64,000 bases of DNA from the NCBI GenBank assembly GCA_965226555.1, contig CBDDDG010000012.1, forward strand, positions 32,001 through 96,000, in the 5' to 3' direction. The stretch is from Salinispira sp. (GTDB lineage: Bacteria; Spirochaetota; Spirochaetia; DSM-27196; Salinispiraceae). The translations under genes were made by a program, and so were the position numbers. Position 1 is the first letter of the stretch; every line of letters starts with the position of its first letter. Under the pieces are notes generated by a model, which saw only the letters and a list, made by a program, of their open reading frames with translations, searched no databases and had not been told where the DNA came from. Positions 1 to 64,000 of the stretch are shown here, one piece after another.

Positions 1-23
1 TGTCCGGGGCAGATGATCAGCTT

Positions 24-677
24 ATGCTGCTTGAGCATAGCCCTGTGTACACGGTGGGGAAGCGGAGGGCGGCTGACGATTTTCTTGTTGAACCCGCAGC
101 GCTGGAGAACAGGGGGGCGGAGGTAGTGCGGACTGACCGCGGCGGCAGAAGTACTTTTCACGGGCCGGGGCAAATTGTCCTGTATATTATCTGTAATTTG
201 GGAAATGGGGCCCGCAAGGTACGGCAGTTTGTGTGGTTTATGGAAGAATCGGTTATTGAGTACCTGCGGAGAAATTTTGCAATGGAGGCCTGCAGGAAGC
301 GGGAATATCCGGGCGTGTGGGTTGGAGATGAAAAAATAGCGGCTGTGGGCATATCTATTCGAGAGCGAGTAACAATGCATGGGCTCGCGCTCAACATATG
401 TACGGATTTATCGTTTTTTGATGCAATTGTTCCCTGCGGAATTAGGGGGTTTCGGGTATGCTCGCTTGCTGCTGTTCTGAACGGGTTGTCTGGAGGGGAG
501 AGCGTTGGCGGGAGTAGCGGCGGCGATGGTGGGAGCGTTGGCGGGAGCGGCGGCGGCAGCGGGCAGGGTTCCGATATGGTGTATGATATGGAAAGGGAAA
601 AGAGCCGGTTTGCCGAGGTGTTTGCAGAGCTTTTTGGGTACGGTGAAGTGAGGATGACGCGCTATTCCATGTCCTGA
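24..677 (+). CDS. lipB: Lipoyl(octanoyl) transferase, probably 5'-truncated by the window edge
   Basis: LEHSPVYTVG, TDRGGRSTFHGPGQ, KIAAVG, HGLALN and IVPCG motifs; Gly/Ser-rich insertion near the C-terminus. Confidence 0.93.
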   Translation: MLLEHSPVYTVGKRRAADDFLVEPAALENRGAEVVRTDRGGRSTFHGPGQIVLYIICNLGNGARKVRQFVWFMEESVIEYLRRNFAMEACRKREYPGVWVGDEKIAAVGISIRERVTMHGLALNICTDLSFFDAIVPCGIRGFRVCSLAAVLNGLSGGESVGGSSGGDGGSVGGSGGGSGQGSDMVYDMEREKSRFAEVFAELFGYGEVRMTRYSMS

Positions 678-689
678 AAGTGCATATTG

Positions 690-1559
690 TCAGGCAGATG
701 ATTTGTGTGCAGTGTTTTCCGCCGGTTCTTTGGCATGATTTTCCGGCGGTTCAACGGAACGGCGGAAGGGTGTTATACTCTCAGATTTGCCTTCGTTGTT
801 GATATTCAGTATTACCCCCTGTATCTCCAGCCCTTCCCAGCACTCAGCGCTCCGAAGCGGTTTTCCGAGCATTCGTTGTTCTATTTCTCCCTTCGGGTCA
901 AACCCGCCAACGCTTTGAATACTGCCGGTACGTCCGGCATCGGATATAACTGCTGTTCCTTTTTGGAGAATTCTGGCATCGGAGGTCTGAACCCGCATGC
1001 CTGAACCAATGACGGCCGATACCTGCCCATCGGCATAAAGATTCATGGTAGCTTTTTCGGCAGTAATGGCTGTATGAAAATCTAAAATAATTGTATCTGT
1101 GTCTTTTTTTGCCCGTTCAACGATACCAGGTAATATACTATAGGGATTTACCGGGTGAATGTATTTGAGTGCTGATTGTCCTATGAGGTTAATAATGACA
1201 AGGCTTTGCTGCCTGTTATTTTTTTTATCCCGTTCTCCAATGGAATATGTTCGCCACCCCCTCCCCGGGTTTTCGTAGGGAAGATTAGCGGGGCGCAGCA
1301 GATGGTAGGCCTTAGCCATATGCGCGTGAATATCTTTTTTGTTGTAAATGAAATTGCCGGATGTTATCACATCCACACCGAGTTTTCGCAGATATATTGA
1401 ATGACTCTGTCCCAGTCCAAAACCTCCGCTGGCACCATCGGCATTGGCAATAACAAAATCAATATTGTATTCATCTTTCAATTTCCGCAACTGTTTTTTG
1501 ACGCAGTACACACCGACTTTGGTAACTATTTCAGCAATGTATAAAATGTTCTTTCCCAT
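690..1559 (-). CDS. ymdB: YmdB/TIGR00282-family metallophosphoesterase (degenerate metal-binding motifs)
   Basis: GVDVITSGN, LRPAN, DFHTAITAEK, VQTSDARIL and DAGRTG match the YmdB layout. Confidence 0.85.
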   Translation of the reverse strand: MGKNILYIAEIVTKVGVYCVKKQLRKLKDEYNIDFVIANADGASGGFGLGQSHSIYLRKLGVDVITSGNFIYNKKDIHAHMAKAYHLLRPANLPYENPGRGWRTYSIGERDKKNNRQQSLVIINLIGQSALKYIHPVNPYSILPGIVERAKKDTDTIILDFHTAITAEKATMNLYADGQVSAVIGSGMRVQTSDARILQKGTAVISDAGRTGSIQSVGGFDPKGEIEQRMLGKPLRSAECWEGLEIQGVILNINNEGKSESITPFRRSVEPPENHAKEPAENTAHKSSA

Positions 1560-1605
1560 TCAGCGGAAACCTCTCTACAAATTCGTAATGTGTGATGATA
1601 TGATA

Positions 1606-1648
1606 GAAACTATTTCCTCAGGAAAAACTTTATCAATGCAAAACTTTC
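1606..1648. repeat. Modular AT-rich palindromic repeat, short degenerate copy
   Basis: GAAACTATTTCCTCAGGAAAAACTTTATCAATGCAAAACTTT shares modules with the copies at 12380 and 55745. Confidence 0.7.
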
Positions 1649-1679
1649 CAGTAGTATAGAATGTATTGCGTGATAATGC

Positions 1680-3141
1680 CAGAACTTCCCCAACAATTTT
1701 TTTGACGGGATTTTGACAGAATAATGGAGGGAGATTTTGCCCTTGAGCAGTGAGTATGTGGCGGGAATACCGGGCGCATAGACCACCCCCGCCGCAGAAC
1801 CGCTGGTCTGCGTTGATTGTGTGTCGGTTATATGCAAGAAATCAACTCGGTAGACTGCCCTCGAAAACGACCGATTGTTCACTACTTAGCTCAACACAGA
1901 CATCCCTCCTGTGCGAATCTGCCATTTTATTCCCTTCCATATCCACCGCCCTGTTATTTTCCATGTTCGCTTAACAGGAAGCGTTTTTGTTACGACGCTC
2001 GCCAGCACATGGTTGATACTGGTGAGAAAATTGACCCCCATGGCAATGCAGCACAACAAACACACAGCGGCGATCTTGTTATGCGTCCGCACTCTCTTGG
2101 TGCCGGTAAGATACGACATGCGCTTAAACTCATCATTCTCTATGCTCCACCGCAGGTGCGCAGCTTCCCGCGCAGCAGGCAATGACAGATGTACATCACT
2201 CGTAATTACCCAGAACGTCTCCTTCCCTTCAGTGACCCGCAGCACCAGCACCGGAACGCCATGCCATTCGTCAAGCACTGCCTCAATCTGGTAACTCGTT
2301 GATCGTTGATAATCATACCCGCTCGCGGTTTGGACTGCATCACTATAGAACCCCTGATGTTCCATATAGCGGGCTGCGCGATCAAGGAGCAACCGCTCAT
2401 GTTTCCGCGGAGTGCCATCCCGCTTTACCGAACGAAATTTCACCAGAATATGACGCTTTAATTTTGCGCAGATCAGATGAAGAACGGGCTCACACAGATA
2501 GAGCCCATCGAAACTTAACAATTGCGGCAGGGTATCTCCTTCCCTCAAAAGCATTTCTTCAGACCCGCGCAGTTCGTGCCCTCTGCCCTTCATCGGTCTC
2601 ACAACCTGCGCATACGTTCCTGTCTTTGTCGGTCGCGCCAGCACGGTGAACCAGACGCTCCCGAAGACACAGGTGCCATCGACAATACCAATACTCCGAT
2701 GAACTCCCGTGTCCAAATAACACGATTCTTCAGTGTCACTCACTGACAACTTCATACTGGTTCCCACCATCGTCGTCACTTCATCCGGTATGATCTGAGA
2801 AATCACCCGTTGTATGGTGCTGTCGGAACCGACCATATACCGTTTGCTGCCGAGTAACTTCCGAACATGTTTATTCCGAGCCAGATAATCGAGATCAAAC
2901 AGACTCTTGCATGAAAATAATGGCATCGATATAATGAGAGCCATTATTTGTGATAGCTGAACAACCGGTCGTTTCCGAGGGTCGGTTAAATTGGTTGTTT
3001 TCAGCATCTGTCCGAGCCTTTGAATAAAGGTTCGGGCAACACTTTTTTTCTGAGAACACATAGTCCCCCTCCCATAGTAGATCATAAATGTGTATGAGAA
3101 TTCCTGCAATGGTCTGAAAAAAACTTGTTGGGGAAGTTCTG
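1680..3141 (-). mobile_element. 1462-bp insertion sequence (DDE, ISAs1/IS4-like), copy 1
   Basis: Terminal inverted repeats CAGAACTTCCCCAACAA...TTGTTGGGGAAGTTCTG; flanks TGATAATGC/TGATAATGT (9-bp TSD, one mismatch); near-identical to 36969-38430. Confidence 0.93.
1886..3061 (-). CDS. DDE transposase (391 aa)
   Basis: DPRKR N-terminal motif; VDGT, SFDGLY and RWSIEN catalytic motifs; GGAGGGGG SD before the ATG at 3061. Confidence 0.88.
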   Translation of the reverse strand: MCSQKKSVARTFIQRLGQMLKTTNLTDPRKRPVVQLSQIMALIISMPLFSCKSLFDLDYLARNKHVRKLLGSKRYMVGSDSTIQRVISQIIPDEVTTMVGTSMKLSVSDTEESCYLDTGVHRSIGIVDGTCVFGSVWFTVLARPTKTGTYAQVVRPMKGRGHELRGSEEMLLREGDTLPQLLSFDGLYLCEPVLHLICAKLKRHILVKFRSVKRDGTPRKHERLLLDRAARYMEHQGFYSDAVQTASGYDYQRSTSYQIEAVLDEWHGVPVLVLRVTEGKETFWVITSDVHLSLPAAREAAHLRWSIENDEFKRMSYLTGTKRVRTHNKIAAVCLLCCIAMGVNFLTSINHVLASVVTKTLPVKRTWKITGRWIWKGIKWQIRTGGMSVLS

Positions 3142-3252
3142 TGATAATGTACATTGACAGACCCTCCCTGAGCATTCTCTGAAGGAACTGGTATGTGAGG
3201 TTGATCTGAATGTTGATATTATCCGCTCTGCGCGCAGGCCGAGCGGCGCCAA

Positions 3253-4248
3253 TTACTGCGATCCGTTCCGCACTGTCCGCATTTCCTCATCGCTCAGCCC
3301 CGTAACATCCTGAATGTCATGGGCTGAAAATCCTTTGGAAAACATACTGCGGGCGTTTTTTCTCCGCTCCTCAATATGTCCCTCCGCGCGACCTTTCAGA
3401 ATACCCCGCTCCATGCCTTTCAGAATACCTTTCTCCATGCCTTGGTTGACAAACCAATCACTCATCTGAACTTTTTTCATCATAACCCTTTCTCCTCCAG
3501 GATTTATTTCCCTGTTGATTTTTTCAAAGCGTGTATCCAGTTTCAAGGCCTTCAGATAGAGCAGAAGGTTCGGGATCATCTCGCGGGAATTCTCTGAGGG
3601 AAGTTCTTTCAGATACTTCGCAACCTTCCGCAAGTCTTCATCGCCTGTCTTACTGACTTTCCGCATAATATAGCACAGAGCTCCCCCTGTCAACACAACT
3701 CCGTCTGACCCCCGGGTAAACTCCTCCTCGCTCATCCTATTCAAATCGACCATCACAGGCCTATTGAGAACCTTTGGCCTCGCAAGATATTTTTCCATCA
3801 TTGTGTACAATTTTTCCGGTATGTGTGTATGCACATCCCCTGAACTGTGGAAACTGATATCGCCATCCCATATCGGTTCGCCATGATACCACAGCACCAG
3901 AACAAGAAGATCGGTCTGCGCCTGAAATGTCCTGCTGTTTATGAGGGCTTTCTGGTATTTATCGAACTGTTCGCTGACCTTTGGATCATACGCGCTTTTG
4001 TGCTCAATGAGGAGAACAATTCGTAAACCGTCGAATTCCCCTTTGAGGGGAATAATGAGAATGAGATCGCAGAGTACCTCACGCCCTTTGTCAACGTAGA
4101 TGGTGTTTTCGATGCGAATAGTATCTAAATCCATAATGTTAACGATGTTTTCTGGAAAAATTGTCCGTGGAATATCGGCTGCCGCCTCGGGGGTGCCATA
4201 GATACTCTTAAAAGCAATATCATGGATATTGTATCCGGAATTACTCAT
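3253..4248 (-). CDS. Rpn/YhgA-like PD-(D/E)XK nuclease, family 1 (RpnA), with internal small ORF 3253-3483
   Basis: HDIAFK...CDL...LIEHKS...LWYHGE motifs; G-x-x-x repeats and C-terminal HTH-like tail; AGGAGG SD. Confidence 0.88.
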   Translation of the reverse strand: MSNSGYNIHDIAFKSIYGTPEAAADIPRTIFPENIVNIMDLDTIRIENTIYVDKGREVLCDLILIIPLKGEFDGLRIVLLIEHKSAYDPKVSEQFDKYQKALINSRTFQAQTDLLVLVLWYHGEPIWDGDISFHSSGDVHTHIPEKLYTMMEKYLARPKVLNRPVMVDLNRMSEEEFTRGSDGVVLTGGALCYIMRKVSKTGDEDLRKVAKYLKELPSENSREMIPNLLLYLKALKLDTRFEKINREINPGGERVMMKKVQMSDWFVNQGMEKGILKGMERGILKGRAEGHIEERRKNARSMFSKGFSAHDIQDVTGLSDEEMRTVRNGSQ

Positions 4249-4264
4249 ACATACCTCCTGCTAT

Positions 4265-4722
4265 ATCTATAACGGGAGAACTGTCATTTTTAATTGTGTT
4301 TTTTGAAAGAATTTTGCAAAATTTGTGAATTTTTTTCGGGGAGTCGGGAATGGGGGGGGCTGGTATGCTCTGTGTTGATATACTTTTTGCTCATACCATA
4401 TAGACGGGTAAAATATAAACGGTGAATGATAAAATGAGAAAGTTTTGTAAAAAGTTTTATTACAGAGTTTTGCTACTGGAAATTGTGCTTGCACAATTTT
4501 CCAAGGCAAAACTTTCTACAAAATGAGAGTATGCTAAGCACAAAGACAGCATTCCACATGAGATATTGATCAGCCCGGACGCATGGGCGAACCGGTTGCT
4601 TGGGCGAGCAGCGCGACCAGCCCCTATCCCCAGCAACAGTCGCATGGCGCGCAGGCCGAGCGGCGCCAATTACTGCGATCCGTTCCGCACTGTCCGCATT
4701 TCCTCATCGCTCAGCCCGGTAA
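4265..4722. repeat. Direct repeat of about 458 bp (Rpn spacer plus Rpn 3' end), copy 1
   Basis: Near-identical to 5675-6132 at an offset of 1410 bp. Confidence 0.95.
4464..4555. repeat. Modular palindromic repeat (nested hairpin plus tail module)
   Basis: AGAGTTTTGC-TACTGG-AAATTGTGC-TT-GCACAATTT-TCCAAG-GCAAAACTTT followed by CTACAAAATGAGAGTATGCTAAGC. Confidence 0.9.
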
Positions 4723-5659
4723 CATCCTGAATGTCATGGGCTGAAAATCCTTTGGAAAACATACTGCGGGCGTTTTTTCTCCGCTCCTCAATATGCCCCT
4801 CAGCCCGGCCCTTCGTGATACCCTGTTCAAGACCCTCAATCCGGCCTTTCAGAATACCTTTCTCCATTCCTTCCCTGACGAAGGCGTTGGTAATATTATA
4901 TGTCCGCATACTGTTTTCTCCTCCATGGTACAGTTCCCTGTTAATTTTTTCAAACTGCTCATACAGTCCCAGATCTTTTAGATATCCTAGCACACTCTCT
5001 GCCAGATCAGTAAAGTCTTGTGATGACAGACCATTCAGGAGCTGCGCAATTTCTTTCAGCCCCTCAGCATTCATTTCATTATCTCTCATAATATACCACA
5101 ACGCAGTCGATGTATATCGTTTTCCATCGAAACGCAATGCCAACTGCTTTTTGTCCATTCGCCTCAGATCGCGCACAATGTACGACACTTTCACCTTGAC
5201 ATCTACCGTGCCTTCGATCATGGATTCGGAAGCAGCATTTCCATGAGAACTGTAAAATGTGAGTGGGAGGTTCCATTCATGTTTTCCATGATAGAGCAGC
5301 AGTATATAGATAGCATCCCTTTCATTGTACACATTGCTGTTTCTGAGTGCATACTGATAGTTATCGATTTGAGTGAGCGCATGTTTATTCAGGTAGCTTT
5401 TATGCTCAATAATGAACAGGGCCTTCCGCTTGGGGTCTGACAGGAAGGGGGCGCTGACAACGAGATCGCAGTGAAGGTTCTTTTTTCCCGCAATGTAGCT
5501 GGGGGTTTCAATGCGGATTTTGCCCAGATCCAGCTTGGTAAGCGTTGTATCCTCACAGAACAGCCGCAGCAGGTCGGGAATCATACGGGGGGTTCTGTAG
5601 TAGGCGATCTTGAAGGCTATGTCGTGGATATGGCCTGTGCTGTGGGATGATTTTTTCAT
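4670..5659 (-). CDS. Rpn/YhgA-like PD-(D/E)XK nuclease, family 2 (RpnB), with internal small ORF 4670-4909
   Basis: HDIAFK, CDLVV, IIEHKS and LLYHGK motifs; GTAGGAGG SD before ATG 5659 (5665 is an alternative start). Confidence 0.88.
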   Translation of the reverse strand: MKKSSHSTGHIHDIAFKIAYYRTPRMIPDLLRLFCEDTTLTKLDLGKIRIETPSYIAGKKNLHCDLVVSAPFLSDPKRKALFIIEHKSYLNKHALTQIDNYQYALRNSNVYNERDAIYILLLYHGKHEWNLPLTFYSSHGNAASESMIEGTVDVKVKVSYIVRDLRRMDKKQLALRFDGKRYTSTALWYIMRDNEMNAEGLKEIAQLLNGLSSQDFTDLAESVLGYLKDLGLYEQFEKINRELYHGGENSMRTYNITNAFVREGMEKGILKGRIEGLEQGITKGRAEGHIEERRKNARSMFSKGFSAHDIQDVTGLSDEEMRTVRNGSQ

Positions 5660-5674
5660 AAACATTCCTCCTAC

Positions 5675-6132
5675 ATCTATAACGGGAGAACTGTCATTTT
5701 TAATTGTGTTTTTTGAAAGAATTTTGCAAAATTTGTGAATTTTTTTTCGGGGAGACAGGAATGGGGGGGCTGGTATGCTCTGTGTTGATATACTTTTTGC
5801 TCATACCATATAGACGGGTAAAATATAAACGGTGAATGATAAAATGAGAAAGTTTTGTAAAAAGTTTTATTACAGAGTTTTGCTACTGGAAATTGTGCTT
5901 GCACAATTTTCCAAGGCAAAACTTTCTACAAAATGAGAGTATGCTAAGCACAAAGACAGCATTCCACATGAGATATTGATCAGCCCGGACGCATGGGCGA
6001 ACCGGTTGCTTGGGCGAGCAGCGCGACCAGCCCCTATCCCCAGCAACAGTCGCATGGCGCGCAGGCCGAGCGGCGCCAATTACTGCGATCCGTTCCGCAC
6101 TGTCCGCATTTCCTCATCGCTCAGCCCGGTAA
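5675..6132. repeat. Direct repeat of about 458 bp, copy 2 (contains the palindromic repeat at 5874-5965)
   Basis: Near-identical to 4265-4722. Confidence 0.95.
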
Positions 6133-6286
6133 TTCTCTGAACAGCCTCTGTCGACAAGCCTTCCGAAAACATACTGCGGGCCGTTTCTCGAATGCCTTCC
6201 TGCCTGCCCTTTGTGATACCCTGCTCAAGACCCTCAACCCGTCCCTGATTGACAAACCAATCACTCATCTGAACTTTTTTCATCAT
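6080..6286 (-). CDS. Small C-terminal Rpn protein (RpnS-like, 68 aa) left as a stand-alone ORF
   Basis: GGAGGAGAAAGAGTT-ATG; MMKKVQMSDWF...GLSDEEMRTVRNGSQ. Confidence 0.7.
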   Translation of the reverse strand: MMKKVQMSDWFVNQGRVEGLEQGITKGRQEGIRETARSMFSEGLSTEAVQRITGLSDEEMRTVRNGSQ

Positions 6287-6302
6287 AACTCTTTCTCCTC
6301 CA

Positions 6303-6376
6303 GAAACTTTTGGATGACTCTATGTGCTTAGCATTCTCGCATTTTGTAGAAAATTTTGCCTCAGGCAAAATTTTGT
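6303..6376. repeat. Modular palindromic repeat inserted in RpnA'
   Basis: Absent from the intact paralog at about 3500; contains AAAATTTTGCCTCAGGCAAAATTTT and the tail module. Confidence 0.9.
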
Positions 6377-7100
6377 TTCGGGATTAATTTCCCTGTTGAT
6401 TTTTTCAAAGCGTGTATCCAGTTTCAAGCCCTTCAGATAGAGCAGAAGGTTCGGGATCATCTCGCGGGAATTCTCTGCGGGAAGTTCCTTCAGATACTTC
6501 GCAACCTTCCTCAAGTCTTCATCGCCTGTCTTACTGACTTTCCGCATAATATAGCACAGGGCTCCCCCTGTCAACACTACCCCGTCTGACCCCCGGGTAA
6601 ACTCCTCCTCGCTCATCCTATTCAAATCGACCATCACAGGCCTATTGAGAACCTTTGGCCTCGCAAGGTATTTTTCCATCATTGTGTACAATTTTTCCGG
6701 TATGTGTGTATGCACATCCCCTGAACTGTGGAAACTGAGATCGCCTTCCCATAGTGCTTCGCCATGATACCATAGAACCAGAACAAGAAGATCGGTCTGC
6801 GCCTGAAATGTCCTGCTGTTTATGAGGGCTTTCTGGTATTTATCAAACTGTTCGCTGACCTTCGGATCATACGCGCTTTTGTGCTCAATAAGTAGCACGA
6901 TTCGTAAACCCTCGAATTCCCCTTTGAGGGGAATAATGAGAATGAGGTCGCAGAGTACCTCACGCCCTTTGTCAATGTAGATGGTGTTTTCGATGCGAAT
7001 AGTATCTAAATCCATAATGTTAACGATGTTTTCTGGAAAAATTGTCCGTGGAATATCGGCTGCCGCCTCGGGGGTGCCATAGATACTCTTAAAAGCAATA

Positions 7101-8353
7101 TGGGATATAAACCTTTGGACAGACCCCTCCTCCCCAGTGTAAAACGAAGGTTATTCGTATACACTGGGGGTTGTATAAAACATAAAAGGAGGGAAACAGT
7201 GAACAGTAGTATCACATATTCTCAGTATCATCTCAAGTCTCGGAAGTATCAGGCGGCTTCGATGTATGATTGGCGGTTGCGGATGGTTCGGTATGCCCAA
7301 GAGCATTCGATCAAGGCGGCTGCTCGGGAGTTCGAGGTGTCGCGCAACACGGTGCGGCGGTGGGTTCGGCGCTTTGAATCCGGCGAGGGTCTTGAAGACA
7401 AGAAGCGGGGCACGACCAATCATCCGATGAAGATGAAATTCGGGCACCGGTGTCATCTCGAGAGTCTTGTCCAGACCAAGAATCGGAATCACAACAAAAT
7501 CATTGGAACTCAGGTGCAAAAGCAGTTGCAGACGGAAGTTGGCGGGAAGTACAGCCTGCCGACGATTATCAAGACGCTAAAGCAGATAGGGGCGCGGAAA
7601 ACAAAGAAGCCGAAGGCGCTACCCAAGAGAGATTTGCGGGAGGTAACCGACAGGATGAAGTTCGGCGAGTGCATTCAGATTGATATCAAGTATCTGACGG
7701 ACATTCCCGCTATGCGGTTTTCTCAGAAGTGTTTAGACGTTCCGAAGTACCAGATAACCGCCCGGGATCGGGCGACAGGGGCTCTGTGGTACGCCTTCGC
7801 CAATGAGAAGAGCAGTATGGTAACAACCTTGTTCGCCGAGTACCTGCTGGAGCACCTGCGGAATCGCGGCGGAGACCTTGTCAACGGCATAACGGTTCAG
7901 ACCGATAACGGGGCAGAGTTCACCGTTCGGCATCTGAGCAAGACCCGAACGTCGGGGTTTGAGCAGGCGCTCATACAGGCGGGTGTCGAGTATCGGCGTA
8001 TTCCGCCCGGGCAGTGCACATGGAACAGTTCTGTCGAGTCCTCGCACCGGCTCATTGAGGATGAGTTCTACAGTCAGGTGATGAATCCAAAGCTCAATGA
8101 GTTTCTTAAGGAAGCCGAGGAGTATCAGATAGATTTCAATTACCGGCGGTTCAACACCTACCGCAAAGGGACTCCGCTGGATCTTTTGAGGCAGCGGAAT
8201 ACCAATGTGGATAGTGATATTCTCCGGCTCAAGCCGATCATAATGGAGCAACGGCTCACACGGCCGACGCTTGAGCGATGGAGGGCTTGGCACTCGGAAG
8301 AAATGATCGCATAATAGGTCAAAGTGGGGGTCTGTTCAAACCTTAATATCCCA
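7101..8353 (+). mobile_element. IS481-like insertion sequence
   Basis: Imperfect TIRs TGGGATATAAACCTTTGGACAGACCCC and reverse-complement TGGGATATTAAGGTTTGAACAGACCCC; no TSD visible. Confidence 0.85.
7199..8314 (+). CDS. IS481-family transposase (HTH + rve integrase core)
   Basis: AAREFEVSRNTVRRWVRRF HTH; QIDIKY, QTDNGAEF and NSSVESSHR DDE motifs; AGGAGG SD before GTG 7199. Confidence 0.88.
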   Translation: MNSSITYSQYHLKSRKYQAASMYDWRLRMVRYAQEHSIKAAAREFEVSRNTVRRWVRRFESGEGLEDKKRGTTNHPMKMKFGHRCHLESLVQTKNRNHNKIIGTQVQKQLQTEVGGKYSLPTIIKTLKQIGARKTKKPKALPKRDLREVTDRMKFGECIQIDIKYLTDIPAMRFSQKCLDVPKYQITARDRATGALWYAFANEKSSMVTTLFAEYLLEHLRNRGGDLVNGITVQTDNGAEFTVRHLSKTRTSGFEQALIQAGVEYRRIPPGQCTWNSSVESSHRLIEDEFYSQVMNPKLNEFLKEAEEYQIDFNYRRFNTYRKGTPLDLLRQRNTNVDSDILRLKPIIMEQRLTRPTLERWRAWHSEEMIA

Positions 8354-8593
8354 AATTTCAATCTTATTGAAGATTATACCTGATCATAATCTCTTTTGCA
8401 AGCAAAATGAGCATACCCCTTCGAAAATCCACTTATGCGCGGTATAATTCCCATTATTACGGGAGGGGAATTATGTGTTCTCAGAAAAAAGTGGTCTATG
8501 CGCCCGGTATTCCCGCCACATACTCACTGCTCAAGGGAAAAATCTCCCCAAAATATTCTGTCAAAACCCCGTCAAAAAATTTGTTGGGGAAGT
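8354..8593 (+). mobile_element. Internally deleted remnant of the 1462-bp IS
   Basis: First codons of the transposase (ATGTGTTCTCAGAAAAAAGTG) joined directly to the IS right end (GTCTATGCGCCCGG...TTGTTGGGGAAGT). Confidence 0.88.
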
Positions 8594-8614
8594 ATTACGC
8601 AAGAGCGAGTGTAT

Positions 8615-9757
8615 ATGGTAAAAATTAAAGATACCCCCCACGAGGGAGAACAAGGTGAATTTTTTGATATTTCTGAAATTGAAAAACTCGGTTCTCAGGT
8701 AAATATTTACAAAACAGACAAGCGTCATTATCAACCGAAACAATCAAAAAATGGATATTTTCAACTGCAAAATCGGCGTTACCTCGGTAATAAATATAAA
8801 TTACTTGGATTTATTGAAGATATAATCTCGGAAAAATGTGACTCTGTAAATTCACTTTGTGATATTTTTGCTGGCACCGGCGTTGTCGGTGAAAGGTTTA
8901 ATAGTCCTCATACAAAAATTATTTCTAACGATTTTTTATTTGCAAATTATGTCTGTCTGTATACTTTTTTAGATACCGATAAAGATTTACATGCAATTAT
9001 TTCTCAAAAAATAGATTATCTTAATAATGTGCTCGGCAACAAGGAAAATTATTTTTCAGAGCACTTTGGCGGTAGATATTTCACAAAGGATAACGCGCGA
9101 AAAATAGGGATAATCAGAGAAGAGATAGATAAAATTACACAAAATGAAAGTGAAAAAAATGTTTTGATATGTTCGTTAATATATGCGGCCGACAAGGTGG
9201 CAAATACAGTCGGACACTACGATGCCTTCCATAAAAAATTAACTATGCTTCAGCCGGTAAAATTGCTTGTTCCGGATGTCAGGTACGCGCATAATGCCTG
9301 CAATCAAATTTATAGAGAAGATGCCAATACCCTCATCAGGAAAATTTCTTGTGATGTCTTATATATTGACCCTCCGTATAATTCACGCCAATATTCTGAT
9401 GCATATCATCTTTTGGAAAATCTTGCAGAATGGAAGAAGCCAAAAGTTATTGGGGTTGGTAAAAAAATGGATCGCCTGCATATTAAAAGCGCGTATTGTC
9501 TCAAAAATGCAGCCTGTGCTTTCAGGGATTTAATCAAAAATGCAAGCTGCAAACATATTCTTTTTTCCTACAACAACACAGGTATCTCAAAAGATGGGCG
9601 CTCAAACGCGCGGATGAACGATACTGAAATTTTGCAGATTTTAAAGAATAAAGGAGATGTTGAGATTTTTGAAAAAAGTTATAAAGCTTTCAGCACAGGA
9701 AAAAGTAGCGGTGAAAATAACACAGAACGCATTTTTTATTGTAAGGTAATACCATAA
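8615..9757 (+). CDS. D12-class N6-adenine DNA methyltransferase
   Basis: RRYLGNKYKL, DIFAGTGVV and YIDPPYN; the longer ORF start at 8435 lies inside the IS remnant. Confidence 0.9.
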   Translation: MVKIKDTPHEGEQGEFFDISEIEKLGSQVNIYKTDKRHYQPKQSKNGYFQLQNRRYLGNKYKLLGFIEDIISEKCDSVNSLCDIFAGTGVVGERFNSPHTKIISNDFLFANYVCLYTFLDTDKDLHAIISQKIDYLNNVLGNKENYFSEHFGGRYFTKDNARKIGIIREEIDKITQNESEKNVLICSLIYAADKVANTVGHYDAFHKKLTMLQPVKLLVPDVRYAHNACNQIYREDANTLIRKISCDVLYIDPPYNSRQYSDAYHLLENLAEWKKPKVIGVGKKMDRLHIKSAYCLKNAACAFRDLIKNASCKHILFSYNNTGISKDGRSNARMNDTEILQILKNKGDVEIFEKSYKAFSTGKSSGENNTERIFYCKVIP

Positions 9758-9759
9758 CC

Positions 9760-11583
9760 ATGAAAAAACCATGGTCAATTACAACAACATTGAGGAATCC
9801 TGAAAGACTGAGAAATTTTTTGATTGTTCTGAAGCAACTCGAAAATCACACTTGGAGCAGCGAAACCCAAAAAGAATATCAAATACTCCTAATTCAAAAC
9901 AGAATATATGGTTATGGACGTTCCCAATTTTACAAGAACTTGAGACGTGAACAAGTTACTTTAATCAATAATGTGTCACAAAATATTTCATTTGCGCAGG
10001 CTGAGGAAATTTTCAACACTAAACGCTATATAGACTCGGCAATGCGTGGCAGACAATCATTAAATCCACTTAAAAAATTGGGTTTTGTTGCTATTGAACA
10101 TGGAAAATTAAAAATAACCGATCTGGGAAATCTTTTGCTGGAAGAAAATTTTGATTTTGGAGAACTTTTCTTTAGAAGTTTTTTAAAGTGGCAAATACCA
10201 AATCCCAATAGCTACCGAAGCTATCCTCCCAATGGGGTGTATAATATCAAACCGTTTATGGGAACCCTTCACTTGATTAACTCTGTTAATCAAAAAGAAA
10301 TCCTTCGCGGCAAGAAACGCAAAGGTATTAGTAAAGAAGAGTTTTCTCTTTTTTGTCCTACTCTTATTCATTATGACCTTATAGAGAAATATGCTGATGA
10401 AATAATAACGCTGAGAAATAAACTTGTCAAAAAGACCAAGGATGAACAAAGGGTGATTTTTAACGATTACAGAGACAAATTTGCCCGTGATTTCTTTAAC
10501 GTCAGTAACAAAAATGAAATTGATACACTGCTCAAAAATCTCCAGGATTATGGAGATAACGCGATTCGTTATTTTCGCTTAACTCGATATCTTTATATTC
10601 GCGGTCATGGTTTTTACGTTGATCTTGAACCGCGGAGAGAAGTTGAGATTAATTCTTTACTTGCGTACGACAATGCGCAAATACGGGAATTCGTATCAAA
10701 GAAAGAGTATTTGTCTTATATTTCAGACATTGCTCAGCCTCATTTACCATGGGAAACAAGGGAAAAGTATTGTGAAATTACAGAATTTCTCATAAGCGAA
10801 ATACATCAATATGAAAAAAGCTTAGGCAAAAAACGTACTGTCGTAAAGGCGCTTAAATCGATGCAGACAGGAGAATTGAAGGGCTATATTGCAACGCTCA
10901 GGACGTTCAGACGTCAACTACAGGAAGAAGAGAATTCGAGAAAATCTCAATCTATTGAAAAAATTCAATCATATATTGAATCATTTAAAAATATTGAGAG
11001 GTCTGATAACCGCCCTGTTCTGCTTGAACAGTTATCTACTCTTGGGTTATATGCACTCAATGATGCCTTAAAAATCCAACCAAATTATCCGGTTGGTGAT
11101 GATAATCAGCCAACTTTCACTGCTCCTGCGAACACACCGGATATTGAATGTTTTTATAAAAATTTCAACGCAATTTGTGAAGTAACCATGCTCAGAGGGC
11201 GCGATCAATGGTACAATGAGGGGCAACCAGTGATGAGACATTTGCGTGATTTTGAGGAAAAAAACCGCGACAAACCCTCATATTGTCTGTTCATTGCGCC
11301 AAGTTTACACCGAGACACGGTCAATACCTTTTGGGTGGCAATTAAATACGAGTATGAGGGAAAATTACAAAAGATTATCCCCCTCACAATCAGTGAATTT
11401 GTTTTAATTCTGAAAATATTACTCCAAATGAAAAAGGACGAAAAGGTCTTGAAGCATTCTGAAATATCTCGTTTATATGATGAGATTCTACAATCTTCAC
11501 AGTTATACAAGAATGCTCAGGAATGGGTAAAAAGTATTTCAGAAACTATCTCGACATGGGGAAACTCTGTAACCCAATCATAA
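9760..11583 (+). CDS. AlwI-family type IIS restriction endonuclease
   Basis: WSITTTLRNPER N-terminus; PDIE...EVTM...QWYNEGQPVMRH catalytic region; lies between two methyltransferases. Confidence 0.85.
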   Translation: MKKPWSITTTLRNPERLRNFLIVLKQLENHTWSSETQKEYQILLIQNRIYGYGRSQFYKNLRREQVTLINNVSQNISFAQAEEIFNTKRYIDSAMRGRQSLNPLKKLGFVAIEHGKLKITDLGNLLLEENFDFGELFFRSFLKWQIPNPNSYRSYPPNGVYNIKPFMGTLHLINSVNQKEILRGKKRKGISKEEFSLFCPTLIHYDLIEKYADEIITLRNKLVKKTKDEQRVIFNDYRDKFARDFFNVSNKNEIDTLLKNLQDYGDNAIRYFRLTRYLYIRGHGFYVDLEPRREVEINSLLAYDNAQIREFVSKKEYLSYISDIAQPHLPWETREKYCEITEFLISEIHQYEKSLGKKRTVVKALKSMQTGELKGYIATLRTFRRQLQEEENSRKSQSIEKIQSYIESFKNIERSDNRPVLLEQLSTLGLYALNDALKIQPNYPVGDDNQPTFTAPANTPDIECFYKNFNAICEVTMLRGRDQWYNEGQPVMRHLRDFEEKNRDKPSYCLFIAPSLHRDTVNTFWVAIKYEYEGKLQKIIPLTISEFVLILKILLQMKKDEKVLKHSEISRLYDEILQSSQLYKNAQEWVKSISETISTWGNSVTQS

Positions 11584-11587
11584 GAAT

Positions 11588-12355
11588 ATGAAAACAAACA
11601 TTATATATAATGAGGATTGTGTTGAGACACTCAACAAGAAAATAGATGAAGAATCTATTGATTTGATATTTGCCGATCCCCCATATAATCTGTCCGGCAA
11701 CGGTTTAAAGTGGAAGGGCAATAAAACTGGCGGAGATTGGTATATGGTAAATGAGGCATGGGACAAAATGTCCGCGCCGGAGCATGTACAATTTACAAGA
11801 AAATGGCTTAGTGCCTGTAATAGGGTTTTGAAAGACAAAGGAGCAATTTATGTTGCATGCAGTTACCATAACATTGCGGAAGTGATGATTGTGTTAAAAC
11901 AGCTTGATTACAAAATAAACAACATCATCACGTGGTATAAGACAAATGCGATGCCAAACATGACAAAACGAATGTTCACACACGCAACGGAATTTGTTGT
12001 CTGGGCGGTAAAAAAAAGTGGTTGGACATTTAACTATGAAGAGATAAAGAAAATAAATCCCGATAAACAAAAAAATGGTAATTTAAAACAGATGCGTGAT
12101 TTTTGGTCGCTCCCCCTCGTTCAGGGTAAGGAACGTTTGCGTAGTAAAAATGGACGCGCACTTCACCCAACACAAAAGCCCGAAGAAATGTTAAAGCGAA
12201 TTATTCTCGCAAGTTCCAACAAGGGCGATGTTGTTCTTGACCCCTTCCTAGGGAGCGGTACAACCTCTTATGTCGCAAAAAAATATGAACGTAAATGGAT
12301 TGGAATTGAAAAAGATAAGAAGTATGTAAAAATTGCCAAAGAAAGAATGAAGTAA
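11588..12355 (+). CDS. Beta-class N4/N6 DNA methyltransferase
   Basis: ADPPYN, HPTQKP and DPFLGSGTT. Confidence 0.92.
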   Translation: MKTNIIYNEDCVETLNKKIDEESIDLIFADPPYNLSGNGLKWKGNKTGGDWYMVNEAWDKMSAPEHVQFTRKWLSACNRVLKDKGAIYVACSYHNIAEVMIVLKQLDYKINNIITWYKTNAMPNMTKRMFTHATEFVVWAVKKSGWTFNYEEIKKINPDKQKNGNLKQMRDFWSLPLVQGKERLRSKNGRALHPTQKPEEMLKRIILASSNKGDVVLDPFLGSGTTSYVAKKYERKWIGIEKDKKYVKIAKERMK

Positions 12356-12379
12356 TTTTATATCCCGTATTCTCGATCA

Positions 12380-12556
12380 GAAACCTTTGCTACTGAAAAT
12401 TGTGCTCCGCACAATTTTTCAATGAGCTTTCTCTCATCTCAGAAAATTGTGCCCCGCACAATTTTTCAATGAGCTTTCTCTCATCTCTATTCTTGATTCT
12501 CTCAAGGTGTGGAAAGTTTTTCCTCAGGAAAAACTTTTGCCTTATGTAAAAATTTC
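12380..12556. repeat. Modular palindromic repeat, composite copy
   Basis: Two GAAAATTGTGC-N3-GCACAATTTT units, a GATTCTCTCA linker and AAAGTTTTTCCTCAGGAAAAACTTT. Confidence 0.9.
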
Positions 12557-12667
12557 TATTATATTTGTAGAAGCTGGCTATGTTTTAGCCTGTTAATTCC
12601 AATTTCCATGTTGCCCATATGTTTGGGAGCAATGAGGGCGTCGTAAGAGCTCTCAAGGAGGTTTATT

Positions 12668-13189
12668 ATGAAAAAGCACGATTTTATTGATATTCGTGTA
12701 TTTCTGGATGAAATTTTCGGTGTTGCCGAGAATTTCAAGGATGCTTTTACCAAGGAATTCGGTCAGTGGGAGTGCTGCGAGCCCAATTCCAAGTGTTGTC
12801 AGGATTTTTATCCTGCCTATGCGTATCCACCGGTAAATGTATATATTACCGAGAATCGGACAATGGTTATTCAATTCGCTCTCGCGGGATTTGCTGAATC
12901 CGATATTACCTTGGAGTTCAGGGGTGATTATCTGGTGTTTTCAGCAGATATTTCGAACGATTTTGAACCCGAGGAACATGTCAAATACTTTAAAAAGCGG
13001 CTCAAGCTTAAGAGTATTCAGGATCAGCGTTACTTTGTACCCGCCGACAAATATTATCAGGATAAAGTAACAGCCGTTTTTAACAATGCAATTCTCACTG
13101 TCACTATTCTCCCCCGAGATCAGGTGAAGGAAGATGAGGGTGTGAAAGTTAACATTAAAACCGAAAAGCAGGAATCCGGGCAGAAATAG
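12668..13189 (+). CDS. Hsp20/alpha-crystallin small heat-shock protein
   Basis: YPPVNVY, FALAGF and AVFNNAILTVTI; AAGGAGG SD. Confidence 0.88.
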   Translation: MKKHDFIDIRVFLDEIFGVAENFKDAFTKEFGQWECCEPNSKCCQDFYPAYAYPPVNVYITENRTMVIQFALAGFAESDITLEFRGDYLVFSADISNDFEPEEHVKYFKKRLKLKSIQDQRYFVPADKYYQDKVTAVFNNAILTVTILPRDQVKEDEGVKVNIKTEKQESGQK

Positions 13190-13207
13190 ATAACCTAAGG
13201 AGGAACT

Positions 13208-13330
13208 ATGCTTATAGGAATAATAATTGGTGTGATATTGGGCTTTTTCTTTAAACCCCAAATTGAGAATGGCATGAACAAGGTATCGAAATATATAAAA
13301 GATCGGAACAATCGGTCAGACGATTATTAA
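13208..13330 (+). CDS. Small (40 aa) single-pass membrane protein, not in the ORF track
   Basis: AAGGAGGAACT-ATG; MLIGIIIGVILGFFFKPQIENGMNKVSKYIKDRNNRSDDY. Confidence 0.7.
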   Translation: MLIGIIIGVILGFFFKPQIENGMNKVSKYIKDRNNRSDDY

Positions 13331-13391
13331 ATTTTGATAGTCACATCTTAACCTTTGCTCCCTTTCTCCGATAATTCGGAGGGGGGAGTAC

Positions 13392-15884
13392 ATGCAAAAA
13401 CGCAATCAATTCCAATCTCGGTTTCTATCATTCATTATGATAGTTTCTGGACTTTATATTTCTTTATCCGTAACAGGGGGGCTGATTCCGTCCCTCCAAT
13501 TCGGATTGCTTGCTCATGTACCAAACAGTGTACACATTCCGGGCATGTTTTTGTACAATTCATTCGGAATCATGGCCTATTACCCGGCCGTATATCTTAT
13601 ATACAACGGCGCGCTTATCGGGGCACGGAGAGATTCGTTACGGTCTTTTTTTGTTTCCACCCTCATGTTTCTTCCCATGTTGAGTTTGAGCGTTCTTTTT
13701 AGGTTTATGCTCGACAGCAGTTTTATTCAAACAGTAATCGGCGGATGGATGCTTACTGCATTCACGGCATCCGGCGCCATTATGGTTTCGGCTGCAACGA
13801 GCCTTGTGCTGATGCTTCTGGTATTTCAGGTAGGAGTCAGCATTCCGAAAGCCAGGAGAGAGAATGATGACCATGGAGACAGCCGGAATACCGTACAATC
13901 TCCCATACATCTACTCCCTTCACAGACAATTTCCAACGATTTGATAATATCAACAAACTCCAGAGAGAACCGCACAGAGAATCGTGCAGAGAACCGCACA
14001 AGAGAGAATATCCGGTCACTTCTTCAGACTACTATGACCGATTTCAGCTCCCAGCGGCATTCACCGGATGAGGAAAATCACACCGTGACTGAAGACACTA
14101 TGGCGGAAAACACTGTGACTGAAGACATTGAAGCAGCAGAATTGGATGAGCAGCCTGAACTCATTACTTTGAATTTTGGAATACATAATTCCCGCGACTC
14201 CCACGCGCGTAGCGCAGATTATCCTGAAGTTGAAGTGTACGAACCGAAAAATGAAAAAATTCAGGCAATAGTTGATCTCGCTCCAGAGGATTATATTCCC
14301 ATGGATGATCTGCCTGTCTCAGAGCCAGATTCTCCTCCCGCGCCCGCCCCTCTACCCCGTGAGGAAGTTAGTTCGCAGGGTTTCAGATACGAAGATGATG
14401 GAATACCCGCGTACAACATTCCGGTTGAGGGAATTCTTCATCATGCTGTTAAGGAACACTATTGGGTTCTTGATGAGGATTCTACAATGCAAGCCGCTCT
14501 TCTTCGCAGCACACTGGAGGATTTTGGTATTGAGGCAGAGGTGACGGGCGTTCGCAAAGGTCCTGTTATTACCATGTTTGAAATTTTGCCTGCGCCGGGA
14601 GTCAAGTTAAGTAGAATAGTGAATTTGGCAGATAACATTGCCCTGAGTCTTGCGGCAACCAGCGTGAGAATTGTCGCTCCCATTCCGGGGAAGCATGCTC
14701 TCGGTATTGAGGTGCCGAACAAGAAACGTTATTTGGTAACGTTCTCAGAAATTCTTCTGGAAGATGATTTTAAAAACGGAGACCACGCCCTTCCCATAGC
14801 GCTTGGAAAGAACATTACCGGTGAAGCGCAGATCATTGATCTTGCAAAAACGCCGCATCTGCTCATTGCGGGCGCGACAGGAGCGGGAAAATCGGTCTGT
14901 GTGAACAGCCTCATTACATCGCTTCTTTACCGCAGATCTGCCGAAGAAGTTAAAATGATTCTTATTGATCCGAAGATTGTTGAATTGAAATTTTATAACG
15001 GCATTCCTCATTTACTCACACCTGTTATTACCGATCCGAAAAAAGCGTTTCAGGCATTACAGTGGTGCCTCTTTGAAATGGAGCGCCGCTACAGCCTTCT
15101 GGATACAATGGCTGTTCGGGACATAAAGAGTTACAACAGAAAAATTACTGGCGGGGGCAAAGGCACGGGTGCGGGCGCAGACAGGGTCGCTGGCGGAGGC
15201 GGATGCGCGGGCACAGCCGCAACCGCGGCCGATTCTTCCGAAAACGTTCTTCCGTACATTGTTGTTGTTGTAGATGAGTTCGCTGATCTCATGGCAACGA
15301 GCGGGAAGGAACTTGAGTCGACACTTTCCCGACTTGCCGCTATGAGCCGTGCCGTTGGTATTCATCTTGTTCTGGCGACTCAACGGCCCTCCACCGATGT
15401 TATTACCGGACTTATTAAGGCGAACATTCCCAGCCGCATTGCCTTCATGGTTGCCAGCAAGGTGGATAGCCGCATTATCATTGACAGCATGGGAGCGGAA
15501 AAGCTTCTTGGGAAGGGCGATATGCTCCTCACATCTGCCTGGGATCCATTCCCTCAGCGCATACAGGGGGCGTATCTATCGGAAGAAGAAGTGGAACGTG
15601 TTGTTGAGCAGGTGAGAAAGACAGGCGATCCAGAGTACATAGACGATGAAATTTTTATTGGAAGTGATGATGGAAGTATTTCTGGAGCAGGCACCGACGA
15701 TCCTCTTATGGAACAGGCAATAGATATTGTATGTTCGGCGCAGAAGGCCTCTGCGAGTTATTTGCAGCGGCGGCTGAGCATTGGCTATAATCGCGCTGCC
15801 CGTCTCATTGAGGAAATGGAAAACATGGGAATAGTTGGCCCCCAAAACGGTTCCAAGGCCCGCGAGATTCTCCGGCATCTGTGA
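13392..15884 (+). CDS. ftsK: DNA translocase FtsK
   Basis: N-terminal TM segments, HLLIAGATGAGKS, VVDEFADLM, LATQRPS and gamma domain LQRRLSIGYNRAARL. Confidence 0.97.
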   Translation: MQKRNQFQSRFLSFIMIVSGLYISLSVTGGLIPSLQFGLLAHVPNSVHIPGMFLYNSFGIMAYYPAVYLIYNGALIGARRDSLRSFFVSTLMFLPMLSLSVLFRFMLDSSFIQTVIGGWMLTAFTASGAIMVSAATSLVLMLLVFQVGVSIPKARRENDDHGDSRNTVQSPIHLLPSQTISNDLIISTNSRENRTENRAENRTRENIRSLLQTTMTDFSSQRHSPDEENHTVTEDTMAENTVTEDIEAAELDEQPELITLNFGIHNSRDSHARSADYPEVEVYEPKNEKIQAIVDLAPEDYIPMDDLPVSEPDSPPAPAPLPREEVSSQGFRYEDDGIPAYNIPVEGILHHAVKEHYWVLDEDSTMQAALLRSTLEDFGIEAEVTGVRKGPVITMFEILPAPGVKLSRIVNLADNIALSLAATSVRIVAPIPGKHALGIEVPNKKRYLVTFSEILLEDDFKNGDHALPIALGKNITGEAQIIDLAKTPHLLIAGATGAGKSVCVNSLITSLLYRRSAEEVKMILIDPKIVELKFYNGIPHLLTPVITDPKKAFQALQWCLFEMERRYSLLDTMAVRDIKSYNRKITGGGKGTGAGADRVAGGGGCAGTAATAADSSENVLPYIVVVVDEFADLMATSGKELESTLSRLAAMSRAVGIHLVLATQRPSTDVITGLIKANIPSRIAFMVASKVDSRIIIDSMGAEKLLGKGDMLLTSAWDPFPQRIQGAYLSEEEVERVVEQVRKTGDPEYIDDEIFIGSDDGSISGAGTDDPLMEQAIDIVCSAQKASASYLQRRLSIGYNRAARLIEEMENMGIVGPQNGSKAREILRHL

Positions 15885-16405
15885 TATCTGTTATGAGAAT
15901 ATGTTCATTGTGCATGACGGTGTTAGTGCTATTTTCGTTCTCGGCTGCTGCGCAGCCCGCTGGTGTTTCGGATATAGAGGCAGTTCTGGGAGATGATGGC
16001 CGTTTTCTGAGTCCGCCGGTTGGTGTAAGTGAATCGGCGATGTTGGGGCTTATGATTCCGCAGGTACTTGAGGAATATGGCAGCCCGCAGCGTCTCTTCA
16101 GCATTCGCGGCGATGAATCGTGGCAGGATGATGTTGTGTTTTTCTACAATGGTTTTGTCTATTTTTACTGGTTTGAAGACAGGGTCTGGCAGGTTCGTTT
16201 CGATCACCGCCACAACGGAACGGTTGCCGGTGTGAAGATGGGACAGACATTCGATGAGGTTATCGCTGCGCTCGGTTCTCCACACTATGTTGGATCGAAT
16301 GAGATATTTTTCGATGCTCAAGATAGGGGATTCCCGATACGGCTGCGGCTTGTTTTTGAAGATGATCGTCTCCATGATCTGTATCTTTATCGGAGCGATT
16401 TTTAA
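15881..16405 (+). CDS. Hypothetical exported protein
   Basis: Signal-peptide-like N-terminus; GTGA overlap with the ftsK stop. Confidence 0.7.
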   Translation: MISVMRICSLCMTVLVLFSFSAAAQPAGVSDIEAVLGDDGRFLSPPVGVSESAMLGLMIPQVLEEYGSPQRLFSIRGDESWQDDVVFFYNGFVYFYWFEDRVWQVRFDHRHNGTVAGVKMGQTFDEVIAALGSPHYVGSNEIFFDAQDRGFPIRLRLVFEDDRLHDLYLYRSDF

Positions 16406-16406
16406 G

Positions 16407-18161
16407 ATGCGGGACAATACCCGGAGACGGGCTGCGCCGGGCGTTCAGGCATCGGGCTCTCAACCCCCGGGCGTTCACGCGCGAATATGCCTGAGTCTTC
16501 CCGGCCCCAATTGTGCCGCAAATATCCGCGCCATGCAGGGATCGACATATTCGGCTCTTGAATTCCGTCTTGACCGGATGCTCAATGATCTGCCTGCTTT
16601 TATTCCGCAGATTACGAGCCTGATGCAGAATGCTGAACTCATGCGGGTTCTGGATGGAGCGGATGATCCAGATGATTTTTCTATTATTATCACACTCCGA
16701 AGAAAGGAAGACGGCGGTTTTTTTTCTGAACCGGTGTTCAGGTCTGAGGAAATTCTGCTGGAGCTGTTTCAGCAGTTATGTAATGATCCAGTCTGGCCGC
16801 TGCTGAAACCTATGGTTGCAGTGGATATAGAACAGCAGTCTATCATGCAGGATTTCTTTCATTTCATGGATGAAAAAGATATTCGCCGTATACGTTCAGT
16901 ACACTATTTCGATTCCTGCCCTGCGGATATTTCCGGTATTCTTGAAGAACTTGCCGGAGAAGGCCGCAATGAAAAAAATGGCGGAGAACGTGCCGGAAGA
17001 AGATGTATTCCCAAGTTGGCGGCCATGCCTGCTTCTCTGCAGGAGCTTAACCGGATTATTGAAGGCGGGCAGGCATTTGCCGAAAAATTTCCTCAACAGC
17101 CCTTTATTCTTGTTGCCATGGGAGAATTGGGGCGTCCCAGCCGTATTTTACCCGAAAAAACCGGCAGCCGCATAAGTTTTACAGTTCCCGATCAGGCAAC
17201 ATCGGAACAGGCAACAGAAAACGGATCGGAACAGGGCGCGGCACACATCCGTACGACCGGCAGCAAAAAAACGACCGGTCGCATGATCGCCGCCACGGCC
17301 AGCCACATGATCGCCGCCATGACCAGCAGTGAAATGGCGGCATATCGTTCCCTTCGGATATATCGGGATACACCCATTTTTGCAATTATCGGGAACCCTG
17401 TTTCCCACAGCCGCAGTCCGGAATATCATAACCGCGTGTTTTCCGAAAGAAATCTTGAGGCTGTGTACATTCCCCTGCTGTGCGATAGTACCGCGGCTGT
17501 TCCCGATTTTTCCCGGCTTATGAATTTGAGAGGGGCATCGGTTACTATTCCACATAAGGAATCGGTTCGGAGCATATTACACGGTGAAAGTGAGGCCTGC
17601 GCGATAACAGGAGCCTGCAACACTATCTATCTCGATGAAAACGGGAATTGGAGAGGGGAAAATACCGATGTTGAGGGATTCCTCCAGCCGATAAAGCCAA
17701 TCGGTAATGTTCATTCAGCAACAGTAATTGGCGCCGGCGGAGCTGCAAAGTCGATAGTGTATGCTCTTCTGAGAGAGGGGGTGAAGGTGCTCCTCTTGAA
17801 CCGTACTGTGAGCCGGGCAGAGCAGGTTGCCGCCGATATGGAGGCATATTTTCCCGGTGCGGTCTGTCCTGCTCCCCTGAGTTCCGATTCCCTTCCGCGT
17901 ATCCGCAAACATAATCAGCTAATAGTACAAACCACATCGCTCGGCATGGAGGGAAATGAAGATGCCGACCCATTAATCTTTTATGAATTCGATGGCAGTG
18001 AATTTCTCTATGATATTATTTACACCCCGCCTGTTACCGCTATTATAAAGCGGGCGGCTGCCGCCGGCTGCAGATATCAGAATGGTCAGGATATGTTTAT
18101 CGGTCAAGCCGAAGTTCAGGCTGATATTTTTGCGCGTTGTCTCACGAACTGTCTCAGATAG
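16407..18161 (+). CDS. aroE: Fused type I 3-dehydroquinate dehydratase / shikimate dehydrogenase (AroD-AroE)
   Basis: LEFRLD, SVHYF and AMGELGRPSR (DHQase I); GNPVSHSRSP, VTIPHK, NTD and GAGGAA (SDH). Confidence 0.9.
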   Translation: MRDNTRRRAAPGVQASGSQPPGVHARICLSLPGPNCAANIRAMQGSTYSALEFRLDRMLNDLPAFIPQITSLMQNAELMRVLDGADDPDDFSIIITLRRKEDGGFFSEPVFRSEEILLELFQQLCNDPVWPLLKPMVAVDIEQQSIMQDFFHFMDEKDIRRIRSVHYFDSCPADISGILEELAGEGRNEKNGGERAGRRCIPKLAAMPASLQELNRIIEGGQAFAEKFPQQPFILVAMGELGRPSRILPEKTGSRISFTVPDQATSEQATENGSEQGAAHIRTTGSKKTTGRMIAATASHMIAAMTSSEMAAYRSLRIYRDTPIFAIIGNPVSHSRSPEYHNRVFSERNLEAVYIPLLCDSTAAVPDFSRLMNLRGASVTIPHKESVRSILHGESEACAITGACNTIYLDENGNWRGENTDVEGFLQPIKPIGNVHSATVIGAGGAAKSIVYALLREGVKVLLLNRTVSRAEQVAADMEAYFPGAVCPAPLSSDSLPRIRKHNQLIVQTTSLGMEGNEDADPLIFYEFDGSEFLYDIIYTPPVTAIIKRAAAAGCRYQNGQDMFIGQAEVQADIFARCLTNCLR

Positions 18162-18205
18162 AAAATGGTACTACAAAAAGCGGAAAAAACATGACAAGAT
18201 CTGAA

Positions 18206-18946
18206 TTAAAATGTCTGCGGTTTAAAGTCTTCGGCGTTGATAATGGAGGCGCTGGAACCCGTGGCTTTAATGGCAAAGAGCTTCTTTTTTTGAGCGTATT
18301 TATCGGCCGATCCAACAACATTTATGTAGGCAACACCCCCGTAAATAATATCGTTTTGAAAGCGGGGCATGGCTGTTCGAAATAGTTTCATGCTCTTGAG
18401 AAAGTGATCCACATCTTCTACCCTGAGAGTGGTTTTAACTTCAATTACCACCGTTTCATTGCCGTTGCAGGCAATAAGATCAAACTCGGCAAGCGGTTTT
18501 CCCGGAACTTCTATATATTCTCTTCTAACCAAAGTTTTGTCTACGGTAATTCCTCTCATCTTGAGCAACCTTACCAAGTCGCCCTCCACCAAGCTCTCAA
18601 TGAGCTTGCCCCACTGGGAGGTAAAGAGTTCATCGAGCTTTTTTAGCCTGCGGTCGGTTTCCTTCTCTCGACGCTGAGACTCCTTCTCTCGACGCTGAGA
18701 CTCCTTCTCTCGACGCCGAGACTCCAGTCGGGACTCTTCCATTCGGCGGTCAGTTTCCTTCATTTGGCGGTCGGTTTCCTGCATTCGACGGTCGGTTTCT
18801 TGCATTTGGCGGTCGGTTTCCTGCATTCGACGGTCGGTTTCCTGCATTTGACGGTCAATTTCCTTCCCTCGACGCTCAGCCTCCTTTTGGGCCTTTGCCG
18901 TTTCTGCCATCATGTCTTTAATTTCTTGTACGGTTAGTTCTGCCAT
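18206..18946 (-). CDS. Coiled-coil heptad-repeat protein with C-terminal PD-(D/E)XK-like domain (DUF3782-like)
   Basis: (M)QETDRR heptads; WGKLIESLV, EFDL and IEVK; GGAGG SD. Confidence 0.75.
   Translation of the reverse strand: MAELTVQEIKDMMAETAKAQKEAERRGKEIDRQMQETDRRMQETDRQMQETDRRMQETDRQMKETDRRMEESRLESRRREKESQRREKESQRREKETDRRLKKLDELFTSQWGKLIESLVEGDLVRLLKMRGITVDKTLVRREYIEVPGKPLAEFDLIACNGNETVVIEVKTTLRVEDVDHFLKSMKLFRTAMPRFQNDIIYGGVAYINVVGSADKYAQKKKLFAIKATGSSASIINAEDFKPQTF
18655..18860. repeat. In-frame 21-bp tandem repeats
   Basis: Repeated CGGTCGGTTTCCTGCATT and CTCCTTCTCTCGACGCTGAGA units. Confidence 0.9.
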
Positions 18947-19014
18947 TGTCTGCCTCCTCTCTCATGTATAATAGCCTTTTCCGGGACTGAAATCAACTTT
19001 ATTGCACAAGTTTC

Positions 19015-20024
19015 CAGAACTTCCCCAACAATTTTTTTGACGGGGTTTTGACAGAATAATGGAGGGAGATTTTGCCCTTGAGCAGTGAGTATGAGGCGGG
19101 AATACCGGGCGCATAGACCACACTTAGCTCAACATCACTCGTAATTACCCAGAACGTCTCCTTCCCTTCGGTGACCCGCAGCACCAGCACCGGCACCGGC
19201 ACACCATGCCATTCGTCAGGCACTGCCTCAATCTGGTAACTCGTTGATCGTTGATAATCATACCCGCTCGCGGTTTGGACTGCATCACTATAGAACCCCT
19301 GATGTTCCATATAGCGGGCTGCGCGATCAAGGAGCAAACGCTCATATTTCCGAGGGGTTCCGTGTCCAGATAATCGAGATCAAACAGACTCTTGCATGAA
19401 AATAATGGCATCGATATAATGAGAGCCATTATTTGTGATAGCTGAACAACCGGTCGTTTCCGAGGGTCGGTTAAATTGGTTGTTTTCAGCATCTGTCCGA
19501 GCCTTTGAATAAAGGTTCGGGCAACACTTTTTTTCTGAGAACACATATAAAGTTTTGCTACTGGAAATTGTGCTTGCGCAATTTTCCAAGGCAAAACTTT
19601 CTACACAATGAGAGAATCAAGAGTATAACAAAGTTTTGCCTGTGGCAAAACTTTCTATACCTTGAGGGAATCAAGAATATGGATGAGAGAATCCTTATTG
19701 GAAAATTGTGCTCTGCACAATTTTCTGTGATGGGAGAATCCTCATTGGAAAATTTTGCAGAGCAAAATTTTCACATAATGCCTCTCCCGTAATAATGGGA
19801 ATTATACCGCGCATAAGTAGATTTTCGAAGGGGCTATGCTCATTTTGCGTGCAAAGAAGACTATGATCAGGTATAATTTTAGTAAAATTGAAATTTTTGA
19901 TTGACATAAAGCTTTTCATTAGGTAAAATACTCAGGAATTCTGTGATGTGTTGATGATTAGTAGATCATGAATGTGTATGAGAGTTCCTGCAATGGTCTG
20001 AAAAAATTTGTTGGGGAAGTTCTG
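19015..20024 (-). mobile_element. Multiply deleted derivative of the 1462-bp IS with both TIRs and a nested palindromic repeat
   Basis: CAGAACTTCCCCAACAA at 19015 and TTGTTGGGGAAGTTCTG ending at 20024; discontinuous transposase fragments; no TSD. Confidence 0.9.
19548..19771. repeat. Modular palindromic repeat, largest composite, flanked by a CACATA duplication
   Basis: CACATA at 19542-19547 and 19772-19777; inserted at the transposase start codon. Confidence 0.92.
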
Positions 20025-20137
20025 CTTGCTGGATTTTGTGGTTGACAAGTTTTCTAATCACAATATATACTGGCTCATATATTTATGAGACCGTTGCTGT
20101 GCAACGATTTCAAACTGTTACTGTAAGGAGTGAAAGT

Positions 20138-21824
20138 ATGAAAATCAAATTTAAGGGGGGGGGTAACTCTCTGCGCATTCTGCTCAATTTTTATTGTATT
20201 AATGGCGGGATGTCCAATGCCGGAACCAACCCCTGAACCCGAACCGATGGTGGAACTAACCCCGCCGGGTACCATGGCTGCTCCAACCCTCGAAGCGGGG
20301 AATGGGCAGATCATTGCCACATGGACTGCGCCTGCCGACAACGGCGGCAGCGAAATTACTGCATACCACCTTCACCATAGCACGGACGGCGGTACCAACT
20401 GGTCGGAATTAATTACCCTCGCCGCGCCAGCCGCAAGCTACACCATGAGGGGCCTCATAAACAGCACTCCCTACGAAGTGCGGGCGCGCGCCGTGAACAA
20501 CAAAGGCGCGGGTATGTGGTCGGAATCTTCCACAGCAACACCTGCCTCAACTCTCACTGTCCCAACCCTTGAACCGGGGTATAAGCGTCTACTGGTTGCA
20601 TGGAGTGCGCCTGCCGACAACGGCGGAGCGGAAATTACCGCATACCACCTGCGCCATAGCACGGACGGCGGTACCAACTGGTCGGAATTAATTATACTCG
20701 CCGCGCCAGCCGCAAGCTACACCATTAGGGGCCTCACAAACGGCAATCCCTACGAAGTACAGGCGCGCGCCGTGAACAACACGGGTGCGGGCAACTGGTC
20801 GGAAATTGCAACGGAAACGCCCTTAGTTGTTATTACGGCATTGCAGACTCCTGGGGGTACGGCAGCATCGCTAAGCCTTTCGGCTGCCAATACTGCCATA
20901 ATTGCCAGTGAGAATCCAACCGTTTTCTTAACCACCGTGAAACCGGACACTCTCGCGGTCAATGAAATATCAGGAACCATTACGGTTACCCCCGCAACTA
21001 CGCCCGTAAGTGTTACCCCACCGACAGTTGATGCGGGTACCGGAATTGTTACGGTTAGCGCAAGTACAACGGCAGGAACATATATGGTATATGGCGAAAA
21101 CGGAAATGGATATGTATGGTTTGCCGAATATCTCTTTGTTACCGTGAGCCCTCAAAATAAAAATGCACTGACACAACAGGTAACTACGGGGATATCAACA
21201 TGGGGCAATACTGCCGATCTCAACTACATTATTACCACGGCGGTAACAGATATGTCCTTAATGTTCTCGAGTAACGCCACATTCAATGGCGATATTTCAC
21301 GCTGGGATACTGGCAGGGTAACGAATATGAAACAAATGTTCTGGAATGCATCCGTATTCAATGGCGATATTTCACGCTGGGATACTGGCGCGGTAACGGA
21401 TATGAGCAATATGTTCCGTATTGCAAGCGTATTCAATAGCGATATTTCCGGCTGGGATGTCAGCTCGGTAAGGGATATGTCATATATGTTCAATAACGCA
21501 ACCATATTCAATAGCGACATCTCACGCTGGGATACTGGCAGGGTAACGAATCTGTCATATATGTTCCTTGACGCAAGAGCATTCAATATCGATATTTCCG
21601 GCTGGAATGTCAGCTTGGTAACGAATATGAATGCGACGTTCGCTGGAACAGCAGCATTCAATCAGGATCTTACCGACTGGGCTTGGGATAACTCGAAGAA
21701 CCCGCCGGTTTACTGGAACAATGCTAACTGGACTAATGGCACATATAACGGAGTCAAAACTAATACGTTTTTGAATTCCGGCGTGGTGGACGGTGTGGGT
21801 GTTCCAACCTGGCATACCCCATAA
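20138..21824 (+). CDS. Surface lipoprotein, 2x fibronectin type III + DUF285 (BspA-like) repeats; frameshifted at a G9 tract (20155-20163)
   Basis: TAAGGAG SD + ATG 20138; with G8 the frame reads MKIKFKGGVTLCAFCSIFIVLMAG-C into ORF 20202; FNGDISRWDTGRVTNM..MF repeats. Confidence 0.88.
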
Positions 21825-21837
21825 ATCTGCATGAATA

Positions 21838-21966
21838 GAAACTTTTGCTGCTGAAATTGTGCAAGCGCAATTTTCCAAGGCAAAACTTTATCACTGAAAA
21901 TTGTGCTCTGCAAAACTTTCTACAAAATGCGAGAATGCTAAGCTCATAGAGTCATGCAAAAGTTTC
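21838..21966. repeat. Modular palindromic repeat with tail module
   Basis: GAAACTTTTGC...GCAAAACTTT units and CTACAAAATGCGAGAATGCTAAGC...GCAAAAGTTTC. Confidence 0.9.
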
Positions 21967-22104
21967 TCTTATTATTTTTTGGATAGTGCCTGCATCGCAG
22001 CCGCATATCTTTATCCGCATACATTAACCAAAGAAATTTTTACATTTTTCAAACTTTTTTCGCAAAAACTCAATCACCACGAACATTTCCTCCGTTATCC
22101 TTAT

Positions 22105-23166
22105 ATGAAGAAAAAGAAACGGAATCAGGCGGCTCATCAAAAGCCGCGAAAACAATGGGATGAAACTCATAAGTTCCTGTTTGCCGATGCGGAATCCATA
22201 TATCAACTGCTGCAATTTGTCGATGATGACTGGATCACCTCTATTCGCCCTGAGAACATTACGATTGTGAGCAATGAATTCATCGCTCGGGAGCTCGGAG
22301 GCAAGAAGCTGACGAAGCTCATGCGCAAAATATCGGATATTGTTGCGAAAATTTCCTTCCGATACGGGAACAAGAATGAAGAGAAAACCGTCTATATCAT
22401 TCTGGAACATCAATCGACTGTCGATTATTCCATGCGCAGGCGCCTATTCGTATACACCGATATGCTCGAACAGCATATTCGGAATTCGAAAACGTACCAA
22501 CATCATTGGGTATACCCCATTGTTCTGTACACGGGAATACGGAAATGGCCGCAGAACGCGACGGAAGAAACGCGGGCTGGGATTCCCCCGAGCGCATATC
22601 GCCAATTCTTCGAATATCCTGTTATTGATGTGCATAGGCTCCCGCATGAGAAAATACTGAAGTCCCACGGTCGTGTGGCTGCCTATTTTTACCTTGCGCG
22701 CTACAACAAAGATTTGAATAATGAGGATAATTGCGCTGAATTCACGAAGCATCTTTTGAACATTCTCCAGCATGATACTGGCGAAAAGGTGAAGGAGTCC
22801 TTGTTAATTATGAGCGATGTGCTCTATAATACACACATCTCAGGTGTGAATGTTAACGATTACACTATGAAGGAGGTAATTGATATGATTACAAAAGAAG
22901 GAATAGAAATACTGTTCCCGTGGGAACTGAGAATTTACAAAGAGGTCAAAGCCCAGGTCAAGCGAGAAACTCAGGAAGAAACGAAGGAAATGCAGCGGGA
23001 AGTCCGGCAGGAAGGTCGGCAGGAAGGACTGCGAACAGGTCGTGAAGAAGGCATTCGAGAAACTGCCCGCAGTATGTTTTTGGAAGGGTTGTCGACAGAG
23101 GCTGTTCAGAGGATTACCGGGCTGAGCGATGAGGAAATGCGGACATTGCGGAACGGATCGCATTAA
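22105..23166 (+). CDS. Rpn/YhgA-like PD-(D/E)XK nuclease, family 3 (RpnC), with internal small ORF 22885-23166
   Basis: SDIV, ILEHQSTVDYSMRRRL and YPIVLYTG...W; internal AAGGAGGTAATTGAT-ATG. Confidence 0.9.
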   Translation: MKKKKRNQAAHQKPRKQWDETHKFLFADAESIYQLLQFVDDDWITSIRPENITIVSNEFIARELGGKKLTKLMRKISDIVAKISFRYGNKNEEKTVYIILEHQSTVDYSMRRRLFVYTDMLEQHIRNSKTYQHHWVYPIVLYTGIRKWPQNATEETRAGIPPSAYRQFFEYPVIDVHRLPHEKILKSHGRVAAYFYLARYNKDLNNEDNCAEFTKHLLNILQHDTGEKVKESLLIMSDVLYNTHISGVNVNDYTMKEVIDMITKEGIEILFPWELRIYKEVKAQVKRETQEETKEMQREVRQEGRQEGLRTGREEGIRETARSMFLEGLSTEAVQRITGLSDEEMRTLRNGSH

Positions 23167-23168
23167 TT

Positions 23169-23324
23169 GAGCAGGGGCAAGCTCAGCTCCGGAGTGAGTA
23201 TGTACTCAATATGCTTAAGGATGGTCTGTCTATGGACCTTATTCATAAGATTACCAAGCTCAGCGGGGATGAAATTCGAACATTTCAGAAAAACGAAAAT
23301 GGCAGGGAAAACGGTAGAGCGTAG
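23169..23324 (+). pseudogene. Orphan alternative Rpn C-terminal tail (no start codon, out of frame with RpnC)
   Basis: Translates to EQGQAQLRSEYVLNMLKDGLSMDLIHKITKLSGDEIRTFQKNENGRENGRA*, homologous to the tail at 55563-55700. Confidence 0.85.
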
Positions 23325-23359
23325 CGCAGAGCTCTGCGCTCCACCTCCGGCAGGCGCGG

Positions 23360-23505
23360 GGGGGCTGGTCGGAGGCTTGCACGCCTGCTCGCCCATGCGG
23401 CTGTTGCTGAGACTGGGCTGGTCGGAGGCCTGCGCCTCCTGCTCGCCCATGCGTCTGTTGCTGTGGCGCGACGCTGGTCGGCGCTCCGCGCCCAAGCATC
23501 CGGCG
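23360..23505 (+). repeat. GC-rich modular repeat (units of about 53 bp)
   Basis: GGGCTGGTCGGAGGC...CCTGCTCGCCCATGCG.CTGTTGCTG twice plus a partial third; related blocks at about 4575-4665, 5985-6075, 54400-54540 and 60250-60312. Confidence 0.8.
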
Positions 23506-23561
23506 CGGGTAATCCGCTGTCTGCCTGACCATCTGTTTTGTAACGCGTAGCCGTTATGCGC

Positions 23562-24743
23562 TCATTTCCGGATGATTCGCACGCGGATGACGCCCTCTAT
23601 CTGTTCAATTTTTCGAATGCCCTTGTCCGATAGACAGTCATCGGTATCGATAATGGTAATTGCCGTTTCGTTCCGATGTTTGTTGATCATGTTGGAAATG
23701 TTTATGCCGTTCTCTGCCAGAATGCCGGTTATGCGGCCAACCACCGCCGGAACGTTTTTATTTATAATGACCAGACGGTTATCGGCACTACAGGCCATAT
23801 CTATGACAGGAAAATTGACTGAGTTACTTATGTTCCCCGTTTCCAGATAACGGACAATTTGCGCGCATGCCATAACTGCGCAGTTTTCTTCGGCCTCGGG
23901 TGTTGAAGCTCCGAGATGAGGAGTTGGAAGCACATTTTCCTGCCGAACGAGTTTTTCATTGGGAAAATCGGTAATGTAGCGGGCGACCTTACCCACTTTC
24001 AGGGCAGCAATAATGTCGTCATCGTGCACAAGCGGACCGCGTGAAAAATTGAGAATACGGACGCCTGTTTTCATTTTATCTATGATATCACGATGTATGA
24101 TATGCCGTGTACTGTCGGTGAGGGGAATGTGGATGCTGATAAAATCGCAGCCGCTCACCGCAGTTTCAAGGGCCTGTGCCCGTACTATCTGAGCCCGAAG
24201 CCCCCAGGCGCTGTCTATGGATATGTAGGGATCATAGCCGAGTACGTGCATGCCGAGATCGACAGCGGTATTGGCCACCACTGCCCCAATTGATCCCAGA
24301 CCGAGAACGGCAAGTTTTTTTCCCTTGAGCTCCGGCCCGGCAAAGTTTTTCTTCCCCTTTTCAACTTCATTGGCAAAATTTTCGGAATCGGCCAGCGTGC
24401 GCACCCAGTTTATCCCCTCAATAATCTTCCGATTTGACAGGAGCATACCGCTGAGAACAAGTTCCTTTACGGAATTGGCATTTGCTCCCGGGGTATTAAA
24501 CACAACAATTCCGCGTGCGGTGCATACATCAACAGGAATGTTATTTACGCCCACTCCAGCGCGTGCAATGGCAATGGTACGTTCGGGAATGTTTTCTATT
24601 ACCGCAGAACGAAGAATAATTGCATCCGGATCATCTGAATTGTTCCGGTTCGGTTTGGCGGCGCTGTCAATACGGTATGAAGCAGGATCAAAAACAGCAA
24701 GGCCTGTTGGCGAAATGACATTCCGTGTTTGAATAATAAACAT
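23562..24743 (-). CDS. serA: D-3-phosphoglycerate dehydrogenase with ACT domain
   Basis: RAGVGVNNI, NTPGANANSVKE, GLGSIG and PHLGASTPEAE. Confidence 0.93.
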   Translation of the reverse strand: MFIIQTRNVISPTGLAVFDPASYRIDSAAKPNRNNSDDPDAIILRSAVIENIPERTIAIARAGVGVNNIPVDVCTARGIVVFNTPGANANSVKELVLSGMLLSNRKIIEGINWVRTLADSENFANEVEKGKKNFAGPELKGKKLAVLGLGSIGAVVANTAVDLGMHVLGYDPYISIDSAWGLRAQIVRAQALETAVSGCDFISIHIPLTDSTRHIIHRDIIDKMKTGVRILNFSRGPLVHDDDIIAALKVGKVARYITDFPNEKLVRQENVLPTPHLGASTPEAEENCAVMACAQIVRYLETGNISNSVNFPVIDMACSADNRLVIINKNVPAVVGRITGILAENGINISNMINKHRNETAITIIDTDDCLSDKGIRKIEQIEGVIRVRIIRK

Positions 24744-24767
24744 TGTAATCTCCCTATTCAAAACTTT

Positions 24768-26678
24768 CTATTCAATTATACTCAGTCCAAGCTCGGTGAG
24801 CTGCTCATTATCAACAGGCGATGGTGAATTGTCCAGAGGATTGATTCCAGCCGTATTTTTCGGAAAGGCGATAACTTCCCGAATGCTGCTTTCTCCAGCC
24901 ATGAGCGCGACAAGGCGGTCTAATCCTGGGGCTATGCCGCCGTGGGGCGGGGCTCCATACTGGAAGGCGCGCAGGAGAAAGCCGAAGCGGCGCTCAGCCT
25001 CTTCCCTGTCCATGCCCACAATAGTGAATATCCGCTGCTGAATTTCGGGATCGTGAATTCTGATTGATCCCGATGCCAATTCAACACCGTTACAGACCAG
25101 ATCGTAGAGGCTCCCCTTAACGGCGCCCGGTTCCTGTTCCATAGTTTCCAGAAACTGTTTCTGCGGCATGGTAAATAGATGATGCGTAGCGTCCCATGCC
25201 TGCCGATCGCCGTTGTACTCGAAGAGGGGAAAGTCCACTATCCATGCAAAGGAAAAGGCGGGGGGCGGGACGGTGGAGGCGGAGGCTACGGGAGTGTGGG
25301 CGGACGCGGGAGTGTTGGCGGGCGCGGAGGCTGCGGTGGATGGAGCCGATGGCAGATTCAGGCTGCCGAGATGTTTCCGTACTGCTCCAAGGGCGGTGCA
25401 GGCGGTTTTCCAGCTGTCTGCAACGAAGAGCAGGAGATCTCCGGGCTTCGCGCCTGTCGCCGAGCAGATTTCTCCGGCCTGTTCAGAAAAGAACTTTCCT
25501 ATGCCGCCATCAAAATACTTTCTGCCGGCATCACCATCAGCAGAATCACCATCACCATCGCCATCAGCAGCATCAGCATTATGCCCGCAGACCCGTGTCC
25601 ATGCGAGCCCCTTTGCGCCGTAGATTTTGGCGATTTCCTCGAGTTCGCTTATCTGCTTCCGGCTGTAAGCGGAGGCGCCGGGGGCGATGAGCAGTTTTAC
25701 GCTGCCGCCGGTTTTGAGTGCCGATTCAAATATACCGAAACCGCTGCCGGGAATGTAAGAAGAAAAATCCTGCAACTGCATATTAAAGCGCAGATCCGGT
25801 TTGTCTGAGCCGTAGCGGTTCATGGCATCATCGTAGGTAATGCGGGGGAAGGGCGTCTGAAGTGTGATGCCGAGGCAGCGCTCGAACAGATGTTTCATGA
25901 GTCCCTCGCTGAGGGCGAAAATATCTTCCTGATCCACAAAGCTCATTTCAATATCAATTTGAGTGTGCTCCGGCTGCCGATCGCCCCTCAGATCTTCATC
26001 TCTGAAACAATGCGCAAGCTGAAAATAGCGGTCAAAACCCGACACCATGAGTAACTGCTTGAAAAGTTGAGGACTCTGAGGCATGGCATAGAATTTTCCG
26101 CGGTTCATGCGGCTGGGAATGAGAAAATCGCGGGCGCCCTCGGGGGTTGAGCGGATCATGGTGGGCGTTTCTATTTCCAGAAAATGGTGTTTTGTAAGAT
26201 ATTCCCGCGCATGCCTACAGACATCTGCGCGCAGCTGTATATTTCTCTGCATGGCAAAGGAACGGAGGTCAATGTAACGGTATTTCATACGCAGTTCATC
26301 GTGCGCTTCGCTGCGCTCATCGACCATAAAGGGCAGTACTTCCGATGTCCCGAGTATTTCAATGTGCGATACCTGAATTTCAATGGCACCGGTGCTCATG
26401 TGGGGGTTTTTCATGGAATGCGGGCGCTTTCGTACCTGTCCTTTTACGGCAATGCAGTACTCAAGTTTGAGTTTTGCGGCGGTTTCTGCGGTTTCAGAAG
26501 GAGCATCATCGTCAATAACGGCTTGGGTTATCCCGTAGCGATCCCTGAGAGTGATGAATTGAATGCTGCCATGATCGCGCTTTCTGTGTACCCACCCGTT
26601 AAGAGTTACCTCTTTGCCGGTGTCGGCGTCAGCGCCGCGCAGTTCCCCGCAGGTATGGGTACGTTTATAATTTTCCAT
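24768..26678 (-). CDS. aspS: Aspartate--tRNA ligase
   Basis: RTHTCGEL, STPEGARDF, PQSPQLFKQLLM and GAPPHGGIAPGLDR. Confidence 0.98.
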   Translation of the reverse strand: MENYKRTHTCGELRGADADTGKEVTLNGWVHRKRDHGSIQFITLRDRYGITQAVIDDDAPSETAETAAKLKLEYCIAVKGQVRKRPHSMKNPHMSTGAIEIQVSHIEILGTSEVLPFMVDERSEAHDELRMKYRYIDLRSFAMQRNIQLRADVCRHAREYLTKHHFLEIETPTMIRSTPEGARDFLIPSRMNRGKFYAMPQSPQLFKQLLMVSGFDRYFQLAHCFRDEDLRGDRQPEHTQIDIEMSFVDQEDIFALSEGLMKHLFERCLGITLQTPFPRITYDDAMNRYGSDKPDLRFNMQLQDFSSYIPGSGFGIFESALKTGGSVKLLIAPGASAYSRKQISELEEIAKIYGAKGLAWTRVCGHNADAADGDGDGDSADGDAGRKYFDGGIGKFFSEQAGEICSATGAKPGDLLLFVADSWKTACTALGAVRKHLGSLNLPSAPSTAASAPANTPASAHTPVASASTVPPPAFSFAWIVDFPLFEYNGDRQAWDATHHLFTMPQKQFLETMEQEPGAVKGSLYDLVCNGVELASGSIRIHDPEIQQRIFTIVGMDREEAERRFGFLLRAFQYGAPPHGGIAPGLDRLVALMAGESSIREVIAFPKNTAGINPLDNSPSPVDNEQLTELGLSIIE

Positions 26679-26741
26679 TCACAGAAACTATCACAAAGTT
26701 TTGCAAAATGCAAAAGTTTCCATAACAAAGTGCGCATAGTG

Positions 26742-27341
26742 TCAGCGAACCCGCCTACACTCCGTACAGCCGATTACGTGTACATGGTCTTTTCTCCCCT
26801 TTCTGCGGAATGTGCGGGCAACAAGGAAACCATCGGGTGAGAGAGTCTGCCGGCATACCGGACATATGCGCAGATGATCCGGATTTGAAGGCCAACACAG
26901 TGGACATCCGAAAATGTGGGTAAGAATTTCTGTGGTCTCCATCTTGTTAGATGCAAATTTGAATTCGCTTTCCGATATAGCCCCGCTGCCGTGTTGGGAA
27001 GTATGCGCGTGTTGGGGAGTATGCGCGTGTTGGGGAGTATGCGCGTGTTGGGGAGTATGCGCGTGTTGAAGAGTATGCGAGCGCGTATTCTGAAGATAAT
27101 GAACGCTGTGAATCCGGTCGCCCGGTTTACCCAACGAAGAGCAGAGAGGGCAGGGCTTTTTCCTAGTTGATGGCTCTGTCGATGGCGCAGGCTTGGTTGA
27201 TGGTGCTGGCTTGGTTGATGGCGCTGATTTTGCCGATCCGCGGGCCGGCAGTTGAATAGAGCCGCGTTCGCGTTTAATAATACCGATTAACAGAACAACA
27301 ATAACAATTGCTATGACAGCAACAAGAATCTGATTGATCAC
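26742..27341 (-). CDS. Hypothetical membrane-anchored protein with CxxC motifs and tandem hexapeptide repeats
   Basis: N-terminal TM; CPLC, CPLC, CPVC and CTEC; QHAHTP and PAPSTK repeats; GGAG SD before GTG 27341. Confidence 0.7.
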   Translation of the reverse strand: MINQILVAVIAIVIVVLLIGIIKRERGSIQLPARGSAKSAPSTKPAPSTKPAPSTEPSTRKKPCPLCSSLGKPGDRIHSVHYLQNTRSHTLQHAHTPQHAHTPQHAHTPQHAHTSQHGSGAISESEFKFASNKMETTEILTHIFGCPLCWPSNPDHLRICPVCRQTLSPDGFLVARTFRRKGRKDHVHVIGCTECRRVR

Positions 27342-27357
27342 GGGCAGTAATCTCCAT

Positions 27358-27500
27358 GAAAATTTTGCTCTGCAAAATTTTGCTATGAGGATTCTCTCAT
27401 CACAGAAAATTGTGCTCTGCACAATTTTCCAATAAGGATTCTCTCATCCATATTCTTGATTCTCTCAAGGTATAGAAAGTTTTGCCACAGGCAAAACTTT
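27358..27500. repeat. Modular palindromic repeat, composite
   Basis: Closely matches the reverse complement of 19630-19771; flanked by TCCATG / TTCATG. Confidence 0.92.
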
Positions 27501-27507
27501 ATTCATG

Positions 27508-28290
27508 TTACACTGAATAGCAAAAATCATTAAGCAGTAATGCCGATAGAATATTCCGGTTACTATATTGCGTTATGAGTTTAGTATACATTTTGTTTTT
27601 ATTTTCAATAAATATTACCCCGTCTAATATGGCTACAGGAATTGCATTATGAACATGAGTATCCAAAGTCGAAAGAGCATCTTCAAATTGAGCATTTTGA
27701 TGACCACCAAAATCGGTTAAAAATTTTGCCTCAGCAATAATATATTTTTCATTGAATCTTGCAATAAAGTCCAATCCTTTGTCTCTCGAATATCCAAAAT
27801 ACTCTGTTGCAAAATCCTTTGCGGCTGTATCCGATGATTTCAAAATTGCATTATCATTATTTGCGATAAATTCATCTAATTCTACCGGCAGTATACCAAG
27901 TGGTTTTTTGTCTAACCATTCAGAAAACTTAGGTCCCATCTGCCTGTTAGTTTCTTTTGGTTCGGTAATATTTTCCATAAATTTATCCCATCCGAGCTGA
28001 TACATCAGTCCTGCTAATCTATTTACTGTTTGGGGATTTTTCTCTATTGCTAATGGGTGTCTTTTCAGGAATGCTGTATAGGAATCTTTAACAGGAAACA
28101 AATCCAGCCTTAATGCCTGTTTTATTAATTTTTTATTGTTTTGTTTTTTGTAAGATTCGTAAAGCCTGTTCAAAAGTTCTTCGTCAATATTTCGTCTGAT
28201 GTTTGCTGACAAAGGATAAACAGAGTACAGCCGGTCTAAATAATTATAGTTATTTGCTAATTTTATACTCTGTTGCAGATATTGATTCAT
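27508..28290 (-). CDS. Type II restriction endonuclease, Tsp45I-like
   Basis: NYLDRL, KETNRQMGP and KGLDF...EAKFLTDFGGHQNAQF; coupled to a methyltransferase. Confidence 0.8.
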   Translation of the reverse strand: MNQYLQQSIKLANNYNYLDRLYSVYPLSANIRRNIDEELLNRLYESYKKQNNKKLIKQALRLDLFPVKDSYTAFLKRHPLAIEKNPQTVNRLAGLMYQLGWDKFMENITEPKETNRQMGPKFSEWLDKKPLGILPVELDEFIANNDNAILKSSDTAAKDFATEYFGYSRDKGLDFIARFNEKYIIAEAKFLTDFGGHQNAQFEDALSTLDTHVHNAIPVAILDGVIFIENKNKMYTKLITQYSNRNILSALLLNDFCYSV

Positions 28291-29315
28291 CAGATTATCC
28301 CGGTACTGACCTTAATGGTATCAAAATTAAGACTGTCAAGATTTTTTAATGATTTCAGAGTTTGCTGTATTGCTGCTTCCGATTCATCTATGCCGATAAA
28401 CCTCCGCCCCAATTTATACGCTGAAACTAATGTGGTTCCTCCGCCGCAAAAGCAGTCCATAACTATGCTGTCGGCTTTTGAAGAATTCAGGACAATAAGG
28501 TCTGACATGTCTTGATTTTTCTGGGTCGGATAATCGGGATACTGAGGGTCCTTGTATTCCCATATATCCTGTATCTTTTTATCCATATAATCATCTGCAT
28601 ACCTTTTCATTCTCATATTGCCGCTTTTTGAGATTTCAATCATTCCATTATCATAAAGTTTTTCCAATTCCTTGGGAGAATACCTCCAGTGCCTTCCTTT
28701 TGGCGGGCTGGTACCCTTAAAGGGTTTTGAAGATTCCCCGTTTATTGTCTCTCCGGGCGCATGTAAGGGAACAGTTGTATATCGTTTCCCGTTTTCATCA
28801 ATTTTTGAATATCGTTTTTCTATATCGCAATCGGTAACAGCTATTCCGATATCATTCCAAATATAATTATGTGTCTTGGTATAGAACAGGATCATGTCTT
28901 TTACATTGCCGTAGTTTTTTCTTCTAAAGTTTTTCGGGTTACACTTTATTCTTGTTATATCTGCCTTAAAATTATTGAAGCCGAAAATCTCATCAAGCAT
29001 CACTTTTACATAATGACCAATCTTGTAATCTATATGAAAATACAAGGTTCCTTTGTTTGAAAGAAGCCGGTGAATAAGCTTTACCCGCGGACGTATAAAA
29101 TCAAGATAAGATTCCAGAGTAAATTTGTCGGCATAGGCAATACTGCCGTTGCGTAATGCGGATATAGTCGCTGCCCTGTTCTCAGATATTCTGAAAGTTT
29201 GATTTGTCGCAAATGGCGGGTCTGTATACACAAGGTCAATTGTGCCTGAATAACCTTCATCTATAAGGTTCTGCATGACAGTGAGATTGTCGTCTTTAAC
29301 GATGAGGTTGTTCAT
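28290..29315 (-). CDS. Beta-class adenine DNA methyltransferase
   Basis: YTDPPF, YPTQK and DCFCGGGTT. Confidence 0.92.
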   Translation of the reverse strand: MNNLIVKDDNLTVMQNLIDEGYSGTIDLVYTDPPFATNQTFRISENRAATISALRNGSIAYADKFTLESYLDFIRPRVKLIHRLLSNKGTLYFHIDYKIGHYVKVMLDEIFGFNNFKADITRIKCNPKNFRRKNYGNVKDMILFYTKTHNYIWNDIGIAVTDCDIEKRYSKIDENGKRYTTVPLHAPGETINGESSKPFKGTSPPKGRHWRYSPKELEKLYDNGMIEISKSGNMRMKRYADDYMDKKIQDIWEYKDPQYPDYPTQKNQDMSDLIVLNSSKADSIVMDCFCGGGTTLVSAYKLGRRFIGIDESEAAIQQTLKSLKNLDSLNFDTIKVSTGII

Positions 29316-29419
29316 TTTTGCCCTTTCACCCCTTCGGAAGTATTGATGATTGTTGAGGATATTGTCAATAATTGATGATGGAAGTAAAATAGATGAATAC
29401 CGACTGAGGAGAATAACCC

Positions 29420-30700
29420 ATGCCGAAAATAGAAGGATTCCGGGTCAGGAATTATCGAACATTGAAAGATGTCGCACTGGGGCGCTTTTGGAATCAGCAA
29501 AAAACCGCTCCCCTCACTCCACTGACGGCGGTCATAGGAAAAAACGGCGTGGGCAAGAGCACATTGTTCGATTCCTTTGGCTTTCTCGCAGATTGCCTGA
29601 AAAATGGCGTTGAAGAGGCCTGCGATTCGCGCAATAGAGGCGGTTTCGACAAAATTCGCTCGCAGGGAAGTACCGATCCAATTAAATTTGAAATTTATTA
29701 TAAAGAAGATGGTAATGCCCGTCCCATTACCTATCTATTATCCATTGATCAGGATAAAGCCGGCCGACCGTATGTTCTTGCAGAAGCACTTTGGCAGTAC
29801 TCTCAAGGACAAAAAAGTGTAAAGATACTTTCGTTTCTGTTTTTTAATGAGGGAAGGGGACTTGTCTGGAAAGGTGATGAAGCGAAAGGCGATATGAATA
29901 GTCAAGATTTAATCCATGCTATAAATGATCTTGAAGTTAGGGCAGAGCTTATAGAATCAGAGAAACTCGAATTCGTTGAGCTTGAAGATCATCGCAGGCT
30001 GGGCATTGCGACCTTCGGATATTTGAAACAACACCCGCGAATTTCCGCGCTCCGACGTTTCATTGAAGGCTGGTATGTAAGTTATTTTACCCCCGATGCC
30101 TCGCGAAGTTTGCCCCTCGCCGGGCCCCAGAAACATCTGAATATTCATGGAGACAACCTTGGAAATGTCGTTCAGTTCATGGAACGCGAACATCCCAAAC
30201 GATTCCAAAGCATTCTCAACAACATTGCAAATAAAATACCCGGCATACACAATATCGACACCGAAAAAACCAGCGATGGAAGGCTTTTACTCCGCTTTAA
30301 CGACAAAGGTTTTAACGATCCATTTTATGCTCAGCACATGTCAGACGGCACATTGAAGGTGTTTGCGTATCTCCTGTTGTTGGAAGACCCCTCCCCGCCG
30401 CCTTTTTTATGTATTGAGGAACCTGAGAATGGACTGTATCACAAGCTTCTCGAAAATTTGGCAGAAGGATTTCGCGCCCACGCGACAGGCAGGAAGGGGA
30501 GCTCTCAGATCTTCATTACGACTCATCAGCCGTATTTTGTTAATGCTCTGAATCCCAATGAAGTCTGGATACTCGAAAAAGGAAGCGATGGGTTCTCCTC
30601 CATCCGCAGGGCAAGTGATAATGAACTTGTAAGAAATATGGTTGCTGAGGGACTACCTTTAGGCGGTTTGTGGTACAGCGAGTATTTGGATGCGGAGTGA
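29420..30700 (+). CDS. AAA_21/AbiEii-like ABC-type ATPase
   Basis: GKNGVGKS, MSDGTLK, IEEPENGL and TTHQP. Confidence 0.88.
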   Translation: MPKIEGFRVRNYRTLKDVALGRFWNQQKTAPLTPLTAVIGKNGVGKSTLFDSFGFLADCLKNGVEEACDSRNRGGFDKIRSQGSTDPIKFEIYYKEDGNARPITYLLSIDQDKAGRPYVLAEALWQYSQGQKSVKILSFLFFNEGRGLVWKGDEAKGDMNSQDLIHAINDLEVRAELIESEKLEFVELEDHRRLGIATFGYLKQHPRISALRRFIEGWYVSYFTPDASRSLPLAGPQKHLNIHGDNLGNVVQFMEREHPKRFQSILNNIANKIPGIHNIDTEKTSDGRLLLRFNDKGFNDPFYAQHMSDGTLKVFAYLLLLEDPSPPPFLCIEEPENGLYHKLLENLAEGFRAHATGRKGSSQIFITTHQPYFVNALNPNEVWILEKGSDGFSSIRRASDNELVRNMVAEGLPLGGLWYSEYLDAE

Positions 30701-30709
30701 GCGAATACC

Positions 30710-31447
30710 ATGGCAGATAATCGCGCAGAACTGTATATAGTGGCAACTCCCATCGGAAACCTTAACGACATTACGTTGCGGGCGCTTGAGACGCTGCGGT
30801 CGGTAGATGTCATTGCCTGTGAAGATACCCGCCACAGTCTCCGCCTGCTGAACGCTCACGGCATCAGCAAGCCGCTCATTTCCTGCCGAGCGCATAATGA
30901 GTCGGCAGCTGTCAGACAGATTATTTCGCGGCTTGAAGCGGGTGAGAACATTGCATTTGTAAGCGATGCGGGAACTCCCGGCATCAGCGACCCGGGCACC
31001 CTGCTGGTGCGGAAGGTTCGGGATGAAGGATTCAGAGTAGTTCCCATTCCGGGTGCTTCGGCGCTCAGCGCCATTATGAGTATAAGCGGATTTTCAGGAA
31101 AGCGGGTTATTTTTGAAGGATTTCTGAGTCCTAAGAGCGGAAAAAGAAAAAAACAGATTAAGGACTTGCTTGAAATGGATTCTTCCTTTATACTTTATGA
31201 GTCGCCATTCAGAATAGTAAAGTTGCTTGCCGATATGGCAGAATTGTGTCTGCAACGTTCTGAAAACAGAAAAATACTCTGCGGCAGGGAGCTGACAAAG
31301 GTATACGAAGAGGTTCTGGAAGGACATGCCGATGAGTTATATAATATACTTGCGGCACGACCATCAATAAAGGGAGAGTTTGTTGTGCTTGTGTCATCGC
31401 CAATGCGCTTGCCATCAACATCGCCGCTACCATCGGCATCCCCATAA
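30710..31447 (+). CDS. rsmI: 16S rRNA C1402 2'-O-methyltransferase
   Basis: LYIVATPIGNL, CEDTR, SDAGTPGISDPG, YESPFR and RELTK. Confidence 0.97.
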   Translation: MADNRAELYIVATPIGNLNDITLRALETLRSVDVIACEDTRHSLRLLNAHGISKPLISCRAHNESAAVRQIISRLEAGENIAFVSDAGTPGISDPGTLLVRKVRDEGFRVVPIPGASALSAIMSISGFSGKRVIFEGFLSPKSGKRKKQIKDLLEMDSSFILYESPFRIVKLLADMAELCLQRSENRKILCGRELTKVYEEVLEGHADELYNILAARPSIKGEFVVLVSSPMRLPSTSPLPSASP

Positions 31448-31455
31448 AAGGAACT

Positions 31456-31482
31456 TAATATTTTACCCCCGGGAGCCGATAG
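31456..31482 (+). promoter_or_regulatory. Sigma-28 (FliA) promoter of flgM
   Basis: TAAT-N15-GCCGATAG against consensus TAAA-N15-GCCGATAA, directly upstream of flgM. Confidence 0.75.
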
Positions 31483-31506
31483 TATTATTGAGAGGAAGTA
31501 TTAATT

Positions 31507-31791
31507 ATGAGTATTGAAGGGCTTGGTCCATTAGACCCTGTGTCTCCATACAAGAAAAATCAGAAACCTTCTCCAGTTGATACCGAAAATAGTAAGGATT
31601 CCATATCCTTATCCGCTGAGGCAAAGCACAAAGCCGAAATGCTCAAAACTTCAGAAGAAGTACACATGGCCCCCGACATTCGTGAAGACCGCATTGCGGA
31701 AGTGCGGGAAAAACTCAAGGATCCTTCCTACATTAACAAGGCTGTTATTGATGAAGTTGCGGAAAAAATTGTGAATATGTTTAAAATATAA
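31507..31791 (+). CDS. flgM: Anti-sigma-28 factor FlgM
   Basis: DSISLSAEA...PDIREDRIAEVREKL...Y pattern; sigma-28 promoter. Confidence 0.88.
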   Translation: MSIEGLGPLDPVSPYKKNQKPSPVDTENSKDSISLSAEAKHKAEMLKTSEEVHMAPDIREDRIAEVREKLKDPSYINKAVIDEVAEKIVNMFKI

Positions 31792-31792
31792 C

Positions 31793-31846
31793 AAAGTTTT
31801 GCTGCTGAAATTGTGCTCTGCAAAACTTTATCAATGCAAAACTTTT
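31793..31846. repeat. Modular palindromic repeat
   Basis: AAAGTTTTGCTGCTGAAATTGTGCTCTGCAAAACTTTATCAATGCAAAACTTT between convergent genes. Confidence 0.88.
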
Positions 31847-32294
31847 ACGGTTTTTGCTTCCCTTCAGCAACCTTCATGCCATTGACATAGGCTTCAAAAC
31901 GAATTTCTGCGCAATGCCTGAGTGTATGTGCCACCGCGCAGTAATCATTAAGAGACAGTTCAATACTCCGTACAATTTTTTTCGGATCAAGGGCAGAATC
32001 ATCACCCCCAAAACGATATTGTATGAGAATTGAGGTGTACACCATCGGATGGGTATCCGCCTTTTCAGCTTCAATGGTAATGGTGAAATCTTTAAATTCC
32101 ACCCGTTTTTTTTCAAGTATGGAAATAACATCCATAGCAGTACAGCCGGCCAGAGCGCTCAGCATGAGCCCCTTTGGCTGCGGCCCCCTGTCTTTGCCGC
32201 CGAATTCCTCAGGAGCATCAACAGTAATACTCCTGCCCTGCAGTTCAAGATTAAGCGCCATTCCCTCTATCCACTTTGCGCTGACCCTTGCCAT
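31845..32294 (-). CDS. OsmC/YhfA-family protein
   Basis: GPQPKGLMLSALAGCTAMDV and YCAV. Confidence 0.9.
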   Translation of the reverse strand: MARVSAKWIEGMALNLELQGRSITVDAPEEFGGKDRGPQPKGLMLSALAGCTAMDVISILEKKRVEFKDFTITIEAEKADTHPMVYTSILIQYRFGGDDSALDPKKIVRSIELSLNDYCAVAHTLRHCAEIRFEAYVNGMKVAEGKQKP

Positions 32295-32324
32295 AAACGC
32301 CTCCTGTTCATAGAATATCGTCTA

Positions 32325-32377
32325 GAAACTTTTGCATTGGAAAATTGTGCTTGCACAATTTCCAGTAGCAAAACTTT
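32325..32377. repeat. Modular palindromic repeat (nested hairpin)
   Basis: GAAACTTTTGCATTGGAAAATTGTGCTTGCACAATTTCCAGTAGCAAAACTTT. Confidence 0.92.
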
Positions 32378-32493
32378 GGTTTATGATAACATGGTTTTAT
32401 CCATGTGTACCATGGCGGCCATGGTCATGGCGAATTCAACCATGCAATAGTCGGTCGCTCATAGTATAATGCGTAATAGTTAGGAGGATCACA

Positions 32494-33807
32494 ATGTCAT
32501 CGAAAAAAATGTCATCGAAAAAAATGAATTTATGGGGCGCCGTCGCAATTGGTATTGGCGGAATGGTTGGCGGCGGCATATTTGCTGTTTTAGGTCTTGC
32601 GGTGAATTTTGCTCAGGGAGCAACACCAGTTGCATTTTTCATTGCGGGAGTAATTGCGCTGATAACCGGCTATAGTTATTCAAAATTGTCAGTTCATATT
32701 CCGAGCCGCGGCGGAACGGTCACGTTTATTGATCAGACCTTTGGCACCTGCCTGTTCAGCGGCGGTATGAATAATCTGCTCTGGATCAGTTACATTGTCA
32801 TGCTTTCCCTCTATGCCAGCGCCTTCGGCAGCTATGCCGCCGGTTTGGCACTGAACAATCCGGTTATGGATCCGGTAGTTCTCAAACATGTTTTTATTAC
32901 CGCAGTGCTCATTCTTTCTGCTGTCCTGAATTTTGCGAGCGCCAGACTTATTGGAACCGTGGAAACAGTGGTGGTGGTCATTAAATTGAGCATGCTTGCG
33001 TTTTTTATTGTGCTTGGACTGGTTTTTTTACCTGCTAATGCGAATAGCGCCCAGCTTGCTCCCGGAAACTGGGAATCGATTATAAAGATTATTGCGGGCG
33101 GAATGATTATTTTTCTTGCCTATGAAGGATTTGAACTCATTGCCAACACAGCTCTTGATATTAGCGATCCTTCGCGCAACCTCCCCCGCGCGTATTTCAT
33201 TTCAATTATAGTAGTTATTGTTTTGTATATTCTGGTAGCCATTGTGACAGTTGGGAGTCTTCCTTTTCAGCAGATCGCTGAGGCTCAGGACTATGCGCTT
33301 GCTGCGGCAGCCAAGCCCTTCATGGGGGAACTCGGGTACACCTTAATTGCGATAACTGCCCTGCTCTCAACATTTTCTGCCATAAATGCCACGTATTATG
33401 GCGGCAGCAGGGTGAGTGTAACAATTTCGGAAGATGATGAACTGCCGTATGCACTTACCAGAAAGGTCTTCGGTCAGCCGATTGGATTAATTATCACAAC
33501 TGTTTTGGCGCTGCTCTCTGCCAATCTGATGGATCTTGAGAGCATTTCAACCTCAGGCAGCGCCGGGTTTTTGCTTATTTTTGCGGTAGTGAATGCTGCC
33601 AATTATCGGCAGGCAAAGAACATTAAGAGCAACCGCTTTATTGCCATGCTTGGTGTAATTCTTTGTTTAGCTGCTGTATTTGTTTTGATGATTCAGCAGT
33701 TTACGACTAACCTCGTGGGGGCGCTTGTTGTACTCGGCATGGTAATAGGATCGTTTCTTATTGAATTGATATACAAGCGGAAGGAGTACGGGCATGCACA
33801 TGAGTAA
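32494..33807 (+). CDS. APC-family amino acid permease
   Basis: GIGGMVGGGIF, AYEGFE and about 12 TM segments. Confidence 0.92.
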   Translation: MSSKKMSSKKMNLWGAVAIGIGGMVGGGIFAVLGLAVNFAQGATPVAFFIAGVIALITGYSYSKLSVHIPSRGGTVTFIDQTFGTCLFSGGMNNLLWISYIVMLSLYASAFGSYAAGLALNNPVMDPVVLKHVFITAVLILSAVLNFASARLIGTVETVVVVIKLSMLAFFIVLGLVFLPANANSAQLAPGNWESIIKIIAGGMIIFLAYEGFELIANTALDISDPSRNLPRAYFISIIVVIVLYILVAIVTVGSLPFQQIAEAQDYALAAAAKPFMGELGYTLIAITALLSTFSAINATYYGGSRVSVTISEDDELPYALTRKVFGQPIGLIITTVLALLSANLMDLESISTSGSAGFLLIFAVVNAANYRQAKNIKSNRFIAMLGVILCLAAVFVLMIQQFTTNLVGALVVLGMVIGSFLIELIYKRKEYGHAHE

Positions 33808-34351
33808 CATTGTAACAGTTACATCCGAGGAGCTTGGGGGAAAAAACATTATTTATCTTCAGCGCATTTCTACGCCTCTCGGAGAGATGCATGCCGGAGC
33901 AAGCGATGAAGGACTTTGTCTGCTTGAGTTTATTGAACGCCGTATGCTGAAAACGGAATGCGCCGATCTCCGGAAACGTCTGAAGGCTGAATTTGTTGAT
34001 GCAAGCAATGTTCATATACAGCAGGTCAGGGAAGAGCTGGATGAGTATTTTGATGGGAGACGGAAGATTTTCACTGTGCCGCTTCATACACCGGGAACCA
34101 ATTTTCAACAGCAGGTATGGGAGGCATTGAAGTTGGTTGCGTATGGCAGCACAATGAGTTATTCAGCGCTTGCCGAAGTCATGGGGAATGTTCGCTCAGT
34201 TCGGGCTGCGGCAAACGCTGTGGGTCAGAACCGTATCGGCATTATCATTCCCTGCCATAGAATTATTGGAAAGGACGGAAGCCTTACCGGTTATGGCGGC
34301 GGGCTGCACCGTAAACGCGCTCTTCTCGATCTTGAAAGTGAAAGCCGGTAA
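33800..34351 (+). CDS. ogt: Methylated-DNA--protein-cysteine methyltransferase
   Basis: GTNFQQQVW, IPCHRII and LTGYGGG. Confidence 0.93.
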   Translation: MSNIVTVTSEELGGKNIIYLQRISTPLGEMHAGASDEGLCLLEFIERRMLKTECADLRKRLKAEFVDASNVHIQQVREELDEYFDGRRKIFTVPLHTPGTNFQQQVWEALKLVAYGSTMSYSALAEVMGNVRSVRAAANAVGQNRIGIIIPCHRIIGKDGSLTGYGGGLHRKRALLDLESESR

Positions 34352-34393
34352 ATCTACCGGAAGGCGGATGAACTATCTGCTTACTCTGATCCT

Positions 34394-35272
34394 TTACTCT
34401 GATTGTTTTATGAGCATATCTCGGTAGAGTTGCTCCCGTTTGTGTAATGTTTCCATCGGCACCTGATATGCCGTTTCCAATTCCTGCCGGGTACAGACAT
34501 CTTCTGTTCTGCCGAGGACAAAATTACCGTCTTTGCGCATGAGGAGCATGTTGTCAGCGTATTTTTGGCAGAGATGAATGTTGTGAGCGGAGAAGTATAC
34601 GTGGCGTTGCCGACTGCGGCAGTAATCTTGAAGGTACTCCATTGCAGCTTCTTTCTGATGCTCTTCCATAGCAAACATCGATTCATCCATAACGATAAGA
34701 GCCGAACCGTAGATAATTGCAAGAGCAATAAGAACCCGCTGCATTTCCCCCTTAGAAAGCTGTTGAAACCTGCGTTCCATGAGGCTGCCAAGATCAAGAA
34801 CCCCTCTGCATTCTTCCATGAGCCCGACATCGGCATTACCATGCAGGCCGAGAGAAAATACGTTTTCCATGAGCTCTGCGACAGAATACCGATTTTCAAA
34901 TTCCATATTCTGATAGATCATGCTTGCCAGAGCATTTCGTTCATGCTCTGCTTTATGTTCTCTCTGCGGATCAGCTGCCGCATCGCGCCATCGGGATGTT
35001 TTCTCATGAAGAAGGCGGATATCTCCGGCAACCGGAAAAAGTCGGGCAGCCGCAAGCAGCAAAAGGGTACTTTTTCCAATACCATTTCCCCCCGCCACAC
35101 TCAAAATACCCCCGGGGAGATCAAGATCAAGCTCCCGGAATATGAAATGAACATCGTCCGCGTTCATTTCCTCCCTGTTGGCAGGAGCATCCGCATTCAC
35201 ATAAAAAAAGGAAACATTTCTGAATTGAACAAGAGGGGAATACGTACTCATGAATAATAGTATATCAGACAT
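34394..35272 (-). CDS. ABC transporter ATP-binding protein
   Basis: GGNGIGKST, LSKGEMQR, VMDE and SAH. Confidence 0.85.
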   Translation of the reverse strand: MSDILLFMSTYSPLVQFRNVSFFYVNADAPANREEMNADDVHFIFRELDLDLPGGILSVAGGNGIGKSTLLLLAAARLFPVAGDIRLLHEKTSRWRDAAADPQREHKAEHERNALASMIYQNMEFENRYSVAELMENVFSLGLHGNADVGLMEECRGVLDLGSLMERRFQQLSKGEMQRVLIALAIIYGSALIVMDESMFAMEEHQKEAAMEYLQDYCRSRQRHVYFSAHNIHLCQKYADNMLLMRKDGNFVLGRTEDVCTRQELETAYQVPMETLHKREQLYRDMLIKQSE

Positions 35273-35339
35273 ACGCGCCGACAGTGCGCCTATTACGAAA
35301 AATCGGTTATACTACTGAGAAACCACTGGGGAATCATGT

Positions 35340-36503
35340 ATGAACATACATTCGGAGCAATGTGGAAAAACTCAGGCCGGTGAAATAGTGAGATCGTGGA
35401 AACTATCTTCTCCAGAACTATCGTCCTCCGGCGGTATGAGTATTGAACTGCTCGACTACGGTGCGAGCATCCGCTCTGTCCGCTGGCATGATCGTGAGAT
35501 TTGTTGTGCTCTTAATTCACTGGAGGCCTATGAGAGGCAAACTGCCTATATGGGCGCGGTGTGCGGGCGGTTTTCAAACAGAATTGCCAATTCCCGCTTC
35601 ACCCTCAATGGAAAAACACACAATCTTTACCCTAATGATCCGCCGCACAGCCTGCATGGCGGCCGTAAGGGCTTTGCGCGCGCTGTCTGGAACACTGAGC
35701 CCATACATGGCGGAACCGAACATGGCGGAGCCGGACTGCGGTTTTATCGGTATTCTCCTGACGGTGAGGATGGGTATCCGGGAAATCTGCGCGTGGAAGT
35801 GGAGTATCATCTCATTGAAAATCGACACATGGAGGATCAGCGCATTGAGGATCAGCAGGGAGCAATACTTGTTATATATTATCGGGCTAAGTGCGATGCG
35901 CCGACTCCGGTGAACTTGACTAACCATGCCTATTGGAACCTTGAGGGAGAGGATAGGGGGCATATCAATAATCATACATTTACGATTGCCGCAGACAAAT
36001 ATGTTGATGTCGATTCACGCCGTATTCCAACCGGCCTGCTTGCTGACGCTGACGGGCACATGGATTTGAGGAAGGCGGTTTCGCTTAGCGGGCGGTTGGG
36101 AAGCGGTGCCGAACTGCCTGAAGGTTTTGATCATTGTTATGCCGTGAATGCCGATGCGCCTCTGCTGCAACATACCGAGTGGGGATCGGATGTCCTTGAA
36201 AAACTCGACCGGAAACTTGTTCGGTGTGCCCGGAATGCCCGCTGCGCTGCCCGTGCGAGGGTGCCTGAATCGGGTCATTGCATGGAAATTTATACGGATT
36301 ATCCGGGAATTCAGTTTTATACCGGGTGTTTTCTCAATGAAAAAAACGGCAGAAACAATCGGCACTATCAACCCTTCAGCGCCTTCTGTCTTGAAACACA
36401 GTTCTTTCCCGATTCACCAAATCAGAGAGAGTTTCCCAATACCATTCTTCACCCGGGAGAGCTCTATGAAAAAATAACAATTCACCGATTTATGGCGGAT
36501 TGA
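35340..36503 (+). CDS. galM: Aldose 1-epimerase
   Basis: GRFSNRI, LHGG, NLTNHAYWNL and FCLETQFFPD. Confidence 0.95.
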   Translation: MNIHSEQCGKTQAGEIVRSWKLSSPELSSSGGMSIELLDYGASIRSVRWHDREICCALNSLEAYERQTAYMGAVCGRFSNRIANSRFTLNGKTHNLYPNDPPHSLHGGRKGFARAVWNTEPIHGGTEHGGAGLRFYRYSPDGEDGYPGNLRVEVEYHLIENRHMEDQRIEDQQGAILVIYYRAKCDAPTPVNLTNHAYWNLEGEDRGHINNHTFTIAADKYVDVDSRRIPTGLLADADGHMDLRKAVSLSGRLGSGAELPEGFDHCYAVNADAPLLQHTEWGSDVLEKLDRKLVRCARNARCAARARVPESGHCMEIYTDYPGIQFYTGCFLNEKNGRNNRHYQPFSAFCLETQFFPDSPNQREFPNTILHPGELYEKITIHRFMAD

Positions 36504-36541
36504 CAGAGCCGCAAAACATTCTTTTCCGGCATGAGGCATAA

Positions 36542-36814
36542 TTATTGCTGTGTGAAAAGTACCAGTATGGTAATCATAACCGGGAAGATAAGAGCAAGTA
36601 GCCAGAATATGTGGCGAATGGATTTCGTTATATCTTCTCGCAGTGCCTGCATATCTGCTCGCAACACCTGCATATCTTTTTTTAGGAGTTGAATATCCTG
36701 TTTTGTTGCGAGTTCTTCGTTTTGCTGCGCAATGACATGTACCAGCACTTCCGACTGCTTGCGGGAGAAGCCGTTTTCCTGCAGTGTGTTTGATGCTGTG
36801 AGTGTATCAATCAT
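36542..36814 (-). CDS. Small DUF1640/CCDC90-like coiled-coil membrane protein
   Basis: DTL...L...GF...Q.E and LATKQDI; C-terminal TM. Confidence 0.7.
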   Translation of the reverse strand: MIDTLTASNTLQENGFSRKQSEVLVHVIAQQNEELATKQDIQLLKKDMQVLRADMQALREDITKSIRHIFWLLALIFPVMITILVLFTQQ

Positions 36815-36968
36815 GCTTATAATATAGGAAGATGAAAGATAAATGTCAATATCACTGCAAAAATTTTCAGTGAGTATCCATATTGTTGTTTTATTTACCC
36901 GGATACCCTTTCTGATTTTTTCTTCGGCGGATGGTGAATTTCTCCCGAAAGTTGAAGCTCATGTTGCA

Positions 36969-38430
36969 CAGAACTTCCCCAACAAGTTTTTTTCAGACCA
37001 TTGCAGGAATTCTCATACACATTTATGATCTACTATGGGAGGGGGACTATGTGTTCTCAGAAAAAAAGTGTTGCCCGAACCTTTATTCAAAGGCTCGGAC
37101 AGATGCTGAAAACAACCAATTTAACCGACCCTCGGAAACGACCGGTTGTTCAGCTATCACAAATAATGGCTCTCATTATATCGATGCCATTATTTTCATG
37201 CAAGAGTCTGTTTGATCTCGATTATCTGGCTCGGAATAAACATGTTCGGAAGTTACTCGGCAGCAAACGGTATATGGTCGGTTCCGACAGCACCATACAA
37301 CGGGTGATTTCTCAGATCATACCGGATGAAGTGACGACGATGGTGGGAACCAGTATGAAGTTGTCAGTGAGTGACACTGAAGAATCGTGTTATTTGGACA
37401 CGGGAGTTCATCGGAGTATTGGTATTGTCGATGGCACCTGTGTCTTCGGGAGCGTCTGGTTCACCGTGCTGGCGCGACCGACAAAGACAGGAACGTATGC
37501 GCAGGTTGTGAGACCGATGAAGGGCAGAGGGCACGAACTGCGCGGGTCTGAAGAAATGCTTTTGAGGGAAGGAGATACCCTGCCGCAATTGTTAAGTTTC
37601 GATGGGCTCTATCTGTGTGAGCCCTTTCTTCATCTGATCTGCGCAAAATTAAAGCGTCATATTCTGGTGAAATTTCGTTCGGTAAAGCGGGATGGCACTC
37701 CGCGGAAACATGAGCGGTTGCTCCTTGATCGCGCAGCCCGCTATATGGAACATCAGGGGTTCTATAGTGATGCAGTCCAAACCGCGAGCGGGTATGATTA
37801 TCAACGATCAACGAGTTACCAGATTGAGGCAGTGCCTGACGAATGGCATGGTGTGCCGGTGCTGGTGCTGCGGGTCACTGAAGGGAAGGAGACGTTCTGG
37901 GTAATTACGAGTGATGTACATCTGTCATTGCCTGCTGCGCGGGAAGCTGCGCATCTACGGTGGAGCATAGAAAATGATGAGTTTAAGCGCATGTCGTATC
38001 TTACCGGCACCAAGAGAGTGCGGACGCATAACAAGATCGCCGCTGTGTGTTTGTTGTGCTGCATTGCCATGGGGGTCAATTTTCTCACCAGTATCAACCA
38101 TGTGCTGGCGAGCGTCGTAACAAAAACGCTTCCTGTTAAGCGAACATGGAAAATAACAGGGCAGTGGATATGGAAAGGAATGAAATGGCAGATTCGCATA
38201 GGAGGGATGTCTGTGTTGAGCTAAGTAGTGAACAATCGGTCGTTTTCGAGGGCAGTCTACCGAGTTGATTTCTTACATATCACTAACACACAATCAACGC
38301 AGACCAGCGGTTCTGCGGCGGGGGTGGTCTATGCGCCCGGTATTCCCGCCACATACTCACTGCTCAAGGGCAAAATCTCCCTCCATTATTCTGTCAAAAT
38401 CCCGTCAAAAAAATTGTTGGGGAAGTTCTG
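36969..38430 (+). mobile_element. 1462-bp insertion sequence, copy 2
   Basis: Same TIRs as copy 1; perfect 9-bp TSD CATGTTGCA at 36960-36968 and 38431-38439. Confidence 0.96.
37049..38224 (+). CDS. DDE transposase (391 aa)
   Basis: Differs from 1886-3061 at only a few residues. Confidence 0.88.
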   Translation: MCSQKKSVARTFIQRLGQMLKTTNLTDPRKRPVVQLSQIMALIISMPLFSCKSLFDLDYLARNKHVRKLLGSKRYMVGSDSTIQRVISQIIPDEVTTMVGTSMKLSVSDTEESCYLDTGVHRSIGIVDGTCVFGSVWFTVLARPTKTGTYAQVVRPMKGRGHELRGSEEMLLREGDTLPQLLSFDGLYLCEPFLHLICAKLKRHILVKFRSVKRDGTPRKHERLLLDRAARYMEHQGFYSDAVQTASGYDYQRSTSYQIEAVPDEWHGVPVLVLRVTEGKETFWVITSDVHLSLPAAREAAHLRWSIENDEFKRMSYLTGTKRVRTHNKIAAVCLLCCIAMGVNFLTSINHVLASVVTKTLPVKRTWKITGQWIWKGMKWQIRIGGMSVLS

Positions 38431-38519
38431 CATGTTGCAATAACCGTATTGCTTTTAGCAAAGTATTTTGGTAAAATAGTCAGGGTGCCATATCAATTTA
38501 CATGTCAGAATAAAGGAAG

Positions 38520-39302
38520 ATGCCAGTGGAAAATACTGTGTCAGTGACGCGTACAACAGAATGTCTCATTGATCCGGGAATTGAAACAAAAAATACCCTT
38601 CGCCTCAATGTGTTTTCTTCTCAACGGGAGATGAATCAGCCCGATGTTGTTCTCCCGAAGGAATTGAAACTGAATACGCGGCTAAAAATGGATGGGGTGC
38701 AGTTTCTTGCCATGTTGCCCCAAAATAGTTTTACGGTATGTTTTTTCGATCCCCAATATCGGGGCGTGCTGGATCATCTCGGCTACGGCAATGAGGGAAA
38801 AAGCAGAGGGAAGGAACGCTGCGCATTGCGGCAGATGGACATAAGTACCATTCGCAATTTTATTTCGAAAATTAACTCCATTCTCATACCTTCCGGTCAT
38901 GTGTTTTTGTGGATGGACAAATTTCACCTGTGCCAAGGCAGTGTTCGGGAGTGGATTGACGGAACCACGTTGGATATTGTAGATATGCTGGTGTGGAATA
39001 AACAACGCATGGGCATGGGGTATAGAACCAGAAGAGTATCGGAATACCTTGTTATTTTGCAGAAACGCCCGAAACGGGCGAAGGGAGTATGGAAGGTTCA
39101 CACTATTCGTGATGTCTGGGAAGAAAAACTGACAAAGAACGGACATACACATAGGAAACCGGAGAATCTGCAGGGGGAATTGATAGCAGCAGTGAGTAAT
39201 GAGGGCGATATTATCATTGACCCTGCCGCTGGATCCTTTTCGGTTATGGAATCGGCGCAGGCGCGGCGGCGGCGTTTTTTAGGATGCGATTTGAACGGAT
39301 AA
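38520..39302 (+). CDS. N4/N6 DNA methyltransferase
   Basis: FDPQY, HTHRKP and DPAAGS. Confidence 0.85.
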   Translation: MPVENTVSVTRTTECLIDPGIETKNTLRLNVFSSQREMNQPDVVLPKELKLNTRLKMDGVQFLAMLPQNSFTVCFFDPQYRGVLDHLGYGNEGKSRGKERCALRQMDISTIRNFISKINSILIPSGHVFLWMDKFHLCQGSVREWIDGTTLDIVDMLVWNKQRMGMGYRTRRVSEYLVILQKRPKRAKGVWKVHTIRDVWEEKLTKNGHTHRKPENLQGELIAAVSNEGDIIIDPAAGSFSVMESAQARRRRFLGCDLNG

Positions 39303-39977
39303 ATGGCGCGAATTGAAAATAGTACGGTTAAAGAGAGTTCAGGGGGATATCAGCGAATATTCGGAAATAAGGCATTGGGTGTTCTCATAAGCAGAATCCA
39401 GTCAACAGTTATATCTGCAGGATCTGAATTAGAGCGGATAATTCTTGACAGAGTGAATACCATTGATAATTTAAAATTGTTTCTTGAAAAACCGATTATG
39501 CCTGAAGGTGTTTTTGTGGCAAATAAGAAAGAAGTAAGAAATTGTCCGATATTGGATCATAGCTATGCATCCGAGCCTGATTTTGTTGTTTTCCGCCGCC
39601 GCGGAAATAAGCAATCGTGTCATGTTATTGAATTAAAAGATGGTCATATCTTTGATACAAAAAAAGCCAGAATCGAACACAGAACCATACGCAACTTTAT
39701 TGAACGAAACGGACCTCGAATACAATATACAGTAAATGGTTATATTTGTTGTTTTAATCAGGATGACCCTGAAGCTATTGTTGCGGGCTTTAAGAATCAG
39801 ATATCGGCAGACGAGGCGTTAACAGGGCGACAATTTTGTAAACTATTAGCGATAGACTATGATAAGATTGTACATGAACGAAAAAAGGATCAATCGAAAA
39901 ATGTAAATTTCTTTGTTAAGGAATTATTAAAGATACCTGCCATCAGGAATCGCATTGAGAAAAATTTGGGTGGATAA
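39303..39977 (+). CDS. Putative type II restriction endonuclease
   Basis: EPDF...IELKDG PD-(D/E)XK motif; abuts the methyltransferase; AT-rich. Confidence 0.7.
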   Translation: MARIENSTVKESSGGYQRIFGNKALGVLISRIQSTVISAGSELERIILDRVNTIDNLKLFLEKPIMPEGVFVANKKEVRNCPILDHSYASEPDFVVFRRRGNKQSCHVIELKDGHIFDTKKARIEHRTIRNFIERNGPRIQYTVNGYICCFNQDDPEAIVAGFKNQISADEALTGRQFCKLLAIDYDKIVHERKKDQSKNVNFFVKELLKIPAIRNRIEKNLGG

Positions 39978-39986
39978 AATACCCCA

Positions 39987-40622
39987 TTACGGTATTGGAA
40001 AGTCATCAACAGTGCGGATAATAGTAGCCGCGCCGCATTTTTCAAGAACTTCATGATCCCTGTATCCCCAACTGACTCCCAGAAATTCTACCCCGGCCCG
40101 CCGCGCGGTTTCCATGTCCACTTCAGAATCTCCAACAAACAGGGCGTCATTGGCAGTAACATTCTGATTTTTGAGCATTTCCTGTAATGTTGCCGGATCG
40201 GGTTTCGGCATCCGCCCGGGCAATAGACCGAGAGAGGATGAAAAGAGTCCGGGGAAGAAGTGTTCAGTAATTATGTGTACCAGCGCATCATCTTTATTAC
40301 TCAGTAATCCCAGCAGTATCCCCCTTTTCTTAAGCCTGTTGAGGAGTTCTGGAATGCCGGGGTAGGGGCTGCTGAGCTGTACGGGGCGGCGGCGATAGTA
40401 ATTGTTGAGTGTATTAATAATGGATCGGCGCTGTTCGGGAGCAGTATCCGGCGGTACTGAGTCGGTAACGAGTTGGGAAAGCCCATTTCCGACCCTGAGG
40501 CGGATATCGTTCAGGCTGCAGAGTGAAAATCCGTGTTCCTTCAGGGCATGGTTGAGTGCCGCTGCAATATCCTGAAGGGTATACAGAAGAGTTCCATCCA
40601 GATCAAATACAATTGCTTTCAT
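39987..40622 (-). CDS. HAD-family hydrolase (phosphoglycolate phosphatase-like)
   Basis: FDLDGTL, SNK, KPDP and VGDSEVD. Confidence 0.92.
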   Translation of the reverse strand: MKAIVFDLDGTLLYTLQDIAAALNHALKEHGFSLCSLNDIRLRVGNGLSQLVTDSVPPDTAPEQRRSIINTLNNYYRRRPVQLSSPYPGIPELLNRLKKRGILLGLLSNKDDALVHIITEHFFPGLFSSSLGLLPGRMPKPDPATLQEMLKNQNVTANDALFVGDSEVDMETARRAGVEFLGVSWGYRDHEVLEKCGAATIIRTVDDFPIP

Positions 40623-40661
40623 AGAGATTATTCCAAGATACTATGATACATTACCCGAGTT

Positions 40662-42515
40662 ATGCAACCACGGGATAAAATTGCGCTGCTTCGCAATGAA
40701 CTGCGGCAAAGAACGGCCTTTGCTGTTATATTTCTCACCGCGGATCCTCATATTTCCGAATATGTTGCCCCGCGGTGGAAGGTGCGGGAGTGGTTGTCAG
40801 GATTTTGCGGATCTGCGGGTACACTGGTAGTAACCCGGCAGAGTGCTGCATTGTGGACCGATTACCGCTATTTTCTGGAAGCTGCTGAGGCGCTGGAGGG
40901 CAGTTCCATCATGCTCATGAAAATGGAAATGCCTGAAACCCCTGTTATTGAAGCGTGGATTGCATCTGAATTCGAAAAATGGAGAGAGACTGATGCCGAA
41001 ATTCTTGTTGATGGAGAATGTTTTGCTTTCAATCAGTTTCGGAAGAGAGCAGGGGAGTTTGAAAAATATGGATTCTCCCTGAATGTGACAGATGGACTCG
41101 TTGACACTATCTGGAGAGACAGACCCCCAATGCCGACAGCCCCAATGTATGAAATTTCTGCCGCAGTGACCGGTGAAACGCGCGAGGAACGCATCACTTT
41201 TTTACGTGAACTTTTTCCCACGCTGAAAATCAATTCCTTTTTGCTCACTGCCCTAGATGAAATTGCCTGGATTTTAAACCTGCGCGGTAGCGATGTTGAG
41301 TATAATCCGGTATTCTATGCATATCTACTTGTTAATGAAAGTGATGCGGTGCTTTTTACGCATTGTGCTGAACTGCCTGAACCGCTGCGTCAGAAACTTG
41401 CGGATGGGGGGGTAGGTTTGGCTGAGTATGAAGAAATTGAGTCCGTTCTGAAAACATCGGACGGTATAATCGGCGCTGATGCCGATACACTCAACGTGAA
41501 AATTGCCAGCAACCCCCGCGCCGCCGCCAACGACCCCGCTGCCGCCAGCCCCCGCGCCGCCGCCAACCCCAGCAACCCCGCTCCCATCACCCAAAAAAAC
41601 AACATCACACTCATTCCATCACCAATAAAAATGCGAAAGGCAAGAAAAACCACGGAAGAGCTTGCTTCCCTGCGCAATGTCATGAAAAAAGATGGGCTTG
41701 CCATGGTAACACTACTTCACTGGCTGGAGCAGGCAGTAGAAAATAATGAAAAAATTAGTGAACTGACAGTTTTTACCCGCATTGAAGAGTGCCGCGCCGA
41801 GCAGGAGGGCTTTATCGGCAGCAGCTTTACCTCCATTGTCGGTTTTCGGGAACATGGAGCAATCATACATTACGTGGTGAATGAGAATAGTAACAAACCC
41901 ATTGAAAAAGACGGTCTTCTGCTCATTGACAGCGGCGGGCAGTATCGGAACGGTACAACCGACATTACCCGAACAGTTCCTGTCGGCAGGGTTGCTGAGA
42001 ACATCCGTATGCAGTATACCCTTGTGCTGAAAGGACATATATCCCTCGCCCGGGCCATTTTCCCTGAGGGAACTACCGGCGCTCATCTGGACAGCTTTGC
42101 CCGCCGGGCGCTGTGGGAACATGGGCTTAATTATAGCCACGGCACCGGTCACGGAGTGGGCTTTGCGCTCAATGTACATGAGGGTCCCCAGAACATCAGC
42201 TTTCATCGACATGCCGTTATACTTGAACCCGGCATGGTCTGTTCCAATGAGCCGGGGTATTATCAGGATACCTCACATGGAATCCGTATTGAAAACCTTA
42301 TTGCCGTTGAATGCCATCCTCAGTATCGGGGTTTTCTTCGTTTTGAAACACTTTCACTCTGTCCGCTGGAATTGAATCTTGTAAAAACCGAATTACTTTC
42401 GGCTGAAGAAAGAGAATGGATCAATACGTATCATGGTCTGGTATATGAAAGTCTTTCACCGCTTCTGAATACCTCACTCAGACTCTGGCTTGAACAAAAA
42501 ACACGAACACTGTAG
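40662..42515 (+). CDS. Aminopeptidase P (M24B)
   Basis: DSGGQY..GTTDITRT, HGTGHGVG, VHEGP, SNEPG and GIRIEN. Confidence 0.95.
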   Translation: MQPRDKIALLRNELRQRTAFAVIFLTADPHISEYVAPRWKVREWLSGFCGSAGTLVVTRQSAALWTDYRYFLEAAEALEGSSIMLMKMEMPETPVIEAWIASEFEKWRETDAEILVDGECFAFNQFRKRAGEFEKYGFSLNVTDGLVDTIWRDRPPMPTAPMYEISAAVTGETREERITFLRELFPTLKINSFLLTALDEIAWILNLRGSDVEYNPVFYAYLLVNESDAVLFTHCAELPEPLRQKLADGGVGLAEYEEIESVLKTSDGIIGADADTLNVKIASNPRAAANDPAAASPRAAANPSNPAPITQKNNITLIPSPIKMRKARKTTEELASLRNVMKKDGLAMVTLLHWLEQAVENNEKISELTVFTRIEECRAEQEGFIGSSFTSIVGFREHGAIIHYVVNENSNKPIEKDGLLLIDSGGQYRNGTTDITRTVPVGRVAENIRMQYTLVLKGHISLARAIFPEGTTGAHLDSFARRALWEHGLNYSHGTGHGVGFALNVHEGPQNISFHRHAVILEPGMVCSNEPGYYQDTSHGIRIENLIAVECHPQYRGFLRFETLSLCPLELNLVKTELLSAEEREWINTYHGLVYESLSPLLNTSLRLWLEQKTRTL

Positions 42516-42532
42516 GCTTCCGAGGAGAAATA

Positions 42533-43708
42533 ATGCCCCTGAACTGTGGAATTGTCGGACTCCCGAACGTTGGTAAATCTACAATATTTTCTGCGCTGAG
42601 CGCTTCCTCGGTGGAGGCTGCGAATTATCCATTCTGCACCATTGAACCAAATGTCGGGCTTGTGTCTGTTCCCGATTCCCGGCTTAATGATATTGCCGGA
42701 ATTATTCCGACTCAGAAGGTTATTCCTGCCGCTGTGGAATTTGTTGATATTGCCGGCCTTGTGAAGGGCGCGAGCAGGGGCGAGGGACTGGGTAATAAAT
42801 TCCTGAGCCACATACGCGAAGTTGGAATTATTGTCCATGTCGTCCGCTGTTTTGAAAATGAAGATATTATTCATGTGCACGAGCGCATCGATCCGGCTGC
42901 CGATATTGAAACTGTTAACATTGAGCTTGCTCTTGCCGATCTCGAAACTGTTGAAAAACGTCTCGTACGGGCGGAAAAAGAACTCCGCGCTGCCGACCGG
43001 GACTCCCGCGCTGCTGCGGCAAAGCTTGTGCCCATCCTCAATGACCTGAAAACACTGCTCCAAGATGGGCAGCCTGCCCGTAAACTGCAACTGGAAAAGG
43101 AAAAGGCGGAACTCATCCGCGATCTTCATCTCATAAGCCGAAAGAAGGTTCTCTATCTTTGTAATGTGGACGAGAATACCCTGAGAAGCTGCTGCGCTGT
43201 GGATGCTGATGGCAGCGGTGCTGCTGATGGCAGTGCTGCTGCTGATGGCGGCGGAAGCGCCGAACATCTGCGCGCAGTGCGGGAGATCGCCGAAGCGGAA
43301 GGAGCGGCTGTCCTGACTATCTGCGGACAACTGGAGAAAGACATTGCCGATCTCGAAGATGAGCAGGAACGGAGGGAATTCCTTGAAGATGTCGGGCTCA
43401 GCGAGAGCGGATTAACGGCGCTTATTCGGGAAGGATACAGAATGCTGGGATTACAGACATTCTTTACCGCAGGAGAAAAAGAGGTGCGGGCATGGACCTT
43501 CCGTGAGGGCAGCACGGCGCCTCAGGTTGCGGGAATTATTCACAGCGATTTTGAACGGGGTTTTATAAAGGCTGAGGTGTATCATTGCAGCGATCTTTTT
43601 GAACGCGGCAGTGAGCAGAACATTCGGAACGCCGGCAGGCTTCGCATGGAGGGAAAAGACTATACCGTTCACGATGGCGATGTCATGCACTTTACGTTCA
43701 ATGTCTGA
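42533..43708 (+). CDS. ychF: Redox-regulated ATPase YchF
   Basis: [23 protein letters not shown] and [20 protein letters not shown]. Confidence 0.98.
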
Positions 43709-43759
43709 TCAACGCCGGAACCGGAGCAATGCCGCGGTTTTTTGCAAAATATCAGTCGA

Positions 43760-43999
43760 CTACATAACATCCTTGAGTGTAAGACCTTTTTTACGCAAAT
43801 ATGCCATAAGACCTACCCGTGTGACGGTGCGGATACTCCTTGTTGAAATACGGAGGCGAACAGTACGGTCGAGTTCGGGATCATAAATTCGTTTTGACTG
43901 GATGTTTGGTTTCTGCCATCTATTTGTTTTGATGTTTGATTTTGATACTTTGTGTCCGGAAAGCGGTTTTTTTCCGCTAATTCTACATTTTCGCGACAT
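43760..43999 (-). CDS. rpmB: 50S ribosomal protein L28
   Basis: MSRKCRISGK...VSKSN.KT.R...PNIQ. Confidence 0.95.
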   Translation of the reverse strand: MSRKCRISGKKPLSGHKVSKSNIKTNRWQKPNIQSKRIYDPELDRTVRLRISTRSIRTVTRVGLMAYLRKKGLTLKDVM

Positions 44000-44014
44000 A
44001 ATTGATCCTTTTAG

Positions 44015-44185
44015 TTAGAACTTACTGGTTTCCTTGTATAATACATGCTTGCGCTCTACGGGATCATACTTCATAAACTCAAGTTTATTCGGCAGGTTCC
44101 GTTTGTTTTTTGTTGTGTAGTAGCAATGTCCGCTTTCAGTACTCTTAAGACGTACCTTCGTTGCTGCCTTATTTGCCTTTGCCAT
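44015..44185 (-). CDS. rpmG: 50S ribosomal protein L33 (56 aa, not in the ORF track)
   Basis: [64 protein letters not shown]. Confidence 0.95.
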
Positions 44186-44352
44186 ACTATACGAAATCTC
44201 CTTTCAGAATGAGAAAAACTCCCCAAGAAAAAACATTACATGGCAGATAGCACTTTGTCAAGTACTCCGGCATAATACTGCGGGATAGTTGATATTTTCG
44301 ATATTATGTTATAGATTCTTAAAGACGGTTTCAGCTAATTATCCATCATGGT

Positions 44353-45717
44353 ATGAGGAAATACCGAAGTGAACCGGGAAAATCAGGAGAATGCCGAGTA
44401 GTGCCGATTTTTGTCATCCTGTGGTATGGTTTTTTCCCAGCCTACAATATCGTCCGCTACCTGGAATTACTCCCCTTTTGGACAGCTCCAGAGGCAGTTC
44501 TGTGTGCGCTGTCAATTAGCCTGTATTTCTGGATGTCGGGCAATGTTCTCATGGGGCTGCAGCTTCCCCTGTTGCAGCGCGCGCTTCCGCAGGATAAAAA
44601 AACCGAATTCCACATTATAACCGGCGTTGGAATGCTGGCGGCAATATTCATTCACGGCGGCAGCAAAATAATTAAGGGCTACTTTCTCAGCGCGGTGACA
44701 TGGGCACTTCTTCTTTCTTTGGCTATCCTTTTTCTTCTTTCAATATATTGGATTTCAGCGCCCGGTCTCTCTTGGCTGCACAAGCTGCTGGCACCAAAAT
44801 CCACATCGGATCAGCACTACGATCTTCTCAAGAGCATACACGGCATCGGCTTTCCTGCGGTGCTTGTGCTCTCGTATCTGCACATCAGGGAAGCAGGAAT
44901 AATCTGGCTAACCGATACCCTCGGACAGATATTCTATGTCGCATCATTCTGGTTCACCATAGGCATCTGCATCATCTATGTCATAAGAAAATTGATGCTG
45001 CCGCGTGCCCATCTGAAAACCGTATCAATTTCAGAAGACCTCATTCTGATGGACTTCGTACCCTCCCGACCGCTCCGGCAGATACCTTACCGCGCTGGTC
45101 AATTCGCATATCTCACTCCCTGCTCCGGCCCCCATAAAGGTGAAGGACACCCCTTTTCATTTATTTCCCACAATGCCTCTCCACGGCCGGATCGGCAGGC
45201 GCAGGGAGCGCAGCCACAGGACAGGCAAGTAATCAGCTTTGCTGCGCGGCAGACAGGCGATTTCACACACTGGCTCCAATCGGCTGAAGGACAGCAGTTT
45301 ACCATCGATGCGGCCTACGGCAATTTTGCCCCATCGCCGCGGCAACGCAACTGCCTCATCGGAACCGGTTCCGGCATGGCACCGATAATTGCTCTCCTCA
45401 ATGAGGGGCTTAGCCCGCGCGATGTGGTTTTTCTCAAGGGCAGGAAACAAGATGCTGAGCTCCTCAACCGGCTTCCCGCAGCGGAATCCACGAAAACCAG
45501 CGCAGCCGGAGAGAATTGCCGCATTCTTGAAACGGGCAGTTACATCAATGCCGATTTCCTCTTACAAAACCTTGGCACACCACGCAATTTTCATTACTAC
45601 TTGTGTACATCGCCTGCCGTGAGAGAGAACATTCTCTCAGCTCTGCGGTCGCTTGGAGTCAAACGGCACAGGATACATTTTGAAAATTACTCTTTTGGCA
45701 CGGTCGACAAAAATTGA
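44353..45717 (+). CDS. Ferric-reductase-like membrane oxidoreductase (TM heme + FAD/NAD domains)
   Basis: TM helices with paired His; RAGQFAYL, HPFS, GDFT, GSGMAP and IHFENY. Confidence 0.8.
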   Translation: MRKYRSEPGKSGECRVVPIFVILWYGFFPAYNIVRYLELLPFWTAPEAVLCALSISLYFWMSGNVLMGLQLPLLQRALPQDKKTEFHIITGVGMLAAIFIHGGSKIIKGYFLSAVTWALLLSLAILFLLSIYWISAPGLSWLHKLLAPKSTSDQHYDLLKSIHGIGFPAVLVLSYLHIREAGIIWLTDTLGQIFYVASFWFTIGICIIYVIRKLMLPRAHLKTVSISEDLILMDFVPSRPLRQIPYRAGQFAYLTPCSGPHKGEGHPFSFISHNASPRPDRQAQGAQPQDRQVISFAARQTGDFTHWLQSAEGQQFTIDAAYGNFAPSPRQRNCLIGTGSGMAPIIALLNEGLSPRDVVFLKGRKQDAELLNRLPAAESTKTSAAGENCRILETGSYINADFLLQNLGTPRNFHYYLCTSPAVRENILSALRSLGVKRHRIHFENYSFGTVDKN

Positions 45718-45767
45718 TAAAAAATTTTGCTTTGCAAAATTTCTCATGTGATGTCGGATATTCAGGC

Positions 45768-46052
45768 TTATTTCCTGCTCAGAAAAAATGCGGCGAGGGC
45801 GCCAATTGCAGCCCCAATGACCCCGCCAATCAGCAGTCCTTTGCCCTTCTCATCCTTTGCCCAATCCATGATAATTGGAGTTAATTTTGAAATCTGCTCC
45901 GCCGATACTCCCTCATTCTCCAGAGTTTGGGAGATGGTTCGATAATCCACACCCGGCTTGCGAAGCTCTTCCACAATCTGCTCCAGCACCTCCCGGGTGA
46001 GCTCCGGAAAGGCCTGTTGTAATTTTTTTACTGCATCATCACTGTCGGTCAT
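45768..46052 (-). CDS. Small hypothetical protein with C-terminal glycine-zipper TM
   Basis: GGAGG SD before ATG 46052; GGVIGAAIGALA. Confidence 0.7.
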   Translation of the reverse strand: MTDSDDAVKKLQQAFPELTREVLEQIVEELRKPGVDYRTISQTLENEGVSAEQISKLTPIIMDWAKDEKGKGLLIGGVIGAAIGALAAFFLSRK

Positions 46053-46081
46053 TGTTATTCCTCCAAATAGTATCACATAAC

Positions 46082-46133
46082 AAAGTTTTGCTACTGGAAA
46101 TTGTGCTTGCGCAATTTTCCAATGCAAAAGTTT
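46082..46133. repeat. Modular palindromic repeat (nested hairpin)
   Basis: AAAGTTTTGCTACTGGAAATTGTGCTTGCGCAATTTTCCAATGCAAAAGTTTC. Confidence 0.92.
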
Positions 46134-46199
46134 CTAAGAAAAATACGCATTTTTAGAAAAATAGTCAAACTACTATTTGTGCGCATATATATCCAATCT

Positions 46200-46604
46200 T
46201 TATAATTCCACCTCAACATCGCCTTGCAACAGGTGCTTTTTCGTAGCTTCCGTACTTGCCAGAGCAGCGAACGGAGAATCTTTATATACCTCAACCAATC
46301 CGCTTACCAGATGAGTGAGCGCCTCAACATTATTCTGCTCTAATGCCGTATCAATACGTTCAAAGAAATCCTTGAATGTTTGTTTGCGTTCCTTGTGCGA
46401 ATTGTCGAGATATTTGAGAATTACTCGTTCGCGCGCCTTAATTTCCCGCAGGGCAACATCTCTGTCAGCCCGTATCTCCTCCCGTTTTGTCATTTCTTCC
46501 TGTCGTATTTTCAAATACGAGATCACATCCGAAAAAGCATTTTCAGCATACTTGGCAACTTGGAAAGGCGCCGCCGTCGGAGGAACAATTTTGTTTTTGG
46601 GCAT
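46200..46604 (-). CDS. Hypothetical helical/coiled-coil protein
   Basis: 134-aa ORF with GGAG SD, 17 bp after the upstream stop. Confidence 0.7.
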   Translation of the reverse strand: MPKNKIVPPTAAPFQVAKYAENAFSDVISYLKIRQEEMTKREEIRADRDVALREIKARERVILKYLDNSHKERKQTFKDFFERIDTALEQNNVEALTHLVSGLVEVYKDSPFAALASTEATKKHLLQGDVEVEL

Positions 46605-46621
46605 AGCTGTGCTCCGTAATC

Positions 46622-47644
46622 TCAGTTAGTTAACAAAAGACGCGACAATTCTTCTAAATCAACATTTTCCGGCACAATATTCATTTTAGAATCAAGAGGC
46701 GGGTTTTTGATCATCTCGGAAAGCGCCCTACATAAAGTCGCGGCTCTTCGGAATGATCGCACAAGATCATCATCATGTTCTTTACAAAACACAAAATACC
46801 AGCTATTCATTAGAGTTGACAATTCCGTATCTGATCGCTGTTTAAGTTTTTCAAATACCTCACGATTTTGCCGAACATATTCCTCAATGTACTTCAGACG
46901 ATCCATTCCCGCTTCAATCTTGGCTACCTTTTTATCTATTTCCGCATCATATTCCCAGGCTTCGGTAAGTTTTTTTTCACCAGCAGCGGCAATTGCGAAT
47001 CCGCCAATAAGAAACGCAGGGGCAGCAACCAATCCGCCCAGAACAGCAGTACCCAGCGCCATGCCGCCGCCGCCAGCTGCTAACGCGCCACCGCCAATCC
47101 AAGCAAGCGTTGCATTCGTTGCCGCAACTCCCGATAGTCCACCTATGGCCGCGCCTGTGGAAGCCGTAGCTCCGACCATTCCCGCCAGACCAATGGCAGA
47201 GGCCGTAGCTCCGCCCGTTAATGCTGCTGATATTCCAGCCGCAGCGGCCGATGATGCATGCTTGAGATTATCTACCTGTGTTATTTGTTTTTCCATAAAT
47301 TGCATATTATTCGATGAAACAACAAAAGGAATATCACCAGAAACAGGTTTGCTGGTGATTTTTGCCCTTATTTGCGGATTAAGCTTCTTCCAGTAGTTTA
47401 TAAATACGCGCTGTGTCGTATTAATGGTTTCCTGTTGTAATTCGGCATAGGCAATAACCGTATCGCGCACTTCATCATTGAACTCATTGAAACGAGAAAT
47501 TGCTTTTTTATGCCGTTTCTCTGCATTCTCCGCTATCTCTTTCGCACGGTTAGTATCGGAAACGCCCTCTACTCCCTTAACAACCCCCGCAGTTCCGGCT
47601 GCGGCCGCTGCAATTCCCAGAATTATCGGTATAAAAAACGGCAT
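46622..47644 (-). CDS. Hypothetical protein: coiled coils flanking a long Gly/Ala-rich hydrophobic segment
   Basis: ASTGAAIGGLSGVAATNATLAWIGGGALAAGGGGMALG. Confidence 0.8.
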   Translation of the reverse strand: MPFFIPIILGIAAAAAGTAGVVKGVEGVSDTNRAKEIAENAEKRHKKAISRFNEFNDEVRDTVIAYAELQQETINTTQRVFINYWKKLNPQIRAKITSKPVSGDIPFVVSSNNMQFMEKQITQVDNLKHASSAAAAGISAALTGGATASAIGLAGMVGATASTGAAIGGLSGVAATNATLAWIGGGALAAGGGGMALGTAVLGGLVAAPAFLIGGFAIAAAGEKKLTEAWEYDAEIDKKVAKIEAGMDRLKYIEEYVRQNREVFEKLKQRSDTELSTLMNSWYFVFCKEHDDDLVRSFRRAATLCRALSEMIKNPPLDSKMNIVPENVDLEELSRLLLTN

Positions 47645-47645
47645 A

Positions 47646-48053
47646 TTACCCCCTTCGAATTATTGCGAGGGCAATGTCGTTTATGCGCAATATATCTTTC
47701 GCAATTTCTTCGGCTCCCATGACAAAATCCTCGTTAATGGCATCGGAAGGTATGGAAAATAATTTATTGAATGATTTTATTTCCCGTCCCGTTATTTTTT
47801 CATCAACACGAATCATACAGAGAGCTTCCAGCGCCATAACGCGTTGCTCCACAGGCGGAGCGGAAGCAATTTCACTCATAATTTGCTGCGCGCTCAGCTT
47901 TCTGGGTTCATAATTGCTAAGATTTGCTTCCTGCTTATAAAGCTCAAGCAATCTTTTTTCATCGTGAGAAAAGTTTCCATCACTCTTTGCGAGATAGTAT
48001 GCAATCTCAAGAAACACTTTCTTGTTCTCTTCCGAACAATATTCAAGGAACAT
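47646..48053 (-). CDS. TerB-like protein
   Basis: LAKSDGNFSHDEKRLL and VDEKITGRE metal-binding-type repeats. Confidence 0.7.
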   Translation of the reverse strand: MFLEYCSEENKKVFLEIAYYLAKSDGNFSHDEKRLLELYKQEANLSNYEPRKLSAQQIMSEIASAPPVEQRVMALEALCMIRVDEKITGREIKSFNKLFSIPSDAINEDFVMGAEEIAKDILRINDIALAIIRRG

Positions 48054-48211
48054 AATAGCCTCCAGCTACATTGAATACATGAGAATTCTGATTTTTCTTT
48101 GTATATATCACATCTTTTATATATGCGCAAGATAGCGCAACACGACAGGCGCTTACATGTTTTTTTAATATCATCAAAATATCCTTGTTTTACCCCATTG
48201 ATATTATTTTC

Positions 48212-48715
48212 TCAGTCTACGGTAAACAAGACAGAGATAAGTAGGCATAAAGCTCCTATTCCTAAAATGGTCGGTATTTGAAATTTTTCAGGTATTTTGC
48301 TCAATATTTTTTCAAAACCCTTTCTGCTTGACTTTTCTCTATCACCAACATTGATTCCAGCGTTCGCAAGAAACGACTGTTGTTCTTCCGAAATTCCATA
48401 ACCGTCATCAATTTTGCCCTGAATAAAATTCCAGTAGTAATTTCTATTCATGCTGAAATAAGCAACAAGAAAGATAAGCCCGAAAATTATTCCCAATACT
48501 GTTTGAGTAGCCCCAAGAGCAATTAACAAGACAAGCAACAAAATATCAGTTGCAAAGCCTTTCCAATCTTTCGGCTTGACATTCAGAGGTGGCCAGTCAA
48601 CCCGTGCTGTCATAAGAGTCTGAAAAAAATTCAGTCTTATGTTTTCTGGGGACGTCACTGTTATGTCCTGCTCCCCTTCTTTTTTCAGCAAAAATTCGAT
48701 TGCCTTCTTTGCCAT
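48212..48715 (-). CDS. Hypothetical membrane protein (possibly HrgC/DUF2628-like)
   Basis: AAGGAG SD; TM hairpin followed by N..Y.......GY. Confidence 0.55.
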   Translation of the reverse strand: MAKKAIEFLLKKEGEQDITVTSPENIRLNFFQTLMTARVDWPPLNVKPKDWKGFATDILLLVLLIALGATQTVLGIIFGLIFLVAYFSMNRNYYWNFIQGKIDDGYGISEEQQSFLANAGINVGDREKSSRKGFEKILSKIPEKFQIPTILGIGALCLLISVLFTVD

Positions 48716-48804
48716 ATTCGTACTCCTTCATTCCCTTTCTCAGGGAAACTATTGAAATATCACTACAGAACAGAAACGAGCATGAGCTCTTTCCCCACCG
48801 ACCT

Positions 48805-49081
48805 AATCTAACAGCAGGGCAACAATTTCTGTAGTAATTATGAGTACCGTACTTTAATTGGTAGTCCATTGTCAATAGTTTTAGAAAAAATATTCGACCT
48901 CCGACAAAATGGTCTGGCGAATTGCGGGTTTTAGGTTGGATTTTAGTACAAGATCGACCGTAGTCGCCAGTTCTTCCCCGCGCACATACGATCCGAAAAG
49001 CCCAATTTTGCAAATTCCCCACTCATTCAGGCGAGCTCTATGTTGGTCGATAAGTTTTCTAATGTGATGAATGGTCGTCAT
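48805..49081 (-). pseudogene. Degraded MNT nucleotidyltransferase antitoxin with a possible HEPN remnant
   Basis: GLFGSYVRGE joined directly to VDLV...LKP.IR..IL.EV; the DxD-containing middle is missing. Confidence 0.7.
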
Positions 49082-49146
49082 GGGAATACAATCGTACAGC
49101 ATTGTCTCCCCTATATCAACGGGAAGAATGTGAACGGCGCTTGATG

Positions 49147-52100
49147 CTACCGTTTTTCAAAGATGTTTTCGGCATCAAGATAACTCTCAAGCGACCAATT
49201 ATCCCGATATTCCTCAAGGTTCTGGATGATGAGCGCGGCAAGTTGATGGCTGCCCGATTGCCTCCGCGTGTCAGTAGCGGCGCCCGCGCCGGTTTTTGCA
49301 ACGGCAGCGGTGTCGGCAACAGATAGCGCAGCGGTAGCGGCAGCCGTGTTTCGGAGGTTGTTGAGCGCCGCTTCGAAGGCCTGCAATTTCTGCGGGACGA
49401 ATTTCGGGTTATTGCTGTATGGCGCGAGTTGCTCCAGAAATCGTTGGTAGTTTCGCAGCAGTTCTGCGGTGTTTTGCGCTGAATCCCCGGAGGGGTTCGT
49501 TATCTGTTTCGCGCGTTGTTCTGCGGTGGGGAGGGGTGAGCTGAACAGGTCGGCGAGGGCGCGGGTGATAACTGAGCGGAAGCGGATGTCCTGCGCGGCC
49601 TTGTGGATATTGTACGTGCCGATCCCTGCGAGTTCATCGTGGAGTTGGCGCCAGGAGGCATATTGATCATCATGAATTTCATGAATATTAAGATACACCT
49701 GAGCTTCGTAGCCCTGCAAACTGACAAAGAATCCCTGCCGGGCAAGATCATTGCTGGATCGGATATACCACAGTCCGCTCCGGCTTTCCTGCAGCAGACA
49801 GTATGTGTCTGCATGAGCGCTGAGCGCGAAATCTTCGGCAATTTTCTGCGGAATATATCCTGCCGCTGTTTGAAATGAATTATTGTAGACCACAAGCGCC
49901 CGCTCGCCCACACCATCGGCGCCATCGCCTTCATCTGCGCCCGTGCCCGCCGAGGCATTGCTGTAGGCAAAAACATTCTCCAGTACGCCCGTGTCGGAGA
50001 GAACATCGTAGAGGCGGAAATGCTCTACACCGGAAAAAAGCTCACGTTTTTTCATGAGCGGAAAAATCTCCCGCTCATGTCGCTGAATGAGATCCATTCT
50101 GGGATCTTCATCGAAATATGCCCGCTGATACTCCATACCATATTTTTCCGTGAACCCTTCAACCTGTCCATGGCCAAACATGGGAAGACCGGGCATGGTA
50201 ACCATGAGCGTACAGACACCGAAGTACTTATCGCCGTCTCCGAACTGGGCAATTGCCGTATCTTCATCGGGATTGTTCATGAAATTCACAAAACGCTTGA
50301 GAATTTCAGGATCATAGGCAATAGTATTCTTAATTGTTTCACGGTACTCAGCATTTTTCTCATTTTTGAGCATATTCATAAAAGCAGAATTATATACCCG
50401 GTGCATACCAAGATTGCGCACAAAGTATCCTTCCATCATCCAGAAAGCCTCTGCGAGAAGAATAGTCTCCGGCGCCTCCTTGTCAATGCGCTCCACTACT
50501 TCACGCCAGAATTCCCGAGGCATGATCCGGTTGAATTCCTCCCAGCTCAGGCCATGTTCGGAACGCGAAGAAATATCTCCCCCGCTGCCCGGAGCAGGAA
50601 ACCACAGGCGATGAATATGCTTTTTTGCAAGTGTCATAGCAGCATCGAAACGAATAATGGGGAAATTTCCGGCAACATGCAGAATTGTCTGAATAACAGC
50701 TTCTCTGGTATCGGGGTTGAGGTAATCCAACTGCGCAGTATCGTTCCAGGGCATACTGGTGCCATCGTTGCCATGGTAGATGTAGCGCGTCTCCCCCGTC
50801 CCAAAATCTACTCTCTTGAAAACAACCGCAGCATCACTCTGATCATAATAATGATCTTCAAGATACACACCCATATTCGAACTGGAAGAAAGATTTTCAG
50901 AGCTGAAGGTGTACGATGGATATGGCACCTGCGGTAATGACAGAAACCAGTCGGGGTGTTCCTGAACCCACAGGCTGTCAATGCCCGTATGATTCGGCAC
51001 CATATCGGCCGCCAAGCGGATTCCACGCGCCGCGCAGCGTTGCCGCAGATCGCTCAGGGCCTCCCAGCCGCCGATGCTCTGCGAAATTTCACAGCAATAC
51101 AATGCATAAGCCGAAGAAACGGCATCAGAATTACCGCAGCGCTGCTTAATTTCACGGGAAGCCGGGCTCCGTTCCCACAATCCTATCAGCCAGAGAGAAG
51201 TGAACCCCTGGGACTGCATTATATCCAGTTCTTCGTCCGGAATCTGATCAAGACGGTGAATGTGCCTGTTATATTTTTTCGTGAGTTGATCAAGCCAGAC
51301 GAGGGTACTTTTCGCAAGAAGTACAACCCTCGGCATCCAGTCTGTATCATGTGAAAAATCTGCATGATCTTCGATATCGCTGTATTCATACGGGCTCATA
51401 TCACCCCCGCCAAAGTCCGCCCCAGCCCGCGCAGCAAAACTATTCACTTCCTTCAGATAATCAACAGCCCTCAGCAGTACGGGGAGCATATCTCCCAGAA
51501 CATCGCTCCACAGCTCCATAATGCACTCAAGTTGATCCTGAAGTGATGTAGGGAATCTCCGCGCCGGTTCAAGAAGCAGAGAATACGGATCAATATCGCT
51601 CCCGGATGAATTACCCTGCGGAGAAAGGCTGTTACGAATGTGTTCAACAAGCTCGGTATATGACCGGAAGGCTCTCAGTTCTTTGTTATTGATCATGGCA
51701 GCAGCCGGGTTGAAAGCCGGATTCATATTTTCAAGATGGAGAACGAACAAATTCTCAAGAACATGCTCAGCCCGCTCATCGCCATCGCCCGCCGCATTGA
51801 GGTATGTCCCCGGATCTATCCCTCTGCGGTATAGGTCTTCAGAAGGAAAATACCGAATACATGTCTGAAGAATTTTCTGCAGACTACTGCTGTTCATTTT
51901 TGTCTGAATGTGATGGTATACCCCCCTGCCGGTTTTTTGAGCTTCAGAGGAAAAATAGTGCCGTATAATGGTATGGAAGGCAGTATGAATAATGCCCATT
52001 GCATAGAGGTTTTCAGCGCTAAGTTCTGGGTTTTTAGCAGATTTTTTCATCAACTCGTCTACCGCGCTGCGGGCGGCGGCAAGATCTTCAAAGAGGATTT

Positions 52101-52173
52101 TTCCCGATGAAAAAATTCTACTATCCGGAGGCATCTGCTCCCGGAAATCTCTGCGGATATGAAGTTCGTACAT
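49147..52173 (-). CDS. Large GH13 alpha-amylase-family protein
   Basis: DMVPNHTG, IRFDAAM, LAEAFW and NNPDE. Confidence 0.9.
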   Translation of the reverse strand: MYELHIRRDFREQMPPDSRIFSSGKILFEDLAAARSAVDELMKKSAKNPELSAENLYAMGIIHTAFHTIIRHYFSSEAQKTGRGVYHHIQTKMNSSSLQKILQTCIRYFPSEDLYRRGIDPGTYLNAAGDGDERAEHVLENLFVLHLENMNPAFNPAAAMINNKELRAFRSYTELVEHIRNSLSPQGNSSGSDIDPYSLLLEPARRFPTSLQDQLECIMELWSDVLGDMLPVLLRAVDYLKEVNSFAARAGADFGGGDMSPYEYSDIEDHADFSHDTDWMPRVVLLAKSTLVWLDQLTKKYNRHIHRLDQIPDEELDIMQSQGFTSLWLIGLWERSPASREIKQRCGNSDAVSSAYALYCCEISQSIGGWEALSDLRQRCAARGIRLAADMVPNHTGIDSLWVQEHPDWFLSLPQVPYPSYTFSSENLSSSSNMGVYLEDHYYDQSDAAVVFKRVDFGTGETRYIYHGNDGTSMPWNDTAQLDYLNPDTREAVIQTILHVAGNFPIIRFDAAMTLAKKHIHRLWFPAPGSGGDISSRSEHGLSWEEFNRIMPREFWREVVERIDKEAPETILLAEAFWMMEGYFVRNLGMHRVYNSAFMNMLKNEKNAEYRETIKNTIAYDPEILKRFVNFMNNPDEDTAIAQFGDGDKYFGVCTLMVTMPGLPMFGHGQVEGFTEKYGMEYQRAYFDEDPRMDLIQRHEREIFPLMKKRELFSGVEHFRLYDVLSDTGVLENVFAYSNASAGTGADEGDGADGVGERALVVYNNSFQTAAGYIPQKIAEDFALSAHADTYCLLQESRSGLWYIRSSNDLARQGFFVSLQGYEAQVYLNIHEIHDDQYASWRQLHDELAGIGTYNIHKAAQDIRFRSVITRALADLFSSPLPTAEQRAKQITNPSGDSAQNTAELLRNYQRFLEQLAPYSNNPKFVPQKLQAFEAALNNLRNTAAATAALSVADTAAVAKTGAGAATDTRRQSGSHQLAALIIQNLEEYRDNWSLESYLDAENIFEKR

Positions 52174-52512
52174 ACTATTCTCCTCCTTATTCGGGATTAT
52201 ACCGTAATGCTCTCTATTTTTAACATAGGTTCGTTACTTTTTAACACGTATGTATTAGAAATCTTGCACATCATCGGGGATAATGGTATTTTGAAGGGAA
52301 TTCACACAGAGAGATGCTCTCCGCTATCAATAACAAAATGATTTTTAGGTTTTGTACAACATGCAGAGAATGTGTTTTTTGATCAATCGGTTGCAGTCGG
52401 GATAGGATAAGGCAACACCCCGAAAAAGTATGAAAAGAACAAGAGAAACAAGCAGAAAACACCGAAAAACGGGGTCGCAGAACAAAAACCTCTGCGAAAA
52501 TGGGCAGATGGG

Positions 52513-52541
52513 TTGACACAGACGAATTTTTTGACGATACT
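52513..52541 (+). promoter_or_regulatory. Sigma-70-type promoter upstream of the lipoprotein gene
   Basis: TTGACA-N17-GATACT. Confidence 0.55.
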
Positions 52542-52746
52542 ATAGTACAGTGGAGCTTAAAAAAACGCTATTTCCGCTATGCAGTGGGAAATACCCGTGT
52601 TTCCAGAGCTTCCCTATGCAAAGTTCTGGGAATGGTGTAATCTTAATCTTAAGAAACAATGAATAATTTTTTCTGCGTGGAAAAAAGACTGCCAGCAGAT
52701 ATAATGGAGTTATTCAAAAGTTTCTAATACCTTGGAGGTAACATAT

Positions 52747-54304
52747 ATGAAAATTACGTCATACAGTTGGGGGGGGGGGGGTAGCCCTTTTCACATTCTG
52801 TGCAATAGCTATTGCGTTGATTTCTGGATGTCCAATGATAACTGCACCGCCGACCATGTCTGCTCCGACTCTGGTAGCGGGGAACGAACAGCTCACCGTA
52901 TCATGGATTGATCCTGCTACATGGAATTGGGGGTGGGGGGAGAACAACACAGACAACGATATTACTACATATCACCTGCGCTATCGGGAAGACGGCAGCG
53001 AGGGCTGGACGGAGATCAACTCCGGTATTACCGGCGTAAGCCACACCATTACCGAGCTGACAAACGGCCTCAGTTATGCCGTGCAGGTGCGCGCCGTCAA
53101 CGCGCAGGGCACTGGCGGCTGGTCGGCATCGGCCACGGCACGCCCTATTGCGCCGCCAACTGCGCCCCCTACCGCGCCGGGTACCATGGTTGCTCCAACC
53201 CTTGAAGTGGAAAATGGGTTACTCATTGCGAAATGGACTGCGCCGGAAAATGATGGCGGCAGCCCCATTACCGGGTATGAGCTGCAATATCGTACAGATG
53301 ACGGAGATTGGACGCGCATTACTTCCGGCATTGCCTGCGCACGCGGCGAGGGGCAGGCAGAAGTCTGTCATTTTTCCTTCTCATCGTACTCTCCCTACAC
53401 AATTCACAGCATTACGGCAGACGGCGCCAACTACCAACTACAGGTACGCGCCGTCAACGATCAAGGCGCGGGCAAATGGTCTTCATTCGCAATGTTCCCG
53501 TTTCCGTTTGCAACGCAGCTTCCAGCGGGCGAGTCAACGGTCGTAATTGTTCCGGCTGATATTGATAACCCCCTTGCCCCTGAAATTGCCACTGAGCTCA
53601 GCGTTTCTTTGACCACGGTGGGGGCGCGCAATATCACGGTCGAGGATGGAGACATTACGGCGGTTACTCCCACAGATACGCCCAATGGGGTCACCCCACC
53701 GACTGTCGATTCGAGCAGCGGACTTATTACGCTTACGGTTACCGCAGATACAACGGCAGGAACATATGTGATATATGACGATGCAATCGGAACCGATGGT
53801 CAACGGTTTGCCGAGTATTTCTCCGTTACCCTGAGTCCTCAAACTAACGCTGAACTGAAAACGGCGGTAACTGAGGCGATAGGAGACTACAACGATGACA
53901 ATGACTCTGGAATGTGGGGCAATACTGCCGATCTCAACTACATTATTACCACGGCAGTAAGAGATATGAGCCAGGTTTTTCAGAATGCAAGAACATTCAA
54001 TGGTGATATCTCACTCTGGGATGTCAGTTCGGTAACGAATATGACCAATATGTTCTTTTTTGCACCTGCATTCAATGGTGATATCTCGGGCTGGGATGTC
54101 AGCTCGGTAACGACTATGGAAGTTATGTTCAATAGTGCAACCGCATTCAATCAGAATCTTGAGGAGTGGAAGAACCATTGGACGCCTGCAACCGGCAACA
54201 AGCTTACTACCGCTGATCCTCCCAAATATACCGGAACCACAACAAATATGTTTACGAGTTCCGGCGTGAACACCGCTAATGGTAATGTGCCGTCATGGTA
54301 TTAG
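52747..54304 (+). CDS. Surface lipoprotein, 2x FN3 + DUF285 (BspA-like); frameshifted at a G13 tract (52769-52781)
   Basis: GGAGGT SD + ATG 52747; with G12 the frame reads MKITSYSWGGGVALFTFCAIAIALISG-C into ORF 52817. Confidence 0.88.
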
Positions 54305-54349
54305 TAGTTTCACAACCCGTAGGGGCTAGTGAAACGTTGCAATTCAACT

Positions 54350-54393
54350 CAGGCAGGCATGGGGCGCAGACCAGCCCCGTGCCTGCCTTTTTT
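54350..54393 (+). terminator. Rho-independent terminator
   Basis: AGGCAGGCATGGGGC-loop-GCCCCGTGCCTGCCT followed by a T run. Confidence 0.85.
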
Positions 54394-54706
54394 CGATAAG
54401 ACGGCCGGCCGGCAGCGGCGTCTCCTGCTCGCAATGCGACTGTTGCTGAGACGGTGAGCTGGTCGTAGACTTGCGCCTCCTGGGCTGGTCGCGCTTCAGC
54501 GCTGCTCGCCCAAGCATCCGGCTCGCTCATGCGCTGGATCAGGCTAATATCCCGAAAAAGAGGATACAACGCTTGCCAAGCTGGATCTGGACAAAATCCG
54601 CATTGAAACCCCCAGCTACATTGCAGGAAAAAAGAACCTTCACTGCGATCTCGTTGTCAGCACCCCCTTCCTGTCAGACCCCGACCGGAAAGCCCTGTTT
54701 ATTACT

Positions 54707-54830
54707 GAAAATTTTGCTCCGCAAAATTTTCCAATGAGGATTCTCTTATCTATACTCTTGATTCTCTCACGGTATAGAAAGTTTTGCCTTGGAAAATTGT
54801 GCAAGCACAATTTCCAGTAGCAAAACTTTT
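54707..54830. repeat. Modular palindromic repeat inserted at the Rpn IEHKS motif
   Basis: The intact paralog reads TTTATTATTGAGCACAAAAGC continuously at about 60660. Confidence 0.92.
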
Positions 54831-55328
54831 GTATTGAACACAAAAGCTACCTGAATAAACATGCTCTCACACAGATCGATGACTATCAATATGCCCTCAG
54901 AAACAGCAATGTGTACAATGAAAGGGATGCTATCTATATACTGCTGCTCTACCATGGAAAAAAGGAATGGAACCTCCAGCGCGAATTTTATAGTTCGCAT
55001 GGAAATCCAGCTTCCGAATCCCTTACCGAAGGCACGGTAGATGTCAGGGTGAAAGTGTCGTACATTGTGCGCGATCTTTGTAGAATGACAAAGAAACAGT
55101 TGGCATGGCGTTCTGATGAAAAACGATATACATCGACTGCGTTGTGGTATATAATGCGAGACAATGAGATGGATGTTGAGGGGCTGAAAGAAATTGCGCA
55201 GCTCCTGAACGGTTTGTCATCACAAGACTTTACTGATCTAGCAGAGAGTGTGCTAGGCTATCTGAAAGATCTAAATCCACAACTGTATGAACAGTTTGAG
55301 AAAATTGACAGGGAACTGTTCCCTAGAC

Positions 55329-55453
55329 AAAGTTTTGCCGCAGGCAAAACTTTCTACAAAATGAGAGAATGCCAAGCGCAACGAGGCATGCCAAATGTGA
55401 AACTTTTGCTACTGGAAATTGTGCAAAGCACAATTTTCCAATGCAAAAGTTTC
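55329..55453. repeat. Modular palindromic repeat inserted just upstream of the internal SD
   Basis: The intact paralog reads CTATATCCTGAAGGAGAAAACAGTATG continuously at about 61142. Confidence 0.92.
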
Positions 55454-55469
55454 AGTAGGAGAAAACAGT

Positions 55470-55700
55470 ATGCGGACATATAACATAACCAACGCCTTCG
55501 TCAGAGAAGGCATGGAGAAAGGCATTCTGAAAGGCCGGGTTGAGGGTCTTGAGCAGGGACTTGAGCAAGGACAAGCTCAGCTCCAGCGTGAGTATGTACT
55601 CAAAATGCTCAGGAAGGGCATGTCGATGGATATTATTCATGAGTTAACCGAGCTCAGCGAAGATGAAATTCGAGCATTTCAGAAAAACGGCGAAGCGTAG
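55470..55700 (+). CDS. Small C-terminal Rpn protein (RpnS-like, 76 aa) left as a stand-alone ORF
   Basis: TAGGAGAAAACAGT-ATG; MRTYNITNAF...LTELSEDEIRAFQKNGEA. Confidence 0.7.
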   Translation: MRTYNITNAFVREGMEKGILKGRVEGLEQGLEQGQAQLQREYVLKMLRKGMSMDIIHELTELSEDEIRAFQKNGEA

Positions 55701-55744
55701 CAGCGCATTACTTCAGCGCGCGCCGGGGTCAGGTCAAATAGTAC

Positions 55745-55887
55745 AAAGTTTTGCATTGATAAACTTTTGCTACTGAAAATTTTGCTCTGCAAAATTTTCC
55801 AATGAGGATTCTCTCATCCATATGTTTGATTCTCTCAAGGTATAGAAAGTTTTTCCACAGGAAAAACTTTATCAATGCAAAACCTTC
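55745..55887. repeat. Modular palindromic repeat, composite
   Basis: Outer AAAGTTTTGCATTGATAAA...TTTATCAATGCAAAACCTT enclosing inner hairpin modules. Confidence 0.9.
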
Positions 55888-55914
55888 TATTATAATTAAA
55901 CGGAGGATCAGGAA

Positions 55915-57222
55915 GTGTTATCGGGTCATGTAGAACTTATTCGGGAAGTCTTTAAATACTCTCATCGTTTTATTTCCAAACGCTTTGTCATTCAAATATC
56001 TTCTGAACTTTTTAATCATCGCCTGTTTCCTTCTCTCATAAGAGATATGGCCCTTCTCAGGCATAATGGATTTCAGCTTTTACTTGTCCCCGGCGCCCAG
56101 TTGCAAATTGACAATGTTCTCCAACAGTTTGATCGGGAGACAAATTTCAAAGAGGGACTTCGGATATCGGGAGAAGAAAACATGCCGCTTATTGTTATGG
56201 CAGCCTTCGATGTCGCCCACCGATTAATGACAGAATTCTCCAGTCAACAGTTAGATTCTGTTATCGGAAACTGGGTGCGGGCGCAGAGCCTCGGTGTTGT
56301 CGAGGGCAATGATTTTCAGATGACCGGCAGTGTACAAAAAATTAATACTGAGCAGATACTGCGAATTCTGGATGACGGCATCATTCCCATACTGCCCTGT
56401 GTCGGCTGGAATGCCACAGGACAAACCTACAATATTTCAAGTCTGAAACTTGCCCGCGCCTTGGCAGTGGAACTACAGGCAGAAAAGCTTTTTTACATAA
56501 GCGATTCTTTTTCTCTGAATGCTGAAACTGTAGATCTCGATGGAGTAGAAACGACCATTATTACCGATCAGGTGAGTAGTCTCAGCATTCACGATGCCGA
56601 GATATTTCTTGCTCAGAATAAAGAACGTTTGAAAGAAGATGATTTCACGTTTATTTCGGAATCGATTCAGGCGGTAAGCAGCGGGGTCACACGGGCGCAC
56701 ATTCTCAATGGATCGCTGGATGGAGCAATACTCCGTGAGATTTTCAGCACCCAAGGATGCGGTGTCATGATCCATATGAACCCTTTTAATGAAATTCGTT
56801 CCATGGAAGTGCATGACATAAGCGATGTTCTGCGTATTATGGCGCCGGAAGTTGAACGAGGTAACCTGCGCGAACGAAGCAGGAAGGAATTGTTACACAT
56901 GCAGGACGATTTTATCGTCTATGAATCGGACGGTTCCATTCAAGCCTGCGCTGCCCTTCATCGTTATGGAGAGAATATGGCAGAAATTGCAGCCTTAGCG
57001 GTTGATCCGCCGTTTAATAATCTTGGTATTGGGAACAAACTTCTTTTGTATATGATTGATCATGCCCGAAAACAGGGAATAGCAAAGGTTTTCGTACTCA
57101 CCACTCAGGCTGCCGATTGGTTTCTCAATGCGGGTTTTCATAGAGCTGATCCCTCAATTCTTCCTGAAGAACGTCCATATAATAATGACCGGAATAGCCG
57201 GATATACTATCTGGAATTGTAA
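55915..57222 (+). CDS. argA: Amino-acid N-acetyltransferase (AAK + GNAT)
   Basis: LQAEKL, GVTRAH, EIFSTQGCG, AEIAALAV and VFVLTTQAADWF. Confidence 0.9.
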   Translation: MLSGHVELIREVFKYSHRFISKRFVIQISSELFNHRLFPSLIRDMALLRHNGFQLLLVPGAQLQIDNVLQQFDRETNFKEGLRISGEENMPLIVMAAFDVAHRLMTEFSSQQLDSVIGNWVRAQSLGVVEGNDFQMTGSVQKINTEQILRILDDGIIPILPCVGWNATGQTYNISSLKLARALAVELQAEKLFYISDSFSLNAETVDLDGVETTIITDQVSSLSIHDAEIFLAQNKERLKEDDFTFISESIQAVSSGVTRAHILNGSLDGAILREIFSTQGCGVMIHMNPFNEIRSMEVHDISDVLRIMAPEVERGNLRERSRKELLHMQDDFIVYESDGSIQACAALHRYGENMAEIAALAVDPPFNNLGIGNKLLLYMIDHARKQGIAKVFVLTTQAADWFLNAGFHRADPSILPEERPYNNDRNSRIYYLEL

Positions 57223-57292
57223 ACGGGCAACATTTGGCAAAACCTGGTTTTTGCATTGATAAAGTTTTAGCACGCAGGCAGAGCAACGTCAA

Positions 57293-58345
57293 TTAATGCG
57301 ATCCGTTCCGCAATGTCCGCATTTCCTCATCGCTCAGCCCGGTAATTCTCTGAACAGCCTCGGTCGACAACCCTTCCAAAAACATACTGCGGGCCGTTTC
57401 TCGAATGCCTTCTTCACGACCTTCCTGTCGACCTGTTTGCAGTCCTGTCTGCAGTCCTTCCTGTCGACCTTCTTCACGGCCTTCCTGCCGACCTGTTTGC
57501 AGTCCTGTCTGCAGTCCTTCCTGCCGACCCATTTCCGCAATGTGCGCTCTGAATGTTTCCGCATTCATTCTGAACATTTTCGCTACCTCCTTACCTCTCG
57601 GTTCTTTTGTTCTTTCTAACTGGTTCATTAGCGTGTCAAAGTCTATAACAATTCCGAACATCGAATCTACCACGCCAATAAATTCCTTTATCAGCTCCAG
57701 CGATTCCTCATTCAGCATTTCTGCTATCGCGTTCTCCACCTTCTGAATGTCCCAATCCGTATTCAGCAGATTTTTCGAGTACAGATCAAGGTACATAACA
57801 GCCGCAAACATTCTTCCCCGCTGCTGCAGCTGCTCCGCAGAATAATCGCTCTCACTTATCAGCTCGTAAGGAAAAGGAGCAAGATACTGCGGGAATTTCC
57901 GCTTCCGTTGCTTTCTGACATTCCCGGGCACCTTCCATTTTCTCGTACCATTATAAAACACAATGGGCAGAAATATCAACTCGCAGTCATCGGGAATTGC
58001 GCCGGAGCGGTGAATGTTCCGGTAGAGAAGGTTTGTGTACTCCGACATGCGGAGGGGCATGTCTTTGTCCACTCCAGACTGATGCTCAAGGAGCACATAG
58101 ATAGCAACATCTCCCGTGTGATCCCGAGTTCTGATTTTGCAGATAATGTCGGCCATTCGTGTTTTCGCATGATCGATGAAAAAGGTACCGTTTTCGATGG
58201 TGATATCCTCGATTCGGAGTTTTTTCGTCCATGCGCCTCCGACAAAGCGTTGAAGAAATTGGAGCATTATTGCGGGTTGGAACAGCAGGGAGCGGTATCC
58301 TTGGTCGTAGGGAACGGGGGCGGGTTTTTCTTTGAAATCGATCAT
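57293..58345 (-). CDS. Rpn/YhgA-like PD-(D/E)XK nuclease, family 4 (RpnE), with internal small ORF 57293-57577
   Basis: YDQGYR, ADII, LLEHQSGVDKDMPLRM and PIVFYNG...W; CAGGAGG SD; internal AAGGAGGTAGCGAAA-ATG. Confidence 0.92.
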   Translation of the reverse strand: MIDFKEKPAPVPYDQGYRSLLFQPAIMLQFLQRFVGGAWTKKLRIEDITIENGTFFIDHAKTRMADIICKIRTRDHTGDVAIYVLLEHQSGVDKDMPLRMSEYTNLLYRNIHRSGAIPDDCELIFLPIVFYNGTRKWKVPGNVRKQRKRKFPQYLAPFPYELISESDYSAEQLQQRGRMFAAVMYLDLYSKNLLNTDWDIQKVENAIAEMLNEESLELIKEFIGVVDSMFGIVIDFDTLMNQLERTKEPRGKEVAKMFRMNAETFRAHIAEMGRQEGLQTGLQTGRQEGREEGRQEGLQTGLQTGRQEGREEGIRETARSMFLEGLSTEAVQRITGLSDEEMRTLRNGSH

Positions 58346-58569
58346 ATAATCCTCCTGAACGTTTCTTTCTGAATAGGGGAGCTCCCATGGCGACATGGTC
58401 CCATGGTGAATTCTCCCCTCTATATCTGTGACGGGTAAACTGTCATTTTTAACTATGTATTTTGAAAGAATTTGAAAAAAGTTTGCCTTTTATAAAACAT
58501 TTTTATTGCATGGATTCTTTGTACATGATACTATGCAACAATCTTATAATTTATCGTGAGGAGGAAATC

Positions 58570-60153
58570 ATGAACATTAAATTATACAAGGGAACCCGGT
58601 TTCTACTCTGCGCGATGTGCATAGCATTAATTGCTGCATGTCCGATGCCGGAACCCGAGCCAACTGTGCCGGGTACAATAGGTGCCCCAGACCTTAAAGC
58701 GGGGAATGGGCAACTAACGGTTAACTGGACTGCGCCGAACAATGGCGGCAGCGAAATTACCACATACCACCTTCACCATAGCACGGACGGCGGTACCACG
58801 TGGTCGGAAATTATTGTACTTGCCGCGCCAGCCGCAAGCTACACCATTATGGACCTGAGAAACGCCGCTGAGTACCATGTACAGGCGCGCGCCGTCAATG
58901 CAGTCGGCGCTGGGACATGGTCGGAATCTGCCGTTGAAACTCTCCCTGCTGTTGCAACTCCCTCTGCCACCGTTCCTGACGCGCCGGCTGCCCCAACCCT
59001 TGAACCGGGGAACAGGCATCTCATAGTTGCATGGGCTGCGCCGGACGATGGCGGGAGCGAAATTACCACATACCACCTTCACCATAGTGCGGACGGCGGT
59101 ACCACGTGGTCGGAAATTATTGTACTTGCCGCGCCAGCCGCAAGCTACACCATTAGAGGCCTGAGAAACGGCACTCCCTACGAAGTACAGGCGCGCGCCG
59201 TGAACAACGAGGGCGCGGGTATGTGGTCGGAAATTGCAACGGAAACGCCGTTAGTTGTTGCGGCGCAACAGACTCCGGGGGGTACGGCAGCATCGCTAAG
59301 CCTTTCGGCTGCCAATACTGCCATAATTGCCAGTGAGAATCTAACCGTTAAGTTGACCACGGCGGAACCGGGTACTCTCGCGGCCAATGAAAGATCAGGA
59401 ACCATTACGGTTACCCCCGCAACTGCGCCCGATGGGGTTAGCATTCCGACTGTTGATTCGAGCAGCGGAGTTATTACGGTTACTACAAGTACAACGGCAG
59501 GAACATATCTGGTATATGGTGAAACCGGAAGCGGAGACATACTCTTTGCCGAATATCTCTCTGTTACCGTGAGCCCTACTACTAACGCTCAACTGAAAAC
59601 AGCGGTAAATACCGGGATATCAAACTGGGGAGATACTGCCGATCTCAACTACATTATTACCACCGCAGTAACGGATATGTCCACTGTTTTCAAGAATAAC
59701 ACCACATTCAATGGCGATATCTCACTTTGGGATACTACAGCGGTAACGGATATGAACAATATGTTCTATTTAACAATCTTATTCGATGGCGATATCTCTG
59801 GCTGGGATACTGGCGCGGTAACGAATATGATGCATACGTTCTATTCTGCAGCCTCATTCAATGGTGATATCTCGGGATGGGATGTCAGTTCGGTAACAAA
59901 TATGTCTTGGATGTTCAATGCTGCAGGCATATTCAATATTGATATTTCCGGCTGGGATGTCAGCAAGGTAACGAATATGCACTGGATGTTCCAGAGCGCA
60001 AGCGCATTCAATGTCGATCTTGAGGAGTGGAAGGAACATTGGACCTCCGAAACTGGCAACAAGCTCAATGCTTCTGGCAAATATACCGGAAACAAAACAG
60101 ATATGTTTCAGGGTTCCGGCGTGACAGGTGATCTGATTCCGTCATGGCTTTAG
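58570..60153 (+). CDS. Surface lipoprotein, 2x FN3 + DUF285 (BspA-like), in frame
   Basis: GAGGAGG SD; MNIKLYKGTRFLLCAMCIALIAA-C lipobox; no long G tract. Confidence 0.92.
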   Translation: MNIKLYKGTRFLLCAMCIALIAACPMPEPEPTVPGTIGAPDLKAGNGQLTVNWTAPNNGGSEITTYHLHHSTDGGTTWSEIIVLAAPAASYTIMDLRNAAEYHVQARAVNAVGAGTWSESAVETLPAVATPSATVPDAPAAPTLEPGNRHLIVAWAAPDDGGSEITTYHLHHSADGGTTWSEIIVLAAPAASYTIRGLRNGTPYEVQARAVNNEGAGMWSEIATETPLVVAAQQTPGGTAASLSLSAANTAIIASENLTVKLTTAEPGTLAANERSGTITVTPATAPDGVSIPTVDSSSGVITVTTSTTAGTYLVYGETGSGDILFAEYLSVTVSPTTNAQLKTAVNTGISNWGDTADLNYIITTAVTDMSTVFKNNTTFNGDISLWDTTAVTDMNNMFYLTILFDGDISGWDTGAVTNMMHTFYSAASFNGDISGWDVSSVTNMSWMFNAAGIFNIDISGWDVSKVTNMHWMFQSASAFNVDLEEWKEHWTSETGNKLNASGKYTGNKTDMFQGSGVTGDLIPSWL

Positions 60154-60196
60154 TTTCATAGCCCGCAACGGCTAATGAAACATTGCAATTCAACTC

Positions 60197-60239
60197 AGGC
60201 AGGCGCGGGGCGCCGATCAGCCCCGTGCCTGCCTTTTTT
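60197..60239 (+). terminator. Rho-independent terminator
   Basis: AGGCAGGCGCGGGGC-loop-GCCCCGTGCCTGCCT followed by a T run; homolog of 54350. Confidence 0.85.
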
Positions 60240-60415
60240 CGATAAGACGGCTGGTCGGCGTTGCGCGGCTGCTCGCCCAAGTGCATCCGGCTCGCCATGC
60301 GGCGGGGCTGATCAAACAGTAATATCCCAAAATAATAGAAACTTTTTTCAAAAACTTTCTCATTTTGTCATTCATATCTCGTTTTTCTCCCGTCACAGAT
60401 GTAGGAGGAAAATGT

Positions 60416-61501
60416 ATGAAAAAATCATCCCAGAGCACAGGCCACATCCACGACATAGCCTTCAAGATCGCCTACTATAGAACCCCCCGGCTGATTCCCG
60501 ACCTGCTGCGGCTGTTCTGTGAGGATACTGCGCTTGCCAAGCTGGACTTGGGCAAAATCCGCATTGAAACCCCCAGCTACATTGCAGGAAAAAAGAACCT
60601 TCACTGCGATCTCGTTGTCAGCGCCCCCTTCCTGTCAGACCCCAAGCGGAAATCTCTGTTTATTATTGAGCACAAAAGCTACCTGCACAAACACGTTCTC
60701 ACACAGATTGATGACTATCAATATGCCCTCAGAAACAGCAATGTGTACAATGAAAATGATGCTATCTATATACTTCTGCTCTACCATGGAAAAAAGGAAT
60801 GGAACCTTCCACTCACATTTTACAGTTCACATGGAAATCCAACCTCTGAATCCATGACTGAAGGCACGGTAGATGTCAGGGTGAAAGTGTCGTACATTGT
60901 GCGCGATCTGAGGAGAATGACAAAGAAGCAGTTGGCATTGCGCTCCGATGAAAAACGATATACATCGACTGCGTTGTGGTATATAATGCGAGATAATAAA
61001 ATGGATGCTGAGGGGCTGAAAGAAATTGCGCAGCTCCTGAACGGTCTGTCATCACAAGACTTTACTGATCTGGCAGAGAGTGTGCTAGGCTATCTAAAAG
61101 ATCTGGGACTGTATGAGCAGTTTGAGAAAATTGACAGGGAACTATATCCTGAAGGAGAAAACAGTATGCGGACATATAATATTACCAACGCCTTCGTCAG
61201 GGAAGGCATGGAGAAAGGAATGGAGAAAGGTATTCTGAAAGGTCGGATTGAAGGTCTTGAGCAGGGTATCACAAAGGGCAGGGCTGAGGGCATGGAGAAA
61301 GGCGTTCTGAAGGGCCGGATTGAAGGTCTTGATCAGGGTATCACAAAGGGCAGGCAGGAAGGACTGCGAACAGGTCGTGAAGAAGGCATTCGAGAAACTG
61401 CCCGCAGTATGTTTTCCAAAGGATTTTCAGCCCATGACATTCAGGATGTTACCGGGCTGAGCGATGAGGAAATGCGGACAGTGCGGAACGGATCGCATTA
61501 A
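60416..61501 (+). CDS. Rpn family 2 nuclease (RpnF), with internal small ORF 61166-61501
   Basis: Close paralog of 4670-5659; GTAGGAGG SD; expanded G-x-x-x repeats. Confidence 0.9.
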   Translation: MKKSSQSTGHIHDIAFKIAYYRTPRLIPDLLRLFCEDTALAKLDLGKIRIETPSYIAGKKNLHCDLVVSAPFLSDPKRKSLFIIEHKSYLHKHVLTQIDDYQYALRNSNVYNENDAIYILLLYHGKKEWNLPLTFYSSHGNPTSESMTEGTVDVRVKVSYIVRDLRRMTKKQLALRSDEKRYTSTALWYIMRDNKMDAEGLKEIAQLLNGLSSQDFTDLAESVLGYLKDLGLYEQFEKIDRELYPEGENSMRTYNITNAFVREGMEKGMEKGILKGRIEGLEQGITKGRAEGMEKGVLKGRIEGLDQGITKGRQEGLRTGREEGIRETARSMFSKGFSAHDIQDVTGLSDEEMRTVRNGSH

Positions 61502-61614
61502 TTGACGTTGCTCGGTCTGCGCGCAGAGCGGATAACATCAACATTCAGATCAACCTCACATACCAGTTCCTTCAGAGAATGCTCAGATATTCTGGAACTT
61601 CATATATTCATACT

Positions 61615-61870
61615 TCAACAAAAACCTCGCGCAGAGCACAGGCCATATCCACGACATAGCCTTCAAGATCGCCTACTACAGAACCCCCCGGCTGATTCCC
61701 GATCTACTGCGGCTGTTCTGTGAGGATACTGCGCTTGCCAAGCTGGACTTGGGCAAAATCCGCATTGAAAACCCCCAGCTACATTGCAGGAAAAAAGAAC
61801 CTTCACTGCGATCTCGTTGTCAGCGCCCCCTCCCTGTCAGACCCCGACCGGAAGGCTCTTTTTATTACTG
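61615..61870 (+). pseudogene. Rpn family 2 5' fragment (RpnG), truncated at the IEHK motif by the palindromic repeat
   Basis: Homologous to 60420-60670; lacks the ATG; +1 A frameshift near 61770. Confidence 0.88.
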
Positions 61871-61909
61871 AAACTTTTGCATTGATAAAATTTCTGCTAT
61901 TATTGTGCG

Positions 61910-63718
61910 ATGAAATTACTGCCTTCCATAGCTCTTTTCTTATTCTTTCTGCTCGCTCTGTCCGCGCCCGCTTGGACTGAGGACTCCCGCATTCAGCACG
62001 GGTTTTCGCCCTTTTCCGTTACCATTCCTCCCGCCATCTCCGTCCCGCGCCATCTTCTCTTTCCTGGAAAAAATTACCTCTATTCCTCCAATGACGCAGG
62101 GCGCACATGGAACCGTCTGCATCCGCAAACGGAAGCAGCAGATATATCAGGCTCAACATACATCACCGCAGCCGCCATTAACCCCCATGACCCCACCCAT
62201 TACCTGCTCGGCACCAGTTATGACGGCCTCTTCGAGAGCCGCAATGCGGGAACAAGCTGGCAGAAAGTGCAACTGCGCAATACCCCACTGTATCAGGGCG
62301 CGCACTTCTACAACGAAATAGGCGCGCTGCTCTTTTCCGCAGACGGCAAAAGCCTGTTCATCCGCACCAGCTTCGATAACCAGCCCTATCTCCTCGACCT
62401 CACAACGAAAACCCTGCGCCCCCTAACATCGCCCGGAACGGCAGCGGAACTATCATCAAACGAAGCCCTCTTCAATGAGCTCATCATCGAAAACCATGCC
62501 TACCCCCATGACTACCCGAGCTCCTACCCCAGCGCCTATCCAAAACCGCCGGAATACCGCAACGACAACTTCCTTCCCCGCGCCTTCACCCGGAACCAGC
62601 CATGGAAGGAACGCCGCGCAGCCGCCTCCGACAAATTCGGATTCTTCATTAACGCCTGGCAGGCATCGACCAAACTGGATGAATTTATTGATTACGCAAA
62701 AGAACAGGGCTTTAACTCTGTTGTCGTTGACTTTAAAGACGACCAGGGGCTGCTCCGCTATTCGAGCGCCCTCGAAATTGCGCAGAATGTCGGCAGCGTC
62801 CGCCCGCTCTTCGACGCGGAGGAGCTCATTCGCCGTTTTCACGATGCCGGTATCTATGTCATTGCGCGGATGGTGGTCTTCAAGGACAAGGCGCTCTATC
62901 AATACAACAACAGTGACTACGCCTTCTGGGATTCCCGCCTCCAGCGTCCCTGGGGGGTCTACCGCAGGTATGATGTTGAGCCCAGCGCAGACAACCCCGA
63001 TCCCGAACCGCGCATTGAGCAGGTGGAGCATTGGGTCGATCCCTATTCGGCATTCGTGCGGAATTATAACATTCAGATAGCGCGGGAGCTTGAAGATATT
63101 GGAGTGGATGAAATTCAGTTCGACTACATCCGCTTTCCTTCGGACGGGCGCCCTCAGGACATTGTTACCCGCTTTCTCACGAACGCCGACAATTCTCCCT
63201 CACGGGTCGACAGGAACATGGAACGAGTGCGCATTCTCGCAGCCTTCCTCGCCGAAGCGCGGAACAGCATTTCCATTCCCATAGGCACCGATGTCTTCGG
63301 CTTTAATGCCTGGGCCAGAATGAGCTACTTGGGTCAGGATGTTGAGATCATAAGTCACTATGTCGATGTCATATCGCCCATGTCATACCCGAGCCATTAC
63401 CCGGGCGCATTCTATGAGGACCTGAGCTATTTAGATAAGGCGCAGTTCATCTATGAAGAAGGAACCCAGAGAACACGTGAAATTACCGATGACAGGGTAA
63501 TTGTCCGGCAGTATGTTCAGGCCTTTCTCATAGGCGGCGAGCTGCGCTTCGAGGAAGATACCTATTTTTCATATCTGGATCGTCAGTTGGAAGGAACCAT
63601 TCGGGGGGGAGGCAATGGCTTCACGCTGTGGAATAACTCCGGCAAATACTACATGGTGAATGAGGAGACAATGAGCCGGCGCATTAAAGAAGCCGGTACC
63701 CTGACCGAACGAAAATAA
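61910..63718 (+). CDS. Exported putative glycoside hydrolase (DUF4015-like) with an N-terminal BNR-like region
   Basis: Signal peptide; NSVVVDFKDDQG, IARMVVFKD, DEIQFDYIRFP and SPMSYPSHY. Confidence 0.85.
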   Translation: MKLLPSIALFLFFLLALSAPAWTEDSRIQHGFSPFSVTIPPAISVPRHLLFPGKNYLYSSNDAGRTWNRLHPQTEAADISGSTYITAAAINPHDPTHYLLGTSYDGLFESRNAGTSWQKVQLRNTPLYQGAHFYNEIGALLFSADGKSLFIRTSFDNQPYLLDLTTKTLRPLTSPGTAAELSSNEALFNELIIENHAYPHDYPSSYPSAYPKPPEYRNDNFLPRAFTRNQPWKERRAAASDKFGFFINAWQASTKLDEFIDYAKEQGFNSVVVDFKDDQGLLRYSSALEIAQNVGSVRPLFDAEELIRRFHDAGIYVIARMVVFKDKALYQYNNSDYAFWDSRLQRPWGVYRRYDVEPSADNPDPEPRIEQVEHWVDPYSAFVRNYNIQIARELEDIGVDEIQFDYIRFPSDGRPQDIVTRFLTNADNSPSRVDRNMERVRILAAFLAEARNSISIPIGTDVFGFNAWARMSYLGQDVEIISHYVDVISPMSYPSHYPGAFYEDLSYLDKAQFIYEEGTQRTREITDDRVIVRQYVQAFLIGGELRFEEDTYFSYLDRQLEGTIRGGGNGFTLWNNSGKYYMVNEETMSRRIKEAGTLTERK

Positions 63719-63722
63719 ACGC

Positions 63723-64000
63723 TCAGAAATTTTCGCCATCATCTTCGTCTTGTTCATCATCGCCTAAATTATCTTCCAGAATATCTTCAAAAAGATTGAA
63801 CAGCCCTTCTGTTATATCATCGCTGAATTCTGCTTTTTCCTCTTCAAGTTGCTGAATGCGGTCGCGTATTCTTGCCGCATCTTCATAATTTTCTTCTTCA
63901 ACGGCCATTTTCAGAGCATTTTTGAGCTCCTCAAGTACCGATTTATTTATTGATACTCTTTCGATATCGCTTATTACCGATGTCGGAATGCCAGCCTGAT
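63723..64000 (-). CDS. C-terminal part of a UVR-motif protein (probably a DUF151 bifunctional nuclease); runs off the window
   Basis: LKNALKMAVEEENYEDAARIRDRI UvrB/UvrC motif; frame open to the window end. Confidence 0.7.
   Translation of the reverse strand, partial: QAGIPTSVISDIERVSINKSVLEELKNALKMAVEEENYEDAARIRDRIQQLEEEKAEFSDDITEGLFNLFEDILEDNLGDDEQDEDDGENF

Follow-up and report, generated by a model that had tools for sequence, protein, structure and literature searches.

Shared C-terminal tail blocks across subfamilies of an expanded Rpn toxin–antitoxin family in Salinispira sp.

The window analysed here, a 64,000-nucleotide stretch of a Salinispira sp. assembly, carries the Rpn genes A, B, A', C, D, E and F, the fragment G and the following associated features; type II R-M genes are also present in it.

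3253..4248, minus strand: Rpn gene A (subfamily A), an open frame of 331 aa; PF04754 at E 6e-16, TIGR01784 over cut-off; tail HIEERRKNA + SKGF + TGLSDEEMRTV
3483-3253, minus strand: predicted RpnS of A, 76 aa; SD sequence GGAGGAG before the internal ATG
4250..4669, minus strand: B–A spacer, made up of a 3' flank, a MITE arm, an H-subfamily 5' end in shortened form and a leader; its twin is 5670-6079
4670..5659, minus strand: Rpn gene B (subfamily B), an open frame of 329 aa; tail equal to that of A at 113/114 nt
4909-4670, minus strand: predicted RpnS of B, 79 aa
5670..6079, minus strand: A'–B spacer; its twin is 4250-4669
6080..7099, minus strand: Rpn gene A', broken, its 5' end truncated by an IS at ~7100; tail IRETA + SEGL + TGLSDEEMRTV
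6304-6381: MITE of 78 nt in A', splitting the nuclease from the open RpnS frame 6286-6080 (68 aa)
7100..8314, plus strand: transposase ORF with HTH and integrase core, abutting the A' head, which we take to be IS481-like
22105..23166, plus strand: Rpn gene C (subfamily C), an open frame of 353 aa; tail IRETA + LEGL + TGLSDEEMRTL
22885-23166, plus strand: predicted RpnS of C, 93 aa
23167..23324, plus strand: H-type tail remnant adjoining the stop codon of C
54560..55700, plus strand: Rpn gene D, B-subfamily head disrupted by two MITEs (~54703-54831 and 55325-55454)
55470-55700, plus strand: RpnS frame of D, open, 76 aa; B peptide and H-subfamily tail, with an LEQG repeat at the join
57293..58345, minus strand: Rpn gene E (subfamily E), an open frame of 350 aa; tail equal to that of C at 111/114 nt
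57577-57293, minus strand: predicted RpnS of E, 94 aa
60416..61501, plus strand: Rpn gene F (subfamily B), an open frame of 361 aa with the hybrid tail IRETA + SKGF
61166-61501, plus strand: predicted RpnS of F, 111 aa
61400..61415 in F and 23065-23080 in C, plus strand: conserved 16-nt block 1, at the long-helix end; minus-strand copies at 3339-3354, 4756-4771, 6166-6181 and 57379-57394
61454..61480 and 23119-23145, plus strand: conserved 27-nt block 2, HTH turn and helix 3; minus-strand copies at 3274-3300, 4691-4717, 6101-6127 and 57314-57340
61614..61872, plus strand: G, B-subfamily head, a 5' fragment without tail

A' and D are broken by IS/MITE insertions and G is a fragment; a MITE-free version of A' (joint 6298-6377) was found in contigs of run X1, and the IS at 7100..8314 has ~20 full copies genome-wide. 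The twin spacers are identical over their leading 300 nt and nearly so as far as the RBS. An SD sequence (GGAGGAG, AAGGAG(G) or AGGAG) lies 5-8 nt upstream of the internal ATG in 7/7 RpnS frames of the window, in which Rfam matched nothing.

Judged from their sequences, the genes are Rpn (YhgA-like) nucleases with a predicted RpnS antitoxin inside the 3' end, present at ~160 loci. A, A', B, C, E and F exceed the Pfam cut-off for PF04754 (Transposase_31 domain), to which the truncated ORF of D gave no match; A, C, E and F exceed the curated cut-off for TIGR01784, with B below it (40.7 vs 52.1). The original prediction had spoken of four unrelated nuclease families, but through PF04754 A, A', B, C, E and F are homologous, with heads 19-34% identical (A–B 34%, C–E 27.5%, A–C 19%). 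A PD-(D/E)XK-type pattern (HD..D..EHKS/EHQS) is present in 68/75 open A/B/C/E genes; among 95 homologues D65 is invariant and E85, H86, K87 and S88 are at least 90% conserved. Foldseek returned nothing at E ≤0.001, the top fold matches (XisH, McrC, EndoMS) being weak at E 0.008 or worse, and the RpnAS structure 7TH0 matched weakly (E 0.5). An AlphaFold model of B (mean pLDDT 87.6) predicts helices at residues 248-302, 307-314 and 318-327, with which the tail blocks line up.

Loci were sought genome-wide by iterative tblastn, the later rounds of which drifted to IS, and a motif filter retained 169 tails from 294 ends. In this assembly (denoted G000), 159 tails carry a subfamily peptide; they fall into seven subfamilies with nuclease identities of 19-43% between them, and include tandem duplicates, so that locus counts are non-independent. 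The observation is real and extends beyond the window.

Over the last 114 nt, 113 positions are identical in A and B, 111 in C and E, and 85 in A and C, in keeping with the pairing of A with B and C with E in the original prediction. F has the hybrid tail proposed for it, equal to C for the first 33 nt and to A/B beyond the 16-nt block. A', likewise called a hybrid, has A/B character at ~2 codons and in the 3' flank but is otherwise like C/E (109-110/114 nt), whilst the supposedly unrelated tail of D is identical to other tails at 59-63/114 nt and is that of a fifth subfamily, H. Both conserved blocks are exact in A, B, A', C, E and F.

Across the genome, the H1 and H2 tail blocks occur in 4/4 combinations in each of A, B, C and E (n=119), and neither family and H1 (p=0.37), family and H2 (p=0.17), nor H1 and H2 (p=0.82) are associated; the proposed recombination of tails across subfamilies is supported. 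One 36-nt block is letter-identical in 43/46 carriers (A4, B16, C5, E18), and tails compared between genomes are on average 39% identical (67% at most, 1871 pairs), so the shared tails are not due to chance. Sharing across subfamilies was also found in 2/7 other testable spirochaete genomes (G145 and G058), with 5/7 not above background; in G145, heads 22-28% identical carry tails 74-86% identical with a 37-nt identical run, and for G058 the pair L065-L073 was left out, the L073 head being partial. Exchange is not fully free: A is limited to SEGL (7/7, vs 9/64 in B/E), 10/13 C copies retain the helix 3 of their subfamily, and B and E differ at a V/L site. The SKGF block is far more uniform than the heads (pS 0.011 vs ~0.2), which could reflect a selective sweep instead of drift.

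Frames are broken in 4/148 RpnS vs 69/144 heads. pN/pS is 0.05-0.27 in the H1 and H2 blocks and 0.8 in the nearly invariant H3, and is identical for broken and intact copies. The original prediction described the system as diversifying; across subfamilies, however, the tails are homogenised to few blocks under purifying selection.

The histories of heads and tails are incongruent, as had been anticipated. On the E head tree, tail states are distributed as shuffled labels (p=0.28, 0.30), and two E heads that are 99.5% identical carry tails differing at 27/114 sites; the B head tree has slight tail clustering (p=0.017, 0.06). Junctions fall in shared stretches of 11-27 nt, with shared runs of 10-18 nt at the junction itself, and crossovers are spread over the last repeats and the two HTH junctions. 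B genes carrying an H tail are joined in 11/11 cases at an EQG repeat common to H; subfamily E lacks the GLEQ unit and has H tails in 0/50. One allele in divergent paralogues, short shared borders and tree incongruence, the pattern of domain movement, are all found here.

In 142/142 A/B/C/E loci with a head and in all window genes, the RpnS peptide agrees with the nuclease upstream of it; the N-terminal peptide of the small ORF does follow the nuclease family, and a role for it in setting cognate binding is plausible. The same linkage is also predicted from the lack of homology between subfamilies at the peptide. In 31 copies, up to 63 identical MITE bases lie directly before the RBS and head/peptide mismatches number 0, a hint of selection beyond homology. 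Coupling is not universal: in genome G358, two peptide types occur on heads at least 80% identical in 252/253 pairs. The repeats comprise 2-21 units, all multiples of four (117 A/B/E genes). E-type units make up 99% of the mid repeats in E vs 4% in B, where they climb from 4% mid-tract to 18-45% over the last three units. Given this largely subfamily-specific vocabulary, the idea of repeat and HTH as one module is not supported; most repeats keep to their nuclease, and movement is limited to the final 1-3 units plus the HTH.

Within one subfamily, recombination extends all along the heads. Linkage (r2) inside heads falls from 0.22-0.25 at 1-10 nt to 0.05-0.06 at 31-60 nt, reaching background by ~30 nt (permutation p=0.0005 in B, 45 rows; likewise in E, 38 rows), and MITE markers give four gametes in 6/10 pairs. 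Distance-dependent incompatibility (p=0.001) is also seen in the IS transposase (17 distinct copies) and in FN3 repeats; the control families DUF285 blocks, MITEs and a nine-copy family (window position 18206) gave no distance signal. With head linkage lost so quickly and IS copies recombining too, the special cassettes first supposed are not supported, and the genome analysis found no support for a dedicated cassette system or phage sensor.

The mixing of tail blocks across subfamilies of this expanded Rpn family is probably due to short-tract ectopic gene conversion. Two copies would exchange DNA at any place where they are similar enough; across subfamily borders such similarity would be left in just the leader and the last repeats/HTH, and exchange would be limited to these, which may be why the tail resembles a cassette. 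Given the gene-in-gene design (PMC10400941), one tail swap would alter RpnL and RpnS jointly; as the two would have one common tail, each locus would remain self-matched and swaps would be tolerated. Cognate specificity may then lie in the peptide and repeat helix, with helices 2-3 forming a generic exchangeable cap. Loss of mismatch repair was considered and rejected, as mutS, mutL and recA are open; exchange at 13-17 nt blocks therefore does not have its explanation there. Local exchange between neighbours of different subfamily was rejected as the main route, since 12 near pairs differ at 19.4/114 positions vs 20.0 for distant ones. Besides the intact repair genes, the points that weigh against the gene conversion reading are the limits on free exchange, the slight tail clustering on the B head tree, the uniform SKGF block, the absence of head/peptide mismatches in the 31 copies, the peptides of G358, the 5/7 genomes not above background and the non-independent counts. 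Two metagenome scans confirmed no orthologous loci.

Alternatively, the heads themselves may be what moves: Rpn-made breaks would be repaired via the shared leader and tail in a homing-like manner, nuclease, peptide and repeats being copied as a unit between common flanks, and addiction would retain the copies. The A'-B-A tandem, with near-identical spacers and 113/114 tails around 34%-alike heads, would fit this, as would a B-type leader of at least 100 nt before the starts of A (4/5), B (54/69) and E (38/50), an H 5' fragment upstream of B (25/69) and E (20/50), and the size of the family (161 first-look candidates here vs at most 23 among the matches listed for 400 genomes of the phylum). 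According to PMC5350276, overexpressing Rpn increases RecA-independent recombination and produces primable ends. Yet C shares the leader in 0/15 cases at 100 nt, the 3' flanks differ greatly from copy to copy (115 distinct 60-mers in 133), and signs of autonomous transposition are absent in PMC10400941. We regard such spread as unlikely, although it is compatible with gene conversion, as its driving force. A combined scheme, in which Rpn breaks drive spread, any nuclease draws any tail allele and alleles, such as a recently spread SKGF block, are selected for changing the trigger of toxin release, seems similarly improbable to us; if true, tail pooling would hold for Rpn systems generally, with at least three lineages of spirochaetes showing it.

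It is quite unlikely that the tails form an adaptive diversifying cassette, with the HTH as a sensor or stability module and alleles reshuffled to widen phage coverage. Intermediate allele frequencies in all subfamilies, the very uniform SKGF block, identical alleles in further assemblies and runs, the distinctness of 141 among 144 RpnS proteins, the recurrence in G145 and G058, phage protection by one Rpn (PMC10400941) and the R-M genes of the window would all suit this reading; however, RpnS diversity is mostly repeat number, which was already known, the tails are homogenised at the pN/pS values given above, heads recombine as densely and IS copies do also, about half of the heads are broken, and 85/159 loci, over 19 contigs, are isolated, with no second tail within 2.5 kb. 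PADLOC left A, B and C unmatched and gave a marginal match to the E tail.

That repeats were collapsed or cross-polished in this metagenome-type assembly (26 contigs, contamination 6.67%, best runs covering only 49% of its words) is very improbable: fine mosaic noise could come from cross-polishing, but 107/133 tails are distinct, the junction blocks (16-27 nt) are below assembly word length, the purifying-selection signal is undamaged, both alleles of both blocks occur on contigs from other studies, and the same mixes recur in other assemblies. Proteins from contigs outside G000, at 79-91% to their best G000 locus, combine B+HIEE+SKGF, B+HIEE+LEGL, B+IRETA+SKGF, B+H tail, A+IRETA+LEGL and E+HIEE+SKGF. 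Contigs from the other runs are short, and at the F junction none bridges with 31 letters per side; a 47-nt piece from run X4 spans it with 2 differences, which is weak support.

Shufflons and invertible hsdS loci also produce combinatorial C-terminal variants, in which they resemble the Rpn tails; here neither a dedicated recombinase nor an array of inverted cassettes nor one single crossover site was found, the loci are dispersed, and exchange is not confined to cassettes and fixed sites. The closest relative is the RpnL/RpnS system (PF04754, TIGR01784/COG5464; Zhong et al., PMC10400941), which likewise has a PD-(D/E)XK-type head, an SD sequence with an internal start, and a long helix of variable repeats of four residues that leads into an HTH at the end; its genes, too, form tandem arrays, and both small genes on their own and fusions of a head to a downstream tail occur. 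It differs in scale, the ~160 loci here being ~6x the largest number named there (26), and in that seven subfamilies here pool tail blocks; the stand-alone small genes here are of the H subfamily, while those of E. coli (RpnSs) each cluster with the gene upstream of them. Exchange of tails across subfamilies is not described in the accessible part of PMC10400941, nor was it found in a literature search that was thin on subscription journals. Movement of target recognition domains between non-orthologous type III mod genes of Helicobacter pylori (Furuta and Kobayashi, PMC3467074) similarly joins divergent paralogue groups across short shared borders (11-27 nt in the Rpn genes, 8-32 bp on one side in mod) with incongruent trees, but there the specificity domain moves and function changes, whilst here the most conserved part moves and the part presumed to set specificity remains in place. 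Concerted evolution of IS/repeat families by gene conversion in symbionts, as in the Wolbachia case cited in PMC3196728, shares the exchange between broken and intact copies and recombination among IS copies; here a toxin–antitoxin family is involved, and subfamily borders are crossed only in tail and leader. What is new is cross-subfamily tail pooling within the known Rpn toxin–antitoxin system.

The open questions for Rpn (PMC10400941, PMC10400984) are the site of RpnS specificity, how repeats and copies multiply, and toxin release. The ~140 loci form a natural recombination map of RpnS parts across nucleases 19-34% alike, in which the end of helix 1 and helices 2-3 are swappable and the peptide and most repeats are not seen moving; the map yields sharp, cheap predictions for chimera tests of RpnS specificity. 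Recurrence in two further genomes suggests that the pattern is not a one-off and, if the ordinary recombination reading holds, the tip of the tail would not be what decides toxin–antitoxin pairing.

Eight Rpn-type loci are present in the window (A, B, A', C, D, E, F and the fragment G), and their domain, motif, internal start and repeat–HTH anatomy assign them to the Rpn/YhgA family. The nuclease parts (heads), first described as unrelated, are distant homologues: of seven ORFs tested, six contain PF04754, and identities are 34% (A–B), 27.5% (C–E) and 19% (A–C). Over the last 114 nt, within the tail (last repeats plus HTH), A and B match at 113 positions, C and E at 111, and A and C at 85; the C-terminal sequences originally quoted are correct on re-reading, and two conserved blocks are both exact in six window tails. 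In the same comparison the F tail is a hybrid, as proposed, identical to C as far as the 16-nt block and A/B-like beyond it. The A' tail is a hybrid over about two codons and the common 3' flank, being otherwise like C/E (109–110/114). The D tail, first called unrelated, is homologous (59–63/114 nt) and native to another subfamily, H. A' is interrupted by an IS and a 78-nt MITE, and D by two MITEs. Other features of the window are:

8435-12355, 27508-29315, 38520-39977, 29420-30700: three type II R-M gene sets, plus an ATPase of HEC-01A-like type
18206-18946 (-): coiled-coil protein bearing 7-residue repeats, its C-terminus weakly similar to a nuclease (PF18743, E 0.005); ~9 genome copies
20202-21824, 52817-54304, 58462-60153: FN3 + PARCEL (DUF285)-repeat surface protein genes, here often close to Rpn genes
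6304-6381, 54703-54831, 55325-55454: AT-rich, MITE/REP-like hairpin element of 78–131 nt, also found genome-wide
4250-4669, 5670-6079, 23167-23324: subfamily H, also found genome-wide

The assembly holding the window (G000; 2.98 Mb, 26 contigs, 93.5% complete, 6.7% contamination) has 217 Rpn-like tblastn segments, 169 kb in total. Filtering by motif leaves 169 tails, of which 159 carry the subfamily peptide that begins RpnS, the predicted internal antitoxin (B 69, E 50, C 13, A 12, H 12, I 2, J 1). Thirty relatives have 0–6 PF04754 matches each; a first look gave 161 candidates (which are not copy numbers) in G000 against at most 23 among the rows listed from 400 phylum genomes. Pieces related to G000 also occur in contigs of sponge and cave metagenome runs.

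Tail sharing is real. All four combinations of tail blocks H1 (HIEERRKNA or IRETA) and H2 (SKGF or EGL) are present in each of A, B, C and E, and independence tests on 119 of 144 loci, the remaining 25 bearing rarer blocks, gave p=0.37 (family x H1), 0.17 (family x H2) and 0.82 (H1 x H2). Among 46 carriers of the SKGF block, 43 (A 4, B 16, C 5, E 18) have it letter for letter the same. Incongruence of head and tail is borne out on the E tree, where 10 and 11 changes of tail state are required (shuffles, 11.0 and 12.0); on the B tree many changes are still needed but incongruence is not full (20 and 23 versus 24.4 and 26.0; p=0.017 and 0.06). Both head trees are poorly resolved, and tandem duplicates group together in B. 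One pair of E heads, 99.5% identical, has tails differing at 27/114 sites. Mixing is incomplete: SEGL is the only form in A (7/7), and C retains its own helix 3 in 10/13.

Among 14 other genomes, seven have gene pairs with heads less than 50% alike. Two exceed the between-genome background of tail identity (maximum 67%, mean 39%, 1871 pairs), namely G145 (86, 83 and 74%, with a 37-nt identical run) and G058 (72%). G145 repeats the window's pattern at the sequence level: two same-family genes have heads 75% and tails 46% alike, and one shares 71–74% with two other families.

Ectopic gene conversion in short, homology-limited tracts within an expanded family is probably responsible. The predicted dedicated tail cassette left no sign, as heads and IS copies recombine too. 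Within the heads of B and E, r2 has dropped to the background level by ~30 nt, and four gametes occur in 62–82% of site pairs >30 nt apart (permutation p=0.0005 each) and in 6/10 pairs of MITE markers. IS transposase copies and FN3 repeats give a like signal (p=0.001), that of the IS reaching longer distances; the other three control repeat families in G000 give none. The FN3 + PARCEL family is large (236 distinct 320-nt blocks), and its FN3 copies recombine also. Frames of mutS, mutL and recA are open in G000. Junctions follow homology, since the 11 B genes that carry H tails are all joined at an EQG repeat common to H, whilst E, without the GLEQ unit, has H tails in 0/50 (Fisher p=0.002, an overstatement, as these 11 go back to perhaps four or five events). 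Protein P0049 of another assembly combines a transposase fragment (PF00665, PF13276) in frame with the common Rpn tail, which can thus join non-Rpn frames. In the accessible text of PMC10400941 it is suggested that RpnL may initiate such recombination; that of PMC5350276 describes RecA-independent recombination upon Rpn overexpression, and some activity left in the absence of the tail.

Movement of heads between common flanks would account for the pattern equally well: B leader of at least 100 nt lies 5' of the starts in A (4/5), B (54/69) and E (38/50) and in 0/15 of C, and both window spacers are identical over 300 nt. Self-driven spread with heads as cassettes, compatible with gene conversion, is nonetheless unlikely as the main explanation.

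The RpnS peptide follows the nuclease, as first noted, in 142/142 A/B/C/E loci having a head; the five mismatches in a set of 153 are H small genes that stand alone, 298–493 nt behind another head. The repeats, originally grouped with the HTH as one recombining module, mostly remain with the head: the mid repeats are of E type in 99% of cases in E but in 4% in B, where the share reaches 18–45% over the last three units. AlphaFold modelling of B (95 rows, pLDDT 87.6) places peptide, repeats and H1 in a single helix (248–302), followed by H2 (307–314) and H3 (318–327), the peptide region being less certain (pLDDT 64–71); the mobile part is thus the long-helix end plus HTH. Open A and B share mostly 7–11 nt (maximum 15) 5' of the RpnS start, compared with mostly 13–17 nt at the junction that recombines freely, and homology by itself can thus account for the peptide–head tie; yet 31 copies with a MITE 5' of the RBS, with up to 63 nt in common, show zero mismatch. 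In G358, whose 23 Rpn genes (L011-L033) form one family with varying repeat number, two peptides (VESIARKL and MRSIADEL types) alternate on a single head family.

Adaptive shuffling of sensors appears rather improbable. pN/pS is 0.05 for H1, 0.10–0.27 for H2 and 0.8 for H3 (little variation); it is 0.05 (B) and 0.25 (E) for the peptide, and 0.25 (B) and 0.16 (E) for heads, equal in open and broken copies. Heads are broken in 69/144 loci, with 80 insertions of at least 60 nt in 50 heads. RpnS frames are broken in 4/148 (21% expected by length), and the MITE motif is absent from every RpnS examined; this fits an antitoxin under selection, though more rapid conversion and target bias may also play a part in the low count.

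The hairpin element, whose two hairpins have 184 and 75 matches, is inserted at a few fixed sites within Rpn heads. Copies lie directly 5' of the RpnS ribosome site in A (5), B (17) and E (9), where insertion splits one gene into a truncated nuclease and a small gene of its own. An identical spot before the IEHK motif is likewise occupied by the element in A and B. H is mostly fragmentary (32 starts, two open genes); its 5' end lies upstream of 25/69 B and 20/50 E genes, some of the genes are followed by an H tail or H small gene, and it looks as if B/E genes had landed within H genes. Three open B genes (G000 C10:484252, C12:114914, C18:8953) have the invariant Asp replaced by Ala or Gly with intact tails, and are likely inactive nucleases.

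An assembly artefact is very improbable: although fine-scale polishing noise may remain, 107/133 tails are distinct, proteins from contigs outside G000 (79–91% to the best G000 locus) have the same head–tail mixes, including A+IRETA+LEGL, absent from G000, and both alleles of both blocks occur in contigs, albeit short, of other runs.

Because RpnS would lie within RpnL, a tail swap would change both partners alike and so be tolerated, and specificity would reside in peptide and repeats; an added single repeat abolishes RpnS neutralisation, according to the accessible text of PMC10400941. We found no literature report of an Rpn expansion this large or of cross-subfamily tail pooling, though the supplementary figures of PMC10400941 may hold related cases. 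TRD movement between non-orthologous mod genes, as described in the accessible part of PMC3467074, works alike, but here the conserved part is what moves. The Rpn/YhgA system itself is known; what would be new, judged from sequence, is the pooling of tails across subfamilies and an expansion of this size.
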